DNA of 64,000 nucleotides, taken from assembly GCA_026397915.1 (NCBI GenBank), contig JAPLTX010000061.1:94731-158730 (forward strand), read 5' to 3'. Every line of letters begins with the position of its first letter. Within the stretch, counting starts at the first letter, position 1. This document shows positions 1 through 64,000 of the stretch, one piece after another. Both the position numbers and the translations under genes were made by a program. This DNA is from Verrucomicrobiota bacterium. Its GTDB lineage: Bacteria; Verrucomicrobiota; Verrucomicrobiia; CAIQCK01. The notes under the pieces are model-generated. The model was not told the origin of the DNA, made no database searches, and was given only the letters and a program-made list of their open reading frames with translations.

Positions 1-109
1 GAGTGAAGAGTGAAGAATTTTGAAAACGGACGGGAGACATCTGGCTTGGCAACCGGCTGAGCCAACTCTTCACTCTTCACTCTTAACTTTTCACTGATCG
101 CGTTCATGT

Positions 110-982
110 TCATCTTCCGGGTTGCGTCCATTTGATTTTCCCAACAAGCCCGTCCCAACTCAGCACGACGCTGTTCACGGCCGCCGGATCGTTGTTGGAC
201 GATGCAGTCTTGGCCGACTCACGACCGGGCACGATAATGGTCGCGCTCACGTCGCCACCGCGACTGACCTGCACGATACCGTTAACCAGCCGCACCGAAC
301 CGGGCATCGTAGGCATGCCATTGGCCTTGAACTCAATGAAGGCCATCTCACACCCCTTGGGCGGATCCGTGTCGGAGTTTCTGTAAGGAAACGGCAACAT
401 ATCCAGCGTTATTCTGTCCCATTGGTTTTGGCTGGCCATTTGACCAAAAAAAACAGTCGTCTTGGGTAACGACAGGCCCTTGGCGTCCGTGGACTTCAAA
501 TCTGTCTCAGCGGGGTCGAAAATGACTCCTTTGGTCAAGTATTTCCAAGGTTGAACATAATACCACCTGTCCTTGCCATAGGGCTTATTCGGTTGGTTCG
601 GTATGTTTCCCACCCAACCCCATCCGATTCTCTGCTGAAACATGATGGCGTAGGCGCTGTATTGCATCGCAACCAAGTCGGGGATGTTGGTTCCTGAATC
701 CTTGATGGTCTTATCCGTGGCGATCACCACCCGCATGCGGTAGTTGCGAGCAATGCCATACTGGCGGGCTAGGTTCAGGTCGTTGGAGAACTGCCGCGCC
801 GCGCTGATCAAAGAACTGCCCTTGGTGCCTTGGATCGACGGCATCGCCACCATCATCATCAGCCCGATGAGGGCCACCACAGCCATCAACTCAACGAGCG
901 TAAAAGCGGAACGGGAAGAGGCAAACGGCGGGAAGCAAGCGACGAGAGACCGGGCGCTCCTCATCAAATGCTCCTGCCGCAT
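110..982 (-). CDS. prepilin-type N-terminal cleavage/methylation domain pseudopilin (T2SS/T4P minor pilin)
   Basis: N-terminus SAFTLVELMAVVALIGLMMMVA is the class III signal/hydrophobic helix; start chosen at internal Met upstream of leader; ORF 110..1030. Confidence 0.6.
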   Translation of the reverse strand: MRQEHLMRSARSLVACFPPFASSRSAFTLVELMAVVALIGLMMMVAMPSIQGTKGSSLISAARQFSNDLNLARQYGIARNYRMRVVIATDKTIKDSGTNIPDLVAMQYSAYAIMFQQRIGWGWVGNIPNQPNKPYGKDRWYYVQPWKYLTKGVIFDPAETDLKSTDAKGLSLPKTTVFFGQMASQNQWDRITLDMLPFPYRNSDTDPPKGCEMAFIEFKANGMPTMPGSVRLVNGIVQVSRGGDVSATIIVPGRESAKTASSNNDPAAVNSVVLSWDGLVGKIKWTQPGR

Positions 983-1020
983 TTTCCCCGCTTTCCGCTT
1001 TCCACTTTCCGCTTTCATTA

Positions 1021-1713
1021 TTATTTCCAACTCCTCACGTCATCTTCGTAAGCTTTGGTCATGTTCTTGCTGCCCGGCTCCGACTGGTCAGTGCCTGTGC
1101 GTGTGTCGGGGCCATCGGAGAAGAAGGCGTAGCCTCCGGGGATGACGGTCGAGATGGCGGCATCGTCCTTGAACGGCACCGGCACCTGATTGTCATAAGC
1201 CGTGGGATCCGTCCAAGACTGCAAGTTGGATGGCTGGCCGTTTTGGAACGGCCCTCCGTAGTAGCTGCCTTTCTTGCCATTGTCGAAACAGTAGGCGTAA
1301 GGCATGCTCCACGGGTCGTAGAATGCCAGCGGGCACTGGTTGCCGGATCCCGGAATTGTCACATCCTTCAGCTTGAACTCCATGAACTGGATGGCTCGAG
1401 GGTTGTCGGTCGCCGCCTGGCCGTTGGCAATCTTTTGGCCCGTCTGGGGATTCATCAAACCGTTGAAAACCAGGATGAAATCCTGATCGTTGGCCGGGTC
1501 CGGCCACTTGCCATACTCGTTGTTGTAAGACTTGGCGGCCCCGCAAAGGCTTTGGATGGCCGCGCCCGCCTTGGCTTTGTTGGCGGCGTTCTTGACCACA
1601 TTGATGGTCGGGAACAACAAGCCCATCAACACCACGATGATGCTGATGACCACCAGCAACTCCACCAAGGTAAAGCCGCCGCCCCGGCGCTTCCGTTGTT
1701 CCATCGTTTTCAT
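1021..1713 (-). CDS. prepilin-type pseudopilin
   Basis: MKTMEQRKRRGGGFTLVELLVVISIIVVLMGLLFP motif typical of PVC-group pseudopilins; long GC-rich N-extension of ORF 1021..1815 discarded. Confidence 0.6.
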   Translation of the reverse strand: MKTMEQRKRRGGGFTLVELLVVISIIVVLMGLLFPTINVVKNAANKAKAGAAIQSLCGAAKSYNNEYGKWPDPANDQDFILVFNGLMNPQTGQKIANGQAATDNPRAIQFMEFKLKDVTIPGSGNQCPLAFYDPWSMPYAYCFDNGKKGSYYGGPFQNGQPSNLQSWTDPTAYDNQVPVPFKDDAAISTVIPGGYAFFSDGPDTRTGTDQSEPGSKNMTKAYEDDVRSWK

Positions 1714-1763
1714 AAATTCGTTCCTTTTCATCTGCCAACTCCCATCTCCCAACTGCCTGCCGC

Positions 1764-2648
1764 TTACCGCTGCTGCCAGTTGTTGATGTCGTCGTTGTCC
1801 TCGCCACCGTAACAATGTTTTATTCCACCTCCGGCTGTAACCTGAGTCTCGAATGGCTTCGTGAAATAAACAGGTATCTGAGGATGGTCAATCCCGTTCC
1901 AATGTTCTACGGTCGTCATTTGATCGAGCTTCAAGTCTCGCTGGCGATCATAGGGCTTGTCGCGATCCTGCCAGGTCGTGCCGTCCGCGCCGTAAGAACA
2001 TATGTCGCAGGAAGGGCTGCCCCAGATGGTGCCGGTGGTCTTGTTATTATGACGCGGCATCATGGTGCCGTCGGTGAACTTGTAGCTGTTTCCGTCGTAG
2101 CTCTTGTAATTCAGCGGGTTGCCCCAAGCATCCACAATCTGCATGTAGTTGCCGGGGGCCTCGTCATACGTCGCTTGGATTTTCGTGTTGCCCGTAATCA
2201 GTTGCTCGCGCTTGAAAACCATATAAGGCTGCTTCTGGTATCCAGTTCGCAAGTGAACGCCCTTATATGCCAGATAAAACCACAAAGCTTCACTAGGCCA
2301 AACAAACTGGTTGGACCTAAGATCGTCATTGTTAGCGTCCGTTGTGCTTGTTGTGCAGGTGACATCCGGCGGAAACCCGCCTCTGTCCGCGAAGAACATC
2401 TCTGCCGCCGTGTTCACCTGGTGAACGGTAGTGACAGTGCGGTTTTTCATCGCGGTCCTGTTGGCAAAGCCCGCGCCAGCAATCACGATGCCCGAAACAA
2501 TCCCGATGATGACAATCACCGCCATCAGTTCGACGAGAGTGAAGCCCGAGGCGGAGCGCAGGGCATTGAGCGTGGGGCGTCGAGCGTTCGCGGCTCCCGC
2601 CGTCGTTGTCGCCACTTGCTTTCCAACAATGGATTTCCAGTTTTTCAT
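1764..2648 (-). CDS. GspG-like major pseudopilin/pilin with prepilin N-terminus
   Basis: SGFTLVELMAVIVIIGIVSGIVIAG N-terminal methylation domain. Confidence 0.6.
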   Translation of the reverse strand: MKNWKSIVGKQVATTTAGAANARRPTLNALRSASGFTLVELMAVIVIIGIVSGIVIAGAGFANRTAMKNRTVTTVHQVNTAAEMFFADRGGFPPDVTCTTSTTDANNDDLRSNQFVWPSEALWFYLAYKGVHLRTGYQKQPYMVFKREQLITGNTKIQATYDEAPGNYMQIVDAWGNPLNYKSYDGNSYKFTDGTMMPRHNNKTTGTIWGSPSCDICSYGADGTTWQDRDKPYDRQRDLKLDQMTTVEHWNGIDHPQIPVYFTKPFETQVTAGGGIKHCYGGEDNDDINNWQQR

Positions 2649-2700
2649 CGTCTCAACTCATTCAAATCTACGCCCATAACGCCCAACGCCTTACGGCCGC

Positions 2701-3987
2701 CTATGCCGCGCCGCCCAGCTTCGTGAGGATGGTCACCAACGGCAGGAACAACGCCACAACAATGACGCCAACCACCACGGCCAGGAACACGATCAGCATC
2801 GGTTCCAACAGCGAGGTGATACCGGCGACGGCGTTGTCCACTTCCTCGTCGTAGTTGTCGGCGATCTTCATCAGCATCTCCGGCAACGCGCCGGTTTCCT
2901 CGCCAACGTCAATCATCGAGACCACCATCGGCGGAAACACCTTGCTGGCCTCCAACGGCCGCACCACCGATTCGCCCTCCTTCACCGAGTCGTGCACCCG
3001 CTGCACGGCGTCGGCGATGACGCGGTTGCCGGAAGTTTCCTTCACGATCATGAGTCCTTGCAGGATCGGCACGCCGCTGGAGATGAGCGTGCCGAGCGTC
3101 CGCGTGAACCGCGAAATGCCGACCTTGCGGATCATCGGGCCGAAGGCGGGCATGTTGAGTTTGAAGTTGTCCCAGAGCCTGGTGATCGCCGGCACCTTCT
3201 TGATCAGGAAGTTGAACAGCACCACGAACAGCACCACGCCGCCACCGACCACCAGCACGTTTTCGCGAATCAGCTTGCTGGTATTCATCACGGCTTGGGT
3301 CAGCGGCGGCAACGGTGCGCCTTCGAGCAGGTCTCTGAAGATGTCCTGGAACTTCGGCACGATGTAGGTCATCAGGAAGAACAGGATCGAGATGGCAATG
3401 GTGAGCACGACGATCGGATAGACCGACGCCGCGAGGACTTTGCCGCGAATCTTCTGCGCCTTCTCGGCGAACTCCGCCAACCGCGTCAGCACGACTTCGA
3501 GCACGCCGCCCGCTTCGCCGGCGCGGATCATGTTGATATAGAGCCGGTCAAACACCCGCGGGTGGTGCTGCATTGCCTCGGACATCGTCGAGCCGCCTTC
3601 GACCGCCTCGGCCAGCGCGGTGATGGTCTTCTTGAGGGCGGCATTGCGTTCCTGGCGCTCCAGTGTGCGCAACGCGCGCAGCAACGGCAGGCCGGCGTCA
3701 ATGAGCGTCGCCAGTTGGCGCGTGAAAATGGTGAGGAGCTTCTTGTTCACCCGGTCCGTAATGCCGGGGATGTTGATCTCCATCTGCTGCCAGCCACCCT
3801 TTTTGCCGCCCGCCGCGCTCGCCGCCTTGGACTTGCGGCCTTTGCCGGAGCCGGCCTCGGTGATCTTGGTGGGGAAATACCCCATCTCCTTGAGCTTGTT
3901 AATCGCGCCGGCGGGACTGTCTGACTCCATCTCGCCAGAAGTCTCTTTGCCGCGGGCATCTACTGCGGTGTATTCATACTTGGGCAT
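2701..3987 (-). CDS. gspF: type II secretion system protein F / type IV pilus assembly protein PilC
   Basis: 428 aa, two GspF repeats with three TM segments, strong family resemblance across full length. Confidence 0.9.
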   Translation of the reverse strand: MPKYEYTAVDARGKETSGEMESDSPAGAINKLKEMGYFPTKITEAGSGKGRKSKAASAAGGKKGGWQQMEINIPGITDRVNKKLLTIFTRQLATLIDAGLPLLRALRTLERQERNAALKKTITALAEAVEGGSTMSEAMQHHPRVFDRLYINMIRAGEAGGVLEVVLTRLAEFAEKAQKIRGKVLAASVYPIVVLTIAISILFFLMTYIVPKFQDIFRDLLEGAPLPPLTQAVMNTSKLIRENVLVVGGGVVLFVVLFNFLIKKVPAITRLWDNFKLNMPAFGPMIRKVGISRFTRTLGTLISSGVPILQGLMIVKETSGNRVIADAVQRVHDSVKEGESVVRPLEASKVFPPMVVSMIDVGEETGALPEMLMKIADNYDEEVDNAVAGITSLLEPMLIVFLAVVVGVIVVALFLPLVTILTKLGGAA

Positions 3988-4173
3988 GGCAGCTCTCCGG
4001 TTTGTCTGTTTCGGCTCTACTGAATTAGGTCACTTCATCTCGTGGAACTCACCATCAAAGTTCAAGAAAAGTGGAGTAATGGGTGGTGGAGTATTGGAGT
4101 GCTGGGTTGGACGGCCGGTTTCTGTTCGCTACTCCATCACTCCAAGACTCCATTACTCCACCGCTCCGGAGCC
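3988..4173. repeat. intergenic hairpin element built from GGAGTNNTGGAGT / ACTCCANNACTCC octamer repeats (gspE-gspF spacer)
   Basis: family also at 57081-57140, 57981-58020, 62731-62815 (host) and 19725, 25101, 27991, 30681, 41361 (prophage). Confidence 0.7.
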
Positions 4174-5877
4174 TTACGTGTATTTCACGACTTCCTCGAG
4201 CGAGGTTTCGCCATCGAGAATGCGCCGGATGCCATCCTGGCGCATGGTGCGCATGCCAAGCTCCATGGCCTTGTCCCTGAGGACCATGCCGGCCACGCGC
4301 TCGTTGATGAGGGTGCGAATGGGGTCGGACACGCGCAGCAGTTCGCAGATGACGGTGCGGCCTTTGTAGCCGCTGTCGTTGCACTCGGAGCAACCCTTGC
4401 CGAAGAAGAACGTCTTGCCCACCACTTCGGACGGTTTGAGACCGAGGAGGTTCAGGTCTTGTTCGGTCGGCTCGTAGGCGGTCCGGCAGTTCTTGCAAAT
4501 CTTGCGCACCAACCGCTGGCCGAGCACCGCTTCGAGCGTGGAACTGACCAGGAACGGTTCGACACCCATGTCAAGCAGACGGGTGACAGCGCCGGAGGAA
4601 TCGTTGGTGTGCAGCGTCGAGAAAACCAGATGGCCGGTCAGCGATGATTGGATGGCAATCTGCGCCGTCTCCAAGTCGCGCATCTCGCCCACCAGGATGA
4701 TGTCGGGGTCCTGGCGCAAAAAGGCGCGCAATGCCTTGCCGAACGTCAGCCCGACGGCTGGGTTGATCGGCACCTGCATGATGCCTTCGATTTCGTATTC
4801 GACAGGATCCTCGGCAGTGAGCAGTTTGGAATCAATGGTGTTGATGCGACCGAGGCAGGAGTAAAGCGTCGTGGTCTTGCCGGAACCGGTCGGGCCGGTG
4901 ACGATAAAGATGCCGTTGGGCCGTTCGATGATTCCGCAGACTTCGTCAAAGATGGCCTTGGGCATGCCGAGCGTGGCGAGGTCGAGGTTGACGACGGAGC
5001 GGTCGAGCACGCGAAGCACTACGCTTTCGCCAAACTGCGTCGGCAGCGTCGAGACACGGAGGTCCACCGGCCGGCCGGCGATGGACATCTGGATGCGGCC
5101 GTCCTGCGGGATACGCCGCTCAGCGATGTTGAGGTTGGCCATGACCTTGATGCGGCTGGTCACGGGTAACGCCAGATGCTTCGGCGGCGGCGCCATTTCG
5201 TAAAGCGCGCCGTCCACGCGGTAGCGAATCTTGAACATCTCCTCGAACGGCTCGAAGTGGATGTCGCTCGCGCGGTCGCGGATGGCTTGGAAGAGAACGA
5301 GGTTCACGAAGCGGATGACCGGCGCCTCGCCGGCCATCGCCGCGATGTTCTCCACCGTCATGATATCGGGCGCGGCCACCTCCGTGAGGTTCGTCAGGCC
5401 TTCGATTTGCGAGATGAGGTCGTCCACCGACTCAGACCCCTCATCACCGTAGAGTTGCTTGACCATCGCCCCGATCTCGTCGGGATCGGCAACCACGAGA
5501 TGGATGTCGCGGTCCAGGACGAAGCGCAGTTCCTCGACAATGCCGGCATTGAGCGGGTCACTGACGGCGATGTGAAGTGTGTTGCCTTCGAGCTTGATCG
5601 GGATGGCGCAGTAAGCGCGCGCCTGCGCCGGCGGGATGAGTTTCAGCGTCTCTTTGGACAGTTCCTGGTCCTTGATGCTGATCAACTCGGTGCCGAGGTG
5701 TTGCGCGACGACGCTGAGAATCTGCTCGCGCGTCAGCACATCCATATCCATGAGGACTTCGGCAATACCTTTACCGCCACGCGCACTTTCGGCCTCGATC
5801 TCGGCCAACTGCTCGGCGGGCAGCAGTTGATGTGCCTTCAGGATGCCCAGCAAAACGTTGGATTCAGCTTCAAACAT
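4174..5877 (-). CDS. gspE: type II secretion/type IV pilus ATPase GspE/PilB family
   Basis: T2SSE N-domain, Walker [11 protein letters not shown], Asp box, His box, tetracysteine CxxC...CxxC zinc motif. Confidence 0.9.
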   Translation of the reverse strand: MFEAESNVLLGILKAHQLLPAEQLAEIEAESARGGKGIAEVLMDMDVLTREQILSVVAQHLGTELISIKDQELSKETLKLIPPAQARAYCAIPIKLEGNTLHIAVSDPLNAGIVEELRFVLDRDIHLVVADPDEIGAMVKQLYGDEGSESVDDLISQIEGLTNLTEVAAPDIMTVENIAAMAGEAPVIRFVNLVLFQAIRDRASDIHFEPFEEMFKIRYRVDGALYEMAPPPKHLALPVTSRIKVMANLNIAERRIPQDGRIQMSIAGRPVDLRVSTLPTQFGESVVLRVLDRSVVNLDLATLGMPKAIFDEVCGIIERPNGIFIVTGPTGSGKTTTLYSCLGRINTIDSKLLTAEDPVEYEIEGIMQVPINPAVGLTFGKALRAFLRQDPDIILVGEMRDLETAQIAIQSSLTGHLVFSTLHTNDSSGAVTRLLDMGVEPFLVSSTLEAVLGQRLVRKICKNCRTAYEPTEQDLNLLGLKPSEVVGKTFFFGKGCSECNDSGYKGRTVICELLRVSDPIRTLINERVAGMVLRDKAMELGMRTMRQDGIRRILDGETSLEEVVKYT

Positions 5878-5878
5878 G

Positions 5879-6900
5879 TCACTTCATACCCAGTTGTTGC
5901 ATCATGGTATCGGGATCCTGCGCGGTGGTCAGCATCTCGCCGTAGTCAATGATGCCTTTCCGGTAAAGCTCCACCAAATGACTGTCGAGCGTGAACATGC
6001 CGTGTTTCGCGCCGGTCTGGATGTCGCTTTGGATGCGGAAGGTCTTGTTGTCGCGGATCAGCGCCTGGATGGACTGCGTGGTGATCATCACCTCGAACAC
6101 CGCCACGCGCCCCTTGCCGTCTTTCTTCGGCAGCAGCAACTGCGAGATGACCGCCTTGATCGAGCTGGCGAGCTGCGTGCGGACCTGCTCCTGCTGCGCC
6201 TGGTGTGCAGCGTGGCGAAGACCAAGTGGCCCGTTTCCGCCGCGGTGATGGCGGCCTCCATCGTTTCGAGGTCGCGCATTTCACCGACGAGAATCACATC
6301 GGGGTCCTGCCGCAAAGAGCGGCGCAACGCCTCGGAAAACGAGGTCACGTCCACGCCGATCTCGCGCTGGGTGACGATGCTCTTCTTGTTCGAGTGGTAA
6401 TACTCGATCGGATCCTCGACGGTGATGATATGGACGTCGCGCTCCTCGTTGACAACGTTCAACATCGAGGCCAGCGTCGTGGTCTTGCCGGAACCGGTCG
6501 GACCCACCACAAGGATCAAACCGCGCGGCAGGTAGAGCAAATCCTTGATGCTGGGCGGCAGGCCGATCTGATCCAGCGTCATCATCTTCGTCGGAATCTG
6601 CCGCATCACCAGCGCGAAGTTGCCGCGCTCCTTGAAAATGCTGACGCGGAACCGCGCCTTGTCCTGATAAGCAAAACCGAAATCGCTGCCGCCGACCTCG
6701 CGCGTCCGGCGCAGGTGTTCTTCGCTGGTGATGGATTTTACCAGCCGCTCCGCGTCCTCCTGTGTCACCGGCGGCACTTGTGTCAACGTCACCAGCGAGC
6801 CGTGCAAACGCACCACCGGCGACAATCCAACCCGGATGTGAAGGTCGGAGCAATTCTCCGCTACGACCAACTCCAACAACTGGTCCATTCGGACTTTCAT
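5879..6900 (-). pseudogene. pilT: twitching motility ATPase PilT, disrupted by ~47-nt internal deletion causing frameshift
   Basis: N-part (6190..6900) reads through Walker A/B to [10 protein letters not shown] then shifts frame; C-part [38 protein letters not shown]...IRDNKT continues in another frame to stop at 5879; the segment just after [10 protein letters not shown] that other PilT proteins carry (e.g. P. aeruginosa TSAAKTIDRVVDVFP, recalled from memory) is absent. Confidence 0.7.
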
Positions 6901-6951
6901 ATCGTTTCCTCTAAATCGTCTATCGTCAGCGATGATCTTTCGGTTGCGCGG

Positions 6952-8691
6952 TTAGTCAACGTCGGCCGCTGTGGTCTTCATCACTTCCTCCGGCGTTGTC
7001 AACCCGGCGACTGCCTTGCGAACGCCATCCTCACGCAACGTGCGCATGCCCAATTCGCGCGCCGCCTTGCGCAGAACGTGCGCCGACACCCGCTCGTAAA
7101 TCAGTTTCTGAATCTCTTCGTTGATGACAAAAACCTCAAAGATGCCGATCCGGCCGCGGAACCCGGTCCGGTTGCACTCGTTGCAGCCGCGGCCCTTGTA
7201 GAAGGTCGTCGTCGTGACCTGCTCCGCCGTCAACCCCATGAACCGCCGTTCGGCGTCGGTCGGTATGTAAGGTTCCTTGCAGCGTTCGCAGATTTTTCGC
7301 ACCAGCCGCTGTGCCATGATTGCGCGAATGGACGACGCGCAAAGGAACGGCTTTACGCCGATGTCCAGCAAGCGTGTGACGGCGCTGGGCGCGTCGTTGG
7401 TGTGCAACGTGGAGAACACCAAATGACCGGTCAACGACGCGTTGATGGCGATCTCCGCCGTTTCAAGGTCGCGAATTTCACCGATCATGATCACGTTCGG
7501 CGCTTGGCGCAGGATCGAGCGCAACGCCGCCGCGAACGTCATGCCGACTTCCTCTCTCACCTCCACCTGATTCACGCCCGACAGCGAATACTCCACGGGG
7601 TCTTCCACTGTGATCAGTTTCTTGTCGGGACGGTTGATGAAATTCAGGCAGGAGTTCAGCGTGGTGGTCTTGCCGGAGCCGGTCGGGCCGGTCACCAGCA
7701 GGATGCCGTCCGGCAGCGTGATCAGCCGCTCAAACGTCGCCTGATCGTCGCTGAAGAATCCAAGCTGCGGCAGGCCGACGAGCATGCTCTTCTTGTCGAG
7801 AATACGCATGACGATGCTCTCGCCATGCGCCGTCGGGATGTCGCTGACGCGCAAGTCGAACGGTCTCTCCACCACGTTGATCCGGATGCGGCCATCCTGC
7901 GGAATGCGCTTCTCGGCGATGGACATGTTCGCCATGATTTTGAGACGCGAGATGATGGACGCCTGCAATCGTTTCGGCGGGTTCTCGATCTCTTGCAAAT
8001 AACCGTCAATCCGGTAGCGCACGCGCAGCTTCTTCTCCAATGGCTCAACGTGAATGTCGCTTGCCCGCATCTTCACCGCCTGCACGATCATCGCCGTCAC
8101 CAACTTGATGATCGGCGCGTCGCCCTCGCTCACCGGCCCGCCTTCCTCTGCGCCGCCGCGCAACATGATGTCATCGTCAGTCACCTCATGGCCAATCTTG
8201 CCCATGATTGACTCGATGGCATCGTCAGCGCTGCCGTAGTATTGCGTGAGAGCCTTCTCAATGTCGGACTTCGTGGCCACCATCCCCTCTACGTTGCACT
8301 TGAGGATGTAGCGCAGGCTGTCGAGCGTATCCACATCCATGGGATTGGAGAGCGCCACGGTGATCGTATTCTCGTGCTTGAACACCGGCACGATCTGGTA
8401 GCGACGCGCGACGTGCGACGGCACGGACTGGATGACATCGTCGGCCACCTTGTGTTCGGACAGCGTGATGACGTCCATGCCGAACTGGTTGGCGAGCGCC
8501 TGCGTCACCTGAAGCTCGGTGATGATGCCCTTCTTGATCAAAGCATCCACGATGCCCTTGGTCTTCGGATCGCTGCCGATAAGGGGCGTCGCCTGTTCGA
8601 TGTCTTCCTGGGTCACCAATCCCAGGTCGCGCAGGATATCCACTATATATTGGTCGTTGGCTGCCACAAAAAAGCTTCCACTAACTTCCAA
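6952..8691 (-). CDS. pilB: type IV pilus assembly ATPase PilB-like (GspE family with N-terminal T2SSE_N domain)
   Basis: 579 aa, GspE_N domain, Walker [11 protein letters not shown], CxxC..CxxC; non-ATG (TTG) start inferred. Confidence 0.85.
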   Translation of the reverse strand: MEVSGSFFVAANDQYIVDILRDLGLVTQEDIEQATPLIGSDPKTKGIVDALIKKGIITELQVTQALANQFGMDVITLSEHKVADDVIQSVPSHVARRYQIVPVFKHENTITVALSNPMDVDTLDSLRYILKCNVEGMVATKSDIEKALTQYYGSADDAIESIMGKIGHEVTDDDIMLRGGAEEGGPVSEGDAPIIKLVTAMIVQAVKMRASDIHVEPLEKKLRVRYRIDGYLQEIENPPKRLQASIISRLKIMANMSIAEKRIPQDGRIRINVVERPFDLRVSDIPTAHGESIVMRILDKKSMLVGLPQLGFFSDDQATFERLITLPDGILLVTGPTGSGKTTTLNSCLNFINRPDKKLITVEDPVEYSLSGVNQVEVREEVGMTFAAALRSILRQAPNVIMIGEIRDLETAEIAINASLTGHLVFSTLHTNDAPSAVTRLLDIGVKPFLCASSIRAIMAQRLVRKICERCKEPYIPTDAERRFMGLTAEQVTTTTFYKGRGCNECNRTGFRGRIGIFEVFVINEEIQKLIYERVSAHVLRKAARELGMRTLREDGVRKAVAGLTTPEEVMKTTAADVD

Positions 8692-8730
8692 CCGCTACCA
8701 TGAAAATACTTCTACTGGAAGACCGGCACT

Positions 8731-10176
8731 TTAGCCAGTCAACTTTCCGCGCAACGCGTCCCGCACCGCTTGCGGGTTCGCCTTACCTTTTGACAGTTTC
8801 ATCACCTGGCCGGTCAGCGCGTTCAACGCCACTTCCTTGCCGGCCTTGAAATCCGCCACAATCTTCGGGTTCGCAGTGATCACCTCATCGCAGAACTTCA
8901 CGATCGCACCGGTGTCACTAACCTGAACCCAGCCTTTCTCCGCCACAATGGCCGCCGGCTCCTTGCCGGTCTTGAACATCTCCACAAAAACGTCCTTGGC
9001 GATCTTCGATGAAATCTTGCCGCTGTCCACCAATTCCACCAGTTCCGCAATGTGCGGCGGTTTCACCGGTGACTCCCCGATGGCCAACTTCGCTTCCGCG
9101 AGGTCGCGCAGGAGATCGTTACAGACCCAGTTCGCCACCGACTTCGCGTTCTTCGACGCCTGGGCCGCCGCCTCGAAATAATCCGCCAACGCCGCGTCCG
9201 CCGACAACACGCCCGCGTCGTAAAGTGGGATGCCGTATCGCTCGACCATCCGCTTGCGTTTCGCGCTCGGCAATTCCGGCACCAGCTTGCGCACTTCGGC
9301 GAGCCATTCGTCGCTCAGCGACATCGGCAACAGGTCCGGCTCCGGGAAGTAGCGGTAATCGTGCGCGTGCTCCTTCGTGCGCATGGATTCGGTGACGCCC
9401 GCCACGTCGTCCCAACGCCGCGTCTCCTGCACCAGCTTGCCGCCGCGCCGCAGCGTCTCAATCTGCCGCTGCGACTCGTAGTCTATCGCGTGCCGCACGC
9501 CGGAGAAGGTGTTCATGTTCTTGATCTCGACCTTCTGGCCGAGTTCCTTCTGGCCTTTGGGCCGGACGGAAATGTTCACGTCGCAGCGGACCTGGCCCTT
9601 CTCCATGTCGCAGTCGCTGATGCCGCCGTAAATCAGGATTTCCTTCAGCGCCGTCAGGTAGGCGAACGCCTCATCCGACGACGACAGGTCCGGCTCGCTG
9701 ACAATCTCCATGAGCGGCGTGCCGGCGCGGTTAAAATCTACGCCGCTGGTGCGCTCAAAATGAAAGTTTTTGCCAACATCCTCCTCCAGATGGATGCGAG
9801 TGAGATGGCAGACTTTCGTTTCGCCGAGTCGCTTTTTGTCCACGACGCCGAAATCGTATTCGACCGTGCCGCCGATGACGAGAGGTAGGTCGTATTGGGA
9901 AATCTGGTAGTTCTTCGGCATATCCGGGTAGAAATAATTCTTCCGGTCGAACTTTGAGTAGCGCGCGATTTTCGCCCCCACGAGCATCCCCGCCAGCACC
10001 GTCTTGCGGATGGCCTCTTCATTGATCACCGGCAGGCTACCGGGATAACCGAGGCATACCGGGCACACGTTGGAGTTCGGCTCAGCGCCAAACTCCGTCG
10101 GGCAGGCGCAGAACACCTTCGTGCGGGTCTTCACCTGCACGTGCGTCTCAAGGCCGATGCAAATCTCGTAGTCCAT
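8731..10176 (-). CDS. gatB: Asp-tRNA(Asn)/Glu-tRNA(Gln) amidotransferase subunit B
   Basis: 481 aa full-length GatB similarity incl. C-terminal GatB/YqeY domain. Confidence 0.95.
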   Translation of the reverse strand: MDYEICIGLETHVQVKTRTKVFCACPTEFGAEPNSNVCPVCLGYPGSLPVINEEAIRKTVLAGMLVGAKIARYSKFDRKNYFYPDMPKNYQISQYDLPLVIGGTVEYDFGVVDKKRLGETKVCHLTRIHLEEDVGKNFHFERTSGVDFNRAGTPLMEIVSEPDLSSSDEAFAYLTALKEILIYGGISDCDMEKGQVRCDVNISVRPKGQKELGQKVEIKNMNTFSGVRHAIDYESQRQIETLRRGGKLVQETRRWDDVAGVTESMRTKEHAHDYRYFPEPDLLPMSLSDEWLAEVRKLVPELPSAKRKRMVERYGIPLYDAGVLSADAALADYFEAAAQASKNAKSVANWVCNDLLRDLAEAKLAIGESPVKPPHIAELVELVDSGKISSKIAKDVFVEMFKTGKEPAAIVAEKGWVQVSDTGAIVKFCDEVITANPKIVADFKAGKEVALNALTGQVMKLSKGKANPQAVRDALRGKLTG

Positions 10177-10181
10177 TGTCT

Positions 10182-11645
10182 CTAAATTGTAGGTTTCGCC
10201 TTACGCCATTCCGTCGTCTGTTCGTAGGCGTGCGCCACTTTCAAAATGGTTTCCTCGCCAAACGGCTTGCCGAGCACTTGCAAGCCAATCGGCAGTTTCG
10301 GCTGCTTCGTGAAGCCGCACGGGACGCTGACGCCGCAAATGCCGGCGAGATTCACGTTCACAGTAAAGATGTCGCTCAGATACATCGTCAGCGGGTCTTC
10401 CGCTTTTTCGCCGATTTTGAACGCTGCTGACGGCGTGGTCGGCGTCACGATGGCGTCGCACTTCTTGAACGCCTCCATGAAGTCGCGACGAATCAGCGTT
10501 CGCACCTTCTGCGCGCGCAGATAGTAGGCGTCATAGTAGCCGCTGCTGAGCACGTAGGTGCCGAGAATGATGCGCCGCGTCACTTCCGGCCCGAAGCCCG
10601 CGCCGCGCGTGCGGCCATACATGTCCAGCGGGTCCTTTGCGTTCTTCGCGCGGGAGCCGTAGCGCACGCCGTCGAAGCGCGCGAGGTTTGCCGACGCCTC
10701 GGCCGTGGCGATGATGTAATAGACCGCCAGCCCGTAATCGCTGTGCGGCAGTGAAATCTCCACGATCTCCGCGCCGAGCGACGCGAGCTTGTCCACTGCC
10801 GCGCGCGTCGCTGCCTCCACTTCCTTGTCCATGCCGGGAATGAAGTATTCCTTCGGCAAGCCGAGCTTCATGCCCTTCACGTCGCCGGTCAGCGCCTTCG
10901 TGTAATCCGGCACCGGCTCCGGCACGCAGGTCGAGTCGTTCGGGTCGCGGCCACTGATCGCGCCGAGCACGAGCGCCGCATCGGTCACGTCTTTCGCGAA
11001 CGGCCCGATCTGGTCGAGCGATGACGCAAACGCCACCAGCCCGAACCGCGACACGCGACCATACGTCGGCTTCAGCCCGACGACGCCGCAAAGCGATGCC
11101 GGCTGGCGGATGCTGCCGCCCGTGTCGCTGCCAAGCGTCGCCGGCACTTCGCCCGCCGCCACCGCCGCCGCGCTGCCGCCGCTGGAGCCGCCGGGAATCC
11201 GCTCCAAGTCCCACGGATTGCGCGTGACGCCGAACGCCGAGTTCTCCGTCGAGCTGCCCATCGCGAACTCGTCCATGTTCAGCCGCCCGAACGGAATCGC
11301 GCCCGCCGCGCGCAGCTTCGCGATCACCGTCGCATCATAAGGCGCGACGTAGCCCTGCAAAATCTTCGACCCGCACCGGCAATTGTGTCCCTTGACGTTC
11401 AGCACGTCCTTGATGCCAATCGGAATGCCCGCCAGCGGTCCCAGCGCTTCGCCGCGCGCCCGCCGCTCGTCCACGTCGCGCGCCGCTACCTGCAATTCTT
11501 CGCCATTCCATTCCAGAAACGCGTGCAGCTTCGGCTCCACCGCTTCCGTCCGCGCCACGACATCGCGCGCCAGATCGGCGGCGGCGATCTCCTTCTTCGC
11601 CAGCCGGTCGGACAGCTCGTGGATGGTCAGTTCGTTAAGGTTCAT
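10182..11645 (-). CDS. gatA: Glu-tRNA(Gln) amidotransferase subunit A (amidase signature)
   Basis: 487 aa, [12 protein letters not shown] amidase signature, Ser-cisSer-Lys triad context. Confidence 0.95.
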
Positions 11646-11654
11646 GCCAGACGG

Positions 11655-11954
11655 TTATTCGACAATCTTCGGCACCACAAAGAGGTAGTTGGCCTGCTGG
11701 GGCGCGTTTTTCAGAAACGGCGCCGGATCGTCCGGCGTTCGCGGTTCGTCCGGCCGGAAGACATTGGTGATCGGCGTGGCGTGCGCCGTCGGCTCGATGC
11801 CCTCGACGTTGACCTCCTTGAGCTTCTCGACGTAGCTCACGATCTGCTGAAGCTGCGCGCCGAACGTTTTTACCTGCTCAGCATTGAGCGAGATGCGCGC
11901 GAGTTGCGCGAGGTATGGCACGTCAATCTTGGGCGCTTGTTGGTCCGGACTCAT
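11655..11954 (-). CDS. gatC: Glu-tRNA(Gln) amidotransferase subunit C
   Basis: 99 aa, immediately upstream of gatA in gatCAB order. Confidence 0.85.
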   Translation of the reverse strand: MSPDQQAPKIDVPYLAQLARISLNAEQVKTFGAQLQQIVSYVEKLKEVNVEGIEPTAHATPITNVFRPDEPRTPDDPAPFLKNAPQQANYLFVVPKIVE

Positions 11955-12085
11955 GAGCGGGCAAGTGAAACGAAAGCGATGAACGCTTTCAAGGAAATTG
12001 TCCTGAAGCTCCAGCGAGCGGCGCAGGCAGACATCCTGTCTGAGCGGCTTTCCTCGTCACGATCGATGAAATCGAGAGCCAAAGC

Positions 12086-13108
12086 TCACACGGCCACCGT
12101 TTTGCCGGTGCGCGCTGATTGCGCTTCGGCGAGACAGAGCCGCAAACCATTGCGGGCGCTGACGCCACTGAGCCGATTCTTCGGCGCGCGCCCGGCAACG
12201 ACATCCACCGCGTGGCGGAGTTCGGCAACGTAGCCGTCTTCGCGGCCGGTGAGGTCAATCTTCTCCGAACCGCCGTCTTCCTTCCAAAGCGTCAGCGGCA
12301 GGTTGGCTTTGGAGTTGTGTTGCAGCGTGCCGTGCTCGAAGTAAACGTCGAAGCCGTGCTCGAAACAAAGACCTTTGGCGGCGACGGCACCGCTCTGCGC
12401 GGTGATGACCATGTTCTTCGTCCCAAAGGCATACTGGGTGACCACGTAGGTGACCACGCCGTCCGATACAATGCCCTGGCTTGTGACGCGTTTCGGCACG
12501 CCGAGTGTATGGGCAATGAAGTCCGAGTCGTGAACGTGCAGGTCAAGCATTGGGCCGCCGCTGAGCTTGGCGTTCTTGATCCAGTCGCCGGTCAGCCAGT
12601 CGGGCATGGAAATGACGCGCTTGAAATGAGCGCCGCGCAGCTTGCCGTAGCGGCCGTCGGCGACGGCTTCGCCCACATAGGCAAACTCCGGGATGAAACG
12701 CAGCACTTGGGCAATGAACAGGTGGCGCTTGGCTTTCTTGGCGGCGGCGAGCATCGCGTCGGCGTCCTTGAGGCTCACCGCCATCGGTTTCTCGCAGATG
12801 ACATGCTTGCCGGCCTGAAGCGCCCGGATGGTTACGTCGCGGTGCGCGCTCGTGGGCAGGCAGATGTCCACAAGCTCCACGGCTGGATCGGCGAGCAGCC
12901 GGTCCGTCTCCTTGTAAGTGGCAATGCCGCTGAGGTCCTGGATGCCGCCGGCCTCGCCGATGTTGCCCTTGATGTCGCTCCAGTCGCCCGTTAGCCGTTT
13001 CTCGATGCTGTCTGCAACCGCGACGATGCGCGCATCAGAAATCTTCTTATAGCCTTTGAAGTGGGTAACACCCATGAAACCGAGTCCGATGACGCCGACG
13101 TTAACCAT
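12086..13108 (-). CDS. Gfo/Idh/MocA family NAD(P)-dependent oxidoreductase
   Basis: MVNVGVIGLGFMG Rossmann N-terminus, EKP motif, GFo/Idh/MocA C-terminal domain. Confidence 0.8.
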   Translation of the reverse strand: MVNVGVIGLGFMGVTHFKGYKKISDARIVAVADSIEKRLTGDWSDIKGNIGEAGGIQDLSGIATYKETDRLLADPAVELVDICLPTSAHRDVTIRALQAGKHVICEKPMAVSLKDADAMLAAAKKAKRHLFIAQVLRFIPEFAYVGEAVADGRYGKLRGAHFKRVISMPDWLTGDWIKNAKLSGGPMLDLHVHDSDFIAHTLGVPKRVTSQGIVSDGVVTYVVTQYAFGTKNMVITAQSGAVAAKGLCFEHGFDVYFEHGTLQHNSKANLPLTLWKEDGGSEKIDLTGREDGYVAELRHAVDVVAGRAPKNRLSGVSARNGLRLCLAEAQSARTGKTVAV

Positions 13109-13441
13109 AATGTTATTCTCCTGTTGCTGGTGAAAAGTGGCGATGGTTCATAGCAAATGTTCCTCCTACTGTCACGTCGGATAAGCCACCCCCTCACTAC
13201 GTCACGCCAACGATGGCAGCACACGGTGACACCGCAGGTGGCTCTGTTGCGAAAACCGTGGCGGAATTTCACCCAATAGGCAGCGGATCCATCGGGAGCG
13301 AAAGGCTCGTGAACGTGCGACCTTTTCACGGTGCAGGAGCGGACCAGCCGAAATAGCAACCAACAGAGGGTTTTTCCTCGCGGGGCGTAAACTTCTCGCG
13401 TAATCTTCCGCCACAATTGGTAGCGGATGGGAAACTAGAGT

Positions 13442-15052
13442 ATGAAAAGCATAGCTGCGCGTTTTCTCCTGCCTTTCAGCGCCGTCGCTGTCATTTTCTC
13501 GACGCTCGTTTTCTACGAAATATACGCAACGAGCCAGCGTATCGCTGACGATTTCGTTCGCCACCAAGCGAACATGGTCATGGAATTCAACCAGGCCATC
13601 CGAGAATATGCGACCGAGACGGCCCAGCCGGCCATGCAGAACATTGCGGCCAAGGACGAGTGCATTTCCGAAGTGATGTCCTCTTCGCTCATTGCACGAA
13701 GCGTCTTCAAGACAATCCAAAAGAAGTTTCCCGGCTATATCGTTCGCTTCGCCTCCGACAAGCCGCGCAATCCAGCCAACCAAGCCACGCCGGAAGAACT
13801 GCGGATCATGGATTTCTTTCGCCAAAACCCGCAAATCATCCAGCAGAGCGAACAGATTCAGATCAACGGCCAGCGTTATGTGGCACAGTTCAAGGTTCTG
13901 CGGACGACGGCGGAATGCCTGCGTTGCCACGGCGATCCGAAGGAAGCGCCGGCGGCAATGGTGAAGCGATATGGCGCAACGGCAGGCTTCCACCGGCAGG
14001 CTGGCGATGTAGCGGGACTCGATACGGTCGCGATTCCCGTGGAGGCGGTTGCTGTCGCAATGGCTGCGGAGATGCGCTGGAAACTGCTGGTTCTGGCCAT
14101 GTGGATCGCCTTCCTGTTCGGGATGGTTGGCTTGGTGTTCCATTGCATGGTGTCACGGCGCCTGGCAGCGATGGCGCGGCACATCCGGGAGCTTGCCACC
14201 AAATCGGAAGTCTCACGGATAACGCCGGAGGGATTGAGAGAGAATGACGAGATTGACGTGCTGGGCATCGCTTTCGACAAGCTTTTTGAACAATTGCGGG
14301 CCATGCAAGCCTCTCTCGAACAACGCGTCGTCGAGCGCACCGCCGAACTGGCGCGGGCCAACGACGGGTTGAAACAAGAAATTGCGGAGCGCCAGCGCGC
14401 GGAGGAGGCAGTGCGAGAAAGCGAGCACCGCCTGCAAGCCACCATCAATCGCGCACCGTTTGGCGCGTATTTCTTCGAGTTACAATCGGACGGACGGTTG
14501 GTGCTCACGGGAGGAAATCCCGCCGCGGAAAAAGTTACGCGGGCGATGAATCAGCAATTTTTCAACAAGGCGATCGAAGACGCCTTTCCAAGCCTGAAGG
14601 GAACAGAGATTCCCGATGCGTTCCGACGTGTTGCGGCCAACGGTGATGACTATCAAAACGATCAGGTCGAATGGAACGATCAGGGCATTCGAGGCGTGTT
14701 TGAGTTTCACGCCTTCCAGACCGGCGTCAACCGAATGGCTGTCTTTTTCCAGGACGTCACCGAGCGCAAGCGGGGTGAAGACGCGATCCGGGCTTCCCTC
14801 CAAGAGAAAACGGTCCTCCTGAAAGAGGTGCACCACCGCGTGAAGAACAACCTCCAGACCGTGACCAGTCTGTTGAACCTCCAGGCGGTCCGCACCAAGA
14901 ATCAAACCGCGCTCGACACCTTGCAGGAAACCGGCAACCGAGTCCGCTCGATGGCGCTGCTGCATGAAACGCTTTACCGTTCGGAGACGTTGGGGCGCGT
15001 GAACTTCGGCAACTACATCGAGAACATCTGCGGCCACCTTTTCCGTTCCTAT
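13442..15052 (+). pseudogene. sensor histidine kinase, 5' portion (DUF3365 heme CXXCH sensor-HAMP-PAS-HisKA_2), interrupted by prophage insertion after ...ICGHLFRSY
   Basis: ORF 13442..15085 ends [10 protein letters not shown] read from prophage end; no HATPase domain; matching HATPase fragment at 50724..51093; paralog 51107..52552 gives colinear template HLFRSHAQKAARIKLE. Confidence 0.75.
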
Positions 15053-15079
15053 CGTAACTACCCGAATAGTTTGAAACGG
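15053..15079 (+). repeat. left terminal inverted repeat of prophage (CGTAACTACCCGAATAGTTTGAAACGG)
   Basis: reverse complement matches right end CGGCACTAACCAGAATGTTTGAAACGG with ~20/27 identity; core CCGTTTCAAAC resembles Mu end-site consensus YGTTTCAYT. Confidence 0.7.
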
Positions 15080-15138
15080 GGGTAAATAGGCGGCGTAACG
15101 CGGGACGCGGAAAGGGTAAAAAGCTAGAATCGGCGGGG

Positions 15139-16629
15139 CTATGGCGTAACGGCCGCCGGACGGCCGCCAGACGGCCGCGGAGGGGCCGCCAAGGGGGCGA
15201 AGACCAGCGTGTCGGCCTCGTGAGCCAGGATTCGGATGTGGCCGCGCAGCAGGTCAGTGTAGGCAGTGCGGCGGGCGTCGTGGAGAATGATGACGCCGCC
15301 GGGGGCCAGCACTTGGATGGCCGCCAGCGCGCACTCGACGCGGCGGCGACCGTCTATGAAAATCAACTGTGGTGCCGGGCGGATGTCCAATGCGCGGTGC
15401 GCATAACGGGAGACGCGGCGGTTGACCGGCTCCAGAAGGGTATCCCATCGGGCCGCGCAAGGCGGCACAGAGGCGCGGGCGCGTTGAAGCCAGGTGTCGT
15501 CGTGCTCAATGCTGGTGAGCCGTGCGCCGGACGGGAGGCGGCCGAGGATGACACGACTGGAAGCGCCTGGCCCCCACTCCAACACGGAGGTGGGCTTGAT
15601 GCGGTCGAGCCATTGCTCAAGGACGGGGACGAAGCTGTGCATGGAGTTGGTCGGCACATTGGAGATTGGAGATTTGAGATTTGAAACCGGAGACAACGGG
15701 AAATGTGTCTTGAGCGCGAGTGTCTCCAGCATTGCCAGCAGCGCGTCGTCGGCAACGCGCTTGGACGCGCGCTCGAACAACTCGTGATCAAGGCGGGCCT
15801 CGGCTGTGAGCGCGCGGTCCGCGATGGCGTCGGCGGGGCCGCAACCGCATCGGTGAAGCCAGGGGATGATCCGCTCGCGAAACGCTGTCTCGCCGCAGAC
15901 CGCGTAGTAGGCGTGCCAGACGTTCATCCAGGCGGGGACAATGTTGTTGAAGCGGTATTGGCCGCCGTCCGAGTTGCGGGAAGGGTGCGTGGTGCCGAAG
16001 AACTCGTGGCCGAGCATCACGTCGTCAAGGCTCACCACGGGCACGCCGGACATGAAGGCTCGCAGGGCCATGCCGCGCTCTTGCGAGCCGTGACGGCCGG
16101 CGAATGTATTCCACCCACCGACGCGCGCGTAGGTGTCGCGCGACATGCAGAGGCCGACGCCGACCATCAGCGGGGACGGTTCCGGCGCGCGCCGGTATTG
16201 GGAAGTGCTGAAGGGGAGTATCGCCTCGTTGTTCGGATGAAAGACGCGCTGGCTGCCGGGCAGCCGGTAGGCGCGCCAGTTGGCGTCGTAGGCGATGTTG
16301 GCGAGCGCGGGGCAGACGATGGCTCCGCTCTCGACGGCGCGGCCCGCCAGCGCACGGATGTCGCCGGCCAGCACGGTTTGGTGGGCGTCAACCCAGAGCA
16401 GCGCGTCGCCCGTGGCGGCGGCCGTCGCGGCGAGTTTGGCCTTGCCACATCCGAGAGGCTTGTCGTGTTTGACGACGCGAACGCCGTCCGGCAGCGCATC
16501 GCAGGAACCGTCCGTTGTTCCGTCGGCGCACACGATGACTTCATCCGCGCCGGCGGCAAGGAAGTCGCGGCACGTCGCCGTGACGCGGCCCCCCTCGTTG
16601 AATGTGTTGATGATCACAGAGAGTTTCAT
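15139..16629 (-). CDS. bifunctional family-2 glycosyltransferase / class I SAM-dependent O-methyltransferase (family 3-like) fusion
   Basis: N-term KLSVIINTFNEG...CADGTTDGS...WVDAH GT2 motifs; C-term VLEWGPGASSRV...LIFIDG methyltransferase motifs; last gene before prophage left end. Confidence 0.7.
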   Translation of the reverse strand: MKLSVIINTFNEGGRVTATCRDFLAAGADEVIVCADGTTDGSCDALPDGVRVVKHDKPLGCGKAKLAATAAATGDALLWVDAHQTVLAGDIRALAGRAVESGAIVCPALANIAYDANWRAYRLPGSQRVFHPNNEAILPFSTSQYRRAPEPSPLMVGVGLCMSRDTYARVGGWNTFAGRHGSQERGMALRAFMSGVPVVSLDDVMLGHEFFGTTHPSRNSDGGQYRFNNIVPAWMNVWHAYYAVCGETAFRERIIPWLHRCGCGPADAIADRALTAEARLDHELFERASKRVADDALLAMLETLALKTHFPLSPVSNLKSPISNVPTNSMHSFVPVLEQWLDRIKPTSVLEWGPGASSRVILGRLPSGARLTSIEHDDTWLQRARASVPPCAARWDTLLEPVNRRVSRYAHRALDIRPAPQLIFIDGRRRVECALAAIQVLAPGGVIILHDARRTAYTDLLRGHIRILAHEADTLVFAPLAAPPRPSGGRPAAVTP

Positions 16630-16638
16630 CTTTATATT

Positions 16639-17937
16639 TCAGGTTGGCTGTTGAGGATTCGCGGCCGCTCCGGGTGTTTCCCCACCGGGGCCGACGGCAA
16701 CTACACGCATCCAGGCTTGCGTCCATTCGAGCGGCAAACCGTTCCAGGCTTCCGTAGCGCCTGGCGTCACACCCGTTCCCCACGGCGTGTAATTCACTCC
16801 GTCTGTTGATTGCTCGGCGTTCAAAGATGTCGCCCCCGCGGAAAGCGAAGGCCACGTTACATCCATCCGCCAACTGTCCGGCGGGTCGCCAACAAGCGCG
16901 AGGTTGGTAATCGTTGGCGCATCGGGTGCCGATGGCGGCGGCGCTGTGGACGTTGGCGTTGGCGTCGGTGGCGGGGCCGTTGGGGTTGGTGTGGCCGATG
17001 GACTCGTTGGGGTTGGCGTTGCCGATGGACTCGTTGGGGTTGGCGTGGCCGATGGACTCGTTGGGGTTGGCGTGGCCGATGGACTCGTTGGCGTTGCCGA
17101 TGGACTCGTTGGGGTTGGTGTGACCGGCGGGGCCGTTGGGGTCGGCGAGGGGACTGTCGGTGTGGCGGTTGTGGTCGGTGTGGGCGTGGCATCAACAATG
17201 GTCATGCTCTCGGATTGTTGGACGTGATTGTTGTTCGCGTCGTAGAGGTGCGCGGTCCAAGAGTAAGCCCATGTGGGGCCGGGGCCGGCCGGGCGGGTTG
17301 GCGTGCCGGTGATGGAGCCGTTAAGATTGAAGCTCAGACCTGGAGGCAGCGGGCCGGCGTCCATCATCCACGTGTAGGGTTCCGTTCCGCCCGTGCCGGT
17401 GTGCTGGAGCGACACGGGATTGCCAACGGTTTGGTTGGGCCAGACACCGCCGTTCGTGATCGCGAGTTGGCCGCCGCTGGAAGGCGTGGGCGGCGAGGAA
17501 GGCGTGGCCGTTGGCGATCCACCGCCGCCACCGCCACCGGTCCCCGTCGGGGTTGGGGTTGCGGAGGGTGAGGCCGTTGCGGTTGACGATCCGCCGCCAC
17601 CGCCCGTCCCTGTCGCGGTCGGGGTTGCTGAAGCCGAGGCCGTTGGCGAGGCCGACGCGGTCGGTGTTGCTGTTGGCGCGGCGATGATGCGAACGCCCTC
17701 CGGTTGTTTGATGGTGTTGCCCTCGGCGTCCGTGGCGCGAATCCACCACTGGAAACGGCCCGCGACGGTCGGCGTGCCAGAGAGCACGCCAAGAAGGCTC
17801 AGTGTCAAGCCGGGCGGAAGCGAGCCATAGATTTTCTGCCACGCGTAAAGCGGCTGACCGCCCGTGGCGGCGTGGCTGAATGAATACGCGGCCCCGACGT
17901 TGCCGTCGGGCAGATGGTGTTTGGATGTGATGCGCAT
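16639..17937 (-). CDS. phage tail fiber-like protein with He_PIG (putative Ig) domains and PT-rich linkers
   Basis: LPDGNVGAAYSF...PPGLTLS...GTPT motif repeated; long PTPTSPSATPTPT linker encoded by 27-bp tandem repeats. Confidence 0.5.
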   Translation of the reverse strand: MRITSKHHLPDGNVGAAYSFSHAATGGQPLYAWQKIYGSLPPGLTLSLLGVLSGTPTVAGRFQWWIRATDAEGNTIKQPEGVRIIAAPTATPTASASPTASASATPTATGTGGGGGSSTATASPSATPTPTGTGGGGGGGSPTATPSSPPTPSSGGQLAITNGGVWPNQTVGNPVSLQHTGTGGTEPYTWMMDAGPLPPGLSFNLNGSITGTPTRPAGPGPTWAYSWTAHLYDANNNHVQQSESMTIVDATPTPTTTATPTVPSPTPTAPPVTPTPTSPSATPTSPSATPTPTSPSATPTPTSPSATPTPTSPSATPTPTAPPPTPTPTSTAPPPSAPDAPTITNLALVGDPPDSWRMDVTWPSLSAGATSLNAEQSTDGVNYTPWGTGVTPGATEAWNGLPLEWTQAWMRVVAVGPGGETPGAAANPQQPT

Positions 17938-17958
17938 GGGCGTGTGGAGGCGGCGTGT

Positions 17959-19055
17959 TTAAGGCGCGGTCGGTGTCGGCGTCGGCGGTGGGGCCGTTGG
18001 GGTTGGGGTTGCCGACGGACTCGTCGGGGTTGGTGTGACCGACGGACTCGTCGGGGTCGGTGTGGCCGACGGACTCGTCGGGGTTGGCGTGGCCGACGGA
18101 CTCGTCGGGGTCGGCGTGGCCGACGGACTCGTCGGGGTCGGCGAGGGGACCGTCGGTGTGGCGGTTGCGGTTGGTGTGGGCGGCAGCGCGGCGAGCACGA
18201 CCATGCCAACGGGATCGTCGGCGTGGTTGCCCTCGGCGTCGGTGGCGCGAACCCACCAGGTGAAATGGCCGGTGGTCGTCGGCGTGCCGGCGAGCGTGCC
18301 GTCGCTGTTGAGCGCGAGGCCCGGCGGCAGCGAGCCGGAAAGCAGCGACCAGGTGTAGGGCGCGACGCCGTCCACGACCGCGAACGCGAAGCTGTAGGCG
18401 GAGCCGACGTTGCCATCGGGCAGGTAGAAGTCGGACGTGACGCGGAAGCCGGTGCCAGTCGTTGGCGTGGGCGTGGGCGTTGGCGTCGGTGTGGCGGTGG
18501 CCGTCGGGGTCGGCGTTGGCGTGGCGGTCGCGGTCGGTGTCGGCCCTGTGCTTGTGGGCGTCGGCGTCGGGATAAATTGAACCGTGCCGAAATCGGTTGT
18601 CTCGTCGAAGCCGGCGGCAAAGACGGTCACATCTTCCTTGAGCCAGGTCTCGATGCGGCCGTCGGGCCGCTTCGCGCCGAACATGACGGTGGACGGCCTT
18701 GACTCCAAGCCCAGGAGCCACTCGGCGGAGACGGCCTCCGGGAACTTGAGGACGCATTCGAGCTTGCCGCCGCGTTTGATGAAGTCGTTTTTGAACGCGA
18801 CAAAGCCCGGATCGTCGAGCGTGCCGGTGGGGACGCCCTCGCCCGCGATGACGCCGACGACGAACTTGTAGCCCGCAACGTTGCGGTAGATGAACTTGTT
18901 GCCGGTCGTCAACGGGTTGGGCGAGAGCGGATGGATGCGCCACTCGACGGCGCTACCCTGAAAGAACTCGATGCGGTCGTAGGTTGGCTCGGCGTCGTCG
19001 TTGATGCCGGTGACGCGCTTGCCGGTGGCGGTGTTGAGATAGATGTCACGCATAG
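17959..19055 (-). CDS. phage tail fiber protein with He_PIG Ig-like domains and PT-rich linkers
   Basis: start MRDIYLNTATGKR chosen inside ORF 17959..19611; YLPDGNVGSAYSFAFAVVDGVAPYTWSLLSGSLPPGL motif; paralogous to 16639..17937. Confidence 0.5.
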
Positions 19056-19711
19056 AGGTAACTGTCCAATCCGAGGAGGTTGCTGTTGGCGTCGAGGAAC
19101 AAGAGCGTGCGGCGGCGCACGTCCTGGCCGGTCCACGCAAGGTGCCGGTCCACGGGCGCGATTTCGTGGCAGAGGTGCCAGTAGGGGGCGACGACGCGGA
19201 GATGCTGGCGGACGACGTTGCGGGGCGTGAAGACGTAAACGTCCTCGCCGCGCTCCTGGCTGAGCGTGGCGCTGTAGGCGGCGGTGATGTAACCGATGTA
19301 GAGAAAGCCCTTGAGCGTGGACGGCCAGTTGCCCTGGCTTGGGAACCACGGCCAGCCGGCGTCGGCAGGCGTCGGGCCGTCCTTGAGAAGCGCGGACACT
19401 GGCAGCACGCCGAAGTCGCCGCCGAGCTGCAGGAGCACCTCGGCCCAGACGTGATGGACGATGTTACCCTGCACCGGCACGGTGACAACGGCGTGCAACG
19501 GCTGTTCGCTCTCGCTGTCGTTGGAGGGCTTGATGTCCTTCGTGGCGTCGAGTGTTTCGCCAACGGCGATGTAGCCACGGCGCACGGCGAAGGCGGCCTG
19601 ATTGTTCGCAAGCGTCACGCCGTCGGGCGCGCTGCCGGGGACGATCTTCCAGGGGAAGCTCCACTCAAGCCTGTTGAGGCGGCAGCCCTCGGTGTCGTAG
19701 CGTCCGCTCAT
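19046..19711 (-). CDS. phage tail/baseplate-associated protein (hypothetical)
   Basis: 221 aa, located between tail tip genes and fibers; no recognisable motif. Confidence 0.3.
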   Translation of the reverse strand: MSGRYDTEGCRLNRLEWSFPWKIVPGSAPDGVTLANNQAAFAVRRGYIAVGETLDATKDIKPSNDSESEQPLHAVVTVPVQGNIVHHVWAEVLLQLGGDFGVLPVSALLKDGPTPADAGWPWFPSQGNWPSTLKGFLYIGYITAAYSATLSQERGEDVYVFTPRNVVRQHLRVVAPYWHLCHEIAPVDRHLAWTGQDVRRRTLLFLDANSNLLGLDSYLYA

Positions 19712-20088
19712 TGGGGGGAAACCTCGGTAGAGTGTTGGAGCGGTGGAGTATTGGAGTGATGGAGCGGCCAGCCCTTGCCTTGCGAGCGCGCTGGATGTTT
19801 ACAGCCCCAGCGCGGAAGATTCTCTTCGTAGCCGGAAAGGTTGCGGATGGAGCCGCCGCCGTTGACGCGGCAGCCGCAGAGAACGCAGGACACATTCCCG
19901 TTGAGCGTGAGCCGGTATTCACACACGGCGCAGACAGCCTCGCGCGCTTGCCGAACATCGGCCGGCACGTGGCGGGCGGTCAGCCATGCCTGCGTGAACG
20001 ACGCGGCCATGCCGATCATCTTGCGGAGCGGGCGAAGCGTCGCGGGCGGCGCGGCGGGCGGGGCGTTGGTGTCGTCAATGATGATCAT
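19708..20088 (-). CDS. small cysteine-rich phage protein (CAVCEY...CVLCGC zinc-ribbon-like)
   Basis: start MIIIDDTNAPP overlaps stop of upstream gene (ATGA-type coupling); 7 Cys. Confidence 0.3.
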   Translation of the reverse strand: MIIIDDTNAPPAAPPATLRPLRKMIGMAASFTQAWLTARHVPADVRQAREAVCAVCEYRLTLNGNVSCVLCGCRVNGGGSIRNLSGYEENLPRWGCKHPARSQGKGWPLHHSNTPPLQHSTEVSPQ

Positions 20089-20090
20089 GG

Positions 20091-21587
20091 CTAGTCCCCC
20101 GTCGGCGGCAGGACGATTCCGGGGCACGCCGGCTCCCACTCGTCGGCCTCAAAGCCAATCAGAAGCTTGCCGCTGTTGAGGTCGCGCATCAGTTGCAGCA
20201 ACACTTCCGCGTTGGGGCCGATCATCTCCTCGGCCTGGTCCGCGAGAGCTTGCGACGCCTGTTTGTTCTCCCACCACACATACCACTGGCCTTCGACAAA
20301 CGGGCCGCCGGTCTGCTGGCCGTCGCGCCAGCACACATACTGCCGCTCCAGCCAGTTGTGGAGGTCGAGTTGTTCGAGGTCCCATCCCGTGGCCTCGCTA
20401 AAATCGCTCCGCACCTGGTCGTAGGTTTTGCACTTCCACAGATACCAACTCGCCGTGTCGTTGAACGGTTCCTTGCAGATGGAGACCTTGTATCGAAACG
20501 CCGAGATCGAATAGGTGGGAATGCCGCACAACACGTTGCCGCACCACGGATCGCGCGGATTGAAAACATGATCGTCGTGCTGACGGAACCATTCCGGGTG
20601 ATCGGTCCACGGGTCGGCCAGGCAGGGGCCGCAACCACACGCGGACGGATCGGCCGGCGCCTGCGGCCAGCCGGCGAGGATCGGCTCAGGGAAATAGAGC
20701 AGCGGTTTCTTCACGAACGCCGCGCGCGGCGTGGCGTAGGCTTCGCCAAACAACCGCTCGGTGATTTCCTCGGTCGCGGGCAGTCGCACACCGACGTTGC
20801 CGACGACGTGCTGGTGAATGGTGAACGACTTTTCATCATCGCTGCCGGTGTCAATGCGGCCCACGACGAGCCGGGCGTCGCCGCGGCCGTAGCCGGGGTG
20901 GTCGAGCTGCTTCCAGTTGGCCGACGGATCGGATTGCGCGAACTGTTTCCAGTCGTGGCCGAACACGTAGTCGCCGATGTTGAGGTCCTGCCATTGCTCC
21001 TCGCCGCCGACCTGTGTCGCGGCCAGCGCGTGATACACGTAATCGGCCAGGCCGACGCTCTCGTCGTCGCCGTGCAGGACCAGCGGCCCGTAAAACACTT
21101 CCTTGAAGCCCGTGCGCCCCTCGGCGTATTGGAGGAGGCCGTCGCCGCCGAACTGCATGTGACCGCAGGCATTCTCCATCGGCTGCACGATGAAGATGGT
21201 GTAACCCTTCTTGTTGGCGGGCACGACGATCCTCTGCGGGCCGGCGGCGAAGAAGGTCGGGGTCGGGGACATGGTCTCGATGGTCATGCCGGCGTTGACG
21301 CCGAACGGCATCGAGCCGGAGACCCAGCCGGGCGCGACGACGAATGTCCGCCAATCGGCCGGCTGGGTCTCGCCAGACACGCGCTGCCATCGCGTGATCT
21401 GGAACTCGAACGGCGTGAACTTGCGCGGCTTGTCGGGCAGGATGTCAACGACAGTGCCCTTGGGGTAGCGCGAGACGCGAGTGCCGGGGCCGGAATGCAG
21501 CTCGCAGCCCTTGAGGTGCGAGAGGATGCGGCGCATGTCGGAGGCGCGGACGCGGTCGCCGGCTTGTGGATCGCGCGGCAGCGTCAT
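20091..21587 (-). CDS. phage tail tip / host-interaction protein candidate with Cys-rich C-terminal domain
   Basis: 498 aa from MTLPRDPQAG; follows tape measure and Dit-like gene; C-terminus CGCGPC...CGNVLCG...CWRDGQ. Confidence 0.35.
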   Translation of the reverse strand: MTLPRDPQAGDRVRASDMRRILSHLKGCELHSGPGTRVSRYPKGTVVDILPDKPRKFTPFEFQITRWQRVSGETQPADWRTFVVAPGWVSGSMPFGVNAGMTIETMSPTPTFFAAGPQRIVVPANKKGYTIFIVQPMENACGHMQFGGDGLLQYAEGRTGFKEVFYGPLVLHGDDESVGLADYVYHALAATQVGGEEQWQDLNIGDYVFGHDWKQFAQSDPSANWKQLDHPGYGRGDARLVVGRIDTGSDDEKSFTIHQHVVGNVGVRLPATEEITERLFGEAYATPRAAFVKKPLLYFPEPILAGWPQAPADPSACGCGPCLADPWTDHPEWFRQHDDHVFNPRDPWCGNVLCGIPTYSISAFRYKVSICKEPFNDTASWYLWKCKTYDQVRSDFSEATGWDLEQLDLHNWLERQYVCWRDGQQTGGPFVEGQWYVWWENKQASQALADQAEEMIGPNAEVLLQLMRDLNSGKLLIGFEADEWEPACPGIVLPPTGD

Positions 21588-21738
21588 TGCCTGGCCTCCG
21601 CGCTCTGCCCGCGGGGCGTGCGCGTGATGCGCACGGTGGGGCTGGAGAGCAACTGGAGCGATCGGGCGTAGGCGAGCAACTGTCGCATCCAGGCTGCGCT
21701 GACCTTCTGGCCGGCTTTGGGAGGTGGGGGCGGCGTGA

Positions 21739-22572
21739 TCATCCCTCGTTGTCCACGTAGAGGTTGCGCGGCCAGTCGGCGTTGCCGGTGTATTCGCGCT
21801 CCTGGGCAAACACCTTGCTCGCCTCCTGCCTGGTGGCCGAGCCAGTGACTCGATAGACATAGCGCGACGGCGCTCGGGCGACCGATGGCGGCGTGACGAT
21901 CCGGTTGACCTGCGTGTCCTCGCCCGGCTCGGTGCGGTGGTAGGTTGTGACGGTGATGACCGGGATGGCCACCTGGAAGCTGTCGAGTCCGATCAGGAGA
22001 CGGTTGTAAAGTTCCTTGGCGGGATTGCCCTCGATGCTGCAACCGATGACCGGGCCTTGCGATGTATAGACAACTTCGCCCGCGCTGCCGCCGAGGTCGG
22101 GCGTGGTTTTCTGCTCAAGCGCCTCCTCGATCTTGCGGCGCTGATCGGGCGTGACGCCCTTGTAGGGACGCGCGAGCCGGATGTCCACGGTGATGAAGCT
22201 CCAGACGATGTCGCGCTTGGTGTCGGGCAGTTGCTCCTCGCCGGCCGTGTTGACGCGGTCGTCAAAGAAAAGCGTCAGCTCGCCAAAACCCGCCTCGGTT
22301 GGGACCAGTTCCATGTTGCAGGAAGAGTGGTTGCCAAACTCGGTTGGCCATGTGCGCGTGTCGCGGAACTTGAGGTAGAGCGCGCGCAGTTCGGCGTAGG
22401 TGCCGGCGAACTTGCGCACGGCCTGCGAGGTGAACTCTTCGGCGGTGACGCTCGCCTTGTAGGTGGGGTTGCCGCCAACCTCCAACTGACGCCAGTTAAC
22501 GCCGCCGGGCGCGGTCTTGACCCGGATTTTATTCGACCCGGACGTAAACGACCCTGGGAGTTCACTCGCCAT
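21739..22572 (-). CDS. phage distal tail protein (Dit)-like, hypothetical
   Basis: ~277 aa directly downstream of tape measure protein; position-based. Confidence 0.3.
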   Translation of the reverse strand: MASELPGSFTSGSNKIRVKTAPGGVNWRQLEVGGNPTYKASVTAEEFTSQAVRKFAGTYAELRALYLKFRDTRTWPTEFGNHSSCNMELVPTEAGFGELTLFFDDRVNTAGEEQLPDTKRDIVWSFITVDIRLARPYKGVTPDQRRKIEEALEQKTTPDLGGSAGEVVYTSQGPVIGCSIEGNPAKELYNRLLIGLDSFQVAIPVITVTTYHRTEPGEDTQVNRIVTPPSVARAPSRYVYRVTGSATRQEASKVFAQEREYTGNADWPRNLYVDNEG

Positions 22573-23884
22573 AGACAGCACTCGCGTCGAAGTTGGGGTT
22601 GAAGAGTTGGCCACCGAACTTCTTCATCACGTCGAGCATGGCCTTCTGCACGATGACCTCTTCGCGCATGTAACGGATGGCGTCGCGATACCAGGCGTCC
22701 TGCGCACTCGCGCCCGTGGCCGCCTTGGTCTGGCGTCCGACGACGCCGGCCAGCGCCGTGATCGGGTCCTTCTTGATCTTGTAGAGGTATTGCTCCAGAG
22801 AAGAGCCGCCCGCGCCGTCCGCGCCTTGGGAGCCGGGCTTCTTCGCACCGCCCGGATGGTCCGGCAATCCCTGGCCGAGTTTGTCGGCCCACTTCCGGGA
22901 CTCCCCTTCCAGCCCGGCCGTGTCCTTTGGTTTGACGCCCTTGAACATTCCGAAGCGTTGGGCAAATTCGAGGCCGAAGTTATAGAGCTTCGCCAAAGCC
23001 TCTTCCACCAGCGCGGCGATGGCGCGGTGCAAATAGTAAATCTTGGCGGTCAGTTCGCCGACCCATTCGCCCGCGCGGGAGAGGTCGAGCTTGGCGATCT
23101 TCTCCAGCAGCGGCGTGGCGATGTCGGCCCAGCGGGAGGCGACGCCGGTGAAGAATCCGCCCGCGCCCTTGAGGTTGCTCCAGGCGCGCGCGGAGAGCTT
23201 GTAATACTTCTCGAACTTTTCCGCGTTCTCGGCCATCAGCTTGCCCTTGTTGCCGAGGTCCGCGGTGAGCGCCTTCATGGCGTCGTCGTCGGTAAAGACT
23301 TCGATGAGCGCCGCGCCGGATTTGCCGAAGACCTTCATTGCGGCGTTGGCGCGCTGGGTCGGGTTCTCGATCCCGGCGATGGCCGCGCCAAGCGCCTTGA
23401 ACTGTTCGGCGGGCGACATGGTCAGCAACCGCTCCTGTGAGAGGCCGAGCTGCGCGAGCATCTTGTTGGTCGGCTCGCCGCTCTCGGAGACGCCCGCCAC
23501 CGCGCGCGCCATGATGGAAAAGACGGAAGTAATCGCCCCGGCTTCCATGCCAGCGATCTTGAAGGCGTTGCTGAGCCGGACGGCATTCTCCGTCGTCTCT
23601 CCGAGGATGGTCGCGATGCCCTTGATCTCGTTGCCTTCCTTGCCGGCTACTTTGAGAGACAATCCAACCAACGCCAGCACGACTGCCAAGCCCTTTGCTG
23701 GGCCACCGATTTTGGTGAGCATGTTTCCAAAGCCGCCAAGCTGCGTGGCGGCCATGCCCAGCCCTTGATTGGCGAGGCCCATGATTTTTGCGTTGAGTCC
23801 TCCGGTGGCGGCGTTCGCCGCGGAGGCGCTGGCGACGTATTGGGCCGTGCTCAGACCGAGCGAATATTGAAGATCAGCAGCCAT
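22562..23884 (-). CDS. phage tail tape measure protein
   Basis: 440 aa from MAADLQYSLG; Ala/Gly-rich helical repeats, typical TMP N-terminal LQYSLGLS..A..GGL motif; long ORF in tail module. Confidence 0.55.
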   Translation of the reverse strand: MAADLQYSLGLSTAQYVASASAANAATGGLNAKIMGLANQGLGMAATQLGGFGNMLTKIGGPAKGLAVVLALVGLSLKVAGKEGNEIKGIATILGETTENAVRLSNAFKIAGMEAGAITSVFSIMARAVAGVSESGEPTNKMLAQLGLSQERLLTMSPAEQFKALGAAIAGIENPTQRANAAMKVFGKSGAALIEVFTDDDAMKALTADLGNKGKLMAENAEKFEKYYKLSARAWSNLKGAGGFFTGVASRWADIATPLLEKIAKLDLSRAGEWVGELTAKIYYLHRAIAALVEEALAKLYNFGLEFAQRFGMFKGVKPKDTAGLEGESRKWADKLGQGLPDHPGGAKKPGSQGADGAGGSSLEQYLYKIKKDPITALAGVVGRQTKAATGASAQDAWYRDAIRYMREEVIVQKAMLDVMKKFGGQLFNPNFDASAVYGE

Positions 23885-24043
23885 GTCAGAACTCCAGCGC
23901 GGCGAGGATTTGAAGGTCGGCGAATCCGAGGCCCTTGTGGCCGCGTCGCTCGGCGGCGGCTTGCGTCCACACAAAGCACTGGATCAGCGGCCACGTGTTC
24001 ATGACGAGGATCGGGTCTTGTTTGTATTCGGCGGCGCAGGTTT

Positions 24044-24670
24044 CTACGACGGCGACGACCCAGCCGCAGCCTGGTCCGGCGGCTGGGAGACTGCCAAAGG
24101 GTCGCCGGCCCCCGGCGGCATCTCGGCCGCAAGGCTGCCGGACTTCTGCGAGCCGCCGTGGATGACGGTCATCAGCGTCTGCGCGAGGTGTCCGCGGATG
24201 GTGGCGGAGACGCGCTCGCACCAGCCGGTGACCGCGGGGAAGGCGTTGGCGATGGCGGCGATCTTGCCGTTGATGGTCGCGAGCCGGAGGCGCGCGTCGG
24301 CGATCTGCGAATCGTTCCAGAGCGTCGGGCCGGGGGTGGTCAGGACGTAGAGCGCGGCGAAGATGTCCTCCGCGCCGGGCACGGCGTCGGCCTTGTCATC
24401 GCGAACGAAGGGCGACTCCAGCCGCTCCAGGCTCATCCAGTGCGTGCCGGTGACGGGGAGCAAAACGAAATTACCAACCGCATTGACGGGCGGCGGGAAC
24501 GCGGCCAGCACGATGGCGGGCGTCTGTCCCTGGGCGGCGCGCTGTGCGGCCTCGACGGCGTCGAGTTGTTCGCGGGTAAGCCCGCCGACCTTGTGCCGCT
24601 CCATCTTGCCCGTCTCCGGGTTGCGGCGTTCGAGGGTCAGCGGCGTGTTGCGGTTCTTGTTTTTAGACAT
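24044..24670 (-). CDS. hypothetical phage protein (tail assembly chaperone position)
   Basis: 208 aa between putative tail tube and TMP. Confidence 0.25.
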   Translation of the reverse strand: MSKNKNRNTPLTLERRNPETGKMERHKVGGLTREQLDAVEAAQRAAQGQTPAIVLAAFPPPVNAVGNFVLLPVTGTHWMSLERLESPFVRDDKADAVPGAEDIFAALYVLTTPGPTLWNDSQIADARLRLATINGKIAAIANAFPAVTGWCERVSATIRGHLAQTLMTVIHGGSQKSGSLAAEMPPGAGDPLAVSQPPDQAAAGSSPS

Positions 24671-24702
24671 GGCAGTTGTCGGGGACAGTTAAGAGTGAAG
24701 AG

Positions 24703-25089
24703 TTACGCCGACATGCCGTCCTTGCGGCTGCCGGAAACGACGAGGAGCTTGGGGCCGTTTTCCTCGCCCTGGAACTTTGCGCCGGACTCCACGTCGAACG
24801 TCAGCGAGGCGTTGCCTCCGCCGAGCGGGATGACGAGGTCGTCACCCGGATCGGGCAGCGCGGTGGAGGACGATGCGTAAGCGGTGAACGTGACCTTGTG
24901 GCCGAGGTCCCACCAGGCGCGGAGCTTGGTCTGGGCGTCGGCGCCCTTGAGTTCCAGCGGCCCCTCGCTGGTGCGCTCCAGTTCAAAGCTCTTGAGCTTG
25001 AGCGCGGTGTAGCCGCTCCAACTGTTGCCGAGAACGATGTCACCGGCGCTGCCGCCTTTGATTCGGATGTTGCCTGTGGGATTTGCCAT
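24703..25089 (-). CDS. putative major tail (tube) protein
   Basis: 128 aa from MANPTGNIRIKGG; position upstream of chaperone/TMP; beta-rich. Confidence 0.3.
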   Translation of the reverse strand: MANPTGNIRIKGGSAGDIVLGNSWSGYTALKLKSFELERTSEGPLELKGADAQTKLRAWWDLGHKVTFTAYASSSTALPDPGDDLVIPLGGGNASLTFDVESGAKFQGEENGPKLLVVSGSRKDGMSA

Positions 25090-25126
25090 GATTGTTTCCT
25101 TTGAGTGTTGGAGTGTTGGAGTGGTG

Positions 25127-25648
25127 CTACGGCTGGGGCGCTTGGGCCAGCAGCGAAAACGAAAGTTCCTGTGAGTCGAGCCGGACGCCTGTGTCCAACG
25201 CGGTGGGTTTGCTGCCGCGATAAAGGAGGCGAAGCCTGTTGCCCGCGCCGTCCTCGAAGATGATGCCACGCACGGCGGCCTTGGCCTCGGCGGCGAGTTT
25301 GTAAAGCGGTTTCTGCCCCGCGCGGCCGGAGATGAGCTGCTCGCCCTTGATGCGCTTCATGCCGCGCTGGGTTGAGACGATGACGAGATAGGTGTGGGCC
25401 TCGAGGTTGACATCGGGATTGTCGGTAACGCCCACGTCGCCTTCCCAGGCGAGCACGATGCGGAGGCTGCCGGGCGCGGCGGCGAGAATCTCCAGCACCT
25501 CGAACAAGTCGCCGGCCAGTGAGATGTCGCCCTTGTTGTCGGCGGCGAAGTCCGCAAGCGCGTCGCGCATCGCCGCGAGCACGATGTCCGGGCTGAACTC
25601 GCTGGCGTCCACGTCGAGCGGCGTCGGGGTTGGTGTTGGCGTCGGCAT
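25127..25648 (-). CDS. Mu gp37-like head-tail joining protein (hypothetical)
   Basis: 174 aa from MPTPTPTPTPLDVD; follows gp36-like gene as in Mu. Confidence 0.3.
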   Translation of the reverse strand: MPTPTPTPTPLDVDASEFSPDIVLAAMRDALADFAADNKGDISLAGDLFEVLEILAAAPGSLRIVLAWEGDVGVTDNPDVNLEAHTYLVIVSTQRGMKRIKGEQLISGRAGQKPLYKLAAEAKAAVRGIIFEDGAGNRLRLLYRGSKPTALDTGVRLDSQELSFSLLAQAPQP

Positions 25649-25650
25649 GG

Positions 25651-26070
25651 TCAGATGAGCAGCCGGCCGGTTGTGCCGGTCTTGAGCGGTTCGGTGAACG
25701 CCCTGCCCGACGACGGGTTGGAGGCGGTGACTTCGAGCTTGATAGTGCCCTTGGCCAGGCGCGTGAGATCGTTGCGCACGGCCAGCACCTCGGCCACTCG
25801 CGGATGGTCCTTGACGCCGCGGCGGAGCCAAAGCTCGTTGACGGCGAGCAGCTTCGCGGCGCGCTTGATGAGATCGGGGAACGGCTCCGGGTAAGGCGCG
25901 GTGTAGCCGCCGGAGACGAGCGCGGTGTCAATCTCCTGGCCAACGAGCGTGGCGACCTGATCCCACGACTCGGCGTCGGCCGCGCCGTCGTCGTTGTCAT
26001 CGAGGGCCTCGATGACATCCTGCTGCGGGATCAGGCCCTTGAGGTCGTCTTGTATTACGTAGAAGCCCAT
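25651..26070 (-). CDS. Mu gp36-like (DUF1320) head-tail connector protein
   Basis: 139 aa, size and position after major head gene match Mu gp36 family. Confidence 0.4.
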   Translation of the reverse strand: MGFYVIQDDLKGLIPQQDVIEALDDNDDGAADAESWDQVATLVGQEIDTALVSGGYTAPYPEPFPDLIKRAAKLLAVNELWLRRGVKDHPRVAEVLAVRNDLTRLAKGTIKLEVTASNPSSGRAFTEPLKTGTTGRLLI

Positions 26071-26161
26071 GTTTTTGTTTGGTGTTAAATGAGACGGGGC
26101 GCTCGCGAGCTACCGACGAGCGCCCCGCTCTGACACGTTGCGCGTGGGCGCGTTGTGTAAA

Positions 26162-27103
26162 CTATGACGTGGCCGTCGGCGTCGGCGTTGGCGTCGGGGT
26201 TGCCGCGACACCGGTGGAGCCGAGTATCTGGCGCGGCGCGGCGTATTGGCTGCCGATGCCGCGGAGCACCTGGTAGAGGAACTCCTGATGCTTGACCACG
26301 TGGCTGTCGCCAGGGTTGGTGCATTCGTTGGTGATCGGCTCGTATTCGATGCCGACCACCAGCGGCTTGATCGGGGACGCGATGTCGGCGAGATACCATG
26401 CGGTGGACGAATAGGTGCTCAGGCCGGTCAGGACGATCAGTTCGGCGCTGCCGGCGTTGGGGTTCTTGCCGCCAGTGGTCAGGGTGTCCGTGACCACGAT
26501 GCTCTTGGCCTTGGCCTCCAACTCCGGCGGGACGATCAGCGCGAGCTGGTCGCCGAGTTCCATGCTCTCGCCCTTGTCATCGAGCCGCTTGCGCAGCAGC
26601 GCGCGCGCCGCCTCATAGTTTGCCGCGGTCAGCGCCGTGGTCAGCAGGTTGGTGAAGGCGCTTGCCTTCCCGTATTCCTTCTTGCCGGCGGCGAAGAAGT
26701 AGGAGTTGCAGTAGTCCTTGGTTGTGAAGCCCTCGCCGAGCAGCTTGGTAACGAGCTTGTTCGGCAGCCGGATCGCGCGGTCGGCCATCGCTTCGGCGCG
26801 CGGGTTCAACAGGCCGAGCTTGTCCCGGCGGATGGCCGAGACGGGGACGCCGATGGTCAACTCGAACTCTTTGATGTCGAGCGTGAAGCCGGACAGCCGG
26901 AGGTTCTGGATCGCAACCTCGCCGATCAGCTCGCGCATCGGCGGCAGGGCCATCAGGAAGTCAAGGTCCTCGGACTCACCGTCGCACTGGATGGACGTGG
27001 CGAGTTTCTGCCAGACCTGATTGCCGGGTTTCGCCAGCCGCTGCATGATGACAGCGCGCAGGCCGCGGAACACTTTTTGCACATTCTCTTGAGTGACTAG
27101 CAT
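26162..27103 (-). CDS. major head subunit, Mu gpT-like
   Basis: 313 aa from MLVTQENVQKVFRGL; size and order (I-?-T-gp36) as in Mu-like phages. Confidence 0.55.
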   Translation of the reverse strand: MLVTQENVQKVFRGLRAVIMQRLAKPGNQVWQKLATSIQCDGESEDLDFLMALPPMRELIGEVAIQNLRLSGFTLDIKEFELTIGVPVSAIRRDKLGLLNPRAEAMADRAIRLPNKLVTKLLGEGFTTKDYCNSYFFAAGKKEYGKASAFTNLLTTALTAANYEAARALLRKRLDDKGESMELGDQLALIVPPELEAKAKSIVVTDTLTTGGKNPNAGSAELIVLTGLSTYSSTAWYLADIASPIKPLVVGIEYEPITNECTNPGDSHVVKHQEFLYQVLRGIGSQYAAPRQILGSTGVAATPTPTPTPTATS

Positions 27104-27165
27104 GGTCGTTTCCTTATTGGGGTGTTGAAATAATGGAGTGATGGATGATGGGTTGTGGGTTGCGG

Positions 27166-27984
27166 CTACGAGGTGATCTGCTGGGTGTTGAGAGCGGCCT
27201 TGATGGCGCGCACGTCGTCGGCCAGTTCCTCCAGCTTGGTGCGGAGGGTTTCCACCGTCGTCTTCGTGGCGGCGGTCTGGAGGGCCGTGTCGAGGAGGAT
27301 GACATCCTCGGCCAGGTCCTCGCACTTGCCGACCAGCGTGGCGAACTTCGCGCGAACGTCGCGCACGTCGTCGCCGATCTTCTCGGCCTCGGTGGCCAGC
27401 GGGCCAACCTCGGAGCAGCCGGCGGCGGTGCCGTTGGAGCTGGTCTCGGTCGCGAGCGCCACGGCCTCAATCTCGCCGTCGGTATTCTGCGGCGTGATGG
27501 TGGCCGGCGCGCCGATGGTCACGTCGCTGATCTCGCTGTTGGCGCTGCCGAGCGTGACGGCGGACGGCGCGGGCACGGCGGCGCTGAAGTCCACCAGCAC
27601 ACCGAGCGTGGCGTCAACCTTGAGCGCGCGGCCGGCGACAATCTTGTTGGTGCCGCCGTCCTTGCAAACCGTCTGGTCGTCTTCAACGAAAACGAGCTTG
27701 CCGAGTTCGGCGACCGTGACGGCGTTGGAGCCGCTGTTGTCCATCCACTGCGGACGGCGGTCGAGCACGGCGACAAGGTCGCCCGCGTCGCCGTCGGTGT
27801 TGTTCTTTTCGGCGACGAAGGTGCCGCGCACCTTGAGGCCCGAAGTGTCGGCGGCCGGGGCCACATTGCCCGCGGCGTTGACCGCCCCCATCGTGCCGGC
27901 GTAACAATGCGCCGCGGCGGCGACGGGGAAGTCCAAGGACTCGCCTGCCTGGCGGGTCACGTCTCTATTTTCTGTTGCTGCCAT
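27166..27984 (-). CDS. hypothetical head protein (scaffold/decoration candidate) with C-terminal coiled coil
   Basis: 272 aa between protease I-like and major head gene (Mu Z position). Confidence 0.3.
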   Translation of the reverse strand: MAATENRDVTRQAGESLDFPVAAAAHCYAGTMGAVNAAGNVAPAADTSGLKVRGTFVAEKNNTDGDAGDLVAVLDRRPQWMDNSGSNAVTVAELGKLVFVEDDQTVCKDGGTNKIVAGRALKVDATLGVLVDFSAAVPAPSAVTLGSANSEISDVTIGAPATITPQNTDGEIEAVALATETSSNGTAAGCSEVGPLATEAEKIGDDVRDVRAKFATLVGKCEDLAEDVILLDTALQTAATKTTVETLRTKLEELADDVRAIKAALNTQQITS

Positions 27985-28050
27985 GATTGTGTCCTCGTTG
28001 GAGTGTTGGAGTTGTTGGAGTGGTGGAGTGATGGAGTGATGGAGAGGCGG

Positions 28051-29115
28051 TTACTTGCCGGCCGCGTCGTATTGCTCGCGTGTGATGTTCATCTGCTTGC
28101 AGACGTTCGCGATCACGTCGCTGGACTGGTCACCGGGCGCGCCGACAATGCCCGTGGAGGCAAGCGCCTTGATCTTCTCAGGCGTGCGCTGTTCCATCGG
28201 CACCTGGCCGGCGGCAAGGCTGCCCAGATACTTCTTCCAGCCCGCGAGGTCGAAGTCGTCGGCGCTGAGCGCGATGAGCTTCCCATCGCGGATGGCGAGA
28301 TTGGTCAGGTTCTGCTTCTCGATGCCGTCGAGCCGGTCGCTGACGGGCTTGACCCCGGCGCTGACGGCGGCCGTGATGGCTTCCGCCGAGAGCGGCTTCA
28401 CGGCATCCGCCGCAGTGGCTGGCGCGGCCGGCGCGACGGCCGCGATGCGGTCGGCGGCGGTGGCGGGGGCGACCTTGAGTTTGTCGGCCACCTTGGTGGC
28501 GGCGTCCTGGATTTCCTGGTCGGTCGCCGTGTCGGGCAGGCCGAGGATGATGAGCAGCAGTTTCTTGTGGTCCACGTTGTCTCCTGTGTTGGTGTTGTTG
28601 GTTGGTTCGGCGAGCGCGGCGGAAAGCACCGCCGAGAGGGGGAGCGTGATGCCGTCCACTTCGCCGTGGCGGCAGAGCGCAAACGAATGGACGAACGTCA
28701 CCGTGCCATCGGGCGCGGTGGCAACGGCGGCGGACACGTCGGGGTAGTCGGCCTTGTATTCCTCAGCGATGGGATTCCACTCGATGGAGCAGGCAAAGAG
28801 GCCCTCGCCCGCTACGACTTCGGGCGTCCAACGGCGCGCGGAAAGATGGCACGGCTCACCTTTGTAAAATTGTGTGCCTTCGACGGTCTGGTGTTGGAGG
28901 TCGCCGTGTGGCCGGGGGCGCTTGGCGCGCAACTGGTTCTTCGGCAGCAGCGCCATCGTGGATTCGTTGACCTTGAGATTGCCAAACCGGGTGTCGTTGT
29001 CGCCCCAGTGGAGGAGCTTGAGGCGCGTAGGCAGCGGCTTGGTGAGGTCGAGTTTCTCAACGGCTCCGAGCAGCGTCAGTTGGTTCTTGCCTTGCACGAC
29101 GCGAGTCCAACACAA
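28051..29115 (-). CDS. Mu protein I-like head maturation protease/scaffold
   Basis: 354 aa, position between G-like and T-like genes; N-terminal domain consistent with Mu-like prophage I family. Confidence 0.45.
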   Translation of the reverse strand: MCWTRVVQGKNQLTLLGAVEKLDLTKPLPTRLKLLHWGDNDTRFGNLKVNESTMALLPKNQLRAKRPRPHGDLQHQTVEGTQFYKGEPCHLSARRWTPEVVAGEGLFACSIEWNPIAEEYKADYPDVSAAVATAPDGTVTFVHSFALCRHGEVDGITLPLSAVLSAALAEPTNNTNTGDNVDHKKLLLIILGLPDTATDQEIQDAATKVADKLKVAPATAADRIAAVAPAAPATAADAVKPLSAEAITAAVSAGVKPVSDRLDGIEKQNLTNLAIRDGKLIALSADDFDLAGWKKYLGSLAAGQVPMEQRTPEKIKALASTGIVGAPGDQSSDVIANVCKQMNITREQYDAAGK

Positions 29116-29180
29116 CGCGGGGCATTCGCGCCAAGCACCGTGGCCATCGTGGCCATCGTTTCACCAAAAGGGTCAGGGTG
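29116..29180 (-). promoter_or_regulatory. conserved 45-nt motif CCCTTTTGGTGAAACGATGGCCACGATGGCCACG upstream of protease I-like gene; second copy at 44258..44300 upstream of holin-like gene
   Basis: near-identical copies in transcription-sense orientation before two late-type genes; contains direct repeat ACGATGGCC x2. Confidence 0.4.
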
Positions 29181-29186
29181 GGGAAA

Positions 29187-29230
29187 AGCTGAAAGCTGAG
29201 AGCTGAGAGCTGAGAGCTGAGAGCTGAGGG
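29187..29230. repeat. tandem heptamer array (AGCTGAR)n in G-I intergenic region
   Basis: agctgaaagctgagagctgagagctgagagctgagagctgag; one of 8 such arrays confined to the prophage. Confidence 0.8.
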
Positions 29231-29232
29231 GG

Positions 29233-29730
29233 CTACTTCGGACGGCGGCCGGAGATGCTCTCCCACTTCGCCTTCATCGCCTGCCCGATCTTCGTGTGGG
29301 CGAACTTTGCGATGACCTTGCCCACGAAGGGGAAGAACGGGCGCGCGGACAGGTTCCGCGGCGGATAGCCGAACTGGTGCGCGCGCGCGTAGGGCCGGTC
29401 GCTGGCCGCGATGGCGCGGTCGTTCGTTACCGACAGCACGCGGAGGCTGCGCAATAGCGACGTGGTCTTGATGAGCAGCGGCTTGCCATTGACTTTTCCG
29501 GCGGCGTTGCGACGACGGGCGTCGGGGCCGTAGGTGGTCTTGGGGTCGTCGCTCTTGCGGGCGGCCCACGGCGCGGCGCGCAGCGACGGGTCGCGGAACG
29601 AGCGGCGGGCGATGTTGACCAGTTCCTGAGCGCCGGCCCGAAGCACGGGCGCGGCCCGACGCGCCGCCTCGATCTTCCGGCGGAGATCGGGCGTGATGAG
29701 GTCTTGGACAAGACGGACGGTTGGTTTCAT
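29233..29730 (-). CDS. phage virion morphogenesis protein, Mu G-like
   Basis: 165 aa; ...TSLLRSLRVLSV...ARPFF motif of virion morphogenesis family; follows F-like gene. Confidence 0.5.
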   Translation of the reverse strand: MKPTVRLVQDLITPDLRRKIEAARRAAPVLRAGAQELVNIARRSFRDPSLRAAPWAARKSDDPKTTYGPDARRRNAAGKVNGKPLLIKTTSLLRSLRVLSVTNDRAIAASDRPYARAHQFGYPPRNLSARPFFPFVGKVIAKFAHTKIGQAMKAKWESISGRRPK

Positions 29731-29735
29731 TTGAG

Positions 29736-30674
29736 TCAGGCCGCGAGCTTCATACCGTTGAGCCAGTCGAGCAGCGTCACGCCCGGCTCAAGCTCCGTTG
29801 CCTTTGCCATCGTCTCGAACTGCGCGTAGGTGGCCGCGTCGTATTTGGCGCGCAACCCCTCGATGGGCACGGCCAGGCCGTTGGAATTGAGCGGCGTGCT
29901 TCGGAACCGCGCGCCCTTGTTGAGGTCGAACGTCCCCGTGCCGCCGCCCGCGCCGCCAGGGGTGTCGCTCCACTCGATCTTCTTGCCGATGTTCTTGTCG
30001 GCCATGCGCGCGGCCGTCTCCGGGCCGATGGCGATCTGCCCCGCCTCGGCTTGTTGCAGCGCCGCGCCTTCGAGCACGCGCCGGTCGTCGGGATGTTTGT
30101 CCGCGTCCGCGTCGCGGATGGCTTGAGTATCTTCTTTCGTCAGTGCTTCCTTCCAGCAACGGCAGCCCCACTCCTTAAACCGGTCCCAGAACGGCGAGTT
30201 GGCCGGCAACACTTTACCATCAAGCGCCTCGTGCGACGCGCGCACGTTCTCGTCGCCGACCGTGTGCCACTGCCAGTCGGGCATCACGTCGCGCTGCTCG
30301 TCGAGCGCCAGTGTCTGCGTGGCGTCGTAGACGTCATAGGCGTTGGTGCGCAGGACCAGTTCCGCGCGCGCGTTGGACGCCGCCAGTTGTCCGGCCCGCG
30401 TCTCGGCGTCGGCGGACGGGTCCACCATGTGCGGCGAAAACTCGTCGGCGATCCGCCCCTTGATGTCGTTCCAGTCTCCGCCCGCGGGAAGCTCCGCCGC
30501 CAGTTCTCGCACGCGGGCGATGGCGTCGGCGTGCTCCAGCGTGGCCGCCGTGAAGAGCCGCGCCCGCACCTCCGGCAGCATCGCGTCAAACACCTTGCGC
30601 GTCACCGCCGGCTTGCCGGCGAGGAACTTGACGGCCTCTTTGTTTGGAACGGATTTGAGAAGGAATGAGGGCAT
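29736..30674 (-). CDS. phage head morphogenesis protein, Mu F / SPP1 gp7 family
   Basis: 312 aa; NVRASHEALDGKVLP...WGCRCW matches Phage_Mu_F H..L.G and CRC signature. Confidence 0.6.
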   Translation of the reverse strand: MPSFLLKSVPNKEAVKFLAGKPAVTRKVFDAMLPEVRARLFTAATLEHADAIARVRELAAELPAGGDWNDIKGRIADEFSPHMVDPSADAETRAGQLAASNARAELVLRTNAYDVYDATQTLALDEQRDVMPDWQWHTVGDENVRASHEALDGKVLPANSPFWDRFKEWGCRCWKEALTKEDTQAIRDADADKHPDDRRVLEGAALQQAEAGQIAIGPETAARMADKNIGKKIEWSDTPGGAGGGTGTFDLNKGARFRSTPLNSNGLAVPIEGLRAKYDAATYAQFETMAKATELEPGVTLLDWLNGMKLAA

Positions 30675-30702
30675 GGGAAAATGGAGTGTTGGAGTGGTGG
30701 AG

Positions 30703-31149
30703 TTATGGAGTGGCGGCGTCGGCCTGATCCAGCTTGCTGGTCTTGATGCGAAAGTTCAGTTCCCTCGCGACCGCCACGGCGCGGACGATGTAGTCGGGCA
30801 CGTTGGCCGCGTGCAGCGCGCCGAGCATCGTCGCCAGTTCGTTCTCCACGTGCGGCAGGTTGGAACACGCCTCTTCGCGCTTCATGCCGTCGCCAGCGAG
30901 GTAGCGGAGCAGATACTTTTGCAGCGCGTGCTCGTAGATGTCCAAGTCCGCGTGCCGAGCCAGCGGCAGCGCGCCAACCGGGGACGGCGCTTTCATCACA
31001 TCCGTGTGCGGCGGCCTCACGGGCGGCCCTTCCGGCCCGTCGGTGATGGCTTGCAGCGCGGCGGACATTTTATTTCTAAAACCTTCACCCCGACACAGCT
31101 GACAGTTGGCGTCGTTGCAGTATGTTTGATGATCGGAAATCAGTCTCAC
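30703..31149 (-). CDS. hypothetical Cys-containing phage protein (GTG start overlapping rSAM stop)
   Basis: 148 aa; CNDANCQLC motif; GTGA overlap with upstream stop. Confidence 0.3.
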   Translation of the reverse strand: MRLISDHQTYCNDANCQLCRGEGFRNKMSAALQAITDGPEGPPVRPPHTDVMKAPSPVGALPLARHADLDIYEHALQKYLLRYLAGDGMKREEACSNLPHVENELATMLGALHAANVPDYIVRAVAVARELNFRIKTSKLDQADAATP

Positions 31150-31877
31150 GGCTCCACCTCGTTCTTGATCAGCCGGCCAAGGTTCTTCTTCTGGCGGATT
31201 TCAATGCCCGCGCATTGTAACAACCGAATCAGTCGGAGAACGTCATGCTCGTCTGGTTCCACGAGGCCGTGTCCCTTGGAGTCTGCACCAATGTTGACGA
31301 ATGTCGGACGGGCGGCCTCAATCCAGTCAGCCAACTCCACCGGGTTGAAGTCGAGGACCGGCTCTATAGTGATGAACGTCGGCATCGTCGGCCAGTAGGA
31401 CCGAATCCGCTTAAAGTGCGAGATGCGGTTGCGCGGGGCTGGTGCGTCGCCCATGACTTGATGCCACCGATTACTTTCAATCGTGACGCCTACAATGAAG
31501 TTTCCGGGACGGAAGAATCGGTTGTCCGCGAACACGTCGAACAATCGCTCAGGATTCTTCGTCTGAAAAACGAACCTGTTTTCCTTCCACTCGAAGCAGT
31601 GCTGGAGGATAAGGCGAATCCAAGACTCGGGAACGTCGGCAGCAAACAGGTCGCTGCAATGCTCGATGAAGATCGTCTTGCCGGTGCCGTAGTTGACCGC
31701 CAGTTCCTTTTTCTCCAACCGCAGCGGGCCTTTATAGTGACCCGTGCGGTAGCCGGGGCCAGACTTCACGTAGCAGTAGCCGCAACGGTGCGGGCATTCT
31801 CCGCGCAGGTGCGTGTGGGTGTGCGTCACCCAGCCTTGATACATGTTGGAACCGTCTTGGACCTTGGTTAGTGGCAT
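31146..31877 (-). CDS. radical SAM-like enzyme (CxxxCxYC; phage Gp37/Gp68 DUF5131-like)
   Basis: GECPHRCGYCYV cluster-binding motif with aromatic residue before third Cys; 243 aa. Confidence 0.6.
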   Translation of the reverse strand: MPLTKVQDGSNMYQGWVTHTHTHLRGECPHRCGYCYVKSGPGYRTGHYKGPLRLEKKELAVNYGTGKTIFIEHCSDLFAADVPESWIRLILQHCFEWKENRFVFQTKNPERLFDVFADNRFFRPGNFIVGVTIESNRWHQVMGDAPAPRNRISHFKRIRSYWPTMPTFITIEPVLDFNPVELADWIEAARPTFVNIGADSKGHGLVEPDEHDVLRLIRLLQCAGIEIRQKKNLGRLIKNEVEP

Positions 31878-31986
31878 GGTGGGGCCTCCGAAGGTAGGGA
31901 CGGACCGCCGGGCCGTCCGTTGTTTCCAGTCATCGGCGCGCCCAGCGGTCGCGCCCTACCCAGCAGAATGAAAAGAGGCTTGGTGT

Positions 31987-32178
31987 TCATCGCGCGGCCT
32001 CCTGTGTTTTGAACGCCGCCAGTATTTTCCTGAGTGCGGTCTTCTCGGCGTAGAAAACCGTTGACCGCGACAATCCCATCATCCGCGCAACCGTCCTGTG
32101 GCTGCGAATTGGTCCGAGGGCATTCGCCAGGTCTCGCGTTGCTGTTGCGGATGCTCCCCATTTTGTGGTCCTGTTCAT
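31987..32178 (-). CDS. small HTH DNA-binding protein
   Basis: 63 aa; TVARMMGLSRSTVFYAEKTALRKI helix-turn-helix; ATGA overlap with 3D-domain gene stop. Confidence 0.35.
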   Translation of the reverse strand: MNRTTKWGASATATRDLANALGPIRSHRTVARMMGLSRSTVFYAEKTALRKILAAFKTQEAAR

Positions 32179-32677
32179 CGCGCCAGTTCCAGTCCCCCAT
32201 CCGCTCTGCGGTAGGTTCCCGCCGCGAGGCGCTGGCCGGCGGCGATGATCTCGGCCATGCGGCGCTCGAACCGCTCGTCGTCGAGCTTCCGCTGCCACTC
32301 GCGGCGCGTGAGGATCGTCACCGGCATCCATCGCCAGCCGAATCGCTTTGCCTCTTCGTGTGTCGCGAAGAGCAGGTCGAGGCGGTTTGCGCCTTTGATG
32401 TCTCGGCCGGTGTCGTCGGCGCGGTTCCAACGGCCGTTGACGTGGACCATCGAGCCGAGCGGGATGCGGCGAGGGTCCACGGCCACGATCTGGCCGACCG
32501 CCTGCCGCCCCGTGGCCGTGAGGCCGCAGGCATTCGGCCCGCAGCAGATTCGGCACGGGCAATAGGCGGTGACGCGGACCCAGCGGGTCGAGGCGGCGAG
32601 GGCGGGAGATGGGAGATGGCAGATGGCAGATAGGAGGAGCAGGGCAGTCCCCAACTTCCAGCTTCCAACTCCCATCT
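32175..32677 (-). CDS. secreted 3D-domain (MltA/RlpA-like) cell-wall hydrolase, candidate endolysin
   Basis: 167 aa from MGVGSWKL...ALA/AS signal peptide; VRVTAYCPCRICCGPNACGLTATG...GSMVHVNGRWNRADDTG 3D domain. Confidence 0.55.
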
Positions 32678-32692
32678 GCTTCGTTCTCCTCC

Positions 32693-33154
32693 TCACAGCG
32701 CCTCCTGGTAGATTTCCAGATTGGTTTTCCTGACCGTGTGGCTGCCGATCTGCACGTCCACCTTGGTCTGCCAGAACTCCATGTCCTTGCAGCGGTCGCG
32801 GTGGTCGAAATAGCTCTGGAGGCTGAAGTCGTAGTTGCGCGGGCCGACTTGCGAGCCGTCCACAAAGCCGGCGCGGATCAGCCGCACCAGCGTCTTGTAG
32901 TTCACACCCAGGCCGAGTTGCGCGGGGAGCTTGACGGTGAGCCGGAGGTTGCGCGAGTGGATGCGCACGACGGGCCGGTAGGTGCCGTCGCCCGCCGGCT
33001 GCAAATCGTGCAGGCCGACGCGCGGCGCCTGGCCGGCCGGGCACTCGACAACGAACTGCCCCGGCGCGACCTCGACCGTCAACGGCGCGGGGCCGTTCAG
33101 GACGGACACAAGCGAGTGCGGAGTGCGGAGTGCGGATTGCGGAAGAGGTTTCAT
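32693..33154 (-). CDS. hypothetical phage protein
   Basis: 153 aa ORF with ATG start. Confidence 0.3.
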   Translation of the reverse strand: MKPLPQSALRTPHSLVSVLNGPAPLTVEVAPGQFVVECPAGQAPRVGLHDLQPAGDGTYRPVVRIHSRNLRLTVKLPAQLGLGVNYKTLVRLIRAGFVDGSQVGPRNYDFSLQSYFDHRDRCKDMEFWQTKVDVQIGSHTVRKTNLEIYQEAL

Positions 33155-33159
33155 GGCAG

Positions 33160-33567
33160 TCAGAGGTTCAACAGCTTTTGTTCGCGGAGGGCGTTGGCCT
33201 TCGCGGCGGCGAAGAGTCCGCGCGCCTCGAAGTCGGAGCAGGCGCGATAGACGCCGCCGGCGGAAGCGGCGGGAGTTGGGAGATGGGAGTTGGGAGTTAG
33301 GGCCGGAGATTCCACCCTCCCATCTGCCAACTCCGATCTGCCATCTGCTTTACCCACGAGCACCACGAAGCCGAGTTGGTAGAGTTCCGTGACGCGGGGG
33401 CGCATGTCCACGAGAAACAGCGGGTTGTTGGGCCGCATCTTCACCGCCAGTTCCTTCGTCGTGCAAGGGCCGTGGACTTTGAGCGCCTCCAGAACTTCGA
33501 GGCGCAGGTCCACAAGGTATTTGGCCTTGAGGCTGGCGAAGGTTTCGTTCCTAAAATCAACGGGCTT
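33160..33567 (-). CDS. hypothetical phage DNA-binding protein (winged-helix-like N-domain); C-terminus reads through a tandem repeat
   Basis: MKPVDFRNETFASLKAKYLVDLRLEVLEALKVHGPCTTKELAV. Confidence 0.3.
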   Translation of the reverse strand, partial: KPVDFRNETFASLKAKYLVDLRLEVLEALKVHGPCTTKELAVKMRPNNPLFLVDMRPRVTELYQLGFVVLVGKADGRSELADGRVESPALTPNSHLPTPAASAGGVYRACSDFEARGLFAAAKANALREQKLLNL

Positions 33568-33771
33568 CATAATTAAGCGCAAGCCTCAGTTGCACCCCCC
33601 CCCATTTTGGATTTGGCGCTTGTGCGCGGCGCAGACTTGAACGCGATAAGCTTCGCCGCTGCTCGTGTCGGTAAACGTGCCGTTGGCGATGTGATGACAG
33701 CCTGGCCACTTGCAGTAGAACGGCGCGCGGCCCCGCGTGGTCTTGGTGCTGAAGAGTGTTTTCATGGCAGT

Positions 33772-34344
33772 TCAGAACGGGATGTCGGCGGTTAGGGCTG
33801 CCGGCTGAGGGCTGAAAGCTGAAGGCTGAGAGCTGACAGCTTTGCGCCGATTCCTCACCGTGTAAACGAGACACCAGACCTGACGCTCGGTTGCCTCGGC
33901 CAGGCTGCACTTGAACTGCCTGCGGCAGATGGCGGCGGCGTAGCTCTCGTGCAGGCCGCGCTCGCGGAGGGACTCGCGCAGCTTGAACATCGCCAGCCGG
34001 ATCGGCTCGGTCGCCACGCGTTCCTCCGCGCGCCGCGCCGCCGCGGCGTTGCCTTTGAGCATAAGGAACCGGCCCTCGATGAGTTTGTATTCGCGCTGTG
34101 TCGCGCCACGCAAAGACGTGTAGCCGCACGCAAACATTTGCTGGGTGTGCCGCCAGTCGTCCAACTCGCCCTGGCTGGCGGCGGGCCGGCCATAGACCTC
34201 CTCGAACGCCTCGCGCGCTAGGATGCAGAGGTGCGCCTTCTGGCCGTTCTCGAGAGGCGCGCTGGGCGACGGCACGGGCCGTCCGCTGCCGTGGCGAAAC
34301 ACGGCGCGGAAGTCGTCGCTCATGATGTCGGCGGGGATGATCAT
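33772..34344 (-). CDS. GemA-like (Mu gp16 family) regulatory protein, tentative
   Basis: 190 aa; KAHLCILAREA...DDWRHTQQMFACGYTSLRGATQREYKLIEG pattern resembles Mu GemA family. Confidence 0.3.
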   Translation of the reverse strand: MIIPADIMSDDFRAVFRHGSGRPVPSPSAPLENGQKAHLCILAREAFEEVYGRPAASQGELDDWRHTQQMFACGYTSLRGATQREYKLIEGRFLMLKGNAAAARRAEERVATEPIRLAMFKLRESLRERGLHESYAAAICRRQFKCSLAEATERQVWCLVYTVRNRRKAVSSQPSAFSPQPAALTADIPF

Positions 34345-34375
34345 ATTGAAGCTCCCAGCTTTCAGCTCTCAGCTT

Positions 34376-34630
34376 TCAGTTCTCATTTGCGGGAGTGATG
34401 GAGTGTTGGAGCGATGCTTGTTCCAACGCGCGCGCAATTCTATCCACCGCGTCGGTTACAAGGTCGTGATATGAAGCCTGCCTTCCCGCCAAGGGAACAA
34501 CGCAAGTCTTTGAGACCCCGCCTCCGGCGTTGGTGATGGCCACGTAGATTACAACTCCGTTTTCTTCTAACGCCGTCTTCGCCAGCTCCTGGCCAAGGTT
34601 GAAGCAAGTGTTTATATACACAGCCTTCAT
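34376..34630 (-). CDS. small hypothetical phage protein
   Basis: 84 aa from MKAVYINTCFNLGQ; ATGA coupling to upstream gene. Confidence 0.25.
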   Translation of the reverse strand: MKAVYINTCFNLGQELAKTALEENGVVIYVAITNAGGGVSKTCVVPLAGRQASYHDLVTDAVDRIARALEQASLQHSITPANEN

Positions 34631-34995
34631 GATTCCTCCTCGCACTGCTGGCAGATGCAGTTGTTCCCGCCGGGGTTGCAGCAGGCGGTGGAGCCTGGCA
34701 GGTTGCAGCGCGGGCATTCATAGACCGCGTGGATCGCGGGGTCGAATGTCATGCCGCACTTCGGGCACTTGGCGTCCGCTGATTGCTCGGCGATGATCTG
34801 GCCGAGCGTCTTCCACGGATAGCCCTGCAACACCGGCACGAGCCGGATGTCAACGCTGCGCTCCGTCAGAAACTTCGCGGCCTCCGCGAGCGTGTCGCAC
34901 TGGTGGACCACGCGCCACGATCCGCTCCCTTGTTTGATCTGCCAGCGGTCCTGCCCGACGCGTTTGCCGATGCGATATTCTTCCTTCACGCTGCC
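34627..34995 (-). CDS. zinc-ribbon phage protein (CPKC...CPRC)
   Basis: GTG start overlapping Gam-like stop; C-terminal double CxxC. Confidence 0.3.
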   Translation of the reverse strand, partial: GSVKEEYRIGKRVGQDRWQIKQGSGSWRVVHQCDTLAEAAKFLTERSVDIRLVPVLQGYPWKTLGQIIAEQSADAKCPKCGMTFDPAIHAVYECPRCNLPGSTACCNPGGNNCICQQCEEES

Positions 34996-35513
34996 TCCTG
35001 TGCCGGCGTCTCGGCGGCGGTTTCGGGCTTGGGGCGGATGAAGAACTGTTCGTCCTGGCAGAACTGGATGCCGAGGGCGGTCTGCTTTTCCGGCGTGAGC
35101 GTCTCGCGGTCGGCCAGCAGCGCGTCCTTGTCCAGACTGAGCTTGGCGCGGACATAGACTTTGCTCCACGAGGCTTTGACGGCGCGCTTGATGACGTCGG
35201 CCCACTTGATCTTCTTGTTGGCCGTCTCCACGCGGTGCGGCGTCATCTCGAAGCCGAACACGGCGAGGCTGGTCTCGCGGCTCTTCTTGTCGGTGAACAG
35301 CCCGCCACGGTTGGCCGCGCAGAAGGCGAGGATGGTTTCCTCGTCGAGCGTGATCTCGGCTTCCTTCTTTGTGATGCCGGCTTGGTGCTGTTTCTCAACG
35401 GCGGCGACCTCGGTGTCCTTGGCGGCTTTGAGCGTCGTCAGTTCGATGCGTTTGCGCACGACGGCGGCAACAGCCGTGTCGAGCGATTCGGGTGATGTGA
35501 TTTTTAGATTCAT
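34986..35513 (-). CDS. gam: host-nuclease inhibitor protein Gam-like (Mu Gam family)
   Basis: 175 aa; N-terminal coiled coil then ...FCAANRGGLFTDKKSRETSLAVFGFEMTPHRV... as I recall the Mu Gam core (WCEANRDELT...VSWRVRPPSV; motif recalled from memory, not checked against a Mu Gam sequence). Confidence 0.5.
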   Translation of the reverse strand: MNLKITSPESLDTAVAAVVRKRIELTTLKAAKDTEVAAVEKQHQAGITKKEAEITLDEETILAFCAANRGGLFTDKKSRETSLAVFGFEMTPHRVETANKKIKWADVIKRAVKASWSKVYVRAKLSLDKDALLADRETLTPEKQTALGIQFCQDEQFFIRPKPETAAETPAQEAA

Positions 35514-35529
35514 AGTTGGCAGTTTCCTT

Positions 35530-35928
35530 TCAGGTTTGGGAGTTGGGAGTTGGCAGATGGGAGTTGGATGGGGCCGGGGCGGTTGTTTGCAGTTGGGAGA
35601 TTTCGCTCGCGTAGCGCGTCTGGTAGCGGTGCAACATGCCGAACGCCCCGGCGAGACGTTGGCGGGCTTGCTCCAGTTGCAGCAGCTCGTCTTCTTCCAG
35701 GAGCGTGCCGACGGCGTCGGACTCGTAGAGGCGCTCCTCGATGAGGAGAGCAGCGGCCACCATTTTCGCGGCGGCGGCCGTGGCGCGGTCCTGCGGCAGC
35801 GGGGAGCGGGGGGCGGGCGGAACGGGCGGGCAGGAGAAGTTCCAAAGCCGGATGAACAGCTTTGCCATCAGCACTCCACCAGCCACCGCGCACACGGCCA
35901 ACAAGATAGATGCAATCCAAGGGTTCAT
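35530..35928 (-). CDS. hypothetical phage membrane protein
   Basis: 132 aa; N-terminal TM; start within repeated RBS-start cassette. Confidence 0.25.
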   Translation of the reverse strand: MNPWIASILLAVCAVAGGVLMAKLFIRLWNFSCPPVPPAPRSPLPQDRATAAAAKMVAAALLIEERLYESDAVGTLLEEDELLQLEQARQRLAGAFGMLHRYQTRYASEISQLQTTAPAPSNSHLPTPNSQT

Positions 35929-36125
35929 CGTGTTGCCTCCGATTTGGAACGGATGTTTACGGCCGTCATCAGACAGAATTCCACCCGGATAGCGGCCTCC
36001 TCGAAGTCCTTGAGGAACTTCCGGCCTTCAGTGTCGAGTTTGTTGTTCTTGATCTCGCGCAGCACTGCGGTGAGTTGGTCGTAGGCGAGACGGAGCCTGA
36101 ATGCCTGAACGTCGTTGATCTTCAT
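35925..36125 (-). CDS. small hypothetical early protein ending ...SEATR
   Basis: start MKINDVQAF in RBS-start cassette; ATGA overlap. Confidence 0.25.
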   Translation of the reverse strand: MKINDVQAFRLRLAYDQLTAVLREIKNNKLDTEGRKFLKDFEEAAIRVEFCLMTAVNIRSKSEATR

Positions 36126-36355
36126 CGTGTTGCCTCCGATGTCTGTGACGGAACTGGCAAGGGGCAATAATCCACAAATGTGATCTCCCCGGTTATGAAG
36201 CCGCTTGAAATCTTGAAGTCGGCTGATCTAAAGCCGCACGTGCAGCCGTGGAATTTTCGTTCGAGCCTCCGAGCCTCTTTCTGACTTCCCATGCCGCACA
36301 CAGCCACGGTGAACGCGGACAGTTCCATCTCTTCGCCAAGAATAATGGCTTTCAT
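36122..36355 (-). CDS. small hypothetical early protein ending ...SEATR
   Basis: 77 aa; cassette start/stop overlap. Confidence 0.25.
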   Translation of the reverse strand: MKAIILGEEMELSAFTVAVCGMGSQKEARRLERKFHGCTCGFRSADFKISSGFITGEITFVDYCPLPVPSQTSEATR

Positions 36356-36552
36356 CGTGTTGCCTCCGGTTGAGATTCCGTGTAGAGCCTGGTGATCTGT
36401 TTCTTAACCGTTCTGAACCCATTATCCGCGATCTTCAGCGCCAGCGTTTCCGCATTTGGGATGCCGAGCGGAGGCAGCCAAACATCAAGCTCCAGCGGGT
36501 TGAGCTTCCCACCGCGGAACAACTCGATATATAGATGCACTTCAGTTTTCAT
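36352..36552 (-). CDS. small hypothetical early protein ending ...PEATR
   Basis: 66 aa; cassette start/stop overlap. Confidence 0.25.
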   Translation of the reverse strand: MKTEVHLYIELFRGGKLNPLELDVWLPPLGIPNAETLALKIADNGFRTVKKQITRLYTESQPEATR

Positions 36553-36771
36553 CTACGCAGCCTCCTGTGTTTTGAGAAAGCGAGCGCCGTCCTGTCGAAG
36601 ATTCGAGTGCGAACGAAACCCGCAACTCGCCGTGTCCCACATCGCTGACACGAATCGGAGTCCACGCTTGAAGAACCGGCGCTGTCTGGCGTTGCCGCGA
36701 ATGTGGCACCCGTCCGAATGTCCAACGTCGTTGAATGGCAATGAAGTGTTTGCGGTGATGGTCTGTCTCAT
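36553..36771 (-). CDS. small hypothetical early protein
   Basis: 72 aa; ATG overlaps MuB-like stop (ATGA). Confidence 0.25.
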   Translation of the reverse strand: MRQTITANTSLPFNDVGHSDGCHIRGNARQRRFFKRGLRFVSAMWDTASCGFRSHSNLRQDGARFLKTQEAA

Positions 36772-37871
36772 CGTGTTGCCTCCGATTTGGCGGTGATCTC
36801 GCGGGCGATGTCGTCGAGCGTTGCGCCCTTCCTCAGCGAGATGGCGAGCGGCTTGATCTTCACGGCCTCGCGCACGAGGATGTTGACGAACTGTCGGAGG
36901 TCAATGGCCTCGTCTCCGTGGTCGTGCGCCACGCGGCGGCAGACGCGGTTGACGAACTTGAAGTAGCCGTGCGAGAGCGCAAACGGCTCGATGGCGGCGA
37001 CGGCCTTCTCCAGCACGCCCTTCCCGAACGCGATCCGGTCCTTGAACATCAACTCCACGTCGCCCTGTTCGATGACGCTGAGGTCAATGCGCTCGTGCAT
37101 CCGATTGTGCGTGAGTTGCTGCGCCTCGAAGTAGCCCTTCGACACCTCCAGCCGCTGCATGAGCGTGTTCTGCGCCGAAACAATGAACTCGCCCGGTGTC
37201 TGATTCACCAGCGTCTTGACGAGGTTCAACATGCGCGGTGTCAGGTGATGGGCCTCGTCAATGCCGATGCAGAGGCGCTTCTTGTTCAGGTGCTCGACGA
37301 GCTTGCGCATCCGCTGGGTCGTGGAGACGGGCATCTCGAACTGGACGTTCTTGTCCGGCTCCTTGGGCTTGAAGCCGAGCGCGCCGAGAATCCGCCCCAG
37401 CATCTCGTGATCGGTCCACGTCTCGTCGGCCTCGGTGAACGTGACGCGCACCGGATACTTCATCTCCAGGGACTGGCGGGCCTTGGTCTTGCCGCTGCCG
37501 CTCGGCCCCTGCATCCAGATCAGCCGCGTGTTGTCCTGTTCGCGCATGATCTCCAAGAACGCCACCCGCAGCCGCATGCACGGCGTGAGATCGTGGTTGA
37601 TCGGCTCTTCGTCGGGGGCCGACTTCTCCAGGTTGTCCATCGTGCTGGCGACGGTGCGATAGCGCAGCACCCAGCTTTCGAGGTCGCCCGCCGAGTATTC
37701 CCCGGCGAGGATGGCGTTGAAGGTCTTGGCGCTGCCGAGGTCGGCGAACTCGCGCGCGAGCTTGTCGCGCGTCCATCCTTTGTCGAGTTGGTAACGCTCG
37801 GCGCGCTGGGCGAGCGCGCGCAACTCCGCGCGCACCGGGTCGATCTGCGGGTCATTGTGGGTCGTATTCAT
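36768..37871 (-). CDS. MuB-like AAA+ ATPase, transposition target DNA activator
   Basis: 367 aa; N-terminal HTH then Walker A MQGPSGSGKTKA; immediately downstream of transposase as in Mu A-B. Confidence 0.7.
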   Translation of the reverse strand: MNTTHNDPQIDPVRAELRALAQRAERYQLDKGWTRDKLAREFADLGSAKTFNAILAGEYSAGDLESWVLRYRTVASTMDNLEKSAPDEEPINHDLTPCMRLRVAFLEIMREQDNTRLIWMQGPSGSGKTKARQSLEMKYPVRVTFTEADETWTDHEMLGRILGALGFKPKEPDKNVQFEMPVSTTQRMRKLVEHLNKKRLCIGIDEAHHLTPRMLNLVKTLVNQTPGEFIVSAQNTLMQRLEVSKGYFEAQQLTHNRMHERIDLSVIEQGDVELMFKDRIAFGKGVLEKAVAAIEPFALSHGYFKFVNRVCRRVAHDHGDEAIDLRQFVNILVREAVKIKPLAISLRKGATLDDIAREITAKSEATR

Positions 37872-37888
37872 TGTAGCTCTTTCTGGTT

Positions 37889-39880
37889 TCAGGTTTCGAT
37901 CAGGTCACCGCGGGCGCGGGCTTCGGCCTCGCGTTTGGCGATGTAATCGGCCGCGGCAGTGCGGTCGAAAGAGACGCGGGAAACGGCCGGGGCCGTTCCT
38001 CGCGTTGAAAATGTGGCCGGCTCGGTATCGGTGTCTCTCGCGTTTGCGGCGGACTCGCCGAGCCGGCTCACCGTGTCGTGGTGTGTAAGTGGAGATTGGA
38101 GTTTGGAGATGGCGACGCGGCTGACGTTGCCCCGGCCGTCGCTGTCGAGGTGGACAACGGCGGCGCGTCCGGTGCTCTCGATGGCCGCGAAGCTCGAGCG
38201 CACCTGGGCGGTGCGGAGCTTGCGCGCGGCGGTGGCCGGCGAACGGTAACCCTCGCAATCAACGAACTGCGGCCCGTCGGCACTCCAGGGAGCGATGCCG
38301 ATGAACTGGAACCGCTTCCAGTTCTCGCGATTCATCGGGCGCGTTTCGTTATTGAAGAGCGCACAGCCGGCCTCCGGCGCGAGCGGGTCGAACCGCGCGA
38401 TGACGCGGTGGCCGCGCTCGATGAACGGAAAAGCCGCCGTCGCCACGTGGAACCGAAACGGGCGCGCATAAGGCGCAACGGAAACCTGCACATGGCCCGC
38501 GAGTTTGGTGCCGACGCCGACCTCGCTGATGGTCGGCTTGAAAAACCAGAACTCCTCCTCGCTCACCGCCGGCAGCGATCCGCCGCGCGCGGCCATGTCG
38601 CGCTCCCACGTCACGTCGGGAGCTTCCGCTTTGAGGCCGTCAACCTTGCGCGCCCGCTTGTTCAGGAACTGGCAGCCGGCGACAAGCTTTTGGATCAGCA
38701 CCTCGCCCCACGGAATGAAGCCGCACTTGGCCGGATCGGCCTTGCCCTTGTTCACGGCCATCATGTCATCGGTAGGCTGCTCGTATTCGCCGCGCGTCTT
38801 GCCGATGCGCACGCCATGCACGCCCATGATCTTGTGGAACGGCCGAAACGAGGACTCGATGCCGCCCTTGGCGTTGGAGGAGAAAACGTGGTCCACGGGG
38901 ATGACGCTGGCGATGCCGCCCCAGCGGTTGCCGGCGTCGTCAATCTGAATACCGTCGAGCGCGTTGTTTTCCCAGCGACCGCGTTCGTCGCGGAAACGGC
39001 CAAACCGCCCCCAGCGCCGCGTGAGAAGTTCCTTGAACCGCGCGATGTCCTCGGCGCGGTAGCTGTCCGCAAAGCGCGCGATGGGATAGACGCCGAGCCA
39101 CTTGCCGCTGCGCACGTCGCGCGCCATCAGGATTTGACGCCCCACGCGCCAGTAGCCGTCCGGGTCCATCCAGAAAAACGGAACGTCGGTTGACACGTCG
39201 TCAAACTCGATGATGTCCCCGCTGTTCACAGGCACCCATGCGCCGTGGTCGTCGTAACCGTAAAAGCCGCGGCGCACGCTGAAGACGATGCTCCGCAGCG
39301 CGTCGCGGCTGCGCGCCGCTGCCATTTCCTCCTGCGTCACGCGCACGTCGCGCATGATGCTTTGCGGGTATCGGCCCGTCAGCCGGTTCGCGGCGAGGGC
39401 CTCGCGGACCTCCGGCCGGCACACCGGCGAGTCGGCCATCAACTCGATGCCCATTGGCACGCTCTCGGTCTTTAGGACAAACGTGCGGGCGAGCTTCTTC
39501 TCTGCGTCGTTGAGGTTCACTTTTTTCTTTCGCCCGCAGTTCTTGTATTGCCGGCCGAGCTTTTCCTCGCCGCCGGCATCGAGCAGCCGCGCGTAGCGCA
39601 ACAGCGTGCAGTGCGGCTTGCCGAGTATCCGAGCCGCCTCCGCCGCGCTCGACGCCATCGGCGGCTGGCCGTTCTCTCCGGGCTTTTGCAGCGCGCGCCA
39701 CTCGCGCACGAGCGACGCGCGGCGTTGCTTCCAGGCGTTGTCCAAGGACTGCGGAGTCGGAACCGCCGCCGCGGCGTCGCTGGAAACAATCGCGCCCGGA
39801 GGTCGCGATCCACCTGTAGCGGCGGTCTCTGACCGCCGATCCGGCGCGGGCGAGGAGTTCGCCCCCGCGCAGTGTTGCAT
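37889..39880 (-). CDS. Mu-type DDE transposase (MuA-like)
   Basis: ORF 37889..40132; central rve/DDE core (SGDIIEFDDV..., ...VIPVDHVF...), N-terminal HTH; start uncertain (39880 or 39658); ~590-664 aa. Confidence 0.75.
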   Translation of the reverse strand: MQHCAGANSSPAPDRRSETAATGGSRPPGAIVSSDAAAAVPTPQSLDNAWKQRRASLVREWRALQKPGENGQPPMASSAAEAARILGKPHCTLLRYARLLDAGGEEKLGRQYKNCGRKKKVNLNDAEKKLARTFVLKTESVPMGIELMADSPVCRPEVREALAANRLTGRYPQSIMRDVRVTQEEMAAARSRDALRSIVFSVRRGFYGYDDHGAWVPVNSGDIIEFDDVSTDVPFFWMDPDGYWRVGRQILMARDVRSGKWLGVYPIARFADSYRAEDIARFKELLTRRWGRFGRFRDERGRWENNALDGIQIDDAGNRWGGIASVIPVDHVFSSNAKGGIESSFRPFHKIMGVHGVRIGKTRGEYEQPTDDMMAVNKGKADPAKCGFIPWGEVLIQKLVAGCQFLNKRARKVDGLKAEAPDVTWERDMAARGGSLPAVSEEEFWFFKPTISEVGVGTKLAGHVQVSVAPYARPFRFHVATAAFPFIERGHRVIARFDPLAPEAGCALFNNETRPMNRENWKRFQFIGIAPWSADGPQFVDCEGYRSPATAARKLRTAQVRSSFAAIESTGRAAVVHLDSDGRGNVSRVAISKLQSPLTHHDTVSRLGESAANARDTDTEPATFSTRGTAPAVSRVSFDRTAAADYIAKREAEARARGDLIET

Positions 39881-40150
39881 GAAGCCAATAACCGAGGCCG
39901 GCAGACGATCTCCATCTGCGCCATGCTGCGCGCTGCCGAATCGGCGGTCAGAGACTGCCGCTGCAGAAAGCTGAGAGCTGAAAGTTGAAAGCTGAGGACT
40001 GCGATCTCCCGCCGCAACGTCGGGGCGCGTTGCGGCGGGCGGGGGTTGGTTCTGGCCTGTGAACGGCGCGGGCACAATCGCCCCGGTCAACTCCGCGCCG
40101 CTCCGCGTCTTGTTGGTTATAGAATCGTGCATGGCCAGATGGCGGGAACG

Positions 40151-40423
40151 TCAGGGGTTTGGAAGTGTGCCGAGCAACGCGGCGAATCCGCCCGCTCTCC
40201 AGGCTTTGGCAATCTGCTTGATGTGCCGCGGATTCGTGTCATTCGCGTAACACGCGCCGGCCAGCGTGTCGCCCGCGACCATCTCGTCGTAGATGCCTTG
40301 CAGGAGTTTCAACCGGCCGATGGCGACCTTTAATTGATGGTTCGTCGGGCCAACCGGACGCCGGGGGACTTCCGCGCTCACAAACAATCGCCGGAGAACT
40401 TCTTTACGCCGGTCGCCCTTCAT
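40151..40423 (-). CDS. small hypothetical early protein
   Basis: 90 aa between ParB-like gene and transposase. Confidence 0.25.
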   Translation of the reverse strand: MKGDRRKEVLRRLFVSAEVPRRPVGPTNHQLKVAIGRLKLLQGIYDEMVAGDTLAGACYANDTNPRHIKQIAKAWRAGGFAALLGTLPNP

Positions 40424-41265
40424 CGCGCCTCCTCGACTTTGCGGATGGAGCTTTTGAAGAACTTCATGTCGTCGGGTTCGAGGCCCGCCAGCGCCTGAGC
40501 CAGCCGGGCGAGTTTCTCGCGCCGCATGGTTAGGTTGGTGATCTTGGCAATGTAGGGAATGCGGTTGCTGATCGTGCGGACCATGTCATCCCACAAGAGC
40601 ATCTGCTGATGAACAACCCGCTTCTTGCCCTTCGTCGCTTCCCGTCCGGCCACCGCGGCGAGGATTTGCTGAAAGCCGGCCTTGCCTCCAAGCAGCAGCG
40701 GCTCGTATTCAGCCTTGATGTCAGGGCGGGCCTTGAACAGCTTGTGTATCTTCCCCGCGAGGCCGATTACGTCTGTCGAAATGCCCAGCCTGGAGGATAC
40801 GTCAGCCTGGGTTTTGCACCCTTCCACCCCCCGGAAGCCTAATTTTTCGGCTTTCGAGGTTTCTTGGGCTTTTTGGCCATTTAAGTTCGCCAAACTGCGT
40901 TTTCGGCTTTCGGCGAAAATCGGCTCAAGAAGGGTGTAGAGGAGGTAGGCGAGGGCGCTTTTGCTGAAGTGCCGGCGGGCCATCAGGCTCTCGCCGACGA
41001 TGGTGGCGGACTCGCCATCGCCGACCTGACGGACGGGCACTTCGGAGAGTCCGGCGGCCCGCGCCGCCCGGCTCCGGTGCCGGCCATCCACGATCCGGTT
41101 CTTGCTGTCAATCAGCACCGGATAGTCCAAGCCGCGCGCGCGGATGCTGGCGATCATGGCCAGGAAGTGCGGATCGTTCTCGGCGAGCATCGGGCCGAGG
41201 TCGGCCGTGGGATGGTGGGTGAGTTGATCCAGATTCATCATGACGATCTTGTTCGGTGTCTCCAT
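40420..41265 (-). CDS. ParB-like nuclease-domain protein
   Basis: 281 aa from METPNKIV; ...DYPVLIDSKNRIVDGRHRSRAARAAG ParB/Srx box II-like motif. Confidence 0.6.
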   Translation of the reverse strand: METPNKIVMMNLDQLTHHPTADLGPMLAENDPHFLAMIASIRARGLDYPVLIDSKNRIVDGRHRSRAARAAGLSEVPVRQVGDGESATIVGESLMARRHFSKSALAYLLYTLLEPIFAESRKRSLANLNGQKAQETSKAEKLGFRGVEGCKTQADVSSRLGISTDVIGLAGKIHKLFKARPDIKAEYEPLLLGGKAGFQQILAAVAGREATKGKKRVVHQQMLLWDDMVRTISNRIPYIAKITNLTMRREKLARLAQALAGLEPDDMKFFKSSIRKVEEAR

Positions 41266-41342
41266 GTTCTTCTTTCCTTTTGGGGTTGGTTGTTGGCAGT
41301 GACTGCGGCAAAAGTTGAGAGCTGAAAGCTGAAAGCTGAGGG

Positions 41343-41558
41343 TTAAGAGTTGGGGGCGGGGTTGGTTGGAGTGTTGGAGTTGTGGAGTGATGGAGTGTTG
41401 GCGGCCTCTCCAAACCATTCGCATCCGCAGCCGGCCTCGCGGCACTCGCGCTCGAAGCAATCGTGCTTGTAGCGGTCGTGGCCGCAGACGCAGGGGCGAA
41501 GCAGCGCGGCGCTGCCGGGAGGAAGATGGTCGGCGATGATTTGAAACCCCGTCTTCAT
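41343..41558 (-). CDS. small Cys/His-rich hypothetical protein
   Basis: PCVCGHDRYKHDCFERECREAGCGCEW; uncertain. Confidence 0.2.
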   Translation of the reverse strand: MKTGFQIIADHLPPGSAALLRPCVCGHDRYKHDCFERECREAGCGCEWFGEAANTPSLHNSNTPTNPAPNS

Positions 41559-42025
41559 GGTTGCTCCGGTAGGGCGCGACCGCTGGGCGCGCCGAGGGGG
41601 TCGGATCGGCCGGCCCAGCGGTCCGTCCCTACCGCCGCCGCGCTCGTTTCCACGATGAGACTCCACAGCCGGTCCACGATCTGGCGCGTTTCGGTCCAGC
41701 GCGTGGCGGCGGCGTTGTGCGCGAGGGCCAGCGCCTCCAGCTCGCCGCCGATGTGCTCCAGACCGTCATCGCGCTCGATGCGCTCCAGTAGCGCGCGCAG
41801 CCCGCCCCATCGGCCCTGCATCTCGCGGCACTCGCTGATCAGGCGCTTCAGTTCGATCTGGCGAGGGGAAAGGGCCGTCAAGGCTGAGGGCTGAGGGCTG
41901 AAGGCTGAAGGCTGAAGGCCGACCGATGAGGGCTGAAGGCTGAGGGCTGAAGGCTGAAGGCCGACCGATGAGGGCTGAAGGCTGAGGGCTAAAGGCTGAC
42001 CACTGATCGCTGGCTTGGTGTTCAT
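41555..42025 (-). CDS. hypothetical protein whose N-terminal region is encoded by heptamer tandem repeats
   Basis: ATG overlaps upstream stop (ATGA); LQPSSVG repeats from 7-nt DNA repeat; C-terminal helical region. Confidence 0.2.
   Translation of the reverse strand: MNTKPAISGQPLALSLQPSSVGLQPSALSLQPSSVGLQPSAFSPQPSALTALSPRQIELKRLISECREMQGRWGGLRALLERIERDDGLEHIGGELEALALAHNAAATRWTETRQIVDRLWSLIVETSAAAVGTDRWAGRSDPLGAPSGRALPEQP
41878..42000. repeat. long tandem heptamer array (GGCTGAR)n with 54-nt higher-order duplication
   Basis: ggctgagggctgaaggctgaaggccgaccgatgag unit repeated twice. Confidence 0.8.
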
Positions 42026-42398
42026 CGGCTCAACTCCTTTTCGATGCGGTCGAGTTCGCCGCTGATAACCGCGACGCCCCGCCGGATGGAGGCCAGCGCA
42101 TCGGACGCCGCACGATGAGAGCAGAGGCGGCAACGCTCTGCTGGGGGCGCAATGCAATGTTCCTTGCGAACTTCGGCATCGAACTTGGTGCTGATAATGG
42201 CCCATCCGAAGATCGGCGGGAGACTGCCGTCTGAGGGAACAAAGAGTCTCGACCAACACTTGTGGCAAAATGAGTTCCGCGATTCTCCTCGCAGATAACA
42301 ACCGGGAATCCCGGCCAGCGTGGTTAGCGAGTCCAACCGTGGATTCGTGCGGCTCGTCTCCAAACCGCAGAGCCAGCAACGTAGTTGAGTTTTCATCG
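42022..42398 (-). CDS. zinc-finger hypothetical protein (CWLC...CHKC...CRLC)
   Basis: 125 aa from MKTQLRCWLCG; ATGA overlap with Ner-like stop. Confidence 0.3.
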
Positions 42399-42575
42399 TC
42401 CAATCTCCTTTTCCAGCGCCGCGAGAATCTCCTGCGAGCGGCGGTCTGAGCGGTGGCCGTGTAGCGCGCGGCTGACCTGCGAGCGGTTGAACCTGTGCGC
42501 CCGGCTCCACTTGGCCAGCGAGCTTCGGCGGGAAACCAGCGACCCTTTCAAAACGTCTGGATCAATAACGGCCAT
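42393..42575 (-). CDS. ner: Ner/Nlp-like DNA-binding protein
   Basis: 60 aa MAVIDPDVLKGSLVSRRSSLAKWSRAHRFNRSQVSRALHGHRSDRRSQEILAALEKEIGR matches Ner family pattern D..VI.AL...G.SL..LSR..G....VS.AL.G......EII..AL. Confidence 0.5.
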   Translation of the reverse strand: MAVIDPDVLKGSLVSRRSSLAKWSRAHRFNRSQVSRALHGHRSDRRSQEILAALEKEIGR

Positions 42576-42681
42576 TTTGGTGTTGCCTTTCGCGGCTTCC
42601 GGCGGGACTCTCAGCGAAGTTGTAACAGGTCGTGCCATTTGACGGGCACCCTTTTAAGCAAATTTGCTGGCGCTGTCAACA

Positions 42682-43125
42682 ATGAATAGCAATTTTGTTA
42701 AAGATTTTTCTGACCGTCTGTCGGGGTTGATGGCCGAGCGGGGATTCACGCAACAACAACTCGCCGACAAGATCACGTCCTCGCAGACGAGCGTGTCGCA
42801 CTGGCTTCGAGGAAATGTCCCTTCCAGGCGAGCACTCAAGACACTCGCGGACTGTTTCAGTGTGAACATCGAATGGCTGCGATCCGGCCAAGGTTCGCGC
42901 GTGCCAGCGTCTGTTGTTCGCGAGACCGTAGAGGTCGCATTGGGTGGAGAAATAAAAGACCATAAGCTCATGCTCGAAACGTTGATCGGTGGAATGCAGA
43001 CGCCGCAGCTTCAGGACTTGGTGATAGAGCAAACGCGGCTCGGAAATGTGGGTTTAGTGTTGTTGCTTGGAACAGAGTTGAGTAAACGTAGGGACGTGAA
43101 GCGCAGAACGGAGACAAGGAAATGA
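42682..43125 (+). CDS. XRE-family (Cro/CI-type HTH) transcriptional regulator, candidate prophage repressor
   Basis: RGFTQQQLADKITSSQTSVSHWLRGNVPSRRALKTLADCFSVNIEWL; divergent from ner-like early operon. Confidence 0.6.
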   Translation: MNSNFVKDFSDRLSGLMAERGFTQQQLADKITSSQTSVSHWLRGNVPSRRALKTLADCFSVNIEWLRSGQGSRVPASVVRETVEVALGGEIKDHKLMLETLIGGMQTPQLQDLVIEQTRLGNVGLVLLLGTELSKRRDVKRRTETRK

Positions 43126-43601
43126 GACTGGCACTGATTCTGATGGTGGCGCTGGCGGGTGCGACGGCGCGCGGAGCGGAAAACCAAATTCTCTACGCGA
43201 ACAAGGCGGAGTGCATCAAATGGATTGGCCGGTCCAACGTCGAGGTTGATTTCAAGGCGTCGTTTTGCAGCGCCGTGCAGGCCAAATACCATGTTGGCTT
43301 AATGCAAGTGGACGCCTTCTACGTGGACGGTCGAATCCAGCATGTTCGATATTCCGGCGCGAGCCGTCCGGTGGCGGAGGCGATTGTCCGCCAAAACACC
43401 GCGGGCCAAGAGTGGAAGCCGGGCGGAAATGGGAAAGCCGTCGAATGGAAACGCTCGGATGGAGCCAGCGCATGGTGGGCACCGAACACGCTCGTGCTCC
43501 AAACCAAAGAGTGGCCGGGCATCCTGAAGAGAATAGCCGACGAGCGGCCGGGGGCGCGAGGGCGCGGCAGGGCAAGCGCCCAAAACGGCAAGGAGAACTA
43601 A
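43122..43601 (+). CDS. secreted hypothetical protein (signal peptide)
   Basis: MRLALILMVALAGATARGAE; paralogous N-terminus to next gene. Confidence 0.4.
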   Translation: MRLALILMVALAGATARGAENQILYANKAECIKWIGRSNVEVDFKASFCSAVQAKYHVGLMQVDAFYVDGRIQHVRYSGASRPVAEAIVRQNTAGQEWKPGGNGKAVEWKRSDGASAWWAPNTLVLQTKEWPGILKRIADERPGARGRGRASAQNGKEN

Positions 43602-43605
43602 GACA

Positions 43606-44250
43606 ATGAGACTGGCACCAATTCTAATCCTGTCGGCTGCGGTTTTGGCGGAAGCGGGCGCGCAGACGATTTATCACGATTCAATCTCGCGGCTTACGGG
43701 CAGAGTTGGCGGGATGGGCGGCGGTGACATCTCGTTCACCAGCGCGAATGGACGGGCTGGCGTGCCGGAGGAAATGCGGACTGGCGGCAAGGTTTATCCC
43801 AACGTGCGGTTTGGCCCTGCCAAGGGCGAGCAGGTGTTTGTCTCGTGGAACGGCGGCTCCGGCTGGATGCACGCGATGTTTTTGCCGGAGGAAGTTCAAC
43901 GGCGGTTTGGGTTCAACACGGCACAACTCCGTGAGGCGCGCGAAGCTGCGGAACTGGAGTCCGCGCGCGTCGCCGAGATCAAACGCCAGGAACGCATTGA
44001 GAAATACGGGGAGACGTTCAACGGGAAAGTGCAGCAAGTCATCAAAGACGGCCTGCTGGTTTCGATTGGAGAATCTTACGGCGTCGGCGATTCGCTGTTG
44101 TTAACCGGGCATCCGAAAGAGGCCACGATGATCGAAGACATTCGCATCCGCTTTCTCGCCAAACCGGCCGGGCGCTATCAGTTTGTCAGTGTGACCGGCG
44201 CGACGCGCACGATCAGCAAGTGGTCTTACATCGGCGAGCCGCACGACTGA
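43606..44250 (+). CDS. secreted hypothetical protein (signal peptide, coiled coil)
   Basis: MRLAPILILSAAVLAEAGAQ signal peptide. Confidence 0.4.
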   Translation: MRLAPILILSAAVLAEAGAQTIYHDSISRLTGRVGGMGGGDISFTSANGRAGVPEEMRTGGKVYPNVRFGPAKGEQVFVSWNGGSGWMHAMFLPEEVQRRFGFNTAQLREAREAAELESARVAEIKRQERIEKYGETFNGKVQQVIKDGLLVSIGESYGVGDSLLLTGHPKEATMIEDIRIRFLAKPAGRYQFVSVTGATRTISKWSYIGEPHD

Positions 44251-44334
44251 CGCGCGGCACCCTTTTGGTGAAACGATGGCCACGATGGCCACGCTGCTTG
44301 GCGGTCGGCGCGCGGGGGCGCGTAGGCTGGCCGC

Positions 44335-44769
44335 ATGTTTACGGCAGCCATCAGCTCTCAGCTCTCAGCTCTCAGCCTTCCACTCCTTACCGCCGCGCCG
44401 ATCACACTCGATAACTCCACCGTCGTCACCGTCGGCATGATCGTGGCCGTGGCGGCGATGGTGAAGTGGGCGACGGACATCTGGGCCAACATCCGGCCCA
44501 ACCGCTCCTTTGACGACAAGCTGGTGGCGGCGCTGACGGCGTGCCAGGGGCAGTGCTCTAAAAATCTCAAGGTGGCCACCGACGACATCGAGGTGATCCA
44601 GGCCGACCGCCGTCGCAACACGACGGACCTCTGGAAGGAAATCAACGGCCTGAAGGAAACGATCCAGACGTTCTCGAACGACTTGAACCGCGCGCTGGGC
44701 CGGCTGGAGGGGCGGGCGGAAATGCTCGACGCGGTGCGCGACGTGATCGCGAAGAAAACGAAAGACTAA
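44335..44769 (+). CDS. membrane protein, holin-like candidate
   Basis: 144 aa with TM segment VVTVGMIVAVAAMVKW; upstream late-promoter-like motif. Confidence 0.3.
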   Translation: MFTAAISSQLSALSLPLLTAAPITLDNSTVVTVGMIVAVAAMVKWATDIWANIRPNRSFDDKLVAALTACQGQCSKNLKVATDDIEVIQADRRRNTTDLWKEINGLKETIQTFSNDLNRALGRLEGRAEMLDAVRDVIAKKTKD

Positions 44770-44806
44770 CCCCCAACGGCGCGCCCAGCGGTCGCGCCCT
44801 ACCTAC

Positions 44807-45085
44807 ATGACACCCGATCCCATTTTTGTCCGCGCCGCCGAATGCCGGCGGGCGGTGCGCGATTACCTGGCCAAGCGCCTTCGCCTGGCGTTCGAGCTGT
44901 CGGCTGTCCGCTCGGCGGTAAACCGAACCGGCGGCGACTGGAGCGACGAGGAAGTAAACAGCGCGCTCGTGTATCTGGCGGGCCTGACGCCGCCGCACGT
45001 GAAGACGGTTCGCGACAAGCTTGGCCCCACGCTCTACTACCAGGCGACCACCGGGGGCGTGCAAGCAATGGAAAACGGGGATTAA
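44807..45085 (+). CDS. hypothetical phage protein
   Basis: 92 aa ORF. Confidence 0.2.
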   Translation: MTPDPIFVRAAECRRAVRDYLAKRLRLAFELSAVRSAVNRTGGDWSDEEVNSALVYLAGLTPPHVKTVRDKLGPTLYYQATTGGVQAMENGD

Positions 45086-45092
45086 CCAGACG

Positions 45093-46058
45093 ATGAAACC
45101 GATTCGTTACAAGCTCGGCAAGGTGGCTATCCCGCAGTCGGCGCTGCTCAGGATCGGCGCGGCCATCGTGTGGCGCAACGCGGCCATCGTGGGCTTCCTT
45201 TTTTCGCTGCTCGTCATCGCGCTGCTGCTGACCGGCTGCGCTAATTCCGCACTCCGCACTCCGCACTCCGCAATTCCGCCGATGCCGCCGAAGCCAACGA
45301 CGGCGGCGACGGCCGGCGCGATTGAGAGCGCCACTGCGAACGCCAGCGAGGCGCAGACCAGCGTCCGGGCCGGGCGCGACCTGGCCAAACAAGACGAGGG
45401 CTTGAAGGCGGTGCCGCATCTGGACAAGGCGGACGCTCAACTCGACACGACGCGCGCCGATCTGGCGGCAGCGAAGGCGCACGCGACGGAACTGGAGGGG
45501 AAGATTGCGGCGGATCGGGCGGCGCACGATATGCAGGCGACCGCCTACCAATCCCAGATTGGAAATTTGAAATCTGAGATGGCCGCCGGGGCGGCGGCGA
45601 ACAAGAAGCTGGCGAAGGAAAACACCGACCTAAAGAACGAAGTGCTGCGCAAGGCGCAACTCGTGATCGGCGGCGCTGGCTCGTTCCTGCTGCTCGTGGC
45701 CGCCGGCTGTTTTGCTGCGTGGATCTGGCTCGGCTTCGGCGCGGGCTGGAAGGTGGCGCTGGTGTCGGCCACGGTCGGCGCGGCGGCCCTCGCGCTGGCG
45801 ATGATGCTCAAGGCCATCGTTGTCTCGACGATTGTGGCGCTGGCGGCGTGCGCCGTGGCGGCGCTCGGCTACGCGGCGTGGCACCTGTGGCGGGACAGCC
45901 GCGATACGCTGGCCAGCGTCGTGGAGGGCGTGGAAACCGCAAAGGCCGGACTCGACCCGGAGGCGGTATCGAAGCTCCACACCATGCTGCGGTTCAAGAC
46001 GAGCGATGCCGACAAGAAGCTGATCGAGCTACTCAAATCGAAGCTCAAGCTGTCATGA
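45093..46058 (+). CDS. membrane lipoprotein with coiled coil and C-terminal TM segments (spanin-like lysis accessory candidate)
   Basis: lipobox LLTGC after hydrophobic stretch, long coiled coil, multiple C-terminal TMs. Confidence 0.3.
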   Translation: MKPIRYKLGKVAIPQSALLRIGAAIVWRNAAIVGFLFSLLVIALLLTGCANSALRTPHSAIPPMPPKPTTAATAGAIESATANASEAQTSVRAGRDLAKQDEGLKAVPHLDKADAQLDTTRADLAAAKAHATELEGKIAADRAAHDMQATAYQSQIGNLKSEMAAGAAANKKLAKENTDLKNEVLRKAQLVIGGAGSFLLLVAAGCFAAWIWLGFGAGWKVALVSATVGAAALALAMMLKAIVVSTIVALAACAVAALGYAAWHLWRDSRDTLASVVEGVETAKAGLDPEAVSKLHTMLRFKTSDADKKLIELLKSKLKLS

Positions 46059-46270
46059 GCGCGACCCGACATTTACCGGCGCGGCGGGCGCTCCGCCGAC
46101 TGGCGGCGGCGTCGGCGCAGATGCTCGGCGGGGACGTGGCCGTGTGCCTGACAGTGGCCGGGCCGAAGGGCGCGCGCGTGGAGCGTTACCTGTGCAGCGC
46201 GGTGGACGCGATGGCGCTGGCGACGATGCTGCAACTGGCGGTGGCGCGGGCCGCGAAGGCTGAGAGCTGA
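46055..46270 (+). CDS. small hypothetical protein
   Basis: 71 aa; ATGA overlap with upstream stop. Confidence 0.2.
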   Translation: MSATRHLPARRALRRLAAASAQMLGGDVAVCLTVAGPKGARVERYLCSAVDAMALATMLQLAVARAAKAES

Positions 46271-46296
46271 AAGCTGAAAGCTGAAAGCTGAAAGCT
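46257..46296. repeat. tandem heptamer array (AGCTGAA)n upstream of terS
   Basis: gctgagagctgaaagctgaaagctgaaagctgaaagct. Confidence 0.8.
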
Positions 46297-46302
46297 AAAA
46301 CA

Positions 46303-47013
46303 ATGAGCGACACAACCTACAAGGGCAAGATCGGCCGGCTGCCGCGCGCGATGCGCGACGAGGTGTGCCGCCGGATGCGGGACGGCGATAGCGACAGGAG
46401 GATTCTCGTCTGGCTGAACGCCGACGCCGAGGCGAAGAAGCGGATGGAGACCTACTTCGACGGCCAGCCGCTGAACGGAAGCAACATGAGCGAGTGGCGC
46501 GCGGCCGGCTACCAGGACTGGAAGCGGCAGCAGGACCGCGACGCGCAAACCGAGAAGCTTTGCAAGTGGGCGATGAATGCCGTGGACGGCAAGCCCGGCG
46601 ACAAGGCGAGCGCCATCGCGGCGGGCCAGTTGTGCTCCGCGCTGGAGGATTTTGATGTCGAGAAGTTGAAGGATTTGCTGGCGACCGATCCGAGCAATCA
46701 TTCGGAGATTATCAAGAGCCTGGCAAGGCTGCGCACGAGCGACGCGTCGGTGAAGAACGCGGAGGTGAACGCGGTAAAGTTGCAGCAGGCCGAGGAAGCG
46801 CTCCGCCAGGCCAACGAGCGGCTCGTGATGGAGAGGGGGGAGTTTGAAATCCGTTACTGCCAGGGAGTCCTGAAGGGAATCGCGGACGCCGAGGCGCATC
46901 GCATCGCGGGGCTGAACATCTCCAACGACGAGAAGATTGCGTTGATGCGCAAGCACTACTTCGCGGACGTGGACGCGCTCCAAAAATCCGGCGCGGTGAA
47001 GCTGCCGGATTAA
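46303..47013 (+). CDS. putative terminase small subunit (Mu gp27/DUF3486-like)
   Basis: 236 aa; basic N-terminal DNA-binding-like region GRLPRAMRDEVCRRMRDG; directly upstream of terL. Confidence 0.45.
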   Translation: MSDTTYKGKIGRLPRAMRDEVCRRMRDGDSDRRILVWLNADAEAKKRMETYFDGQPLNGSNMSEWRAAGYQDWKRQQDRDAQTEKLCKWAMNAVDGKPGDKASAIAAGQLCSALEDFDVEKLKDLLATDPSNHSEIIKSLARLRTSDASVKNAEVNAVKLQQAEEALRQANERLVMERGEFEIRYCQGVLKGIADAEAHRIAGLNISNDEKIALMRKHYFADVDALQKSGAVKLPD

Positions 47014-47018
47014 CCCCG

Positions 47019-48713
47019 ATGAAGGCCAAGAAACAGCGCCGGCTCTATGAGAACGTGGCGATGGTGATGGTGCGCGAGCGCCGCCACTGCGCGCTGCTCT
47101 GGACCCGGCGCGGTCGCAAAAGCACAACGCTCGGCTCCATCGCCTTCGACGAAATGGCGGCGGCCGACGACCGGACGGTGATCCAAGCCAGCGCGTCGTT
47201 GCTGCTCGGCAAAGAGGGCGTCGGCGCGGCGCTGTCGGCCCTCGAACAGGCCATGATCGTCAAGGCCGAGGCCGAGGCGGTGCGCGACGTGTTCTCGTCG
47301 GGCGCGGAGGATCGCGACCTGAACTTCCAGGTGGCGGCTCGGCCCAAAGACGGCCAGCCCGGCGACTCCAAGGTCATGAAGGGGTTGACGGAAGACGATT
47401 TTGCCGGCCTCTACCGGGCGAGCCGCCTGGAACTTCGCCTCTACTTTGACCGTTCGCGCTACTCTCGGCTGCTGATCATCGCGCCGAATCCGGCGACGGC
47501 GCGCTCGTGGCGCGGGACGGTGTTGCGCGACGAGGTCGGCTACACGCCGCCCGCGCTGGAAACCGATTTGCAGGTCGCGATGGACCCGATGATGCGGGAC
47601 ACGCCGGACCTGAAGCTCGTCTATGGCTCCAACCTGCCGGGCGACAGCCGGCACCCGTGGTTCGCGATGACGCTGCCGCGGGAAATCAAGGCGGCAAACG
47701 AGGAAGATGAGTTCCCGGCGAACGCGTCCGGTCATCTCTTTGTTAGCCAGACCGGACTTCTTGTGCATCGCGTGGCGCTCAAAGACGCTTATCAGGCCGG
47801 CCACCAACTCTTCGACGACAAGGGCCTGCCGATGTCGTATGAGGACTGCGCGAAGTCGCCGCAGTTCCGCGTGGGCTGGGACATCTCCTACGCGCTCAAC
47901 CACAAGACGGGCGGCGCGGGCGCGGTGGACCTGATTGCGCTGGTGAACGCGCAGCGCGCGGGCGTCGGCGAGTGTGCTTTTGTTTACGTGGAGAATGAAG
48001 GCGACTGGCAGCGCGCGCTGTCATTGCTCCGCGGCCACCTGACCAACGGCAGGGTGAACCTCGGCTTGGACGTGGCCAGCACGGCGGAAGAGAAGAGCAA
48101 CCCGTCGAGCATCACGGTGACGGAAGAAACGTCGGGCATGTATTACCAGCGGCTCGTCGCCGTCTTCAAAACGAAACACCGGGCGGTCGTGAGCCAGCGG
48201 TTGAAGGATGTCTGCGCGGTGGTCGCCGGCCGTAGCGACGGCGGGCGGGTTCAGAAGTTGAGCATTGACGCCGGCAACGAGCGAATGGCCGCCGAGGAAA
48301 CCGCGAACGATTTGCGCGGCGTCGTTACCGTCGAGCTTGTCATTCCATCGGCAAGCATCCATCCGCCAGGCTACAGCGACTCGGTAAATTTCAAGACCTA
48401 TCAGAGCGACCTCTACAGCGACGGACTCAACAACGGCCTGATTGCGGTTCCGCCGGACGAATACATCAAGCTCGACCATTTGCTTCCGATCAAGGACATG
48501 GGCCGTTACACGTGCGCCGTGGACAGTGAGGGCAGGCACGGTGATTCGTTCGATTCCGGCAAGCAGTCCTACTACGGTTTTTATTCCAGCGGCGGCGCAG
48601 TTGAGGCCCACGCCGTCCGCGTCGGCGGGAATGTTTCCACGGCCCACACCGGCAGGAACAATCCGCTCGCGCCGCACTTCGACAAGGCAGGAGGTTCAAG
48701 ACTATGGATTTGA
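47019..48713 (+). CDS. terminase large subunit (Mu gp28-like)
   Basis: 564 aa; deviant Walker A WTRRGRKSTTLG; size/order terS-terL-portal. Confidence 0.55.
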   Translation: MKAKKQRRLYENVAMVMVRERRHCALLWTRRGRKSTTLGSIAFDEMAAADDRTVIQASASLLLGKEGVGAALSALEQAMIVKAEAEAVRDVFSSGAEDRDLNFQVAARPKDGQPGDSKVMKGLTEDDFAGLYRASRLELRLYFDRSRYSRLLIIAPNPATARSWRGTVLRDEVGYTPPALETDLQVAMDPMMRDTPDLKLVYGSNLPGDSRHPWFAMTLPREIKAANEEDEFPANASGHLFVSQTGLLVHRVALKDAYQAGHQLFDDKGLPMSYEDCAKSPQFRVGWDISYALNHKTGGAGAVDLIALVNAQRAGVGECAFVYVENEGDWQRALSLLRGHLTNGRVNLGLDVASTAEEKSNPSSITVTEETSGMYYQRLVAVFKTKHRAVVSQRLKDVCAVVAGRSDGGRVQKLSIDAGNERMAAEETANDLRGVVTVELVIPSASIHPPGYSDSVNFKTYQSDLYSDGLNNGLIAVPPDEYIKLDHLLPIKDMGRYTCAVDSEGRHGDSFDSGKQSYYGFYSSGGAVEAHAVRVGGNVSTAHTGRNNPLAPHFDKAGGSRLWI

Positions 48714-50341
48714 AAACATTTTTCAACGCGGACGCGGCGACCATCGTGAAGGCGATGGTTCCCGACGAAATGAAGCAGCGGCTCACGAAGTTCTTCGTGT
48801 CGCTGATTCCGCAAACGATCATCACGCGGTGGGACTCGCGCAAGCAGCCGGCAGCTGCCGCGCCGACGGTGGACGCGGACCAGTTGGCGACGATCATCCG
48901 CAACGCCGAGGCCGGCAACACCGACACGCTGTTCGCGCTCTACCGCGACCTGCTGTTCGACAGCCACATCCTGGGCGAATACCAGAAGCGGCTCGCGGCG
49001 ATGCTCGGCGACCAGATCAACGTCGGCCCTGAAGACGAGGAAAAGGAGGAAGATATTGACCTCGCGTGGCGCTGCCAGATGATGCTGAAGCGGAGCCGTG
49101 ACTGGTTTGACGCGATGCGCCACCTGCTGTCGTCGTGCTTCTGGCCGGTGGCCGTGGTGGAAAAGGTCTGGCGGCCGTCCACCGATCCGGCCTTGAAGTT
49201 TGAACTATGGCGGCTCGTCCCGGTGCCACATCACTTGCTCGATTTCACGACAGGCAAGCTGCGGATCGCGGACGTGGACGACAACGGCAACAAGACGGGG
49301 ACGTTTCACGACGCCGACCCGATGCGCTACATCGTCTGCCGCGTTCACATCATGCCCACCGACGACCACTGGGGCGGGCCGGGCCGGGCGGTGCTTTTCT
49401 GGTGGCTGCTGAAAACGCAAACGGTCGGCTGGTGGGCGCGCTTCCTCGAAAAATACCAGCCGGTGTATGTCGGCAAGTTCAACAGCGGCGACGAGCGCAG
49501 CCGGCTCGTGCTGGAAACGGCGCTGGCCGAGGCCGTCAAGCTCGGCGGCATCGTCATCAACAAGGAAACCGAGTTCTCCATCGAGCAGGCGCTCGCCCAG
49601 GGCAACCTCGACGGTTTCGAGAAGTTCTACAGCCTCTGCACGCGCGAGATCAGCAAGGTGTTGACCGGTCACGCGATGAGCCAGGAGTCGCCCGCGAGCG
49701 GACTGAACAGCGGCGAGGCCGGCGCAAAAGAACAGGTCCGCCAGGACATCCGTCAACTCGACAACATCCGGCTTGGAGCGGTGGTGGCACAGCAGTTGTT
49801 TGACGACTTCCGCCGATACAACAATCTGCCCGGCGGGCTGCCGGAAGTGTGGTGGGGCAGCGAGAGCTACACTGAAGCGAAGTCCACGGCTGAGGTGCTC
49901 CAGGCGACGAATCAGGCCGGGCTTGAGCCGACCGACGAGGCGATTCCGGTATTGTCGAAGCGGCTGGGGTTCAGTCTCCGCCGAAAGGCGGCCGCCGCCC
50001 CGCCGGCATTCGGCGCGCCGCTGGCCGCGCTGGCCGCGACGGGCACAGCGCCCATCGGCGGCACCGATCCGGCCGCCGAAGCGAATGCGGCGTTGATGGC
50101 CAAGGCCGCGCCCGGACTGGCCGCGGCATTTCGCGGATCACACGCGCCCATCCGGCTGGCGATTTTGGCGAGCACGTCGCCGGCAGACTTGGAGCAGCGG
50201 ATGCGGATGCTCTATCCAGACTGGAGCGAGAAGAAACTTCAACCGATGCTGGCCGACGCGACGGAGGCGTTCAACACGCTGGTGGCCAACGCGGCGGCCG
50301 GCGCTGTGAGGACGGCAGCGAGGCCAGGCGCGAGGCGATAA
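48704..50341 (+). CDS. portal protein (Mu gp29/DUF935-like)
   Basis: 545 aa following terL, overlapping by 10 nt; size consistent with Mu-like portal. Confidence 0.5.
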   Translation: MDLKTFFNADAATIVKAMVPDEMKQRLTKFFVSLIPQTIITRWDSRKQPAAAAPTVDADQLATIIRNAEAGNTDTLFALYRDLLFDSHILGEYQKRLAAMLGDQINVGPEDEEKEEDIDLAWRCQMMLKRSRDWFDAMRHLLSSCFWPVAVVEKVWRPSTDPALKFELWRLVPVPHHLLDFTTGKLRIADVDDNGNKTGTFHDADPMRYIVCRVHIMPTDDHWGGPGRAVLFWWLLKTQTVGWWARFLEKYQPVYVGKFNSGDERSRLVLETALAEAVKLGGIVINKETEFSIEQALAQGNLDGFEKFYSLCTREISKVLTGHAMSQESPASGLNSGEAGAKEQVRQDIRQLDNIRLGAVVAQQLFDDFRRYNNLPGGLPEVWWGSESYTEAKSTAEVLQATNQAGLEPTDEAIPVLSKRLGFSLRRKAAAAPPAFGAPLAALAATGTAPIGGTDPAAEANAALMAKAAPGLAAAFRGSHAPIRLAILASTSPADLEQRMRMLYPDWSEKKLQPMLADATEAFNTLVANAAAGAVRTAARPGARR

Positions 50342-50696
50342 ATCCCCCGCGCAATTCCGGCGTGTCGGCCCGGCCGTGTAGCCACGAAAGATAATCGTCT
50401 GAGTGAATCTTCAGTTTGATCAGCTTCAACCCCGCCCGCTTCGTGCGGCCGATGGGTGTCCAAACGACCCGACTGGCGTTGGAATGGCAACGCGTCCGCT
50501 AAGACCACGCGCTGGCCTCCTACGAAGGACGGTTCGCCACGTCGTAACCCTTTTGACGCGCGTCACTCCTTGAAGCCGCTCGACCCTTTTCAAACCCCCG
50601 TTTCAATCATTCCTGTCCGCCGCCGGCCGCCTCACACACCGTGTAACGCAACCCACACAAAAGTAGGCGGTTAAGACCATTTCAAACTAAATCAGA

Positions 50697-50723
50697 CCGT
50701 TTCAAACATTCTGGTTAGTGCCG
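50697..50723 (+). repeat. right terminal inverted repeat of prophage; second subterminal copy CCATTTCAAACT at 50677..50688
   Basis: CCGTTTCAAACATTCTGGTTAGTGCCG; tandem upstream near-copy 9 nt away, like multiple transposase binding sites (R1/R2). Confidence 0.7.
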
Positions 50724-51093
50724 CTATGGACCCAAGGCGGCTCACATTAAGCTGGAAACTCATCTGGAGGAAGTCTCCGTTGATTTGGACCAGGCGGTAT
50801 CGTGCGGCCTCATCATCAACGAACTGGTTTCCAACGCGCTCAAACACGCCTTCCCCGACGGACGATCGGGGCGGATCGCGGTCGAATTGAAGATGGCACC
50901 GGAAAAGCAAATCGTTTTGAATGTTGCCGATGACGGAGTAGGCATCCCGCCGGGAGCAGACATCCATCAAACCGGAACACTGGGTCACCAACTGGTGTTC
51001 ATGCTCGCCGAGAAACTGCACGGCACCGTTGAAGTGATACGGGAGCACGGAACCACCTTCCGCATCGTGTTTCCATCGAGACTCAGTTGAGAG
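50724..51093 (+). pseudogene. 3' fragment of interrupted sensor histidine kinase (HATPase_c domain)
   Basis: ...PKAAHIKLETHLEEVSVDLDQAVSCGLIINELVSNALKHAF...GTTFRIVFPSRLS colinear with C-terminus of paralog 51107..52552; in-frame stop upstream inside prophage end. Confidence 0.8.
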
Positions 51094-51106
51094 AAAAACC
51101 TGCGAT

Positions 51107-52552
51107 ATGAGCAAGCCACTCCGACCACTGATCGTCGAGGATTCGCCGGAACAAGCGCAGTTGCTGATCCACGAGCTGAGCCTCGGCGGCTACGAGCCTG
51201 TCTATGAGCGCGTGGACACCGCCGAGGCCATGATCGCCGCACTTGAACGCCAGACTTGGGACATCATCTTGTGCGATCATTACATGCCGGGATTCAGCTC
51301 CATGGATGCGCTGAATGTTTTGCAGGGAAAAGAACTGGACCTGCCATTCATCATTGTCTCGGGCCACATCAGCGAGGAGGAAGCGGTGGCGGCCATGAAA
51401 GCTGGCGCGCATGACTACGTCATGAAGGGCAAGCTGGCGCGGCTGGTGCCCGCCGTGGAACGCGAGTTGAAGGAAGCGGAGGAGCGCCGGAAGCGCAAAC
51501 AATCCGAAGTCCTTTATCATTCGTTGGTGGAGAACCTGCCCCAGAACGTGTTTTGCAAGGACGCGTCGGGTCGTTTCACTTTTGCCAATCAGCGATTCTG
51601 CCACGCCATGGGCAAGCCGTTGCCGGAAATCGTCGGAAAGACCGACTTCGATCTCTTCCCGACGGAGTTGGCCAGGAAACACGAGCAGGACGATGTCCGC
51701 CTCATCCAAACCGGCCAGATACTTGAGACGGTGGAAGAGCATCAAGCCCCAGGCCAAGGTAAGATTTACGTGGAAGTCATCAAGACGCCTTTGCGCGATG
51801 CGCGTGGAAAAGTGATCGGCCTGCAGGGGATATACACCGACATCACGGAGCGCAAGCGGGCGGAGGAGGCAATTCGCGCCTCCCTTGAAGAGAAAACAGT
51901 TCTTCTCAGAGAAGTGCATCACCGTGTGAAAAACAATCTCCAGATCGTGATCAGCTTGTTGAGGTTGCAAGCAGTCCGCACCAAGAATCCGGAGGCACTC
52001 GACACCTTCCAAGAAACCGGCAACCGCATCCACTCCATGGCTCTGCTGCACGAAACGCTTTACCGGTCACAAAGCTTGGCGCACGTGAATTTCGCCGATT
52101 ATATCGAGAGTCTCTGCAGCCATCTCTTCCGCTCCCATGCGCAAAAGGCGGCGCGGATCAAACTGGAGCGTCGTCTGGAAAAAGTTCTCATAGACTTGGA
52201 TCGGGCGGTTTTGTGCGGCCTGATTGTCAACGAACTGGTCTCCAACGCGTTGAAACACGCTTTCCCGGCCGATCGGTCCGGACGGATCGCGGTGGAACTG
52301 CAAACGACACCACAGGAACAGATTCTTCTGAAGGTTGCCGATGATGGCGTGGGCTTGCCGTGGGGAATGAATCTCCGCCAAACCAAGACGCTGGGGCATC
52401 AGTTGGTGTTCATGCTGACCGAAAAGCTGCGCGGCACCATTGAAGTGACGCGTGATCGCGGGACCGCCTTTTGCATCACGTTTGCGTCTAAGCAGGAGGA
52501 GGAAACGCCAAACAGTCGTGGCGTTCCCAATGATCCGACCACGGCAACCTGA
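51107..52552 (+). CDS. hybrid sensor histidine kinase (REC-PAS-HisKA_2-HATPase_c)
   Basis: N-terminal receiver with D-box, [13 protein letters not shown]-box, C-terminal HATPase N/G boxes. Confidence 0.85.
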   Translation: MSKPLRPLIVEDSPEQAQLLIHELSLGGYEPVYERVDTAEAMIAALERQTWDIILCDHYMPGFSSMDALNVLQGKELDLPFIIVSGHISEEEAVAAMKAGAHDYVMKGKLARLVPAVERELKEAEERRKRKQSEVLYHSLVENLPQNVFCKDASGRFTFANQRFCHAMGKPLPEIVGKTDFDLFPTELARKHEQDDVRLIQTGQILETVEEHQAPGQGKIYVEVIKTPLRDARGKVIGLQGIYTDITERKRAEEAIRASLEEKTVLLREVHHRVKNNLQIVISLLRLQAVRTKNPEALDTFQETGNRIHSMALLHETLYRSQSLAHVNFADYIESLCSHLFRSHAQKAARIKLERRLEKVLIDLDRAVLCGLIVNELVSNALKHAFPADRSGRIAVELQTTPQEQILLKVADDGVGLPWGMNLRQTKTLGHQLVFMLTEKLRGTIEVTRDRGTAFCITFASKQEEETPNSRGVPNDPTTAT

Positions 52553-53037
52553 TTTTGGGAATCTCGAATTCGCAGCCAAGCCCTACACTATCCTCCCGCA
52601 AGAACTGCGACCTCGCGTGCCGTCTCCGCAGCCGTCGAACACGGCCGGCCAGAGGTCTTGACACAAACATCTCCCCTGAAGTTGTGTTCGAGTCCCTCAC
52701 TACCTCTCTGACGGAGGATGTCCCTGCCACCTCAGTTGCCAAAAGGCACTAACTCTTCTTCCTGCGCTGGCGAATAATGATGACCACAACGACGGAGAAC
52801 AACGCAGCAGCTATGTAGTCAACGTCAGGATAGTCAATCCATTCTAGCGTGATGCTGAGGACGGTTGCGGCCAGCACGATCAAGCTGATTATCGTGACGT
52901 AGCTAGTCTTCATCCTTTGGCAGCCTAGCACGACGGCGGGCGAACAGGCTAGAAAAATCATGGAAACGGTTGGGTCTCCGACTGCGTGATTGCTTGGAGC
53001 AGCCGGGCATGGTATGCGAGTCGCAACCATCCACGCT

Positions 53038-53874
53038 ATGAAACGACGAAACTTCCTCAAGACCTCACTGGCCGCGACGATGTTCGCGGGCATCCACGGC
53101 ACTCTCACTGCCGCCGAAGGCGGTCAGATGAAACGCGAGTTCTATGAACTGCGCGCTTTCATGCTGAAGCCGGACAAACAGAAACTGGTGGATGATTACC
53201 TCGGCAAGGCGTTCATCCCGGCGATGAACCGCCTCGGCATCAGCCCCATCGGCGTATTCTATGACGCGCCCGAGTTGAATCCACCGCCAGTGCCGAAGCC
53301 CGGTCAACCTCCACCTCCGCCCGCGCCCACGCCGCCGTCGCTCTACGTGCTGGTCCGCTACACGTCGCTCGACCAAAGCGCGACCGTGGCCACGCGGCTC
53401 GCAGCGGACACGGAGTATCAGAAAGCAGGCGAAGCTTACCTGCGCGTGCCGGCGACGGAGCCGGTGTATGACCGCATCGAAAGCTCGCTGCTGCTGGCGT
53501 TCGAGGGCATGCCGGCGTTGGACACGCCGGAGAGGAAGTCGCGCATTTTTCAGCTCCGCACCTACGAGAGCCACAGCGAAGCGGCCGGCAAGAAGAAGAT
53601 CGAGATGTTCAACAAGGCCGGCGAGATCGCTATCTTCCGCCGTTGCGGCCAGAGGCCGGTGTTCTTCGGCGAGACGCTCGTCGGCCAGCGGATGCCGAAC
53701 CTCACCTACATGCTGACGTTTCCCGACGACGATGCGCGCAAGGAAGCGTGGAACAAGTTCCGCTCCGACCCGGAGTGGCTGAAGCTGAAGGTGATGCCGG
53801 AATACGCTGACAAGAACATCGTCTCAAAAATCTGGAACCGCGTTCTGAAGCCCGCGCCATATTCGCAAATCTGA
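53038..53874 (+). CDS. NIPSNAP family protein with Tat-like signal (RRNFLK)
   Basis: two NIPSNAP-like halves; twin-arginine motif. Confidence 0.6.
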   Translation: MKRRNFLKTSLAATMFAGIHGTLTAAEGGQMKREFYELRAFMLKPDKQKLVDDYLGKAFIPAMNRLGISPIGVFYDAPELNPPPVPKPGQPPPPPAPTPPSLYVLVRYTSLDQSATVATRLAADTEYQKAGEAYLRVPATEPVYDRIESSLLLAFEGMPALDTPERKSRIFQLRTYESHSEAAGKKKIEMFNKAGEIAIFRRCGQRPVFFGETLVGQRMPNLTYMLTFPDDDARKEAWNKFRSDPEWLKLKVMPEYADKNIVSKIWNRVLKPAPYSQI

Positions 53875-53960
53875 GCGGCCCAAAACAGAACCGCCGGGCA
53901 CACGCGGATGCGCATGCCCGGCGGAACCAATACAGCTTTGTTGACGAACGAGTCGCCGGT

Positions 53961-55019
<1,059 letters not shown>

Positions 55020-55263
55020 CTAAGTTAGTTATACGTGTGTTTAGTCCGCCATTCTCAAGAAAGCGGAATCGCGGATATTATTGACCGCGCCTTTTCCCGT
55101 CAACGGAAAAGGCCGAAAAAGCCCCCGCCCAGTTCGCAGTGAAAAACCGCAAAACCAAACCGCTTCTCAAGTTACGGCTTCTTCTTCGCCTGCTTCTCCA
55201 CCATCACCTTCACGCGAAGGCGGAAGGCGTTGAGTTTGATGAAACCGGTGGCGTCGTCCTGAT

Positions 55264-55779
55264 TCAACCTTCCACCGGTTCTAGAACAAAGTCGTCGAAT
55301 GTCAGTTCGCCCTTCCCGGGTTTCACATCAATCTCCAACTTCATCCCCCCTTCGCTCACTTCTGAGCAGGTCCATGTCATTACCTGCCATTGTGGATCCT
55401 GTTTCACCACGCGGTCGCTGTATCGGTAGCCTCCATTGGGTCTGTGAAACTTGATCGTGAAAGCGCCTAGCTTCGAACTGGATGAGGAGAAATCAGCGCT
55501 GGTTCTCACCCGGAATTTCAACTTCACCCCTTGCGCGTTCTTTGCTTCAAACGCGCAAGAGAACTTGACGGGTTCATGCTTGTTCAGCTTGATGCGTAGA
55601 GCTTTGTTGGTTGGCGCATCTTCCAGCGAAACAATTCTCCCGCCCCCTTGCCAATGCATCTTGTTTTGGGAAAAATCTCCGTTCTTCAGGATATTCTTAG
55701 GGGCGTCTGCGGCCCATGAAGATGCAACTAATGCAAAGCAAGCGATCCCAACCACCAATCCGCCTCGGCCTGATTTCAT
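55264..55779 (-). CDS. secreted hypothetical protein
   Basis: signal peptide MKSGRGGLVVGIACFALVASSWA. Confidence 0.4.
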   Translation of the reverse strand: MKSGRGGLVVGIACFALVASSWAADAPKNILKNGDFSQNKMHWQGGGRIVSLEDAPTNKALRIKLNKHEPVKFSCAFEAKNAQGVKLKFRVRTSADFSSSSSKLGAFTIKFHRPNGGYRYSDRVVKQDPQWQVMTWTCSEVSEGGMKLEIDVKPGKGELTFDDFVLEPVEG

Positions 55780-56131
55780 TTTACTTTCCCTCCAACAAGG
55801 CCAACTTGCCGCCCTTGATCACTGGAAGATGGAACGCAGCCAAGTCAGCCTTAGATTCTTGTTCCTTCCGCCTCCATCATCCCATTCTTCAAGGATGGGC
55901 GAAGGCTAGGTCCGCGCCTTTCCCCGCGTCAAGCGGGAACTTGCGATAGGTTCCGGGGCCGACTGCCTGCGCTCAACCGAACAGCAGCGTGACTTGTTAC
56001 ACCTTCTTCCTCGCCTGCTTCTCCACCATCGCCTTCACGCGGAGACGGAAGGCGTTGCGCTTGAAGAAGCCATCGGCGCTCGTTAAACTGCCGTCGTCGC
56101 TAACACAAGAACTTCACCCACGCCAGACGTC

Positions 56132-56497
56132 ATGCCCAAACATTCCCTTGTCGCCATCATCGGCTTCGCCAACAGCACCGTCGCCGCCGTGGAGAACGCG
56201 CTGCCGCAGTGCCTCGAAAAGAGCGTAGACCCGCGCATCATCGCCGCAGAAGTCAAAGACCTCTGCGCGCAAGTCCTCGCCACCGACGGCCAGGTCCGGA
56301 ACCTCCTCAGCCAAGCCAGAACCAAGGCTGCTGAATTGGCCAAGCTCAAGCGCCAGCTCTACAACAAGAGCAGCCAGTTGGTGGACATGGGCATCCTCGT
56401 GTGCGGGAAGAAACAACCTGCCGGGCACGAGTTCTCGAAACTCCGCAGCAAGCTGCGGCGTCGCCGCTCGCCTCAACGACCAGACAAGAGAGCCTGA
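56132..56497 (+). CDS. hypothetical protein
   Basis: 121 aa ORF with ATG; basic C-terminus. Confidence 0.3.
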   Translation: MPKHSLVAIIGFANSTVAAVENALPQCLEKSVDPRIIAAEVKDLCAQVLATDGQVRNLLSQARTKAAELAKLKRQLYNKSSQLVDMGILVCGKKQPAGHEFSKLRSKLRRRRSPQRPDKRA

Positions 56498-57287
56498 CGC
56501 CTCCACCGACGTGCGCCTTGCCTCCGCCGCGGCCCCACCCGGCCATTCCGCGGACCTCCGCGGCGACGGCGCGACACACCGCGCCCTTCCCACACAACAC
56601 CCCGGAACCAGCGCGGCACAGCGCGGGCTTTCCGCGACACTCCCCCGCTTCTCCGTGGAACTCCGCAGGTTGACCGAGACACTCGCAGGAACAACCGCGG
56701 CATCGGGGCAAGCACCGCCCCACATCAACCTCCATACCTGTGCGTGCCGCCGGCTCTCCGAGTGGCCATATCTCGTCACCGCAGACTGTCGCGGCGGCGT
56801 CTCGAAGGATCGCGGTGCCGCCGCAGAGCATCCCGGAGCCTCCGGGGAAGCCCCCGGCGTGACCGCGGAGTGTATCGCCGGCGGCGTGGCACTCATTGGC
56901 GCATCCGCGTAGCGCATTGGAGACTCCGACGAAGCGGGGCGTGTATTACCCCGATGCAGAACACACGTGTTTGTGGGAAAACACGAAGGTTTTGTTTCTC
57001 CTGCTCTGCCAATGCGAAACTTCAGAGCGCATTACCGTTTCCGCGCCTGCTTATCCCCCATTGCCTACAGAGCAGCGTGGAGTAATGGAGTCGTGCGGCA
57101 GGCCAATCCAATACTCCAGCACTCCAGCACTCCACTCCGCCATGCCCTTGCCGCTCTCCATCGTCGCGATGTCGGGACGGTAGAGCGACAGCGCGCTCTT
57201 GCGCGTTGCCAGGTAAAAACCTGTGTTGAGCCACACGGAAGAACGAACGGATGCGCAGCGGCTCAATACACGGGCGCGCAAATCGTT

Positions 57288-57833
57288 CTACTTGACCGTC
57301 GAACCGGTTGCCTTTTCGAGTTGAAGGGAAATATCCGTGTGATGATGAACCAACTTCCATTGGCCGCTTTCCTTGCGGAAGACGTTCGTCGCGCGGTGGC
57401 TGACCGTCACCGGCTTGCCCTCCGCGCTCATGTTCTGGCCCTCCTCGACGCAGACCGTGTAACCCATGTCGGCGCCCGCTTGGACAATCACGTCGGTGCA
57501 GACAACACGCCCGCCGAGCTTCATGCCGGCCTCTTTCTTAAACTCTCCGCCCACCGCTTTCCAACCGGTCAACCGTCCGCCGAACGGCCCCATATCGGTT
57601 ACGTCGCCGCGGTGCGACCAGATCGCGTTCATGGGCGCAAGATTGCCGGCGAACATCGCGTTGAGCGCCGCGTAGAATTGATCATTGGCGGCGCGAAGTT
57701 CCTTTTCCGCCGACGCGCTCGATGGCGCTGCGCCCGCGGCGGCGGATGATTGTTGCTGCTGGGCAAAGCCGGCGTTTATTGCCAGACACGCCACCAAGAC
57801 CAACGGCCAAGGAGTAATGATATTTGGTTTCAT
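57288..57833 (-). CDS. NTF2-like/SnoaL-like (DUF4440-type) secreted protein
   Basis: signal peptide, ...DQFYAALNAMFAGNLAPMNAIWSH... NTF2-fold pattern. Confidence 0.45.
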   Translation of the reverse strand: MKPNIITPWPLVLVACLAINAGFAQQQQSSAAAGAAPSSASAEKELRAANDQFYAALNAMFAGNLAPMNAIWSHRGDVTDMGPFGGRLTGWKAVGGEFKKEAGMKLGGRVVCTDVIVQAGADMGYTVCVEEGQNMSAEGKPVTVSHRATNVFRKESGQWKLVHHHTDISLQLEKATGSTVK

Positions 57834-58085
57834 GTGGATGTGCGGTTAGTGGTTGGAGCGCTGCTGGCTCCGTAGTTTATTCGATTCGTGGGGCGAAACT
57901 AGGCCGTCACCACGCGATGCGCAAGGGCCAGCCTCTCCCTCAGTCTCCCCCCGCCTGCTTCTCCGCCATCGCCGTCAGAGCAGAATGGAGTATTGGAGCA
58001 ATGGAGTTGTGGAGTTGTGACCCCGGACTCTTGAGAACAGTCTGGTTGGGTTGCGTTTGCTCTTTTCGTAGGGAATTATTTTGGT

Positions 58086-59147
58086 ATGTTGGACGCCATG
58101 TTTCGCACGCAGGACTTGCATGTAAAAGAGATTGTGCCGCTGCTCTCGCCGCGGGCGATGCGGGCCTTGTCGCCCACACCAGAAGAGGCGAAAGGTGTTG
58201 TGGCCGGAGCGCGGGAACGCGTCATCCGCATCCTCAAGCAGGAAGATCTGCGGATGCTCGTGGTCATCGGGCCGTGTTCCATCCACGACGAAACATCGGC
58301 GCTGGAATACGCGGGTCGCCTGGCGAAGCTGCAAAAGGATCTGGCCGACAAGATGGAGATCGTGATGCGCGTCTATTTTGAGAAGCCGCGCACGATCATC
58401 GGCTGGAAGGGCCTCATCAACGACCCGCACATGGACGGTTCGCAGGACATTGAGACCGGCTTGAAGATCGCGCGGAAGCTGTTGCAGGAAATCAACGGCC
58501 TGGGCTTGTCGGCGGCGACGGAGTTTCTCGACCCCATCGTCCCGCAATACATCGCCAACCTCATCACCTGGGCGGCCATCGGCGCGAGGACGACGGAATC
58601 GCAGACGCACCGCGAGATGGCCAGCGGCTTGTCCATGCCCGTGGGCCTGAAAAACGGCACCGATGGCAGTTTGCAGGTGGCGATTGACGCGATGGGGGCC
58701 ACGGCGCATCCGCACAGTTTTCTAGGCATGAACGAAGACGGCGTGACGAGCATCGTCCGCACGAACGGCAATCCCAACGCGCACATCGTGCTGCGCGGCG
58801 GCCGGGCGATGACGAATTACGACCCCGCCAGCATCAAGGCGGCGGAGCAGAAGTTGATTTCCGAAAAGCTGCCGCCGGTGTTGATGGTGGATTGCAGCCA
58901 CGCGAACTCGGAAAAGAAATTCGCCAGACAGGAGGAAGTCTGGCGCAGCGTCATCGAACAACGCGTGGGTGGCACCCAGTCGCTTATCGGCCTGATGGTG
59001 GAAAGCCACCTAAACGAGGGCAACCAGCCCATCCCGAAAAACAAGCGCGACCTGCGCTACGGTGTGAGCATCACCGATTCCTGCGTGGGCTGGGAAACCA
59101 CCAAGCGCATGTTGCGTTGGGGCTACGAGCAATTGAAGAAAGTATAA
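58086..59147 (+). CDS. aroG: 3-deoxy-7-phosphoheptulonate (DAHP) synthase, class I
   Basis: 353 aa; IGPCSIHD, KPRT, full-length AroF/G/H similarity. Confidence 0.9.
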   Translation: MLDAMFRTQDLHVKEIVPLLSPRAMRALSPTPEEAKGVVAGARERVIRILKQEDLRMLVVIGPCSIHDETSALEYAGRLAKLQKDLADKMEIVMRVYFEKPRTIIGWKGLINDPHMDGSQDIETGLKIARKLLQEINGLGLSAATEFLDPIVPQYIANLITWAAIGARTTESQTHREMASGLSMPVGLKNGTDGSLQVAIDAMGATAHPHSFLGMNEDGVTSIVRTNGNPNAHIVLRGGRAMTNYDPASIKAAEQKLISEKLPPVLMVDCSHANSEKKFARQEEVWRSVIEQRVGGTQSLIGLMVESHLNEGNQPIPKNKRDLRYGVSITDSCVGWETTKRMLRWGYEQLKKV

Positions 59148-59280
59148 AGCGCCTCAGGATGTTCCGTAGCCGGATGAGCGCGCCTGTCCGGTTTTTTCGC
59201 CGATAGGTTCTACTCTCTGAGCATACCCGATCTTTGCTGCGCTTCGGGCGGGCATGGCACCCGGTTCAGAAGGTGGCGAC

Positions 59281-62200
59281 TCAACGGTCCGAAAAACGCC
59301 GAAGCGTTTTTAGTTCGGCACCGGCATAAGCACGGCGCTTTTCCTGGAAGTAGTTGTATTCAGCTTTTTCCGCATCAGTCCACGTGTTGTGCTGCGTATA
59401 GGAACCGCAGAATGGGATGAGCAGATCCAGCCAACAGGCGAAAGTGCGTTTTTCGTTCTTGCTGACCTTCACGTCGTGGTGGGTCGGTTCAAAGTAATCC
59501 ATGATCTTGCTCTTGGATGCGCCCGTGTGATACGGCGGGAGCGCCCCGGTGCGGCTGCGGGGCTTCAACCATGCCATCCACGGGTTCTTGTCGGGATTGC
59601 CGGAAGTGGTGATGTTGACGTAAGACTGCGTGTAGGCGCGTTTGGGATCCACCTGTCCTGCGCCGATCAACTTTACGCTCTCCGGCTTGGCCACTTCTCC
59701 GGTCAGGCTGATTTTGCTCTTCCCGATTTCTGAGACGTTGTGGCAGCTCACGCAGTGCCTATCGAAGATGGGCTGGATTTCCTGGACGAAACTGAAGCCG
59801 TCCACCGGCGCGTCGGCGTCGGGCGAGCGTGGAACGTTGACCCCCAGGTAGTTCTCCACACTGTCCGTCCACGACTGGGACGCCAGCCGCCTCAGCAGCG
59901 GATGTTCCTTGCCTGCAAAGGGCTTGAGCTTCTGGACCGGCTTGGAGAGAGCCACCGTAGTTACGCGGGTGGTCGGCGCCTGCGCCCCCGCCTGCATTTT
60001 GTTCTCATGGCAGCCAATGCAGGAGAAATGCTCGCCGTTCTGGAGCGTGGACCAGCTTCGCATGGATTGGATGGTGTAGCCTCTGGCGTCGAGGACCTGG
60101 AAATAGACCGGCGTGTGCGCGGGCACCTCAAAGCTGCAACTGCCATCCGATTCGATGTCAACTTCCCCGAGGACATGCTTGACGTCCCAACTGCCACTGT
60201 TCAGCGAGATCGGCGTCTGGCAAAGACCGGTCTCGCACTCGCCCCCGTTCTGTCCGTAGCCCATGCGAGCGGCGCGATACTCCAGGGCGACGACGCGGAG
60301 CTTCTTGGCCGTGCCACGCGCGACACCGGCAAGGCCCGGCCCTGCATAGATGTCCTGCACGGTGTAAACCCCGCAGTTGTCCCGGGGGCGGACGAGCGAC
60401 GCGAGCACGGGGGGCGGAGTGCGTGGCATGACGGGAATGGCCAAGCCCGTGCTTTGCCAATCATCGAACGCCAACAACTCGCGCACGCCGTCGGGCTTCA
60501 TGTAATAGACGCCCAGCGGAGGATTGAACGGGCCAAAGGGCGGCAGATAACCCTCCGGGCAGAACGAACAGAAGTAGTTCTCCTCATCGAACGCATAGGG
60601 ATGCGAATACTGCGGGCCGAACTGTCCGAAAATGTCTATCTTGAGGTCGAGGTGGGGTTTGGACGGATCCGGTGGCTCGGGCTTGATGAAGTCGGCTGAC
60701 TCGCGCCCGGGGGCTCCGTTGAGCTTGGTGTTGACAAATTCGATGCCCTTGCCCGCCTGCATGCCTTTGGTGCGGTCTATGAGACCGAGCTTGCCCTTGT
60801 AGATAGAGTGATGCCCGGCGATCACGGCAATCGCTTTCTGCGACCCAGGGATGCCACGCGCATGGATAATCGCCGCCGGGAACATGCTGTAGTTCCCGTA
60901 GTATGCCGTCTGTGTCGTGCCGTCCGGGTTCATGGAAATAAGTGGATGGGCGAACAGCGCGTTGCGGTCGTTGTATTCCCAGCGGGTGAAGACGATGCGG
61001 CCGTCGTCGAGAACTTGGGGGTTGTTCGACATGAGCTGGTCGAACGTCAGGCGGCGGATATTGCGGCCGTCGGCGTCGCAGCAATAGATGTTCCCACCAG
61101 CGCGATACCAGCAGTCGCTGATATGCACGTCGCGTGTCGAGGTGAAGACAATGCTACCGTCCGGCAGGAACGTCGGCTCGCAGTCGGCGACGGGCAGGGG
61201 CTTGCCGTTCTTCACAATGGGGAAGGTGATCTGCCTCACCCGGCGAGTCGCCATGTCCATCGTGTAGAGGTAATAGGAGTCGGTCTCGAAATTGTCGCGC
61301 ATGGAAAAGACCAGCGTGCGCGCGTCCCATGAGAGGTTCGGATAGCAGATGGCGCCCTCGGGCTTTTCGAGCAGCACCTCATGCTTGACCGTGCCGTCCT
61401 CAAGCAGGGTTCCCATGCAGAGCTGCCCGCCCTTCTTGAAGCCGTAGGTGTAATCGCGGATCTGCTCGTCGGGAAGGTCGTATTTTCCGGCAAGGCCCTG
61501 CATGCAGCCGAAAATGCCGTGCTTGGCATAGATGAACTGGGTGGCCTTCTCACGGACGGCCTGAAGGCGAGCCTTGCGCCGGGCGGCACAAGCGTCGAGA
61601 TACAACGAGCGCCAGCGCGGATCACACGCGGCGACTTCCCCGCCGGCAAGCTCATCCAGCCGCTGCCACAGCTTCTTCACCCCGGGATCATCATTTGGGA
61701 CCCGCCCCAAAACCTTCTGCACCATGGAGCTTTCTTTTTCGCAGTCGCTGTCCGACGTAAAGACACGGGCAATGTCGAGCCCGGCATCCTGATAGAGCCA
61801 GTCGCGCTCGAGCCGGTGGCGAGGGAACGCGACGTCCGGCGGGTTCTTCACGGGGAAATCGGCAGGGCGTGCGTCATAGCAGGTGATTTCCGCAATCTGG
61901 ATGTTCAGATTCTTCCCGTCGCCCGCCGTCGGAAGCCCCACCTTGCGACACCAAGGGATCTGCGACTCAGGCATCCACGGCCCGGGGTAACGCTTCTGGT
62001 AGGAGTCGTTCACTCGCACCTTCAGGTAGCGAGTCGTGACCGGGGACCACTCCACGAAGGCGGAGTTGGAGTTGGACGTTGCGGGCAACTCCTGGTTCTC
62101 CGCCAGCGGCCTGACTTGCTCCCGCCCCTGTGCGTCAGCGCAGGCGGAAATGCTCACGTTCTTCGCCAGCACGTAAACCCAGGCGTTGCGCGCCACGAAG

Positions 62201-62637
62201 CGCATCCCGGAAACCGTCCGTTCTGATCCCAAATCCAACACGAAGGTGGCCGTCACAGGCGGCTCCGCCTTGGACGGACAAACCGCCGTGCTCTTGCCTG
62301 TGCGCGTGTCGTCCAGCAGACAAGCGTAGGTGCCCAAGTCGCCGTCAATCATCTTCCCCACCGCATACTTCCCCGGCGGGTTCGGGAACCACTCCGCATC
62401 CGTCCACACGGCAACCGGTCGGAACTCCGCCGCCGCCAGCGGGCAGGCGGACAAAACCAGCGCCTGCACAAGTTGTGCGACTTTGAGAATAGAAGATGGA
62501 AGGATGCGAATTAGAATTCCCTCCGCCCAGCATTGCTGGCATCGGGTTTCGACCTGCTCACCGGGGCTAAATCTCCACTCCGCGCGCTGCTCTGGCTGCA
62601 TCGCTGTCGCCGTGTTCATCGCTGGTTTCCGTGGCAT
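59281..62637 (-). CDS. large secreted multidomain protein: discoidin-like, PD40/TolB-like beta-propeller repeats, two C-terminal CXXCH (PSCyt-like) heme motifs
   Basis: CIGCHENK and HCVSCHNV cytochrome c motifs; WD/PD40-like repeats; hydrophobic N-terminal segment; start uncertain. Confidence 0.6.
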   Translation of the reverse strand: MPRKPAMNTATAMQPEQRAEWRFSPGEQVETRCQQCWAEGILIRILPSSILKVAQLVQALVLSACPLAAAEFRPVAVWTDAEWFPNPPGKYAVGKMIDGDLGTYACLLDDTRTGKSTAVCPSKAEPPVTATFVLDLGSERTVSGMRFVARNAWVYVLAKNVSISACADAQGREQVRPLAENQELPATSNSNSAFVEWSPVTTRYLKVRVNDSYQKRYPGPWMPESQIPWCRKVGLPTAGDGKNLNIQIAEITCYDARPADFPVKNPPDVAFPRHRLERDWLYQDAGLDIARVFTSDSDCEKESSMVQKVLGRVPNDDPGVKKLWQRLDELAGGEVAACDPRWRSLYLDACAARRKARLQAVREKATQFIYAKHGIFGCMQGLAGKYDLPDEQIRDYTYGFKKGGQLCMGTLLEDGTVKHEVLLEKPEGAICYPNLSWDARTLVFSMRDNFETDSYYLYTMDMATRRVRQITFPIVKNGKPLPVADCEPTFLPDGSIVFTSTRDVHISDCWYRAGGNIYCCDADGRNIRRLTFDQLMSNNPQVLDDGRIVFTRWEYNDRNALFAHPLISMNPDGTTQTAYYGNYSMFPAAIIHARGIPGSQKAIAVIAGHHSIYKGKLGLIDRTKGMQAGKGIEFVNTKLNGAPGRESADFIKPEPPDPSKPHLDLKIDIFGQFGPQYSHPYAFDEENYFCSFCPEGYLPPFGPFNPPLGVYYMKPDGVRELLAFDDWQSTGLAIPVMPRTPPPVLASLVRPRDNCGVYTVQDIYAGPGLAGVARGTAKKLRVVALEYRAARMGYGQNGGECETGLCQTPISLNSGSWDVKHVLGEVDIESDGSCSFEVPAHTPVYFQVLDARGYTIQSMRSWSTLQNGEHFSCIGCHENKMQAGAQAPTTRVTTVALSKPVQKLKPFAGKEHPLLRRLASQSWTDSVENYLGVNVPRSPDADAPVDGFSFVQEIQPIFDRHCVSCHNVSEIGKSKISLTGEVAKPESVKLIGAGQVDPKRAYTQSYVNITTSGNPDKNPWMAWLKPRSRTGALPPYHTGASKSKIMDYFEPTHHDVKVSKNEKRTFACWLDLLIPFCGSYTQHNTWTDAEKAEYNYFQEKRRAYAGAELKTLRRFSDR

Positions 62638-63136
62638 TGTAGGCAGCCGCCACCGATGGGCAAGCGCAAAAACCCACGCGAACCACTTCCGCTTCGTCTC
62701 ATTTCCGACCGTCGCCTTCGGAGCAGCAACGGAGCAGTGGAGTGATGGAGTCGTGCGTCAGGCAAACCCATTACTCCATTACTCCATTACTCCGCTTCTC
62801 CACCACTCCATTCCGCACCGCTCTCGCCGCTCTCCATCGTCGCGATGTCGGGACGACAGAACGACAGCGCGCTCTTGCGGCCGACGGTGATGATGTTGTC
62901 TGTTAACGAAAGCCGTGAAGTCGTCGGTAGTTGACCCGCCATGTCAAGAATCAGGAGTTGACCCGACTCCAACACTCCACCAGAATGCTGGACATGAAGT
63001 CCGGCGTGCCGGTTTGGATTGGCTCGGTGGCGATCACATGGGTGACCGGCTACGAACGATGCTGGACGCGGCGCTGCGGGGGAAAAGCAAGGGAGACGGA
63101 ATGCTACGCCTCTTCTCCAATCAGACGGGAGAAGAT

Positions 63137-64000
63137 ATGAGAGTCAAATCACGGTTCGTTGCGTTCATGTCATTTGCCGCGTCGCTCGCCGTCCTGTTTT
63201 CGCCGCCGGCATACGGCGATTGGTCGTTTGCCATGATCGGGGATACTCGCGGCAATGACGCCGGCTCAGACTCAGGAGTCAGCCCTTACCTGAACACCAT
63301 TGCCCAACGGATGGCCACGATGAACCCGACGATGGTGCTCGTATCCGGGGATTTGTGCAGCGGAGACCTGGCAGGATCCACTTATGCCGATTTCACCAAT
63401 GAGTTCAATACGTGGAAGACGGCGATGACGCCCATCTCGTCCCTGGGGATACCGGTCTATCCGGTGCGGGGAAACCATGAGAACGAGTTCATGGACGCCC
63501 TCCCGCCCAACACCGATTTGAAACAAGCCTACTACGACACCTTCGGCGTGAACCTGCCAACGAACGGTCCGAACAATGGTCCCGGCGACGACCAGCGGGG
63601 ATTCTCGTATTCGTTCACCGTCAACAATGTAACCGTTGTCGCAGTGGACCAATACTTCTATTTCAACCCCAGCAGCGGCTACCACAGCATTGACCAGAAC
63701 TGGGTCACTGAGCAGCTTCAGTTGTCCTCATCGCCGTTCAAGGTCGTCATGGCTCACGAGCCGGTCTTCATGGCAACGGGCCAGGACTTGGGAGAACATT
63801 TCTTCGGAACGGATGCGGCGGGTTTGCAGGCGCGGAGCGATTTCTGGAACGCACTGGGCACGAACGGCGCGCCGTTGTATGTGGCCGGCCACGTTCACAA
63901 CCTGAGCGTCAGCAGCGCACAGGATGACTTCGGGAACACCGGCTATCAGTTGACCTCCGGCAACGGCGGTGCGCCCTTCGACAATGCCTCCATAAATGCC
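63137..64000 (+). CDS. calcineurin-like metallophosphoesterase, secreted (partial, runs off window)
   Basis: signal peptide; GDTRGN, GNHE, GHVH metallophosphatase motifs; no stop before window end. Confidence 0.6.
   Translation, partial: MRVKSRFVAFMSFAASLAVLFSPPAYGDWSFAMIGDTRGNDAGSDSGVSPYLNTIAQRMATMNPTMVLVSGDLCSGDLAGSTYADFTNEFNTWKTAMTPISSLGIPVYPVRGNHENEFMDALPPNTDLKQAYYDTFGVNLPTNGPNNGPGDDQRGFSYSFTVNNVTVVAVDQYFYFNPSSGYHSIDQNWVTEQLQLSSSPFKVVMAHEPVFMATGQDLGEHFFGTDAAGLQARSDFWNALGTNGAPLYVAGHVHNLSVSSAQDDFGNTGYQLTSGNGGAPFDNASINA

Follow-up and report, generated by a model that had tools for sequence, protein, structure and literature searches.

A near-identical 45-nt intergenic module precedes two late operons of a transposable prophage from a Verrucomicrobiota bacterium and is a putative control element

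The analyzed window, a stretch of 64,000 nt (64 kb) from the contig of a Verrucomicrobiota bacterium, contains a complete transposable prophage of 35.7 kb. The prophage is inserted in a gene for a HisKA_2-type histidine kinase, which breaks off at position ~15,052 and resumes at ~50,724, and the tetranucleotide CTAT is present on both sides of the insert. The prophage termini are imperfectly inverted and carry GTTTGAAACGG, and subterminal repeats of the form GACC(N)TTTCAAAC are present. The genes and regions on which the analysis is based are the following:

15,053 to 50,723, the whole transposable prophage, 35,671 bp, containing both copies of the module described below
27,166 to 27,984, minus strand, head-module virion structural protein gene (phrog_1731), located after I and followed by the T major head gene and the tail genes
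28,051 to 29,097, minus strand, Mu I-like head maturation protease (PF10123), 348 aa, the first gene after module copy 1
29,233 to 29,730, minus strand, Mu G-like virion morphogenesis gene (PF05069), 165 aa, upstream of module copy 1
40,420 to 41,460, minus arm, ParB-N-like gene
42,393 to 42,638, minus strand, Ner/Cro-like gene
42,664 to 43,125, plus strand, XRE-type repressor, facing the Ner/Cro-like gene
43,122 to 43,601, plus strand, 159-aa gene of the repressor-side operon
43,606 to 44,250, plus strand, final gene of the repressor-side operon, encoding a 214-aa protein that by eye appears to have an N-terminal signal peptide
44,335 to 50,341, plus strand, the operon after module copy 2, encoding proteins of 144, 92, 321 (multi-transmembrane), 71 and 236 aa, followed by the terminase and the portal
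47,019 to 48,713, plus strand, large-terminase-like protein
48,704 to 50,341, plus strand, Mu portal, separated from the prophage end by 380 nt

On the minus arm, the ParB-N-like gene is followed by a 747-aa ORF, an AAA+ B-like gene, Gam and several small genes. The later part of the arm contains a 3D-domain hydrolase, a DUF5131 gene, Mu F and G, the module, I, the phrog_1731 protein and T; the tail genes after T were assigned by position. The 747-aa ORF occupies the position of the Mu transposase A and had no family match. The identification of G, I, F and T was confirmed. The plus arm consists of the repressor, two genes whose products appear to have N-terminal signal peptides, the module, and the operon with the membrane protein, terminase and portal genes. 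In this operon the 144-aa protein has a single transmembrane segment. It had been called holin-like in the original prediction; no family match was obtained for it, and among the related loci compared it had no homologue outside this phage. The 236-aa protein is a possible small terminase, judged from its position.

The terminase and portal genes are thus located apart from F, G and I and are transcribed in the opposite direction. In the closest relative (L121, with a protease that is 52% identical) and in a second related locus (L128), F also directly follows the early and middle genes, and in three IMG/VR genomes the terminase and protease are encoded on opposite strands. As these relatives agree, the split late region is not an accident of assembly. 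For the terminase-like protein ~270 relatives were detected. No cultured relative was present in the phage collection, and the protease, used as single-protein query against IMG/VR, did not retrieve a relative.

The module is a 45-nt sequence, ACCCTTTTGGTGAAACGATGGCCACGATGGCCACG[G/C]TGCTTGGCG, that occurs twice in the window. The two copies are identical at 44 of 45 positions (98%); the sole mismatch is at module position 36, where copy 1 has G (29,138) and copy 2 has C (44,294). The copies and their core are located as follows:

29,129 to 29,173, minus strand, module copy 1, 45 nt, in the spacer between G and I
44,259 to 44,303, plus strand, module copy 2, 45 nt
29,139 to 29,159, minus strand, 9-nt direct repeat ACGATGGCC, 2.3 units, in copy 1; the same core is located at 44,273 to 44,293 in copy 2

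When searched as a 44-nt pattern, CCCTTTTGGTGAAACGATGGCCACGATGGCCACG[G/C]TGCTTGGCG, the module matched positions 29,129 to 29,172 on the minus strand and 44,260 to 44,303 on the plus strand with zero mismatches to the S-degenerate pattern, and extension of this pattern gained one A to give the 45-nt unit. No match was obtained in 100 dinucleotide-preserving shuffles, with a chance expectation of 0. The duplication that had been predicted is therefore real, with coordinates that differ by a few bases from those given originally. The predicted 9-nt direct repeat was also found in both copies, where the core can equally be read as TGGCCA-N3-TGGCCA, that is, as two TGGCCA palindromes 9 nt apart. 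The module starts with GACCCTTTT...AAAC. Besides the two TGGCCA hexamers, it contains a ACCCTTTT box. The sequences around copy 1 and copy 2 show no similarity to each other, from which it follows that the module is not a fragment of a longer duplication. Neither copy is coding.

Further copies were searched for at several levels. The window contained no third or diverged copy when the whole module and both of its halves were allowed up to three mismatches, when TGGCCA-N3-TGGCCA was used as the pattern, or when both spacers were compared by blastn-short, and the additional diverged copies considered in the original prediction were thus not recovered. Specifically, no copy was present in the 28 kb of host flank within the window, and none was located upstream of F and G or of the tail genes. 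The module was absent from ~95 loci from related phages and was not found with longer patterns in IMG/VR and the JGI metagenomes. A scan of a genome collection with a 21-mer of the module, a sequence that is common by chance in GC-rich genomes, gave at least 117 unrelated matches, with none showing the module flanks among the matches listed.

Both copies are intergenic, lie in sense orientation and are positioned at the entry to virion-gene operons, in agreement with what had been predicted. Copy 1 begins 59 nt past the stop codon of G and ends 31 nt before the GTG start codon of I at 29,097. This start codon results in an I protein of 348 aa, which is the length of the NCBI-listed protein P0001. 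With it the spacer between G and I measures 135 nt; with the TTG start codon at 29,115 it measures 117 nt. Copy 2 begins 8 nt past the stop codon of the 214-aa gene, and 31 nt lie between its end and the ATG at 44,335, which is the start called in two Logan assemblies. An alternative ATG at 44,437 lies 133 nt from copy 2, and the third-position GC content (GC3) is 0.71 for 44,335 to 44,436 versus 0.91 downstream, so the start codon after copy 2 is uncertain and the 31-nt spacing of this copy depends on it.

A coding function of the module was rejected. The G-I spacer contained no credible ORF, as had been noted originally. Apart from a 26-aa ORF with its start codon in the module, its reading frames were long out-of-frame artefacts, which are explained by the GC-rich genome. 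The corresponding small ORFs (MATMAT[V/L]LG…, 26 aa at copy 1 and 54 aa at copy 2) encode peptides that match each other only in the residues encoded by the repeat, and their GC3 of 0.65-0.69 compares with 0.85-0.91 for real genes.

We propose with moderate confidence that the module is a site through which transcription of both late operons is jointly controlled, and that it is the positional analogue of the phage Mu promoters PI and Plys. It would act as a phage-specific cis-acting DNA site that switches on both operons together, namely I, T and the tail genes on the minus arm and the membrane protein, terminase and portal genes on the plus arm. The site would be a late promoter or operator that the host primary sigma factor alone cannot recognize. 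A phage-encoded DNA-binding protein may bind the TGGCCA-N3-TGGCCA or 9-nt repeat core; alternatively, another (alternative) sigma factor may use the module. Transcripts would begin close to the 3' edge of the module, with a leader of ~30 nt. The doubled 6-bp palindrome of the core is typical of the sites of dimeric DNA-binding proteins and counts in favor of a control site. So do the near-identity of the two copies amid unrelated flanks, their sense orientation at the head of virion-gene blocks and their equal distance from the called start codons. Copy 2 divides the repressor-side operon from the terminase and portal genes, which lie on the same strand. The terminase, portal and membrane proteins should be silent in the lysogen, and a separately controlled promoter is therefore needed exactly at this position; that the repressor-side promoter drives the terminase and portal genes during lytic growth is unlikely.

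Phage Mu has late promoters before lys and I (PMC2582627), and the module resembles PI and Plys in being a shared conserved element that precedes both I and a second late operon (PMC2582627, PMC4461284). Copy 1 has the position of PI. Copy 2, which precedes the membrane protein, terminase and portal genes, may correspond to Plys; the second operon starts with membrane protein genes, to which a lysis role can be assigned only putatively as compared with Mu lys, and continues with the terminase and portal, which unlike in Mu are located on the opposite arm beside the repressor. The Mu late promoters and the module have in common that a usable -35 hexamer is absent and that a partial-dyad core would suit a dimeric activator. 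They differ in that the Mu promoters retain a recognizable -10 hexamer and have no more than a 16-bp imperfect dyad in common, whereas here 45 nt are nearly identical. In the C-dependent promoters of Mu the dyad is centered at about -43.5 and is bound by a dimeric activator; here TGGCCA-N3-TGGCCA is a candidate counterpart. C-dependent promoters precede lys, I, P and mom in Mu, in contrast to the two copies found here, neither of which precedes the tail genes or F and G.

Customary promoter signals are absent from the module. From module copy 1 to the start of I there is no TA dinucleotide, and consequently no TANNNT sigma-70 -10 hexamer. After copy 2 a single TAGGCT is present, 6 nt before the ATG at 44,335. 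No consensus promoter match was found near the modules, which means little as the scan performed at chance level over the whole prophage. By inspection, the GG-N10-GC spacing of a sigma-54 promoter is off by 1-2 nt, which speaks against this type. The sequence TGAAAC-N17-CG[G/C]T in the module fits a loose ECF pattern with a GAAC-like -35 and a CGT-like -10 element, and as this pattern occurs 11 times in the prophage it carries no information. A Mu-type C-dependent promoter was rejected, as no -10 hexamer was present and no gene for a Mor/C activator or a sigma factor was detected among ~40 prophage ORFs. The original prediction had suggested a Mor/C-like activator as the protein acting on the direct repeat; in ~40 prophage ORFs, some of which were scanned at E values up to 1, there was no Pfam match to the Mor/C family, nor to sigma factors, recombinases, resolvases or integrases.

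Three other prophage proteins are candidates for a regulator that would act on the module. The ParB-N-like protein (40,420-41,460) is a possible one, and the two others are encoded by adjoining genes:

33,160 to 33,570, minus strand, winged-helix DNA-binding protein, 136 aa, first candidate regulator
32,693 to 33,154, minus strand, 153-aa protein adjoining the 136-aa gene, second candidate regulator

The 136-aa protein belongs to a family of ~170 small proteins with members that match MarR, HTH_24 and HVO_A0114, and its structural model (pLDDT 84) resembles winged-helix regulators of the MarR/ArsR/SmtB type. It is kept in 22 related loci and is missing from L121 and L128, which counts against this candidate. 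Conservation of the 153-aa protein extends to 25 related loci, with L121 and L128 among them. Its model was of low confidence, with weak matches to a winged helix of the Xis/MerR type. Fold searches of the two candidates thus returned MarR/ArsR-like and weak Xis-like matches and no Mor.

Analogous elements were found in related phages. L128 (GCA_021324395.1, contig JAJPJG010000036.1; I protease 36% identical) carries a 33-nt module of its own, ACCCCTTTTCCACCCTTTCCACGGCTCTTAGAC, in two copies that are 94% identical and that precede I and a tail gene; a weak third copy precedes another late gene, and all three are in sense orientation. Like the module described here, it is private to its phage, consists of sense repeats before I and other late genes, and opens with ACCC(C)TTTT. 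Its remainder (…CCACCCTTTCCACGGCTCTTAGAC) is unrelated, its copies lie 10 and 34 nt from the start codons, and they are direct repeats on one arm, unlike the inverted pair found here. The function of the L128 module is putative; its presence upstream of I and a tail gene supports a regulatory role of the module described here. The opening ACCCTTT recurs in the G-I spacers of L121, L128, L148 and L151. Among 7-mers with the same base composition it ranks joint first in these spacers, occurring in 5 of 23 phages. L148 and L151 agree at 74 of 75 positions in the stretch that runs from ACCCTTTCC to the start of I, versus 88% identity in the adjacent coding sequence, and the similarity collapses immediately upstream of ACCCTTTCC. 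Both observations count in favor of a control site. An element common to the G-I spacer and the lysis arm was not found in the three IMG/VR related genomes that contain both arms.

It is also conceivable, and in our judgement rather unlikely, that the module has no regulatory function and is a short dispersed repeat, neutral or selfish, which was copied into two permissive spacers by recombination or gene conversion. The prophage is rich in short repeats. A 26-nt GC hairpin element has three perfect copies beside start codons, a 23-nt gene-junction repeat has four copies, and octamer arrays occupy many spacers. Heptamer arrays are present close to both module copies:

29,185 to 29,228, minus strand, CAGCTCT/CAGCTTT array, six units, between the stop codon of G and module copy 1
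44,351 to 44,379, plus strand, CAGCTCT array, about four units, downstream of module copy 2 and inside the called 144-aa ORF or its leader

The original prediction had described each module copy as accompanied by such an array. The arrays are indeed present, but they are not specific to the module. They lie on opposite sides of it, on the upstream side at copy 1 and on the downstream side at copy 2, and CAGCYYT arrays occur eight times, scattered through the prophage, and are absent from the host flanks. Since eight such arrays are spread through the prophage, their association with the module is probably incidental. Other arrays of 7-8-nt units are present in intergenic spacers across the whole window, and different units are used across related phages. 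As the phage has other perfectly conserved short repeats, near-identity alone is no proof of regulation. The G-I spacer of related phages also tolerates insertions, and in L155 it holds a 48-nt palindromic element of which four further copies are located elsewhere, the five copies being in both orientations. The module is comparable to REP and MITE elements as a short, highly conserved intergenic repeat in a repeat-rich genome. However, it differs from them in that a stable hairpin, terminal inverted repeats and a target duplication are all absent, and in that only two copies are known, both oriented with transcription; a MITE was rejected for the lack of inverted termini and of a target duplication at the flanks. 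Further, the module is not palindromic, only two copies are present in 64 kb and none in the host flank, and it was not recovered from the metagenome collections, all of which argues against a dispersed repeat. The same holds for the placement of the copies, which are both in sense orientation, at operon entries and equidistant from the called start codons.

The constant distance of 31 nt to the called start codons would also be consistent with a function at the RNA level, which we regard as distinctly unlikely. The module would then be transcribed within the leader of longer mRNAs and act there, for example by binding a translational regulator, by directing processing or stability, or within a regulated terminator or antiterminator that controls how far read-through reaches the late genes. 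No other element divides the early and middle genes from I on the minus arm. In L128 only 10 nt separate the module from the start of I, a distance too short for a promoter with a leader of normal length. In L121, L148 and L151 a hairpin and a T-run come after the ACCCTTT box, just before I, and this suggests control of read-through. The folding analysis speaks against this explanation. The two module copies folded with -12.2 and -12.3 kcal/mol (z = -0.29 and -0.85), and the module and both spacers did not fold better than shuffled sequence (z = 0.27, 0.06, -0.29, -0.85). The module had no match in Rfam, and the consensus scan, which was at chance level over the whole prophage, found no terminator-like site close to either copy. 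A structured RNA and an intrinsic terminator were rejected on these grounds, and the absence of significant RNA structure and of an Rfam match favors a role at the DNA level. In addition, read-through at copy 2 would tie the terminase and portal genes to the repressor-side promoter, which is implausible in lytic growth.

A DNA-level function other than transcriptional control, in which the module is a site of genome architecture or recombination, appears very unlikely. Such a site could mediate inversion of a 15-kb segment or bridging by the ParB-like protein, gyrase or the transposase. The copies form a 45-nt inverted pair that is 98% complementary and flanks 15,085 bp, and the prophage encodes a ParB-N-like protein. 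Further, the strong gyrase site (SGS) of Mu is central and maps near the genes G and I (PMC10052514). The Mu SGS, however, is single-copy and must be central, whereas of the two module copies one lies at 39% of the genome length and the other close to an end. With the prophage center at ~32,890 and the copies at 29.15 kb and 44.28 kb, the centrality of the Mu SGS is seen for neither copy, and with distances of 14.1 kb to one prophage end and 6.4 kb to the other the two sites are neither central nor symmetric. The opening of the module, GACCCTTTT...AAAC, resembles the subterminal end repeats GACC(N)TTTCAAAC, but this likeness requires a 4-nt insertion and could be due to chance; the 13-mer with up to two mismatches was found seven times versus 4.45 expected. 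No recombinase, resolvase or integrase was matched among the scanned prophage ORFs, and inversion would restore no canonical gene order. All Logan contigs of this phage break inside the module and consequently do not link its two flanks. In its strictest form, in which the inverted copies are no promoters and the phage uses them for synapsis or crossover to bridge the 15-kb early segment or to invert it, the idea is extremely unlikely. If true, inversion would swap the late operon that follows the early arm (…F-G) with the one that follows the repressor arm, or the entries of both late operons would be brought together in a loop through bridging, for instance by the ParB-like protein; either would be a genome-architecture switch that has not been described for transposable phages.

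The position of copy 1 relates the module to a further known system. In the Pseudomonas Mu-like phages of the JBD30 and D3112 group, anti-CRISPR genes are located between G and the protease/scaffold gene, as the original prediction had correctly stated, and a conserved promoter-like sequence is present at the 5' end of this slot (PMC3993853). The G-I location and the presence of a conserved sequence are common to both. Unlike the acr-aca locus, in which one or more small ORFs precede an HTH aca gene, the slot described here is without a credible ORF (those of at least 20 aa over 29,100 to 29,232 are spurious long out-of-frame ORFs and the 26-aa ORF of the module) and without an aca-like HTH gene, and the conserved sequence is common to two operons of one phage instead of being common across phages. 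In 18 of 23 distinct relatives, the gap between G and I measures 60-230 nt and holds no ORF. Small inserted genes in the homologous spacers, which had been proposed as a point to check, were encountered in the form of extra coding sequence in three of the 23: a 62-aa membrane-protein ORF in L148, two ORFs of 92 and 101 aa in L151, and a partial duplication of I in L145. Hence this phage group, too, makes occasional use of the G-I slot, and the occupied slots are candidates for accessory or counter-defence genes.

Taken as a control site, the module is best filed as a putative phage late-operon control element, a known class, and this classification is plausible but ordinary. If the module is a late control site, it would offer a way into the regulation of late genes in a large and uncultivated group, Mu-like phages of Verrucomicrobia that have a split late region and no recognizable Mor/C activator. 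It could then be used as bait for the regulator and as a marker of late-operon starts in the annotation of such prophages.

The ends of the Mu-like prophage could be resolved to a single base (15040-15140 and 50540-50790). The 35,671-bp insert (15053-50723) interrupts a HisKA_2 histidine-kinase gene and is flanked on either side by CTAT. At its termini the insert has imperfect inverted repeats (CG..ACTA..GTTTGAAACGG); a subterminal repeat, GACC(N)TTTCAAAC, was located at 50582, 50675 and 50695 and, on the minus strand, at 15069. The prophage (42393-50341 versus 15139-42638) departs from the canonical gene order of Mu-like phages: the repressor arm carries membrane-protein, terminase and portal genes directed toward the genome end, and the opposite arm carries early and middle genes, followed by F-G-I-T-tail (Mu gene names). 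The same split order is common to the related phage loci L121 and L128 and to three IMG/VR genomes (contigs 3300014205_000568, 3300049216_000581 and 3300035703_000213), whereas L126 differs in having a contiguous repressor-holin-terminase-portal-protease order.

The 45-nt non-coding module opens with the heptamer ACCCTTT, which has eight copies in the prophage, seven of them non-coding. Two of these seven lie in the modules, three point outward near the two ends of the prophage and two are situated in the repressor/Ner control region. The sites outside the modules are found within 42639-42681 and 42541-42553, and at 50547, 50583 and 15108-15117. One control-region copy overlaps TTGACA-17-TAAAAG, which is probably an early promoter. 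The recurrence of ACCCTTT in the prophage could be due to chance or could reflect a shared protein-binding box.

The Logan contigs of the same phage (L001, L002, L125, L160 and L161), short-read unitigs from four sequencing runs, all start or stop inside the module, as expected because the repeat exceeds the assembler's k. The Logan assemblies are therefore silent on which flanks are joined. Among the related phages, the content of the spacer between the G-like gene and the protease I gene varies as follows:

L145:9071-10001, partial tandem duplication of the 5' region of I
L148:9515-9941, ORF for a 62-aa membrane protein
L151:2143-2952, ORFs of 92 aa and 101 aa
L155:8546-8595, 48-nt palindromic element with five copies in the L155 locus

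Short repeats are present throughout the prophage. A GC-rich 26-nt hairpin element, GGTAGGGCGCGACCGCTGGGCGCGCC, has three perfect copies in the window, all of them within the prophage:

31935-31960, GGTAGGGCGCGACCGCTGGGCGCGCC
41568-41593, GGTAGGGCGCGACCGCTGGGCGCGCC
44778-44803, GGTAGGGCGCGACCGCTGGGCGCGCC

Two copies precede a start codon, by 3 and 9 nt, and the copy at 31935-31960 precedes that of the DUF5131 gene by ∼57 nt. A diverged inverted partner accompanies two of the three copies, and with it the element would form a stem of ∼26 bp; the partner of the copy at 31935-31960 ends 15 nt before the DUF5131 start. CAGCYYT heptamer arrays occupy eight sites within 29185-46290 and are restricted, in the window, to the prophage. 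They consist of 3-6 units, with ∼17 units at 41880-41999, and similar arrays are also present in related phages (L121 and L151). Spacers between co-directional prophage genes are filled by octamer arrays, CACTCCAN on the coding strand, and related 7-8-nt arrays occur in the host flanks as well (e.g., 4072-4160, 57113-57134 and 57984-58019).

Tandem repeats, 27-nt and related, form long tracts at 16880-18545, with units such as CGTTGGGGTTGGCGTGGCCGATGGACT. These tracts separate a glycosyltransferase/methyltransferase gene (15139-16629) from the ORF at 19046-19711, the last one recognisable on the late arm. In the region that they cover no ORF passed the codon-bias filter; the region may represent a repetitive fibre gene.

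A 747-aa ORF (37889-40132) occupies the position of Mu transposase A. It contains an inverted pair, CTGTAGCGGCGGTCTCTGACCGCC… (91% complementary, spaced by 89 nt), together with a heptamer array (39814-39995), and the true start of the gene is probably downstream of ∼39,810. Among the minus-strand genes, a 23-nt junction, CCAAATCGGAGGCAACACGATGA, comprising a Shine-Dalgarno sequence and an overlapping stop/start, is present four times (35925, 36122, 36352 and 36768). All four proteins encoded upstream of these junctions end in …EATR, which suggests that duplication gave rise to a family of small early genes.

Follow-up and report, generated by a model that had tools for sequence, protein, structure and literature searches.

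The window analysed here, a 64,000-nt stretch of a Verrucomicrobiota MAG, contains eight arrays of the tandem heptamer (R)GCTGA(R), all within a Mu-like prophage. The RGCTGAR arrays are one local family among the 7-8-base junction repeats of this Verrucomicrobia genome and its prophage, and repeats of such a kind have already been described in other bacteria. Judged from the sequence, these arrays may well be heptameric simple-sequence leader repeats that probably act at the mRNA level near translation starts, a reading that we favour tentatively. Their location, orientation, distribution and unit turnover are observed directly and are given below.

The Mu-like transposable prophage (35.6 kb, approximately 15070-50706) interrupts a histidine-kinase gene, of which the N-terminal part lies at 13442-15085 and the HATPase_c part at 50785-51090. 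Pfam matches within it include gpT, I, G, F, Gam, AAA_22 and Portal_Mu, and it is bounded by terminal inverted repeats, TTTGAAACGG at 15070 on one side and CCGTTTCAAA on the other, with its last base at 50706. Early and head genes are read from the minus strand as one arm (42.7 to 15.1 kb), while lysis genes, terS, terL and the portal gene form an arm on the plus strand (43.1 to 50.3 kb); the same architecture was found in six relatives. A ParB-like gene showed a weak match to ParB_N (E=8.7e-4) and matches to PHROG ParB-like families (1e-6 to 1e-8). The main features are as follows.

15070-50706, minus strand: Mu-like transposable prophage, identified by Pfam matches, split kinase, terminal inverted repeats and architecture of relatives
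27997-28044, plus strand: companion octamer array, (GTTGGAGT)6
29187-29230, plus strand: array 1, six AGCTGAR units
32604-32680, no strand assigned: inverted heptamer-array pair, GGGAGAT/GGCAGAT then CCAACTT/CCCATCT, forming an intergenic hairpin
33795-33840, plus strand: array 2, about six GCTGARR units
34356-34386, minus strand: array 3, inverted, four units
39967-39999, plus strand: array 4, about five units
40420-41265, minus strand: ParB-like gene, 281 aa, by weak ParB_N and PHROG ParB-like family matches
41314-41342, plus strand: array 5, four units
41878-42000, plus strand: array 6, 17 units with a 42-nt higher-order repeat
44351-44377, minus strand: array 7, inverted, 3.7 units
46257-46296, plus strand: array 8, six units

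All eight arrays are present where a first-pass annotation of this DNA had placed them and, as it had said, mostly at gene junctions. They are non-random, with 31 matches to GCTGARRGCTGARRGCTGA (at most one mismatch) in eight clusters as against 0.00 in dinucleotide shuffles, and all 28 copies of GCTGANNGCTGA in the window fall within 29188-46280. Among 52 parsed units, the G-C-T-G-A core is 92-98% constant, and at positions 6 and 7 A and G are about equally frequent. The shortest array has 3.7 units and the longest 17. The higher-order repeat of array 6, previously given as 54 nt, is in fact 42 nt, equal to six heptamers, and is present in 2.7 copies with 95% matches; and the read-through of arrays by ORFs, also noted earlier, is limited to the strand without stop codons. 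The term 'prophage-confined' is correct for the RGCTGAR unit within the window, but not for 7-8-nt tandem arrays generally, which also occur in the host flanks.

Approximately 35 further 7-8-nt tandem arrays are found in the window, host flanks included, and the density of such families at gene junctions is about twofold higher in the prophage than in the host. GGAGTNNT octamers occur in host DNA at 4072, 4131, 57113, 57984 and 62768 (the companion octamer family spanning 4072-4160, 57075-57134, 57984-58019 and 62735-62812) and in the prophage at 19725, 25103, 27133, 27997, 30681, 34392 and 41365. The octamer array at 27997-28044 reads AWCACTCC in the mRNA and ends about 15 nt from a start codon. 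Additional heptamers include GGGAGAT, GGGAGTT, GAGTGCG and others, and a second inverted heptamer-array pair lies at 33271-33348. Taken together, 59 arrays of 7-8 nt showed strong strand asymmetry (mean |GC skew| 0.59) and mean structure below background (z=+1.0); the GCTGARR arrays are structured via AGCU palindromes (-10 to -15 kcal/mol, approximately background).

The form on the mRNA strand is pyrimidine-rich and G-poor for six of the eight arrays, and the upstream stop codon is abutted or contained by the array in five of six intercistronic cases. Array 1, CTCAGCT in the minus-strand mRNA, starts 4 nt past the stop of the G-like gene (29233), with the protease I start (TTG 29115) about 72 nt further on. 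Array 2, also pyrimidine-rich in its mRNA form, is within the 3' tail of a 190-aa gene (33772-34344, minus strand), about 30 nt from the next start (33765). The A gene, in the transposase position, has a 270-nt leader that contains array 4, 87 nt ahead of the annotated ATG (39880); a strong hairpin (40006-40035) stands on one side of the array and the conserved motif CGGCAGTCnnnGACCGCCG on the other. Array 5 begins at the stop (41343) of an upstream 72-aa gene, 48 nt from the ParB-like start (41265); an octamer array (41365-41401) adjoins it, and a Shine-Dalgarno-like AAGGAAAG comes after it. Array 6 encodes an N-terminal QPSALSL low-complexity tract if its ORF starts at ATG 42025, or else is a non-coding leader that runs to TTG 41878; it may be non-coding, since the homologue in a relative aligns only just past the array, at that TTG codon. 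Array 7 reads TCAGCTC in the plus-strand mRNA at the 5' end of a holin-like ORF (44335-44769, plus strand). The mRNA form of array 3 is GCTGARA; this array provides both the TGA stop (34376) of an upstream 84-aa gene and a GGGAG about 8 nt ahead of ATG 34344, and it ends 11 nt from that ATG. Similarly, array 8, GCTGAAA in the plus-strand mRNA, contains the TGA (46268-46270) that stops the upstream ORF, and its end is 3-6 nt from the terS ATG (46303). The assembly breaks inside array 8 in two independent assemblies.

The same unit is carried by three relatives (L226, L332 and L333), whose A proteins are 42-45% identical. Its transcribed-strand form, (G/A)CTCTCA in two to four copies, occurs at 22 places in these phages, L332 and L333 being closely related so that their elements are not independent counts. 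The element is sense to the local genes at 21 of these places and lies 0-30 nt upstream of a called start codon at 20, a nearness that is partly automatic because intergenic gaps in these operons are short. The pentamers TCTCA, CTCTC, CAACT and TCAAC are enriched 5.6-11.9x in 231 leaders. A Shine-Dalgarno-like motif was found in none of 19 element-bearing leaders compared with 23 of 87 others (Fisher p=0.011), an exclusion that is partly compositional. Family-wide, 42 of 56 arrays have their pyrimidine-rich strand in the mRNA, and for this prophage the count is 21 of 24 (p=2e-4); among GCTGAGA-type arrays of this prophage and the three relatives, 15 are pyrimidine-rich and 3 purine-rich. At these same junctions, the G-poor heptamers of other relatives are different ones, namely CACTGCC, TCAGAAG and CACCAAT in L225 and CTACTCG, about 22 nt ahead of the F start, in L334. 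In each family member, period 7 is far ahead of periods 5, 6, 8 and 9.

In the proposed mechanism, the arrays would be intercistronic leaders of a phage family, RGCTGAR on one strand and YTCAGCY on the other, and their unit family would be one among several G-poor or strand-asymmetric 7-8-nt families. We infer that the arrays are transcribed within polycistronic mRNAs and affect translation, acting as RNA in, or just upstream of, the translation-initiation region. They may be a platform for Shine-Dalgarno-independent ribosome loading, by S1/standby binding or by re-initiation past the upstream stop; alternatively, a post-transcriptional regulator of the host may bind them. The two arrays of opposite orientation would supply stops in three frames and a purine-rich, Shine-Dalgarno-like stretch right before the next ATG. 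Copy number and unit would both shift by slipped-strand mispairing, the unit itself not being fixed.

Some observations run against the leader reading. The pyrimidine-form arrays of the window are 30-87 nt from the next start, farther than in the relatives, array 5 precedes its own Shine-Dalgarno-like AAGGAAAG, and GCTGARR arrays, with their AGCU palindromes, are about as structured as background.

Beyond the phage family, GCTGARR arrays were found in 99 unrelated viral stretches, with scarcely any protein matches to the prophage (3 weak ones), and in more than 120 bacterial genome stretches, beside housekeeping genes. In chromosomes of other Verrucomicrobia, Acidobacteria and Planctomycetes, the arrays have carA, cinA, lactonase, patatin and T2SS-F genes as neighbours. 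The idea of a phage-specific system is contradicted by this occurrence in chromosomes of other phyla and unrelated viral stretches. Permuted control heptamers formed arrays at a similar frequency, in 31 and 81 viral stretches compared with 99 for GCTGARR. In the 99 viral and 120 genome stretches, picked solely for GCTGARR arrays, orientation to flanking genes was about 1:1 (74:70 and 34:28, respectively), and convergent junctions exceeded divergent ones. Thus, a leader role is not universal for the GCTGARR unit.

The ParB-like protein had been put forward as the binder of the arrays, which would then be iterated DNA sites for this or another phage regulator, comparable to KorB/SopB sites or iterons. 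P1 ParB recognises heptamer boxes, the ParB-like gene adjoins arrays 4 and 5, and a nearly constant GCTGA core next to two freely varying positions would suit a binding site. Similar Geobacter repeats have also been annotated as putative global-regulator sites (PMC2700814). However, ParB-like homologues occur in six of six relatives whatever the unit, including phages with other units or almost no arrays, and just such phages, L228 and L334, have the two best matches (38-39% identical across about 230 residues). Co-variation across the six related phages revealed no phage gene exclusive to carriers of the unit, and no protein family is common to the array-bearing viral stretches (at most 28 of 202). 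Arrays beside housekeeping genes in the chromosomes of several phyla, and in viral stretches with almost no protein matches to the prophage, also count against a phage-encoded binder. Further, a 7-bp period sets successive sites on different helix faces, and the family-wide orientation bias relative to transcription points to RNA rather than double-stranded DNA. Binding by such a protein is therefore improbable. A neutral origin deserves more weight, though we consider it unlikely on balance: functionless microsatellites would arise by slippage from short leader motifs and be kept where harmless, in intercistronic gaps and at protein termini on the stop-free strand, the orientation bias reflecting strand tolerance. 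This would agree with the array frequency of the permuted controls, the differing units of close relatives, the lack of orientation bias in the wide sample and the invariably stop-free orientation of in-ORF copies. It would also agree with independent expansion of arrays in the A leader, indicated by the different places they occupy in this phage and L225 relative to two conserved hairpin motifs. However, purely local slippage would predict neither one unit at eight junctions here nor 22 places in three relatives with 21:1 orientation; period 7 is dominant in every family member, and identical arrays scattered along its DNA are costly to a 36-kb phage through recombination.

Another suggestion, that the arrays punctuate phage transcripts through Rho loading (rut), RNase processing or terminator/antiterminator elements, draws on the C-rich, G-poor mRNA form (3 C to 1 G per unit) directly past stop codons, and on the inverted pairs of other families in the window, which form long intergenic hairpins (32604-32680, 33271-33348 and 4072-4160). 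However, no terminator-like signal coincides with the arrays, such sites are not enriched (19 found, 19.7 expected), and the arrays had no Rfam match. At 20-45 nt the arrays fall below typical rut site length, GCTGARR arrays are solitary rather than in inverted pairs, and an element in a third of the relatives' junctions would make the operon highly polar, all of which leaves this role doubtful in the extreme. Slightly less probable still are contingency tracts, in which gain or loss of 7-nt units would switch frame or spacing, especially at arrays 6 and 7. A phage-borne neuO gene reportedly provides a parallel with its heptanucleotide tract; the 7-nt period is indivisible by 3, the 123-nt array 6 shares its frame with ATG 42025, array 7 is just past ATG 44335, and lengths vary from 3.7 to 17 units. 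Heptanucleotide phase variation has reported precedent (PMC13001214, PMC8262952). However, most arrays are intercistronic, the tract of array 6 may not be coding given where its homologue aligns, and there is no sign that a surface or host-range gene is involved. Arrays 2-5 are identical across assemblies from three sequencing runs, which weighs little against such tracts because the runs are probably of one strain.

Several known systems resemble these arrays. ParB-parS, KorB and SopB sites are likewise repeated short DNA motifs near a parB-like gene, whereas the prophage arrays are tandem and non-palindromic with a 7-bp period, do not track the ParB-like gene across relatives, and occur also in chromosomes and in viral stretches with almost no protein matches to the prophage. 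Cyanobacterial STRR heptanucleotide arrays, which Mazel and colleagues are said to have described in 1990, offer another comparison. In Geobacter metallireducens, multicopy hepta- and octanucleotide repeats were proposed by their authors to be global-regulator sites (PMC2700814). The Geobacter and STRR repeats likewise have 7-8-nt units particular to a genome, set in tandem in 4-5 copies and scattered over dozens of loci, mostly intergenic and with some inverted pairs; MTYCTGA, a Geobacter class, matches CTTCTGA, a unit of L225. They differ in host phylum and were reported without phage context or a start-codon link.

The GGGNATC-type heptamers of Xanthomonas and Nostoc have their G-rich strand antisense and lie no more than 50 bp ahead of ORFs (Rehm et al., 2015, PMC4692102). 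These too are genome-wide heptamers over-represented between co-oriented ORFs, with the C-rich strand in the mRNA, and the GGGAGAT and GGGAGTT arrays of the window match the G3N4 pattern. Unlike them, GCTGARR arrays have no preference for four units, and a quadruplex is not expected since most units lack a G3 tract. In marine Beggiatoaceae, 132 of 170 sets of TAACTGA repeats are directed at start codons that lack an RBS, those within ORFs run in reverse, and S1, Csp or CsrA were proposed as readers; direct repeats of this unit also occur in cyanobacteria and Bacteroidetes (MacGregor, 2015, PMC4679880). The prophage unit differs in sequence, is carried by a transposable phage and coexists with several other unit families. 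Further, the strand that faces the start in the phage family is pyrimidine-rich and free of stops, whereas in TAACTGA it is the stop-containing one, and the window arrays reach greater lengths (up to 17 units) at a distance of 30-87 nt from the start instead of 1 nt. The likeness nevertheless extends to a 7-nt unit in 2-6 or more tandem copies, many dispersed sets per genome that are mostly intergenic and face a downstream start, leaders mostly without a Shine-Dalgarno sequence, in-ORF copies only in stop-free orientation, some sets that overlap the end of the upstream ORF, and a patchy distribution across phyla.

The first-pass annotation described eight arrays of tandem heptamers (AGCTGAR or GGCTGAR, below written RGCTGAR or GCTGARR), all of which were found again by Tandem Repeats Finder and by direct reading, as follows.

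Heptamer arrays of the prophage, with the form carried by the mRNA strand
29187-29230, array 1, YTCAGCY form
33795-33840, array 2, YTCAGCY form
34356-34386, array 3, GCTGARR form
39967-39999, array 4, YTCAGCY form
41314-41342, array 5, YTCAGCY form
41878-42000, array 6, YTCAGCY form
44351-44377, array 7, YTCAGCY form
46257-46296, array 8, GCTGARR form

The arrays are real and non-random. Searched for three GCTGARR units in tandem, one mismatch being allowed, the window gave 31 matches in eight clusters and dinucleotide shuffles gave none, and GCTGANNGCTGA occurs 28 times in the window, every copy between 29188 and 46280. In 52 parsed units the core GCTGA is 92-98% constant, and A and G share the last two positions about equally. 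A single 7-nt unit in at least two tandem copies is repeated in many dispersed sets, here eight sets of 3.7-17 units; the window arrays are longer than those of related phages (4-17 units versus 2-4). The higher-order repeat within array 6 measures 42 nt (six heptamers) and not the 54 nt first reported. Contigs from three SRA sequencing runs matched the window with 100% identity over arrays 2-5, and since the whole 6-7 kb was identical too, they probably represent the same strain. This comparison, which covers arrays 2-5, revealed no length variation, but as the samples look like one strain it is a weak test of the proposal that the arrays are contingency tracts. Two contigs start within array 8, which marks an assembly break and illustrates that heptamer arrays break short-read assemblies in practice.

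The proteins of the window match NCBI entries MCX69016xx-MCX69017xx, which belong to a 259-kb contig of a Verrucomicrobiota metagenome-assembled genome (MAG), and the following features define the element and its insertion site.

Features of the prophage and the interrupted host gene
13442-15085, N-terminal part of the histidine-kinase gene (Tll0287/PAS/HisKA_2)
50785-51090, HATPase_c part of the histidine-kinase gene
37889-39880, A, transposase-position protein, role from gene order only
40420-41265, minus strand, ParB-like gene
46303-47013, terS, role from gene order only
47019-48713, terL, role from gene order only
minus strand, gpT, Mu-like gene
minus strand, protease I, Mu-like gene
minus strand, G, Mu-like gene
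minus strand, F, Mu-like gene
minus strand, Gam, Mu-like gene
minus strand, MuB/TniB-like AAA_22 ATPase, Mu-like gene
plus strand, Mu-type portal, Mu-like gene

The element splits the histidine-kinase gene and is bounded by terminal inverted repeats, TTTGAAACGG at 15070 and CCGTTTCAAA ending at 50706. Together, the interruption and the terminal repeats place the prophage at about 15070-50706, an interval that contains all eight arrays. Two extra copies of CCRTTTCAA lie near the right end, at 50598 and 50677, and these copies and the end repeats are probably transposase binding sites; a clear target-site duplication was not identified at the prophage ends (15070 and 50706). On one arm (42700-50341) the lysis genes, terS, terL and the portal gene read outward, with the portal gene adjoining the host junction, and the other arm (15070-42700) reads ParB-like, A, B, Gam and then F, G, I and T. 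Portal and F therefore lie at opposite ends of the prophage. This layout is unusual and is conserved in six related Mu-like prophages (L225, L226, L228, L332, L333 and L334), so it is the norm of the family, and a rearranged prophage with an opposite-strand terS/terL/portal arm was rejected. These relatives were reached through homologues of the A protein and then their contigs; the MuB-like protein, used as query against viral contigs, returned no relatives. The A protein had no match in PHROGs, Pfam or PDB sequence searches, and TerL and TerS had none in PHROGs or Pfam; the match to TerL falls into two pieces in the relatives. Two copies of an inverted-repeat motif, CGGCRGTCnnnGACCGCCG, lie in the leader or N-terminal region of the A gene (about 39945-39965 and about 39830). 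The motif is conserved in L225 (about 9712-9735 and 9860-9885), and its copies may be operator or enhancer sites.

Most of the window arrays are found at gene junctions, and in five of the six intercistronic cases the upstream stop codon is abutted or contained by the array. Arrays 3 and 8, which present GCTGARR in the mRNA, both provide the TGA of the upstream gene and stop short of the following ATG, array 3 by 11 nt and array 8 by 3-6 nt; array 3 closes with GGGAG, about 8 nt before that ATG. For the six pyrimidine-form arrays of the window, the distance to the next start is 30-87 nt. Array 6 shares the reading frame of an ATG at 42025; however, the alignment with the homologous protein of L225 begins directly after the position of the array, at a TTG codon, which suggests that array 6 may be leader instead of coding sequence. 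Copies within ORFs (three in the window, 21 in viral and 13 in genomic sequences) are all antisense to GCTGANN, that is, in the stop-free orientation.

Comparison with the related prophages revealed turnover of the unit at fixed places. The closest relative, L225, whose A protein is 68% identical, carries about 12 heptamer arrays with different units, namely TCAGAAG, CACTGCC, GATGGAA and CACCAAT. The unit of L334 is CTACTCG, L228 is almost without arrays, and the unit of the window prophage is also present in L226, L332 and L333. Different units, and once a different period, occupy the same junctions, namely the A leader and the junctions in front of the ParB-like, Gam and F genes. In the A leader, two conserved hairpin motifs have the array of the window phage on one side and that of L225 on another; positional identity was therefore rejected, and the two arrays must have expanded independently.

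This shared unit, written in its transcribed-strand form as (G/A)CTCTCA, occurs in two to four tandem copies at 22 places in L226, L332 and L333 together. It is sense to the local genes in 21 of these and lies 0-30 nt upstream of the called start codon in 20. Among the words of 231 leaders, enrichment is strongest for its pentamers (TCTCA, 11.9-fold). A Shine-Dalgarno-like motif was absent from all 19 leaders with (G/A)CTCTCA and present in 23 of 87 others (p = 0.011), a difference that is partly compositional. Of 56 arrays in the family, 42 have the pyrimidine-rich, G-poor sequence on the mRNA strand; the window prophage has it there in 21 of 24 (p = 2e-4). In some members, a single oriented unit precedes one third of the start codons.

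The claim that the arrays are prophage-confined holds within the window, where all eight are inside the element, but GCTGARR arrays also occur in the chromosomes of other bacteria. At least four GCTGARR units were found in 99 IMG/VR stretches, against which tblastn with the proteins of this phage gave three weak matches only. At least 120 stretches of species-representative genomes also carry GCTGARR arrays; many among the genome stretches listed belong to Acidobacteriota, Verrucomicrobiota, Planctomycetota and Gemmatimonadota, and the flanking genes in ten cases examined were ordinary chromosomal ones (carA, cinA, lactonase, patatin, T2SS-F and response regulator genes). Permuted control heptamers form arrays as well, CGTGARR in 31 and GTCGARR in 81 viral stretches versus 99 for GCTGARR, and GTCGARR and GCTGARR arrays occur together in several contigs. 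Period 7 stands clearly above periods 5, 6, 8 and 9 in array-bearing stretches, and the same is true of all members of the phage family. GCTGA was accordingly rejected as a special motif, and because the controls form arrays and period 7 dominates, the phenomenon is one of heptamer tandem repeats of many sequences. Orientation was 1:1 in the wide sample of viral and genome stretches, so a strand-specific role of the Rho or Shine-Dalgarno type across all genomes is unsupported.

The window itself holds about 35 further arrays of 7-8-nt units. The prophage and the two host flanks all carry GGAGTNNT octamers, and other heptamers include GGGAGAT, GGGAGTT and GAGTGCG. By our count, the prophage has about 0.7 arrays of 7-8-nt units per kb and the flanks have 0.35. 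Inverted pairs of some arrays form intergenic hairpins; those of the host consist of a GGAGTNNT-type array followed by an inverted array (1-95, 4072-4160, 57075-57134 and 62735-62812). The elements around 57067-57203 and 62729-62879 are copies of one dispersed repeat (76% identical). A GAGTGCG array at 33114-33143 has an oppositely oriented counterpart, the complement TCCGCAC, 12 kb away at 45246-45272 on the other prophage arm. In the host flank, 55171-55246 and 55996-56071 form a 76-nt duplicate (87% identical) that looks like a repeated gene-end fragment within an otherwise gene-poor stretch at 55.0-57.3 kb. Within 16951-18544, 27-nt and 54-nt tandem repeats encode Pro/Thr-rich linkers (PTPTSPSATPT...) of two large minus-strand ORFs; these are ordinary coding repeats, unrelated to the heptamers.

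Our best current inference is a role as translation leaders. The arrays would be transcribed as heptameric leader repeats and would work as RNA, in or close to translation-initiation regions, a reading that we put forward tentatively, as plausible. Where the arrays lie, how they are oriented and distributed and how their units turn over is observed, and from this their transcription and any influence on translation are inferred. They might stand in for the Shine-Dalgarno sequence as a G-poor platform on which ribosomes load or re-initiate or, alternatively, serve as sites for a host post-transcriptional factor; slippage would change their length and unit. The main rival is that the arrays are neutral microsatellites, tolerated at junctions only. 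We consider this explanation less likely than a leader role, yet four results favour it: the control heptamers are about equally common, orientation in the wide sample is unbiased, expansion in the A leader was independent and the GCTGARR arrays are not especially unstructured. With folding close to background, a function as unstructured spacer was rejected for the GCTGARR arrays, although that description is true of other repeat families.

The first-pass annotation had favoured binding by the ParB-like protein, which is a real but weak ParB_N/PHROG match. Its homologues are present in all six relatives irrespective of the repeat unit, no phage gene co-varies with the unit and none is specific to the phages that carry the unit of the window prophage. 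Chromosomes carry such arrays too, as do viral stretches nearly without protein matches to the window phage. For these reasons such binding appears, from the sequence comparisons, very improbable. The arrays are direct tandem repeats dispersed over 17 kb, and neither a palindromic or dyad unit nor clustering next to parAB, as in ParB-parS or iteron systems, was found; a ParA-type match was likewise absent among the phage ORFs scanned, a part of all ORFs. More generally, ORF clustering placed no protein family in more than 28 of 202 array-bearing viral stretches, which speaks against a common trans-factor, and the top clusters resemble ordinary phage proteins by eye. The suggested terminator or antiterminator role fared no better: no terminator-like or promoter-like signal was seen at any array, terminator-like sites were not enriched in the window (19 found versus 19.7 expected) and Rfam models gave no match. 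A more far-reaching and rather improbable proposal is a swappable, Shine-Dalgarno-independent 'leader code', in which a host trans-factor reads a lineage-specific 7-nt unit in tandem before starts, and transposable phages rewrite their leader units genome-wide for each new host. The factor might be ribosomal protein S1, a protein of the cold-shock type or some other RNA binder. Such a code would account for the differing units at the same junctions in close relatives and for their uniformity within each genome.

With dozens of junctions in about 35 kb, and units that differ between members at the same junctions, the phage family lends itself to tests in a compact system. Should the repeats drive or tune Shine-Dalgarno-independent translation, they would constitute an additional initiation signal for Verrucomicrobia and their phages, and a role in translation would account for a class of repeats that is widespread in bacteria. 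Neutral arrays would be ordinary genome texture.

Cyanobacterial STRR arrays are the classical case of such repeats. Reports of heptamer repeats in intergenic DNA go back decades and concern cyanobacteria, Geobacter, Xanthomonas and Beggiatoaceae; to our knowledge, no function has been demonstrated. The closest description of the window arrays is that of the TAACTGA heptamer direct repeats of marine Beggiatoaceae, cyanobacteria and Bacteroidetes, of which 132 of 170 sets point to a start codon without a ribosome-binding site; copies within ORFs are reverse-oriented, and S1, Csp or CsrA were suggested as readers (PMC4679880). The window arrays share the dispersed tandem 7-nt sets, stop-free copies within ORFs are common to the window, viral and genomic arrays, and L226, L332 and L333 share leaders without Shine-Dalgarno sequences. 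For orientation and proximity to the start the picture is mixed. In these relatives, 21 of 22 are sense and 20 of 22 lie within 30 nt of a start. In the window, six of eight arrays share one orientation at 30-87 nt from the start and the two opposite arrays lie 3-11 nt from an ATG, whereas the wide sample is unbiased. The window unit, RGCTGAR, differs from TAACTGA, which makes it the same kind of element in another sequence family. The GGGNATC heptamers of Xanthomonas and Nostoc are placed at most 50 bp upstream of ORFs and have their G-rich strand antisense (PMC4692102). Their G-quadruplex pattern of a G3 tract per unit and at least four G-tracts is absent from the window arrays, most units of which are GCTGAGA, GCTGAAA or GCTGAAG, with GGG arising from the GCTGAGG variant only; the G3 pattern is seen in the GGGAGWT arrays nearby, at 32604, 33271 and 35536. 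Similarly, Geobacter metallireducens contains multicopy sets of four to five tandem hepta- or octanucleotides, including MTYCTGA (PMC2700814), which matches a unit of L225. The window arrays have the defining features of this known kind of heptamer repeat, but no single published unit sequence; what they add is the host phylum, the transposable-phage context and the turnover of units at conserved junctions.

Follow-up and report, generated by a model that had tools for sequence, protein, structure and literature searches.

Transposable phages conserve genome length and gene order very strongly despite extreme sequence divergence (PMC8705779). Among the Mu-like phages, KS10 and TJ1 are exceptions in the position of the portal gene (PMC8541194), and the split head module of KS10 was described in 2008 as unique to that phage and left unexplained (PMC2628397). 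Here we analyse a prophage in a 64,000-nucleotide stretch of Verrucomicrobiota DNA (the window) in which the head genes are also split. We put at roughly 85% the probability that the region forms the core of a single intact prophage, transposable, Mu-like and of siphovirus type, whose two-arm layout is inherited in its lineage.

Like this prophage, KS10, Curvibacter TJ1 and Burkholderia vB_PR2c and vB_D1 are transposable; their genomes are about 37 kb. In these phages, as in the window, the repressor is followed by two genes of unknown function and then by lysis genes, terS, terL and portal, all running toward the genome end, and the transposase arm (A, B in KS10 and TJ1) runs on into I, T and the tail. 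The break falls at a different point, however. The KS10/TJ1 repressor arm reads repressor, two genes, holin, lysin, terS, terL, portal, F, with the split between F and I and with F beside the portal, whereas in the window the split is between portal and F, and G adjoins F as in Mu. KS10 has a recognisable endolysin on the packaging arm, whereas in the window the one lysin that can be recognised belongs to the transposase arm. KS10, a myovirus, has a tail sheath, whereas no sheath gene was recognised in the prophage. BLAST and phmmer detect similarity between KS10 and window proteins for portal (24% identity) and F (31%) and for nothing else. Detectable sequence relatedness to KS10 or TJ1 does not go beyond these two proteins. 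The comparison points to independent origins for the two splits.

Mu and the window share B-like, Gam and ner-like genes and a putative A, the head families portal, F, G, I and T, the local order lysin ... F-G-I-Z-T-tail, a repressor transcribed divergently from the early genes, and inverted ends with a short target duplication. The window departs from the classical Mu synteny, lys-terS-terL-portal-F-G-I-T on one strand: its terS, terL, portal and lysis-accessory genes lie on the repressor strand and not between lys and F. It also differs from Mu in that its tail looks siphovirus-like, its ends read CG...CG with a target duplication of 4 bp as read, and HMM scans detected no homologue of the Mor/C activator family among the scanned genes. 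Since the transposable prophages of Leptospira also lack Mor/C (PMC8705779), this activator is not a universal feature.

B3 and BcepMu resemble the window in having two divergent arms parted by regulatory genes, with lysis genes, terS, terL and portal on the repressor arm, a two-arm layout described as B3-type (PMC8705779). Verrucomicrobiota prophages of the B3/BcepMu type carry the same terL family as the window (43-59% identity). In B3/BcepMu, however, protease, capsid and tail genes come after the portal on its own strand, all late genes are on the repressor arm, and the early arm stops at the genome end; in the window it is the early arm that leads into the head and tail genes.

A transposable prophage with divided head genes

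The limits of the prophage were set from the histidine-kinase gene that it interrupts.

15053..50723 (35,671 bp): Mu-like (transposable) prophage, read as complete, inside a histidine-kinase gene
15049..15052 and 50724-50727: left and right copies of the target-site duplication CTAT
15053..15079, + strand: left terminal inverted repeat, with motif GTTTGAAACGG at offset 17
50342..50723, - strand: right-end non-coding region, with the terminal inverted repeat at 50697-50723

The N-terminal part of the kinase (13442-15052) and the C-terminal part (50724-51090) together give a gapless alignment over the junction to a paralogue at 51107-52552, and 50723, the end coordinate in a previous reading made from the sequence alone (the sequence-only reading), is the true right end of the prophage. 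The duplication is 4 bases as read and 5 with one mismatch allowed. The terminal inverted repeat is 27 bp long and imperfect, and subterminal copies of the motif are found at the right end at 50707, 50687, 50608 and 50595. The 64 kb contain three exact copies of GTTTGAAAYGG, each of them at an end of the prophage, and none in its interior. The 382 bp from the portal stop to the right end are non-coding. Insertion sites vary among relatives, the flanks differing from those of the window. The element thus combines inverted ends bearing a repeated motif, a short target duplication, varied insertion sites, a MuB-like partner beside the putative transposase, a Mu-type portal (gp29) with F, G, I and T, and a genome size of 35,671 bp, all of them features of transposable phages. 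In HMM scans of the prophage genes, the head, packaging and transposition genes were each present in single copy.

The two arms run in opposite directions from a regulatory region in the centre, at about 42.65 kb. The leftward arm reads, in order, ner-like, ParB-like, putative transposase, MuB-like, early genes, Gam, 3D-domain lysin, rSAM, 148-aa gene, F-G-I-T and tail.

42393..42638, - strand: Ner-like HTH protein, first leftward gene (phrog_925, 9.7e-07)
40420..41264, - strand: ParB-N-like protein (HMM scans)
37889..40132, - strand: putative DDE transposase (MuA analogue)
36768..37871, - strand: MuB-like AAA+ transposition protein (phrog_296 'DNA transposition protein', 1.5e-21; AAA_22, 1.7e-13)
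34986..35513, - strand: Gam (HMM)
32175..32675, - strand: secreted 3D-domain protein, putative endolysin, in the position of Mu lys (5.8e-11)
31146..31877, - strand: rSAM-like DUF5131 protein, cargo cassette (DUF5131, 1.5e-09)
30703..31149, - strand: 148-aa protein, cargo cassette
29736..30674, - strand: F, minor head protein (Phage_Mu_F, 1.6e-13; phrog_220, 6.9e-27)
29233..29730, - strand: G, virion morphogenesis / tail completion (Phage_tail_S, 2.3e-07)
28051..29097, - strand: I, protease/scaffold (Mu-like_Pro, 4.4e-16); the ORF opens at 29115
27166..27984, - strand: virion structural protein in the position of Mu Z (phrog_1731, 9.9e-24)
26162..27094, - strand: T, major head protein (Mu-like_gpT, 6.9e-41)
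22562..23974, - strand: tail tape-measure protein (phrog_9483, 6.8e-12)
15139..16629, - strand: Glycosyltransferase-2 / methyltransferase fusion, cargo at the tail-fibre end (Glycos_transf_2, 5.8e-14; Methyltransf_24, 2.6e-06)

The putative transposase has no match in Pfam or PHROG. A profile built from 17 homologues matches the MuA catalytic core (1BCM) at E=0.0097, which is weak at the sequence level; invariant D and E residues are present among the homologues, and the gene adjoins the MuB-like gene in every related locus. The 3D-domain lysin has the same position in the relative with 65% portal identity. In the rSAM-like protein a CxxxCxxC motif is visible and the Radical_SAM match is below cutoff; a homologue occupies the same slot in the related locus L119. 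The 148-aa protein has no HMM match in Pfam or PHROG, and its homologues adjoin F in loci L005 and L119. The slot between lysin and F is a variable cargo slot, occupied here by the rSAM and 148-aa genes. An HTH gene previously placed between lysin and rSAM does not stand, for the sole ORF there (31868-32200) has no HMM match and a GC3 of 0.64 against 0.73-0.88 in its neighbours; the stretch 31878-32174 is probably non-coding. The start codon of I is probably the GTG at 29097, judging from the L005 homologue.

The rightward arm reads XRE repressor, two secreted-protein genes, membrane-protein genes, terS, terL and portal.

42664..43125, + strand: XRE/CI-type repressor, first rightward gene (HTH_3, 7.3e-09)
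43122..44250, + strand: two genes for proteins with signal-peptide-like N-termini, between repressor and late element
44335..46058, + strand: lysis-accessory candidates, proteins of 144 aa (one membrane segment), 92 aa and 321 aa
46303..47013, + strand: putative small terminase terS, called from its position
47019..48713, + strand: large terminase terL, called from its predicted fold
48704..50341, + strand: portal, last gene before the right end (Portal_Mu, 4.6e-54)

The two signal-peptide-like proteins match no family. The 321-aa protein (45093-46058) has a lipobox and three C-terminal membrane segments by hydropathy. For the holin/spanin-like labels given earlier to the lysis-accessory genes, the support consists of predicted membrane segments and this lipobox; no HMM matches these genes, and the labels are not confirmed. 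The putative terS also lacks a match in Pfam and PHROG; in 65 related loci its homologue immediately precedes terL. For terL, no match came from sequence searches of Pfam, PHROG, PDB sequences or the INPHARED phage set. Its AlphaFold model (pLDDT 84), however, matches almost only large terminases (D6E, 6e-13; T4 gp17, 1e-12; Sf6), and by this predicted fold terL is confirmed as a large terminase. The terL and portal calls, on which the synteny argument depends, hold up (portal by HMM, terL by fold), as do the gene order and orientation given in the sequence-only reading: packaging genes on the + strand at 46.3-50.3 kb, lysin and F-G-I-T on the - strand at 26.2-32.7 kb. With lysin and F-G-I-T on one arm and terS-terL-portal on the other, the head-assembly genes are split between portal and F.

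The same layout in relatives

Searches of genome and viral collections with the portal as a single protein retrieved no loci; relatives were found with alignments, and the loci were classified by local iterative HMMs because tblastn was too insensitive. One of them is a 35.8-kb ENA contig (portal 65%, F 58% identity to the window). One of its arms carries ParB, transposase, B, Gam, 3D lysin, cargo, F, G, I and T, and the other terS, terL and portal, the portal lying at the contig end. In three contigs the sequence after the portal differs, and in a Kiritimatiellia genome and another metagenome contig the portal is followed by host genes. Of 39 IMG/VR loci of the portal clade, 34 have the portal within about 3 kb of the contig end and facing outward, although many of these cases rest on contig ends and may partly reflect assembly or trimming. 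Where the region upstream is covered, the repressor precedes the portal, with A and B divergent. Of 28 informative F loci, 24 show A and B followed by F, G, I and T, and packaging genes are absent from the interval.

For 12 near-complete viral contigs (27.7-41.4 kb) the position of both arms could be established; in all of them portal and F lie on opposite strands, at a distance of 15.9-23.6 kb (18.0 kb in the window). This placement was checked by sequence overlap and verified in all nine pairs with overlapping loci. A Cerasicoccus maritimus prophage, considered as a cultured example, was rejected: it lacks terS and terL upstream of the portal and is cut by a contig end.

The sequence-only reading had offered two alternatives, a genuinely different architecture or a large inversion, and had named gene order in relatives beforehand as what could refute a rearrangement. 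The layout recurs in relatives with 31-65% portal identity, whose insertion sites differ and which come from many independent assemblies, in favour of the first alternative, and is thus ancestral for the lineage. Being common to the 65% relative, 34 of 39 IMG/VR loci and 12 viral contigs, it is a lineage trait; judged from gene order, it is an inherited design and not a recent inversion.

Origin of the layout and other explanations

How might such a layout have arisen? Inverting exactly 30.69-50.35 kb of the window gives the B3/BcepMu order, which is that of most Verrucomicrobiota prophages with the same terL family and also that of the nearest terL relatives of known gene order (57-59% identity). 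In L067, a classical-order relative from the same portal clade, terS-terL-portal lies between F and a homologue of the gene at 33160-33582, that is, in the slot held in the window by lysin, rSAM and the 148-aa gene. Together these make an ancient rearrangement at the breakpoints proposed earlier plausible. The layout could be the product of a single ancient inversion, in a B3/BcepMu-type ancestor, of the block made up of the early arm and the repressor-packaging arm.

A second route, which we consider possible but rather unlikely, would start from a classical Mu-type ancestor in which the block of lysis-accessory genes, terS, terL and portal was relocated from the Mu lys operon to the far side of the repressor. 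The leftward arm is indeed Mu minus that block (early genes, lysin, F, G, I, T), the position of terS-terL-portal in L067 fits, and the paired element described below lies between G and I, the place of PI in Mu. This route needs at least two rearrangements, however, against one for a B3-type origin, and in L018, a relative of the B3 type, a 3D lysin is already present on the early arm. A simple neighbour-joining tree places five loci of classical order within the portal clade; it is too crude to show which way the rearrangement went, and outside the window's clade its automatic 'K' labels cannot be relied on, since protease and not F follows the portal in B3-type loci. The histories of terL and portal also differ (44% portal against 29% terL identity for locus L003).

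A far less probable explanation than either is that a recent inversion or mis-assembly flipped 30.69-50.35 kb of a Mu/B3-ordered prophage. The geometry proposed for such an event is sound, since reversing the block restores a contiguous terS-terL-portal-F-G-I-T, the order of many prophages of the same terL family; an event in the window genome itself is not borne out. The junctions carry no inverted repeat beyond chance (border comparison score 10 against a null of 9.8-10.6 at 30.69/50.35 kb), the right breakpoint would need to lie in the 382 bp at the end and yet leave the terminal sites intact, and the arrangement is an old one, shared by independent assemblies with portal identities of 31-65% and differing insertion sites.

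It is just as improbable that two adjacent elements are involved, a Mu-like prophage without packaging genes and a remnant or satellite with repressor-terS-terL-portal. The packaging arm does have its own regulator, and the terL family of the window differs from that of most relatives with the same layout. Against this, a single pair of inverted ends and a single target duplication bound the whole 35.7 kb, all within one host gene, the end motif does not occur internally, no functions are duplicated, the size is typical of transposable phages (37-39 kb, PMC8705779), and the composite recurs as a unit in the 12 near-complete viral contigs.

Least probable of all is a programmed segment of the Gin/G type switching between two orders. 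Invertible segments are known in Mu-family phages, but here there are no flanking inverted repeats, no invertase among the scanned genes (a scan short of every small ORF) and one orientation only in the 12 contigs with both arms placed, and a 20-kb switch would disrupt operons. The G region is discussed in the KS10 paper (PMC2628397).

A paired element before two putative late operons

The inherited two-arm layout raises the question of how its late halves are coordinated. Two copies of a 45-nt element are found.

29129..29173, - strand: 45-nt element copy 1, putative late promoter or activator site, with 31 nt between its end and the start codon of I downstream
44259..44303, + strand: 45-nt element copy 2, with 31 nt between its end and ATG 44335 downstream

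The copies are identical at 44 of 45 positions (98%), in the same transcriptional orientation and with equal 31-nt spacing; copy 1 heads gene I and copy 2 the lysis/packaging operon. In Mu, the C-dependent promoters Plys and PI are at places corresponding to the lysis/packaging start and gene I. Matched pairs, in which an element in the G-I spacer equals a site between repressor and terS, were found in six of the 12 relatives, the other six having no clear pair. The matched elements are of 24-46 nt, 93-100% identical within a genome and in the same orientation, and their sequence differs from genome to genome; pair alignment scores are 24-37 against a shuffle maximum of 12-15. Scans for sigma-70 promoters and intrinsic terminators around both 45-nt copies gave nothing above shuffles.

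From position and sequence, the 45-nt pair probably represents paired late promoters. Both late halves would then be switched on together late in infection by one shared activator, whose paired sites would be the copies before the lysis/packaging operon and gene I. Matched cis-elements of this kind are a testable explanation for the coordination of the two halves.

We regard as evenly balanced the broader proposal that this prophage represents an undescribed large clade of transposable siphovirus-type phages of Verrucomicrobiota and Kiritimatiellia, with a stable portal/F split over two divergent late operons coordinated by a duplicated, genome-specific activator site. If so, module splitting would be a recurrent workable solution, reached independently of KS10, and not a one-off accident. 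The relatives show that a second, independent split, at the portal/F junction, is the rule throughout a clade of uncultured phages. This weakens the idea that interacting head genes need to stay in one block. Prophage finders and annotators that expect portal-F-protease-capsid synteny will mis-set the boundaries of such elements or call them defective. No matched late element was found in KS10; TJ1 has a marginal 23-nt dyad match, before a holin-like gene and the I homologue.

Limits and gene content of the prophage

The limits of the prophage are fixed by a host sensor histidine-kinase gene that it disrupts. This gene starts at 13442, loses its frame at 15052 and resumes with its C-terminal part at 50724; the two halves (13442-15052 and 50724-51090) align gap-free to the paralogue at 51107-52552 (...HLFRSY/GPKAAHIKLE...). 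The insert is thus 15053-50723, or 35,671 bp. CTAT lies on either side of it, and an imperfect inverted repeat of 27 bp marks its termini. Exact copies of the motif GTTTGAAAYGG number just three in the whole 64 kb: one at the left end, 17 bp inside, and two at the right end, where they are accompanied by two degenerate copies and have the orientation opposite to the left copy. The interrupted kinase gene, the CTAT flanks, the inverted ends and the end motif together mark the element as a transposable phage that arrived by transposition, and position 50723, where the sequence-only reading had placed the end, is its true right end. The termini of Mu are TG...CA and its target duplication has 5 bp, whereas these termini are 5'-CG...CG-3' with CTAT. 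The duplication (sites 15049-15079 and 50697-50727) reads as 4 bp, and may be 5 bp with one mismatch. The intact paralogue, a response-regulator/PAS/kinase gene, lies directly downstream of the disrupted one, with which it shares a 151-nt stretch of 79% identity (14753-14903 and 51839-51989).

Genes were picked from an ORF listing using GC3 bias (the G+C content of the DNA is about 62-66%). They fall into two runs, one on the minus strand (15.1-42.6 kb) and one on the plus strand (42.7-50.3 kb).

Features of the prophage (identified by HMM unless stated)
22562-23974, minus, tape measure
25651-26070, minus, head-tail adaptor
26162-27094, minus, T (Mu-like_gpT, 6.9e-41)
27166-27984, minus, structural protein in the Z position
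28051-29115, minus, I
29233-29730, minus, G
29736-30674, minus, F
31146-31877, minus, DUF5131/radical-SAM-like protein
32175-32675, minus, 3D-domain secreted protein
34986-35513, minus, Gam
36768-37871, minus, MuB-like ATPase
40420-41264, minus, ParB-N-like protein
42393-42638, minus, Ner-like HTH protein
42664-43125, plus, XRE/CI-type repressor
46303-47013, inferred small terminase (terS), from position
47019-48713, plus, large terminase (terL), from the fold of an AlphaFold model
48704-50341, plus, portal (Portal_Mu, 4.6e-54)

The 564-aa protein encoded 5' of the portal matches nothing in Pfam, PHROG, PDB sequences or INPHARED, and its family has no match among 50,697 cultured-phage records. 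More than 270 homologues exist, every one unnamed and without a Pfam domain, and there is no Pfam or PHROG model for the family despite this number. An AlphaFold model built on 30 homologues (pLDDT 84) matches almost only large terminases, spanning the ATPase as well as the nuclease domain (D6E, 6e-13; T4 gp17, 1e-12; then the Sf6, P74-26 and herpesvirus terminases). The terL call therefore holds, with the fold as the sole means of recognizing this family as a terminase. A homologue of the 46303-47013 product lies directly 5' of terL in 65 related loci. The window terL is unsplit and belongs to a family other than that of most portal-terminal relatives, in which terL is divided into an ATPase ORF (about 300 aa) and a nuclease ORF (about 230-240 aa); examples are related loci L003 (6824-10005), L181 (8407-9992) and many of L040-L076. 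A weak Terminase_6C match was obtained for the 230-aa ORF in L181. Some relatives have extra genes between the terL halves, a DNA methylase gene in the case of L003.

The 747-aa protein adjoining the MuB-like gene has no family match, and a profile built from 17 homologues matches the catalytic core of MuA (E=0.0097), making it a probable transposase. The genes described as holin/spanin-like do have membrane segments and a lipobox; the HMM scan gave them no family support. An HTH gene reported between the lysin and radical-SAM genes was not upheld: the ORF probably meant, 31868-32200, has neither an HMM match nor codon-position G+C bias, and we treat 31878-32174 as non-coding.

Portal-terminal layout in relatives

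Apart from that HTH gene, the arrangement described earlier is confirmed, with packaging genes on the arm opposite the lysin and head genes. Is this an architecture in its own right, or the product of an inversion with breakpoints near 30.69 and 50.35 kb? The first reading is right: the same two-arm layout recurs across relatives and independent viral contigs. In a 35.8-kb ENA contig (65% portal and 58% F identity) both arms match the window gene for gene, save that the cargo separating the 3D lysin from F is different. Three contigs carrying the portal of this relative differ in downstream sequence, as expected for a transposing element with its end just past the portal. Host genes follow the portal in L003 (44% portal identity) and in L181, a Kiritimatiellia prophage in which a methylase gene comes first after the portal.

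The same was found in IMG/VR. Among 39 loci aligning to the portal at ≥31% identity, 34 have the portal at most about 3 kb from the contig end, facing outward, with terS and terL upstream; the classical portal-F-G-I order was seen in five. Wherever upstream sequence was covered, the repressor was co-directional and ner, A and B were divergent. Alignment to F gave 28 informative loci, 24 of which have A and B followed on one strand by F-G-I-Z-T-adaptor-tape measure with packaging genes absent between (usually also with Gam and a homologue of the window gene 33772-34344), and four of which have the classical order. Twelve viral contigs of 27.7-41.4 kb were in both the portal and F lists. In all 12, portal and F diverge from opposite strands, with 6-3020 bp from the portal 3' end to a contig end and 15.9-23.6 kb between the portal and F starts (18.0 kb in the window); placement was confirmed by sequence overlap in 9/9 pairs with overlapping loci. 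The layout therefore characterizes a sizeable clade and is no peculiarity of this assembly. In L180 (Cerasicoccus maritimus, GCA_031296935.1) a related portal is followed by host ABC-transporter genes and preceded by just one 187-aa gene, with terS and terL absent; this prophage is probably defective or further rearranged.

As an event in this genome, the inversion is contradicted by the recurrence of the layout and by its junctions, which have no repeat in common, inverted or direct, above chance level (best local alignment 10; null 9.8-10.6). Its geometry is nevertheless right for an ancient event. Loci found via the terL family all come from Verrucomicrobiota genomes, Akkermansia included. 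Two are fully collinear with Mu, and most have the B3/BcepMu two-arm order, with A and B leftward and repressor, lysis, terS, terL, portal, protease, capsid and tail rightward; terL relatives at 57-59% identity with known gene order are of B3 type. The portal of such genomes is followed by protease, capsid and tail genes on the same arm, whereas that of the window is terminal. Topologically, the window order is a B3-type genome in which the early arm plus the repressor-packaging arm is inverted, with breakpoints at portal/F and between the distal early-arm end and the genome end; these are 30.69 and 50.35 kb in the window, the positions named by the sequence-only reading, so that inverting this block interconverts the two orders. 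Another reading takes the leftward arm to be Mu minus its packaging block, and in L067, a classical locus from the window's portal clade, terS-terL-portal lies between the homologue of 33160-33582 and F. The rearrangement could have run in either direction, as terL and portal have different histories and a quick portal tree nests the five classical loci inside the portal-terminal clade. Any rearrangement can be said to be ancient.

Cultured-phage records gave only distant portal matches. Among these, Burkholderia phage KS10 and Curvibacter phage TJ1 carry their portal gene on the minus strand, at the far left of the genome. As annotated, one arm carries repressor, two genes, holin, endolysin, terS, terL, portal and F, and the other ner-like, A, B, early genes, Mor, I, T, G and tail. 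Goudie et al. (2008; PMC2628397) noted that the KS10 capsid genes form two modules about 11 kb apart, an arrangement that they called unique to KS10 and of unknown rationale; a later comparison (PMC8541194) placed KS10 and TJ1 among Mu-like phages not alignable on portal position, and transposable-phage synteny is otherwise conserved (Olo Ndela et al. 2021; PMC8705779). The window differs from KS10 in its split point (portal/F, not F/I), in having a recognizable lysin on the transposase arm, in tail type and in almost all sequence. On these differences we regard it as a second, independent version of the split-head design. A literature search found no paper describing a portal/F split-head layout for Verrucomicrobiota. 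The practical relevance is to prophage boundary calling, and the layout should be of moderate interest to phage genomicists.

A paired 45-nt element 5' of gene I and of the lysis/packaging genes

A repeat search found two copies of a 45-nt element (44/45 identical):
29173-29129, minus, copy 1
44259-44303, plus, copy 2

Relative to transcription the copies are oriented alike, and each ends exactly 31 nt 5' of a start codon. For copy 1 this is the gene I GTG, a start assigned from the homologous one in related locus L005; for copy 2 it is the ATG of the gene that follows the repressor and two accessory genes. Mu has the late promoter PI in the G-I spacer and Plys at the start of the lysis operon. 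Copy 1 is at the position of PI, and copy 2, like Plys, is at the start of a lysis/packaging operon. Consensus promoter and terminator scans at the two copies were uninformative.

Twelve relatives with both arms available were searched for such pairs. In six, the G-I spacer shares with a site between repressor and terS a 24-46-nt element (93-100% identical, same orientation) scoring 24-37 against a shuffle maximum of 12-15; a seventh pair was marginal. Also marginal is a 23-nt dyad match in TJ1, before its holin-like gene and I homologue, and no matched element was found in KS10. The sequence of the element differs in every genome. This covariation within pairs argues that one sequence-specific regulator acts on the two sites, and the two late halves would probably be coordinated by its recognition of the paired cis-element. 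The winged-helix gene 33160-33582 is a candidate for this regulator by position only.

Cargo and repeats

Cargo varies in the slot that separates the 3D lysin from F (30703-31877 in the window; 8554-9569 in related locus L119). The window and IMGVR_UViG_3300009502_002963, one of the twelve contigs with both arms placed, have rSAM/DUF5131 and 148-aa genes there; the 65%-identical relative (an ERZ1426827 contig) has a 224-aa protein with a DNA_pol_B_thumb match and small ORFs. In a more distant relative (L006, 10001-11425; L007, 1614-3038) F carries a fused ADP-ribosyltransferase toxin domain (Pfam ADPrib_exo_Tox). At its tail-fiber end the prophage of the window closes with a glycosyltransferase-2/methyltransferase fusion gene, 15139-16629; mom occupies this position in Mu, and by analogy the gene may be host- or DNA-modifying cargo. 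In L181 a Dam-like methylase gene is the last after the portal. Two large ORFs in the tail-fiber region (16639-19020) share a repeated domain and have long Pro/Thr-rich linkers made of 27-nt tandem repeats (16951-17147, 17995-18143).

Tandem arrays of 7-8-nt units (in the window, for example, CAGCTCT and CTCCAACA) occupy spacers just 5' of genes, their sense strand being C-rich and G-poor. They are denser in the prophage (19725-19764, 25103-25123, 27997-28044, 29187-29228, 30681-30713, 33794-33841, 34350-34416, 41311-41401, 41880-41999, 44351-44376, 46255-46300), yet occur also in host DNA (65-95, 988-1016, 4131-4160, 57113-57134, 62768-62812). Relatives use other units (CACTGCC, TCTTCCG, CTGACTCA). 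Possible roles for the arrays are as unstructured leaders or rut-like sites. A 28-33-nt G+C-rich, hairpin-forming repeat (GGTAGGGCGCGACCGCTGGGCGCGCC...), which may be a REP-like or terminator element, has three copies (31933-31960, 41568-41600, 44771-44803), each just after or between genes; relative to transcription, two have the same orientation and one the opposite.

Follow-up and report, generated by a model that had tools for sequence, protein, structure and literature searches.

The window analyzed here is a 64,000-nt stretch of DNA from a Verrucomicrobiota bacterium, and it includes a Mu-like prophage in which Gam, the Mu I protease, the Mu T head protein, and Portal_Mu were all found. 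These components agree with the prophage type given in the initial annotation, which had further described three co-oriented ORFs across positions 30703-32178 as a functional cassette consisting of a helix-turn-helix (HTH) protein, a radical-SAM enzyme, and a Cys-rich protein. All three ORFs are indeed located on the minus strand, and they occupy the slot between a lysin gene and Mu F where they had been placed. The upstream flank (32175..32675, minus strand) encodes a 3D-domain protein that is a probable lysin (PF06725, E 5.1e-11) and was called as a 166-aa gene in both contig L001 and contig L002. The downstream flank (29736..30674, minus strand) encodes a Mu F-like head morphogenesis protein (PF04233, E 1.6e-13; phrog_220, E 6.9e-27).

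The central gene (31146..31877, minus strand) encodes a 243-aa protein. Its ORF begins with ATG and is preceded by GGAGG 7 nt upstream, a good ribosome-binding site. The motif CPHRCGYC is located near the N-terminus as reported earlier, at residues 28-35 (codons 31773..31796, minus strand), and its three Cys residues are predicted [4Fe-4S] ligands that are invariant in a 31-sequence alignment. The same CX3CX2C arrangement is present in 120 of 120 database homologues and in 104 of 107 ORFs from related loci, where contig ends cut two of the three exceptions. This conservation is far above chance. The query also carries the residues of all 39 invariant columns in the alignment. The gene is intact and full length, and we saw neither the unconserved motif nor the degraded gene fragment that the initial annotation had named as grounds for rejecting its proposal.

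The suggested resemblance to the DUF5131 (Gp37/Gp68) family was upheld by the Pfam model PF07505, which scores 38.2 bits against a gathering cut-off of 28.9 in an alignment that spans only residues 55-177 (profile positions 59-166 of 243). The general Radical_SAM model (PF04055) scores 20.2 bits, below its cut-off of 29.5 (E 7e-4, residues 28-173), and a precomputed match to this model is present for some homologues. No family was returned by NCBIfam at E<=1, and the NCBI name for an identical protein is "DUF5131 family protein." No sequence relatives were found in the PDB even by profile search, and a fold search of a viral structure library yielded only unnamed or generic radical-SAM matches. 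Structure prediction, which had been proposed as a check, produced a model (pLDDT 92.8) in which strands alternate with helices and which has the partial or full (beta/alpha) barrel of the radical-SAM superfamily. Pfam detects no SPASM or other accessory domain. Together, the Pfam match, the conserved Cys triad, and the predicted fold identify the 243-aa protein as a radical-SAM enzyme related to Gp37/Gp68 (DUF5131).

Immediately downstream, a translationally coupled protein of 148 aa that includes Cys residues had been proposed. The GTG/TGA overlap with the radical-SAM gene does exist (GTG at 31149), and reading from this GTG gives an N-terminus with a CX4CX2C motif. However, the Cys-bearing first 27 codons (31069-31149) look noncoding. 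Their GC content is 0.44 with a flat codon-position profile (GC1/2/3 = 0.48/0.41/0.44), whereas GC3 is 0.85-0.88 in the remainder of the gene, and this N-terminus is absent in six of six homologues. Because of this composition, the absence in homologues, and the NCBI annotation of a 121-aa protein that starts at ATG 31068 (P0121), the downstream gene most likely encodes a 121-aa acidic helical protein (30703..31068, minus strand) rather than one of 148 aa. An AT-rich spacer, recognized by its GC1/2/3 composition, then runs from the radical-SAM stop to this probable start (31069..31145, minus strand).

The 121-aa protein belongs to a family with only seven members among 5.8 billion proteins. 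No homologue is Cys-rich, and the family has no conserved Cys and no invariant Gly. The protein matches nothing in Pfam, PHROG, NCBIfam, or PADLOC, and its predicted structure is a generic helical bundle. In the sister prophage L119, the homologous gene persists without a radical-SAM gene and is translationally overlapped with an upstream gene for a 224-aa Pol X-like protein; in the remaining fetched loci it is absent. It is a lineage-specific backbone gene of these Mu-like prophages and not a dedicated partner of the radical-SAM enzyme. The 148-aa version was thus rejected as a partner by its composition, by the N-terminus missing in homologues, and by the persistence of the gene where the enzyme is lacking.

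The 63-aa ORF upstream (31987..32178, minus strand), which had been described as an HTH protein, has only sub-threshold helix-turn-helix similarity (Sigma70_r4, 18.7 bits against a cut-off of 24.1; E 1.3e-3). Its composition is weak for a coding sequence (GC 0.58, GC3 0.65), with a low GC content like that of the radical-SAM gene. The ORF is found only in contigs L001 and L002, where its product is identical, with a gene call in L002 only. No homologues were found by tblastn in 118 fetched related loci. Its status as a gene is uncertain, and perhaps it arrived together with the radical-SAM gene.

The spacer between these two ORFs carries a 68-nt GC-rich hairpin (31893..31960, minus strand) that ends shortly upstream of the GGAGG site and has a predicted RNA minimum free energy of -58.8 kcal/mol (z -3.45). 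It is a repeated palindromic element, with a second full copy at 41568-41633 (z -4.3) and a single arm again at 44784-44803, such that four arm matches were observed compared to 0.01 expected. One gene caller reported a 40-aa ORF (31868-31990) overlapping the hairpin. This ORF has no counterpart in four close relatives examined and is probably not a gene. An Rfam scan of the 29-34 kb region returned only chance-level matches.

Genes surrounding the enzyme in related genomes provided no sign of a conserved partner. When the ±6 neighbors of 107 loci were clustered by BLASTP, no recurrent partner emerged, and a Pfam census of positions ±1, ±2, and ±3 in 100 loci revealed no family that recurs beside the radical-SAM gene. 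Cys-rich proteins are no more common at position +1 than elsewhere. Many DUF5131 genes are paired with a gene for TcmP, the three-Cys-motif partner, and the initial annotation had called for a search for a co-conserved protein of this type. We found none in the loci of relatives, and there is no TcmP-like or other Cys-rich partner at the locus itself, whose downstream ORF matches neither NCBIfam nor Pfam models. The radical-SAM gene is a stand-alone gene lacking a conserved neighbor. A three-gene cassette is not supported and should not be carried forward, and for this window the radical-SAM gene is an ordinary accessory gene.

The GC content across the radical-SAM gene is 0.54-0.57, compared to 0.64-0.71 in its flanks. 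Because of this difference, we infer that the gene was horizontally acquired as a lower-GC accessory gene of the Mu-like prophage. In the same slot, sister prophage L119 carries the Pol X-like protein mentioned above (palm and thumb, Pol-beta fold, mini Pol X), and its upstream genes differ as well. The lysin and Mu F genes bound a variable cargo slot. The radical-SAM gene is probably co-transcribed with the late genes. A promoter and terminator scan showed no minus-strand signals bounding the genes, where the consensus used carries little weight for Verrucomicrobia. In three related loci (L114, L084, and L025), a 117-aa gene is located upstream of the radical-SAM gene. Its product looks ASCH-like by eye, has no Pfam or BLASTP match, and reaches only 76% probability in an hhalign comparison with ASCH-like neighbors, and so the ASCH identity is suggestive.

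The radical-SAM enzyme forms its own tight clade (925 clusters at 50% identity for E<=1e-30, out of 6125 clusters for E<=1e-3). The size of this clade and the 39 invariant alignment columns speak for selection on the gene. Family members were found on 267 viral contigs, and the family resides almost entirely in uncultured phages. Among GenBank phages, only eight weak matches were recovered, all with at most 35% identity and none from a Pseudomonas phage, and deposited phage genomes hold no close relative. Judging from record titles, the carriers include many lineages known chiefly as anaerobes and as inhabitants of groundwater or sediment, namely groundwater Verrucomicrobia, Syntrophorhabdus, Bathyarchaeia, Methanobacteriota, and Desulfobacteraceae.

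The 243-aa protein is a further member of an already known family, with which it shares the N-terminal three-Cys motif, a length of approximately 240 aa, and a phage or prophage host. It differs from typical DUF5131 proteins by its partial Pfam match, the lack of an NCBIfam model, its separate clade, and the missing TcmP-type partner. A wider Cys spacing in canonical DUF5131 proteins was considered as a difference, but the annotated gp37/gp68 protein of archaeal virus ANMV-1, which is 25% identical to the enzyme, also has CX3CX2C (GLCPEACEYCYA). We therefore make no claim based on Cys spacing. RadicalSAM.org assigns DUF5131 to Megacluster-5-2, beside spore photoproduct lyase in Megacluster-5-3. 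Text searches of a paper library found DUF5131 named in a single classification paper, TcmP in two gene tables only, and PF07505 in no paper, which fits the earlier statement that these proteins have no assigned function in phages.

Various observations from the wider family suggest that the substrate is a nucleic acid. Two natural domain fusions occur in the tight clade, although both are rare (three members each). In one, represented by 358-aa proteins from different sources, a CHC2 zinc finger of the DnaG type is joined to the N-terminus (P0132, E 3.7e-19), and the other has a C-terminal ASCH domain (P0160) with a borderline score of 21.5 bits against a cut-off of 21.2. In relatives (P0162), the third cluster Cys is the exact insertion site of an intein that carries a LAGLIDADG endonuclease. 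The Pol X-like protein found in the same slot of sister prophage L119 also fits a nucleic acid link. Phage early regions are generally full of DNA-metabolism genes, and the 414 neighbors located within three genes of the enzyme in 100 dereplicated loci yielded 14 DNA methyltransferase family matches (DNA_methylase, 6; N6_N4_Mtase, 7; MT-A70, 1), which are raw counts of matches rather than loci and have no background for comparison. Other neighbor families include ParB_N, PAPS reductase, PD-(D/E)XK nucleases, DnaB, primase, RecA, RlaP, RtcB, RNA ligase, and QueD. The nearest structural relatives of the enzyme are mostly enzymes that act on macromolecules. Counting against a nucleic acid substrate, the family is only mildly basic (median pI 8.2, range 5.5-9.6).

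Our leading explanation, to which we give about an even chance, is that the gene product is a functional, stand-alone member of a compact DUF5131-related clade of radical-SAM enzymes and acts on nucleic acid, with the gene acquired horizontally as cargo of the slot. As in the superfamily at large, C28, C32, and C35 would hold a [4Fe-4S] cluster with SAM bound to its fourth iron, and reductive cleavage would generate a 5'-deoxyadenosyl radical that takes a hydrogen atom from the substrate. The protein is a bare barrel core without an accessory domain, its substrate would most likely be nucleic acid (DNA being the first candidate), and modification of a base or sugar would be likelier than photoproduct repair. 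A narrower proposal, possible though doubtful at present, is that the clade represents a lone phage DNA-targeting enzyme that, outside any multi-enzyme pathway, installs or removes an undescribed base or sugar modification in DNA (or RNA), for example to evade restriction. If so, the DnaG zinc-finger and ASCH fusions would be variants with their own targeting or reader domain.

Only two radical-SAM enzymes reported to act on DNA were found, namely spore photoproduct lyase and gp53 of Pseudomonas phage M6 (PMC8989533). The latter, an isomerase of thymidine hypermodification similar to spore photoproduct lyase, works on DNA bases post-replicatively (PMC8989533), and it is the sole experimental precedent that we found for the proposed chemistry. 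It differs from the 243-aa enzyme in having its motif start at residue 125, and thus in being a larger protein, and in operating as part of a cluster that also comprises kinase, amino-acid transferase, and PLP enzyme genes (PMC8989533). None of these was seen among the ORFs tested in this prophage, nor was any other pathway companion (hydroxymethyl-dU kinase or deazaguanine genes, for example), which counts against the leading explanation. If the substrate is indeed nucleic acid, the family would bring a widespread form of radical chemistry on DNA or RNA into phage biology, and the two fusions offer a concrete and testable lead.

Other explanations have to be weighed against this nucleic acid-directed function. 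It is unlikely that the enzyme acts on a nucleotide or other small molecule in phage-host conflict, for example by making viperin-like chain terminators, by QueE-like ring chemistry, or by destroying a host signaling molecule, with the slot as a hotspot for defense or counter-defense cargo. Variable cargo loci often hold conflict genes, and this slot does vary between sister prophages. The enzyme also weakly matches the 241-position models for component B of two PADLOC systems (PDC-M41, E 4.6e-9; PDC-M30, E 4.8e-8), and QueD accounts for 1 of 141 neighbors. However, the PADLOC matches cover residues 58-141 only, the second component was not found here, and both systems are unvalidated candidates. 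NCBIfam gave no match to viperin models or to the QueE and NrdG models named in the initial annotation, and the combination of a QueE match with companion FolE, QueD, and QueC was not observed. Moreover, most family members lie on viral contigs with genes for replication and modification around them, not in defense islands, and the fusions to a DnaG zinc finger and to ASCH suggest a nucleic acid polymer. Light-independent reversal of UV thymine photoproducts in phage DNA is a less probable function still, even though spore photoproduct lyase shares with the enzyme a radical-SAM activity on DNA, a neighboring megacluster, and the motif CxxxCxYC. Many homologues carry the JGI label "DNA repair photolyase," the sister slot holds a repair-type Pol X-like protein, and C-x-Y-C-Y is common to the family (211 of 224 members). 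In the lyase, Tyr is likewise the next residue after CMGHCHYC. This lyase motif is documented (PMC8989533). Against repair, no lyase model matches in NCBIfam at E<=1 and no lyase was found in the PDB by sequence or profile search; the enzyme aligns with SplB (PDB 4fhc) over 203 of 243 residues with only 13% identity and is approximately 100 residues shorter (243 versus 340). Because the carriers include many anaerobe, groundwater, or sediment lineages, UV would not be a plausible selective force.

Activity on a protein or peptide, either as a glycyl-radical activase or as a RiPP maturase, is more improbable again. Candidate substrates would be the 40-aa ORF directly upstream and the small 121/148-aa protein directly downstream, and some relatives have a Cys-rich C-terminal tail (P0129). 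Yet the 40-aa ORF coincides with the repeated hairpin and is missing from the four close relatives examined, and the 121-aa protein has neither an invariant Gly or Cys nor a distribution that follows the enzyme. We found no SPASM or twitch domain with a conserved precursor peptide, no NrdG or PflA model match with a nearby glycyl-radical enzyme, no such enzyme among the listed neighbor families, and no enrichment of Cys-rich neighbors at +1. Finally, the low GC content relative to the flanks might be expected for a decaying or nonfunctional passenger gene, but this prospect is hardly credible for a full-length gene with a good ribosome-binding site, all 39 invariant family residues, and a high-confidence structural model.

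The radical-SAM gene (rSAM) lies in a Mu-like prophage, recognized by the presence of Gam, an AAA_22 ATPase (read as MuB-like), Mu I protease, Mu T head protein, and Portal_Mu. All genes of the rSAM locus are on the minus strand. In transcription order, a 3D-domain protein (32175-32675; PF06725, E 5e-11) is followed by a 63-aa ORF (31987-32178), a 110-nt spacer, the 243-aa rSAM ORF (31146-31877), a downstream ORF with its stop at 30703, and, 28 nt later, a Mu F-like gene (29736-30674; PF04233, E 1.6e-13). These matches bear out the placement of rSAM between the 3D-domain lysin and Mu F.

In phage Mu, the counterparts of Portal_Mu and its upstream neighbor are located between the lysin and Mu F. 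In this prophage, Portal_Mu (48704-50341; E 4.6e-54) and a 564-aa ORF (47019-48713) that precedes and overlaps it occur instead on the plus strand (46303-50341), opposite to the rSAM genes and beyond a repressor-like region. The 564-aa ORF, possibly the terminase, has no match in Pfam or PHROG, and the same is true of a 747-aa ORF (37889-40132) at the position expected for the transposase. The prophage also carries a gene for a ParB-like protein (40420-41460). Mu F is 312 aa long here, whereas L083, the closest genomic relative, has a far longer ORF of 1179 aa (6895-10434) with a Mu F-like domain at its N-terminus.

The rSAM ORF is a genuine, undamaged gene. Its Cys motif is conserved and it is full length, so neither outcome that the initial annotation had named as refuting its proposal was observed. 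The proposed cluster motif near the N-terminus, CPHRCGYC, occupies residues 28-35. An alignment of 31 family sequences has 39 invariant columns, which include the Cys triad (C28, C32, and C35), Y34, H19, H23, D76, H93, Q105, K107, E134, E172, and a D199-S200-K201 motif. Furthermore, CX3CX2C is present in 120 of 120 database homologs and in 104 of the 107 locus ORFs. The suggested kinship with DUF5131 (PF07505) was upheld by an HMM search (38.2 bits, cutoff 28.9) that matched residues 55-177 only; Pfam Radical_SAM scored 20.2 bits, under its cutoff of 29.5, and no NCBIfam model matched at E<=1. In a Verrucomicrobia metagenome-assembled genome with which the window is identical, NCBI gives the protein the name “DUF5131 family protein,” and the PHROG match, phrog_2045, has no function annotated there. 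RadicalSAM.org places DUF5131 in Megacluster-5-2, adjoining spore photoproduct lyase (SPL) in 5-3. In the AlphaFold2 model (pLDDT 92.8, pTM 0.90), strands alternate with helices. The gene is a member of an already known, uncharacterized family.

A word-indexed search returned 1347 rSAM homologs. In a profile search covering all of 1.84 billion cluster representatives, 925 clusters matched at E<=1e-30, rising to 2092 at E<=1e-10 and to 6125 at E<=1e-3. IMG/VR has relatives on 267 viral contigs, and species-representative genomes carry them at 36 loci. Only 8 of 50,697 deposited phage records match, each at <=35% identity, so close relatives of the family are missing from the deposited phage genomes. 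Carriers, as titled in their records, include Verrucomicrobia, Planctomycetota, Syntrophorhabdus, Desulfobacteraceae, Kiritimatiellia, Lentisphaerae, Gallionella, Methanobacteriota, Bathyarchaeia, and Thermoplasmata. From these record names, many of the lineages would be best known as anaerobes, and several appear to come from groundwater or sediment. [quoted passage not shown]

The initial annotation had described a three-gene cassette in which rSAM is coupled through GTGA to a Cys-containing 148-aa partner. That ORF has 148 aa when read from GTG 31149, but the NCBI annotation gives 121 aa from ATG 31068. Its sole Cys cluster (CX4CX2C) falls within the 27 codons between these starts, where GC content is 0.44 and no codon-position pattern is evident (0.48/0.41/0.44); after ATG 31068, GC3 is 0.85-0.88. 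The Cys-bearing stretch is absent in six of six homologs, and no Cys is conserved in the 121-aa protein family, which has 7 members among 5.8 billion proteins. Given this noncoding-like N-terminal composition and lack of conservation, we rejected the 148-aa protein as an rSAM partner, and its GTGA coupling is probably an artifact. The start of the 121-aa homolog overlaps the rSAM stop in L083, L084, L114, and L120. In L119, a related locus with the same Mu-like backbone and a 224-aa Pol X-like protein instead of rSAM (DNA_pol_B_thumb, E 5e-8; palm, E 1e-3), the homolog overlaps the Pol X-like gene by 4 nt. Therefore, it is a backbone gene that is coupled to any preceding gene. Its modeled core is a three-helix bundle with only generic structural matches.

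Upstream of rSAM, the gene varies: this prophage has the 63-aa ORF, L083 encodes a DUF2786 protein, L084 and L114 have an unannotated protein of 117 aa, and L120 has no intervening gene. The 63-aa ORF proposed as an HTH protein does exist, but its HTH scores are subthreshold, its coding composition is weak, and it has no homolog in the fetched loci. It was called as a gene in one of two assemblies, though both encode the identical product. A GC-rich hairpin of 68 nt lies in the spacer between this ORF and rSAM; folding of a 126-nt stretch gave a minimum free energy of -58.8 kcal/mol (z -3.45). Another full copy is located at 41568-41633 (z -4.3) and a single arm at 44784-44803; the four arm matches in the window are all inside the prophage. 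One gene caller reported a 40-aa ORF in the spacer, which is best read as a repeat element because the hairpin arm recurs at 41.6 and 44.8 kb.

A conserved neighbor of rSAM is absent throughout the family. When the ±6 neighbors of 107 loci were clustered by BLASTP, no cluster occurred in >9 loci, and a Pfam census of 414 neighbors at ±1 to ±3 in 100 dereplicated loci revealed no family with >4 members at any position pair. Cys-rich proteins are not enriched at +1. Both the cassette and the Cys-rich partner are artifacts of longest-ORF reading. The Pfam families that do appear near rSAM are nucleic-acid enzymes, with counts that reflect gene context rather than enrichment: 14 DNA methyltransferase family matches (DNA_methylase 6, N6_N4_Mtase 7, MT-A70 1), as well as ParB_N, PAPS reductase, PD-(D/E)XK nucleases, DnaB, primases, RecA, DNA polymerase A, RlaP, RtcB, an RNA ligase, Thg1, and QueD.

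A mini Pol X-like protein is encoded in the lysin-to-Mu F interval of sister Mu-like prophages. The L119 version (7330-8004; 224 aa) has palm and thumb, and that of L084 (5263-5646) is a 127-aa palm-only ORF upstream of rSAM, possibly a remnant. This interval behaves as a variable cargo site for nucleic-acid enzymes.

Four architectures were notable among the 150 best profile hits. P0132 represents three members of 358 aa, which come from different sources (one lies on a 53-kb contig) and have a DnaG-type CHC2 zinc finger (E 3.7e-19) fused N-terminally to rSAM; in primase, this finger binds template DNA. P0160 (three members) has a C-terminal ASCH domain that scores 21.5 bits against a cutoff of 21.2 when scanned alone. 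ASCH is a PUA-like domain and, like the zinc finger, a nucleic-acid module. An ASCH-domain gene is also among the neighbors of rSAM in locus L053 (E 2.3e-8; part of a three-locus BLASTP cluster), and hhalign aligns such neighbors with the 117-aa protein adjoining rSAM in L114, L084, and L025 at a probability of 76%. P0129 (six members) has an 85-residue tail containing Cys. P0162 (576 aa, three cluster members) has its cluster motif interrupted by an intein that contains a LAGLIDADG homing endonuclease (CSHRCSY/intein/CYVQ). The +1 extein residue is the third Cys of the motif, so the third predicted iron ligand doubles as the +1 splicing nucleophile.

Together with the zinc finger and ASCH fusions, three observations make a nucleic acid the best-supported candidate substrate: rSAM is structurally close to SPL, a Pol X-like protein can take its place in the slot, and phage M6 gp53, a radical-SAM enzyme resembling SPL, sets a precedent by isomerizing a DNA base adduct (PMC8989533). 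Strictly defined repair of UV photoproducts seems unlikely in view of where many carriers probably live. Overall, the observation in the initial annotation is confirmed in part, and its interpretation is likewise supported in part. Nothing in the window itself is surprising. The family is a reasonable enzymology target, and its fusions supply a testable DNA-directed hypothesis.

GC content is 0.54-0.57 over rSAM and 0.58 in the 63-aa ORF versus 0.64-0.71 in the flanks, a dip that fits a horizontally acquired accessory gene. A scan not tuned to this phylum found no minus-strand promoter-like or bounding terminator-like sites at the locus, so cotranscription with the late genes is the default reading.

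Several repeats were also noted. The heptamer GCTGARA, or its complement, forms tandem arrays, mostly in short intergenic gaps (29188-29229, 33804-33838, 34353-34380, 39963-39997, 41314-41341, 41876-42012, 44349-44376, and 46259-46300); there are 20 array pattern matches versus 0.01 expected, within the window only inside the prophage. The octamer GGAGTGNT (19 matches, 0 expected) forms arrays in prophage intergenic gaps (19729-19764, 25102-25121, 28017-28044, 30683-30710, 34392-34411, and 41368-41403), one of them in the 28 nt that separate the 121-aa gene from Mu F. Its arrays also occur in host DNA (4132-4167, 57106-57133, and 62731-62793) and thus characterize the genome as a whole, not the phage in particular. 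Near the left end of the prophage, 10 copies of a 27-nt tandem repeat at 60-80% identity (16880-17190 and 17924-18186) lie in the region of ORF 17321-18943. Finally, four copies of the 23-nt TCATCGTGTTGCCTCCGATTTGG (87-100% identity; 35925-35947, 36122-36144, 36352-36374, and 36768-36790) mark successive gene junctions of the early operon. The reverse complement contains GGAGG and then ATGA, and the element appears to be a reused stop/ribosome-site/start junction.
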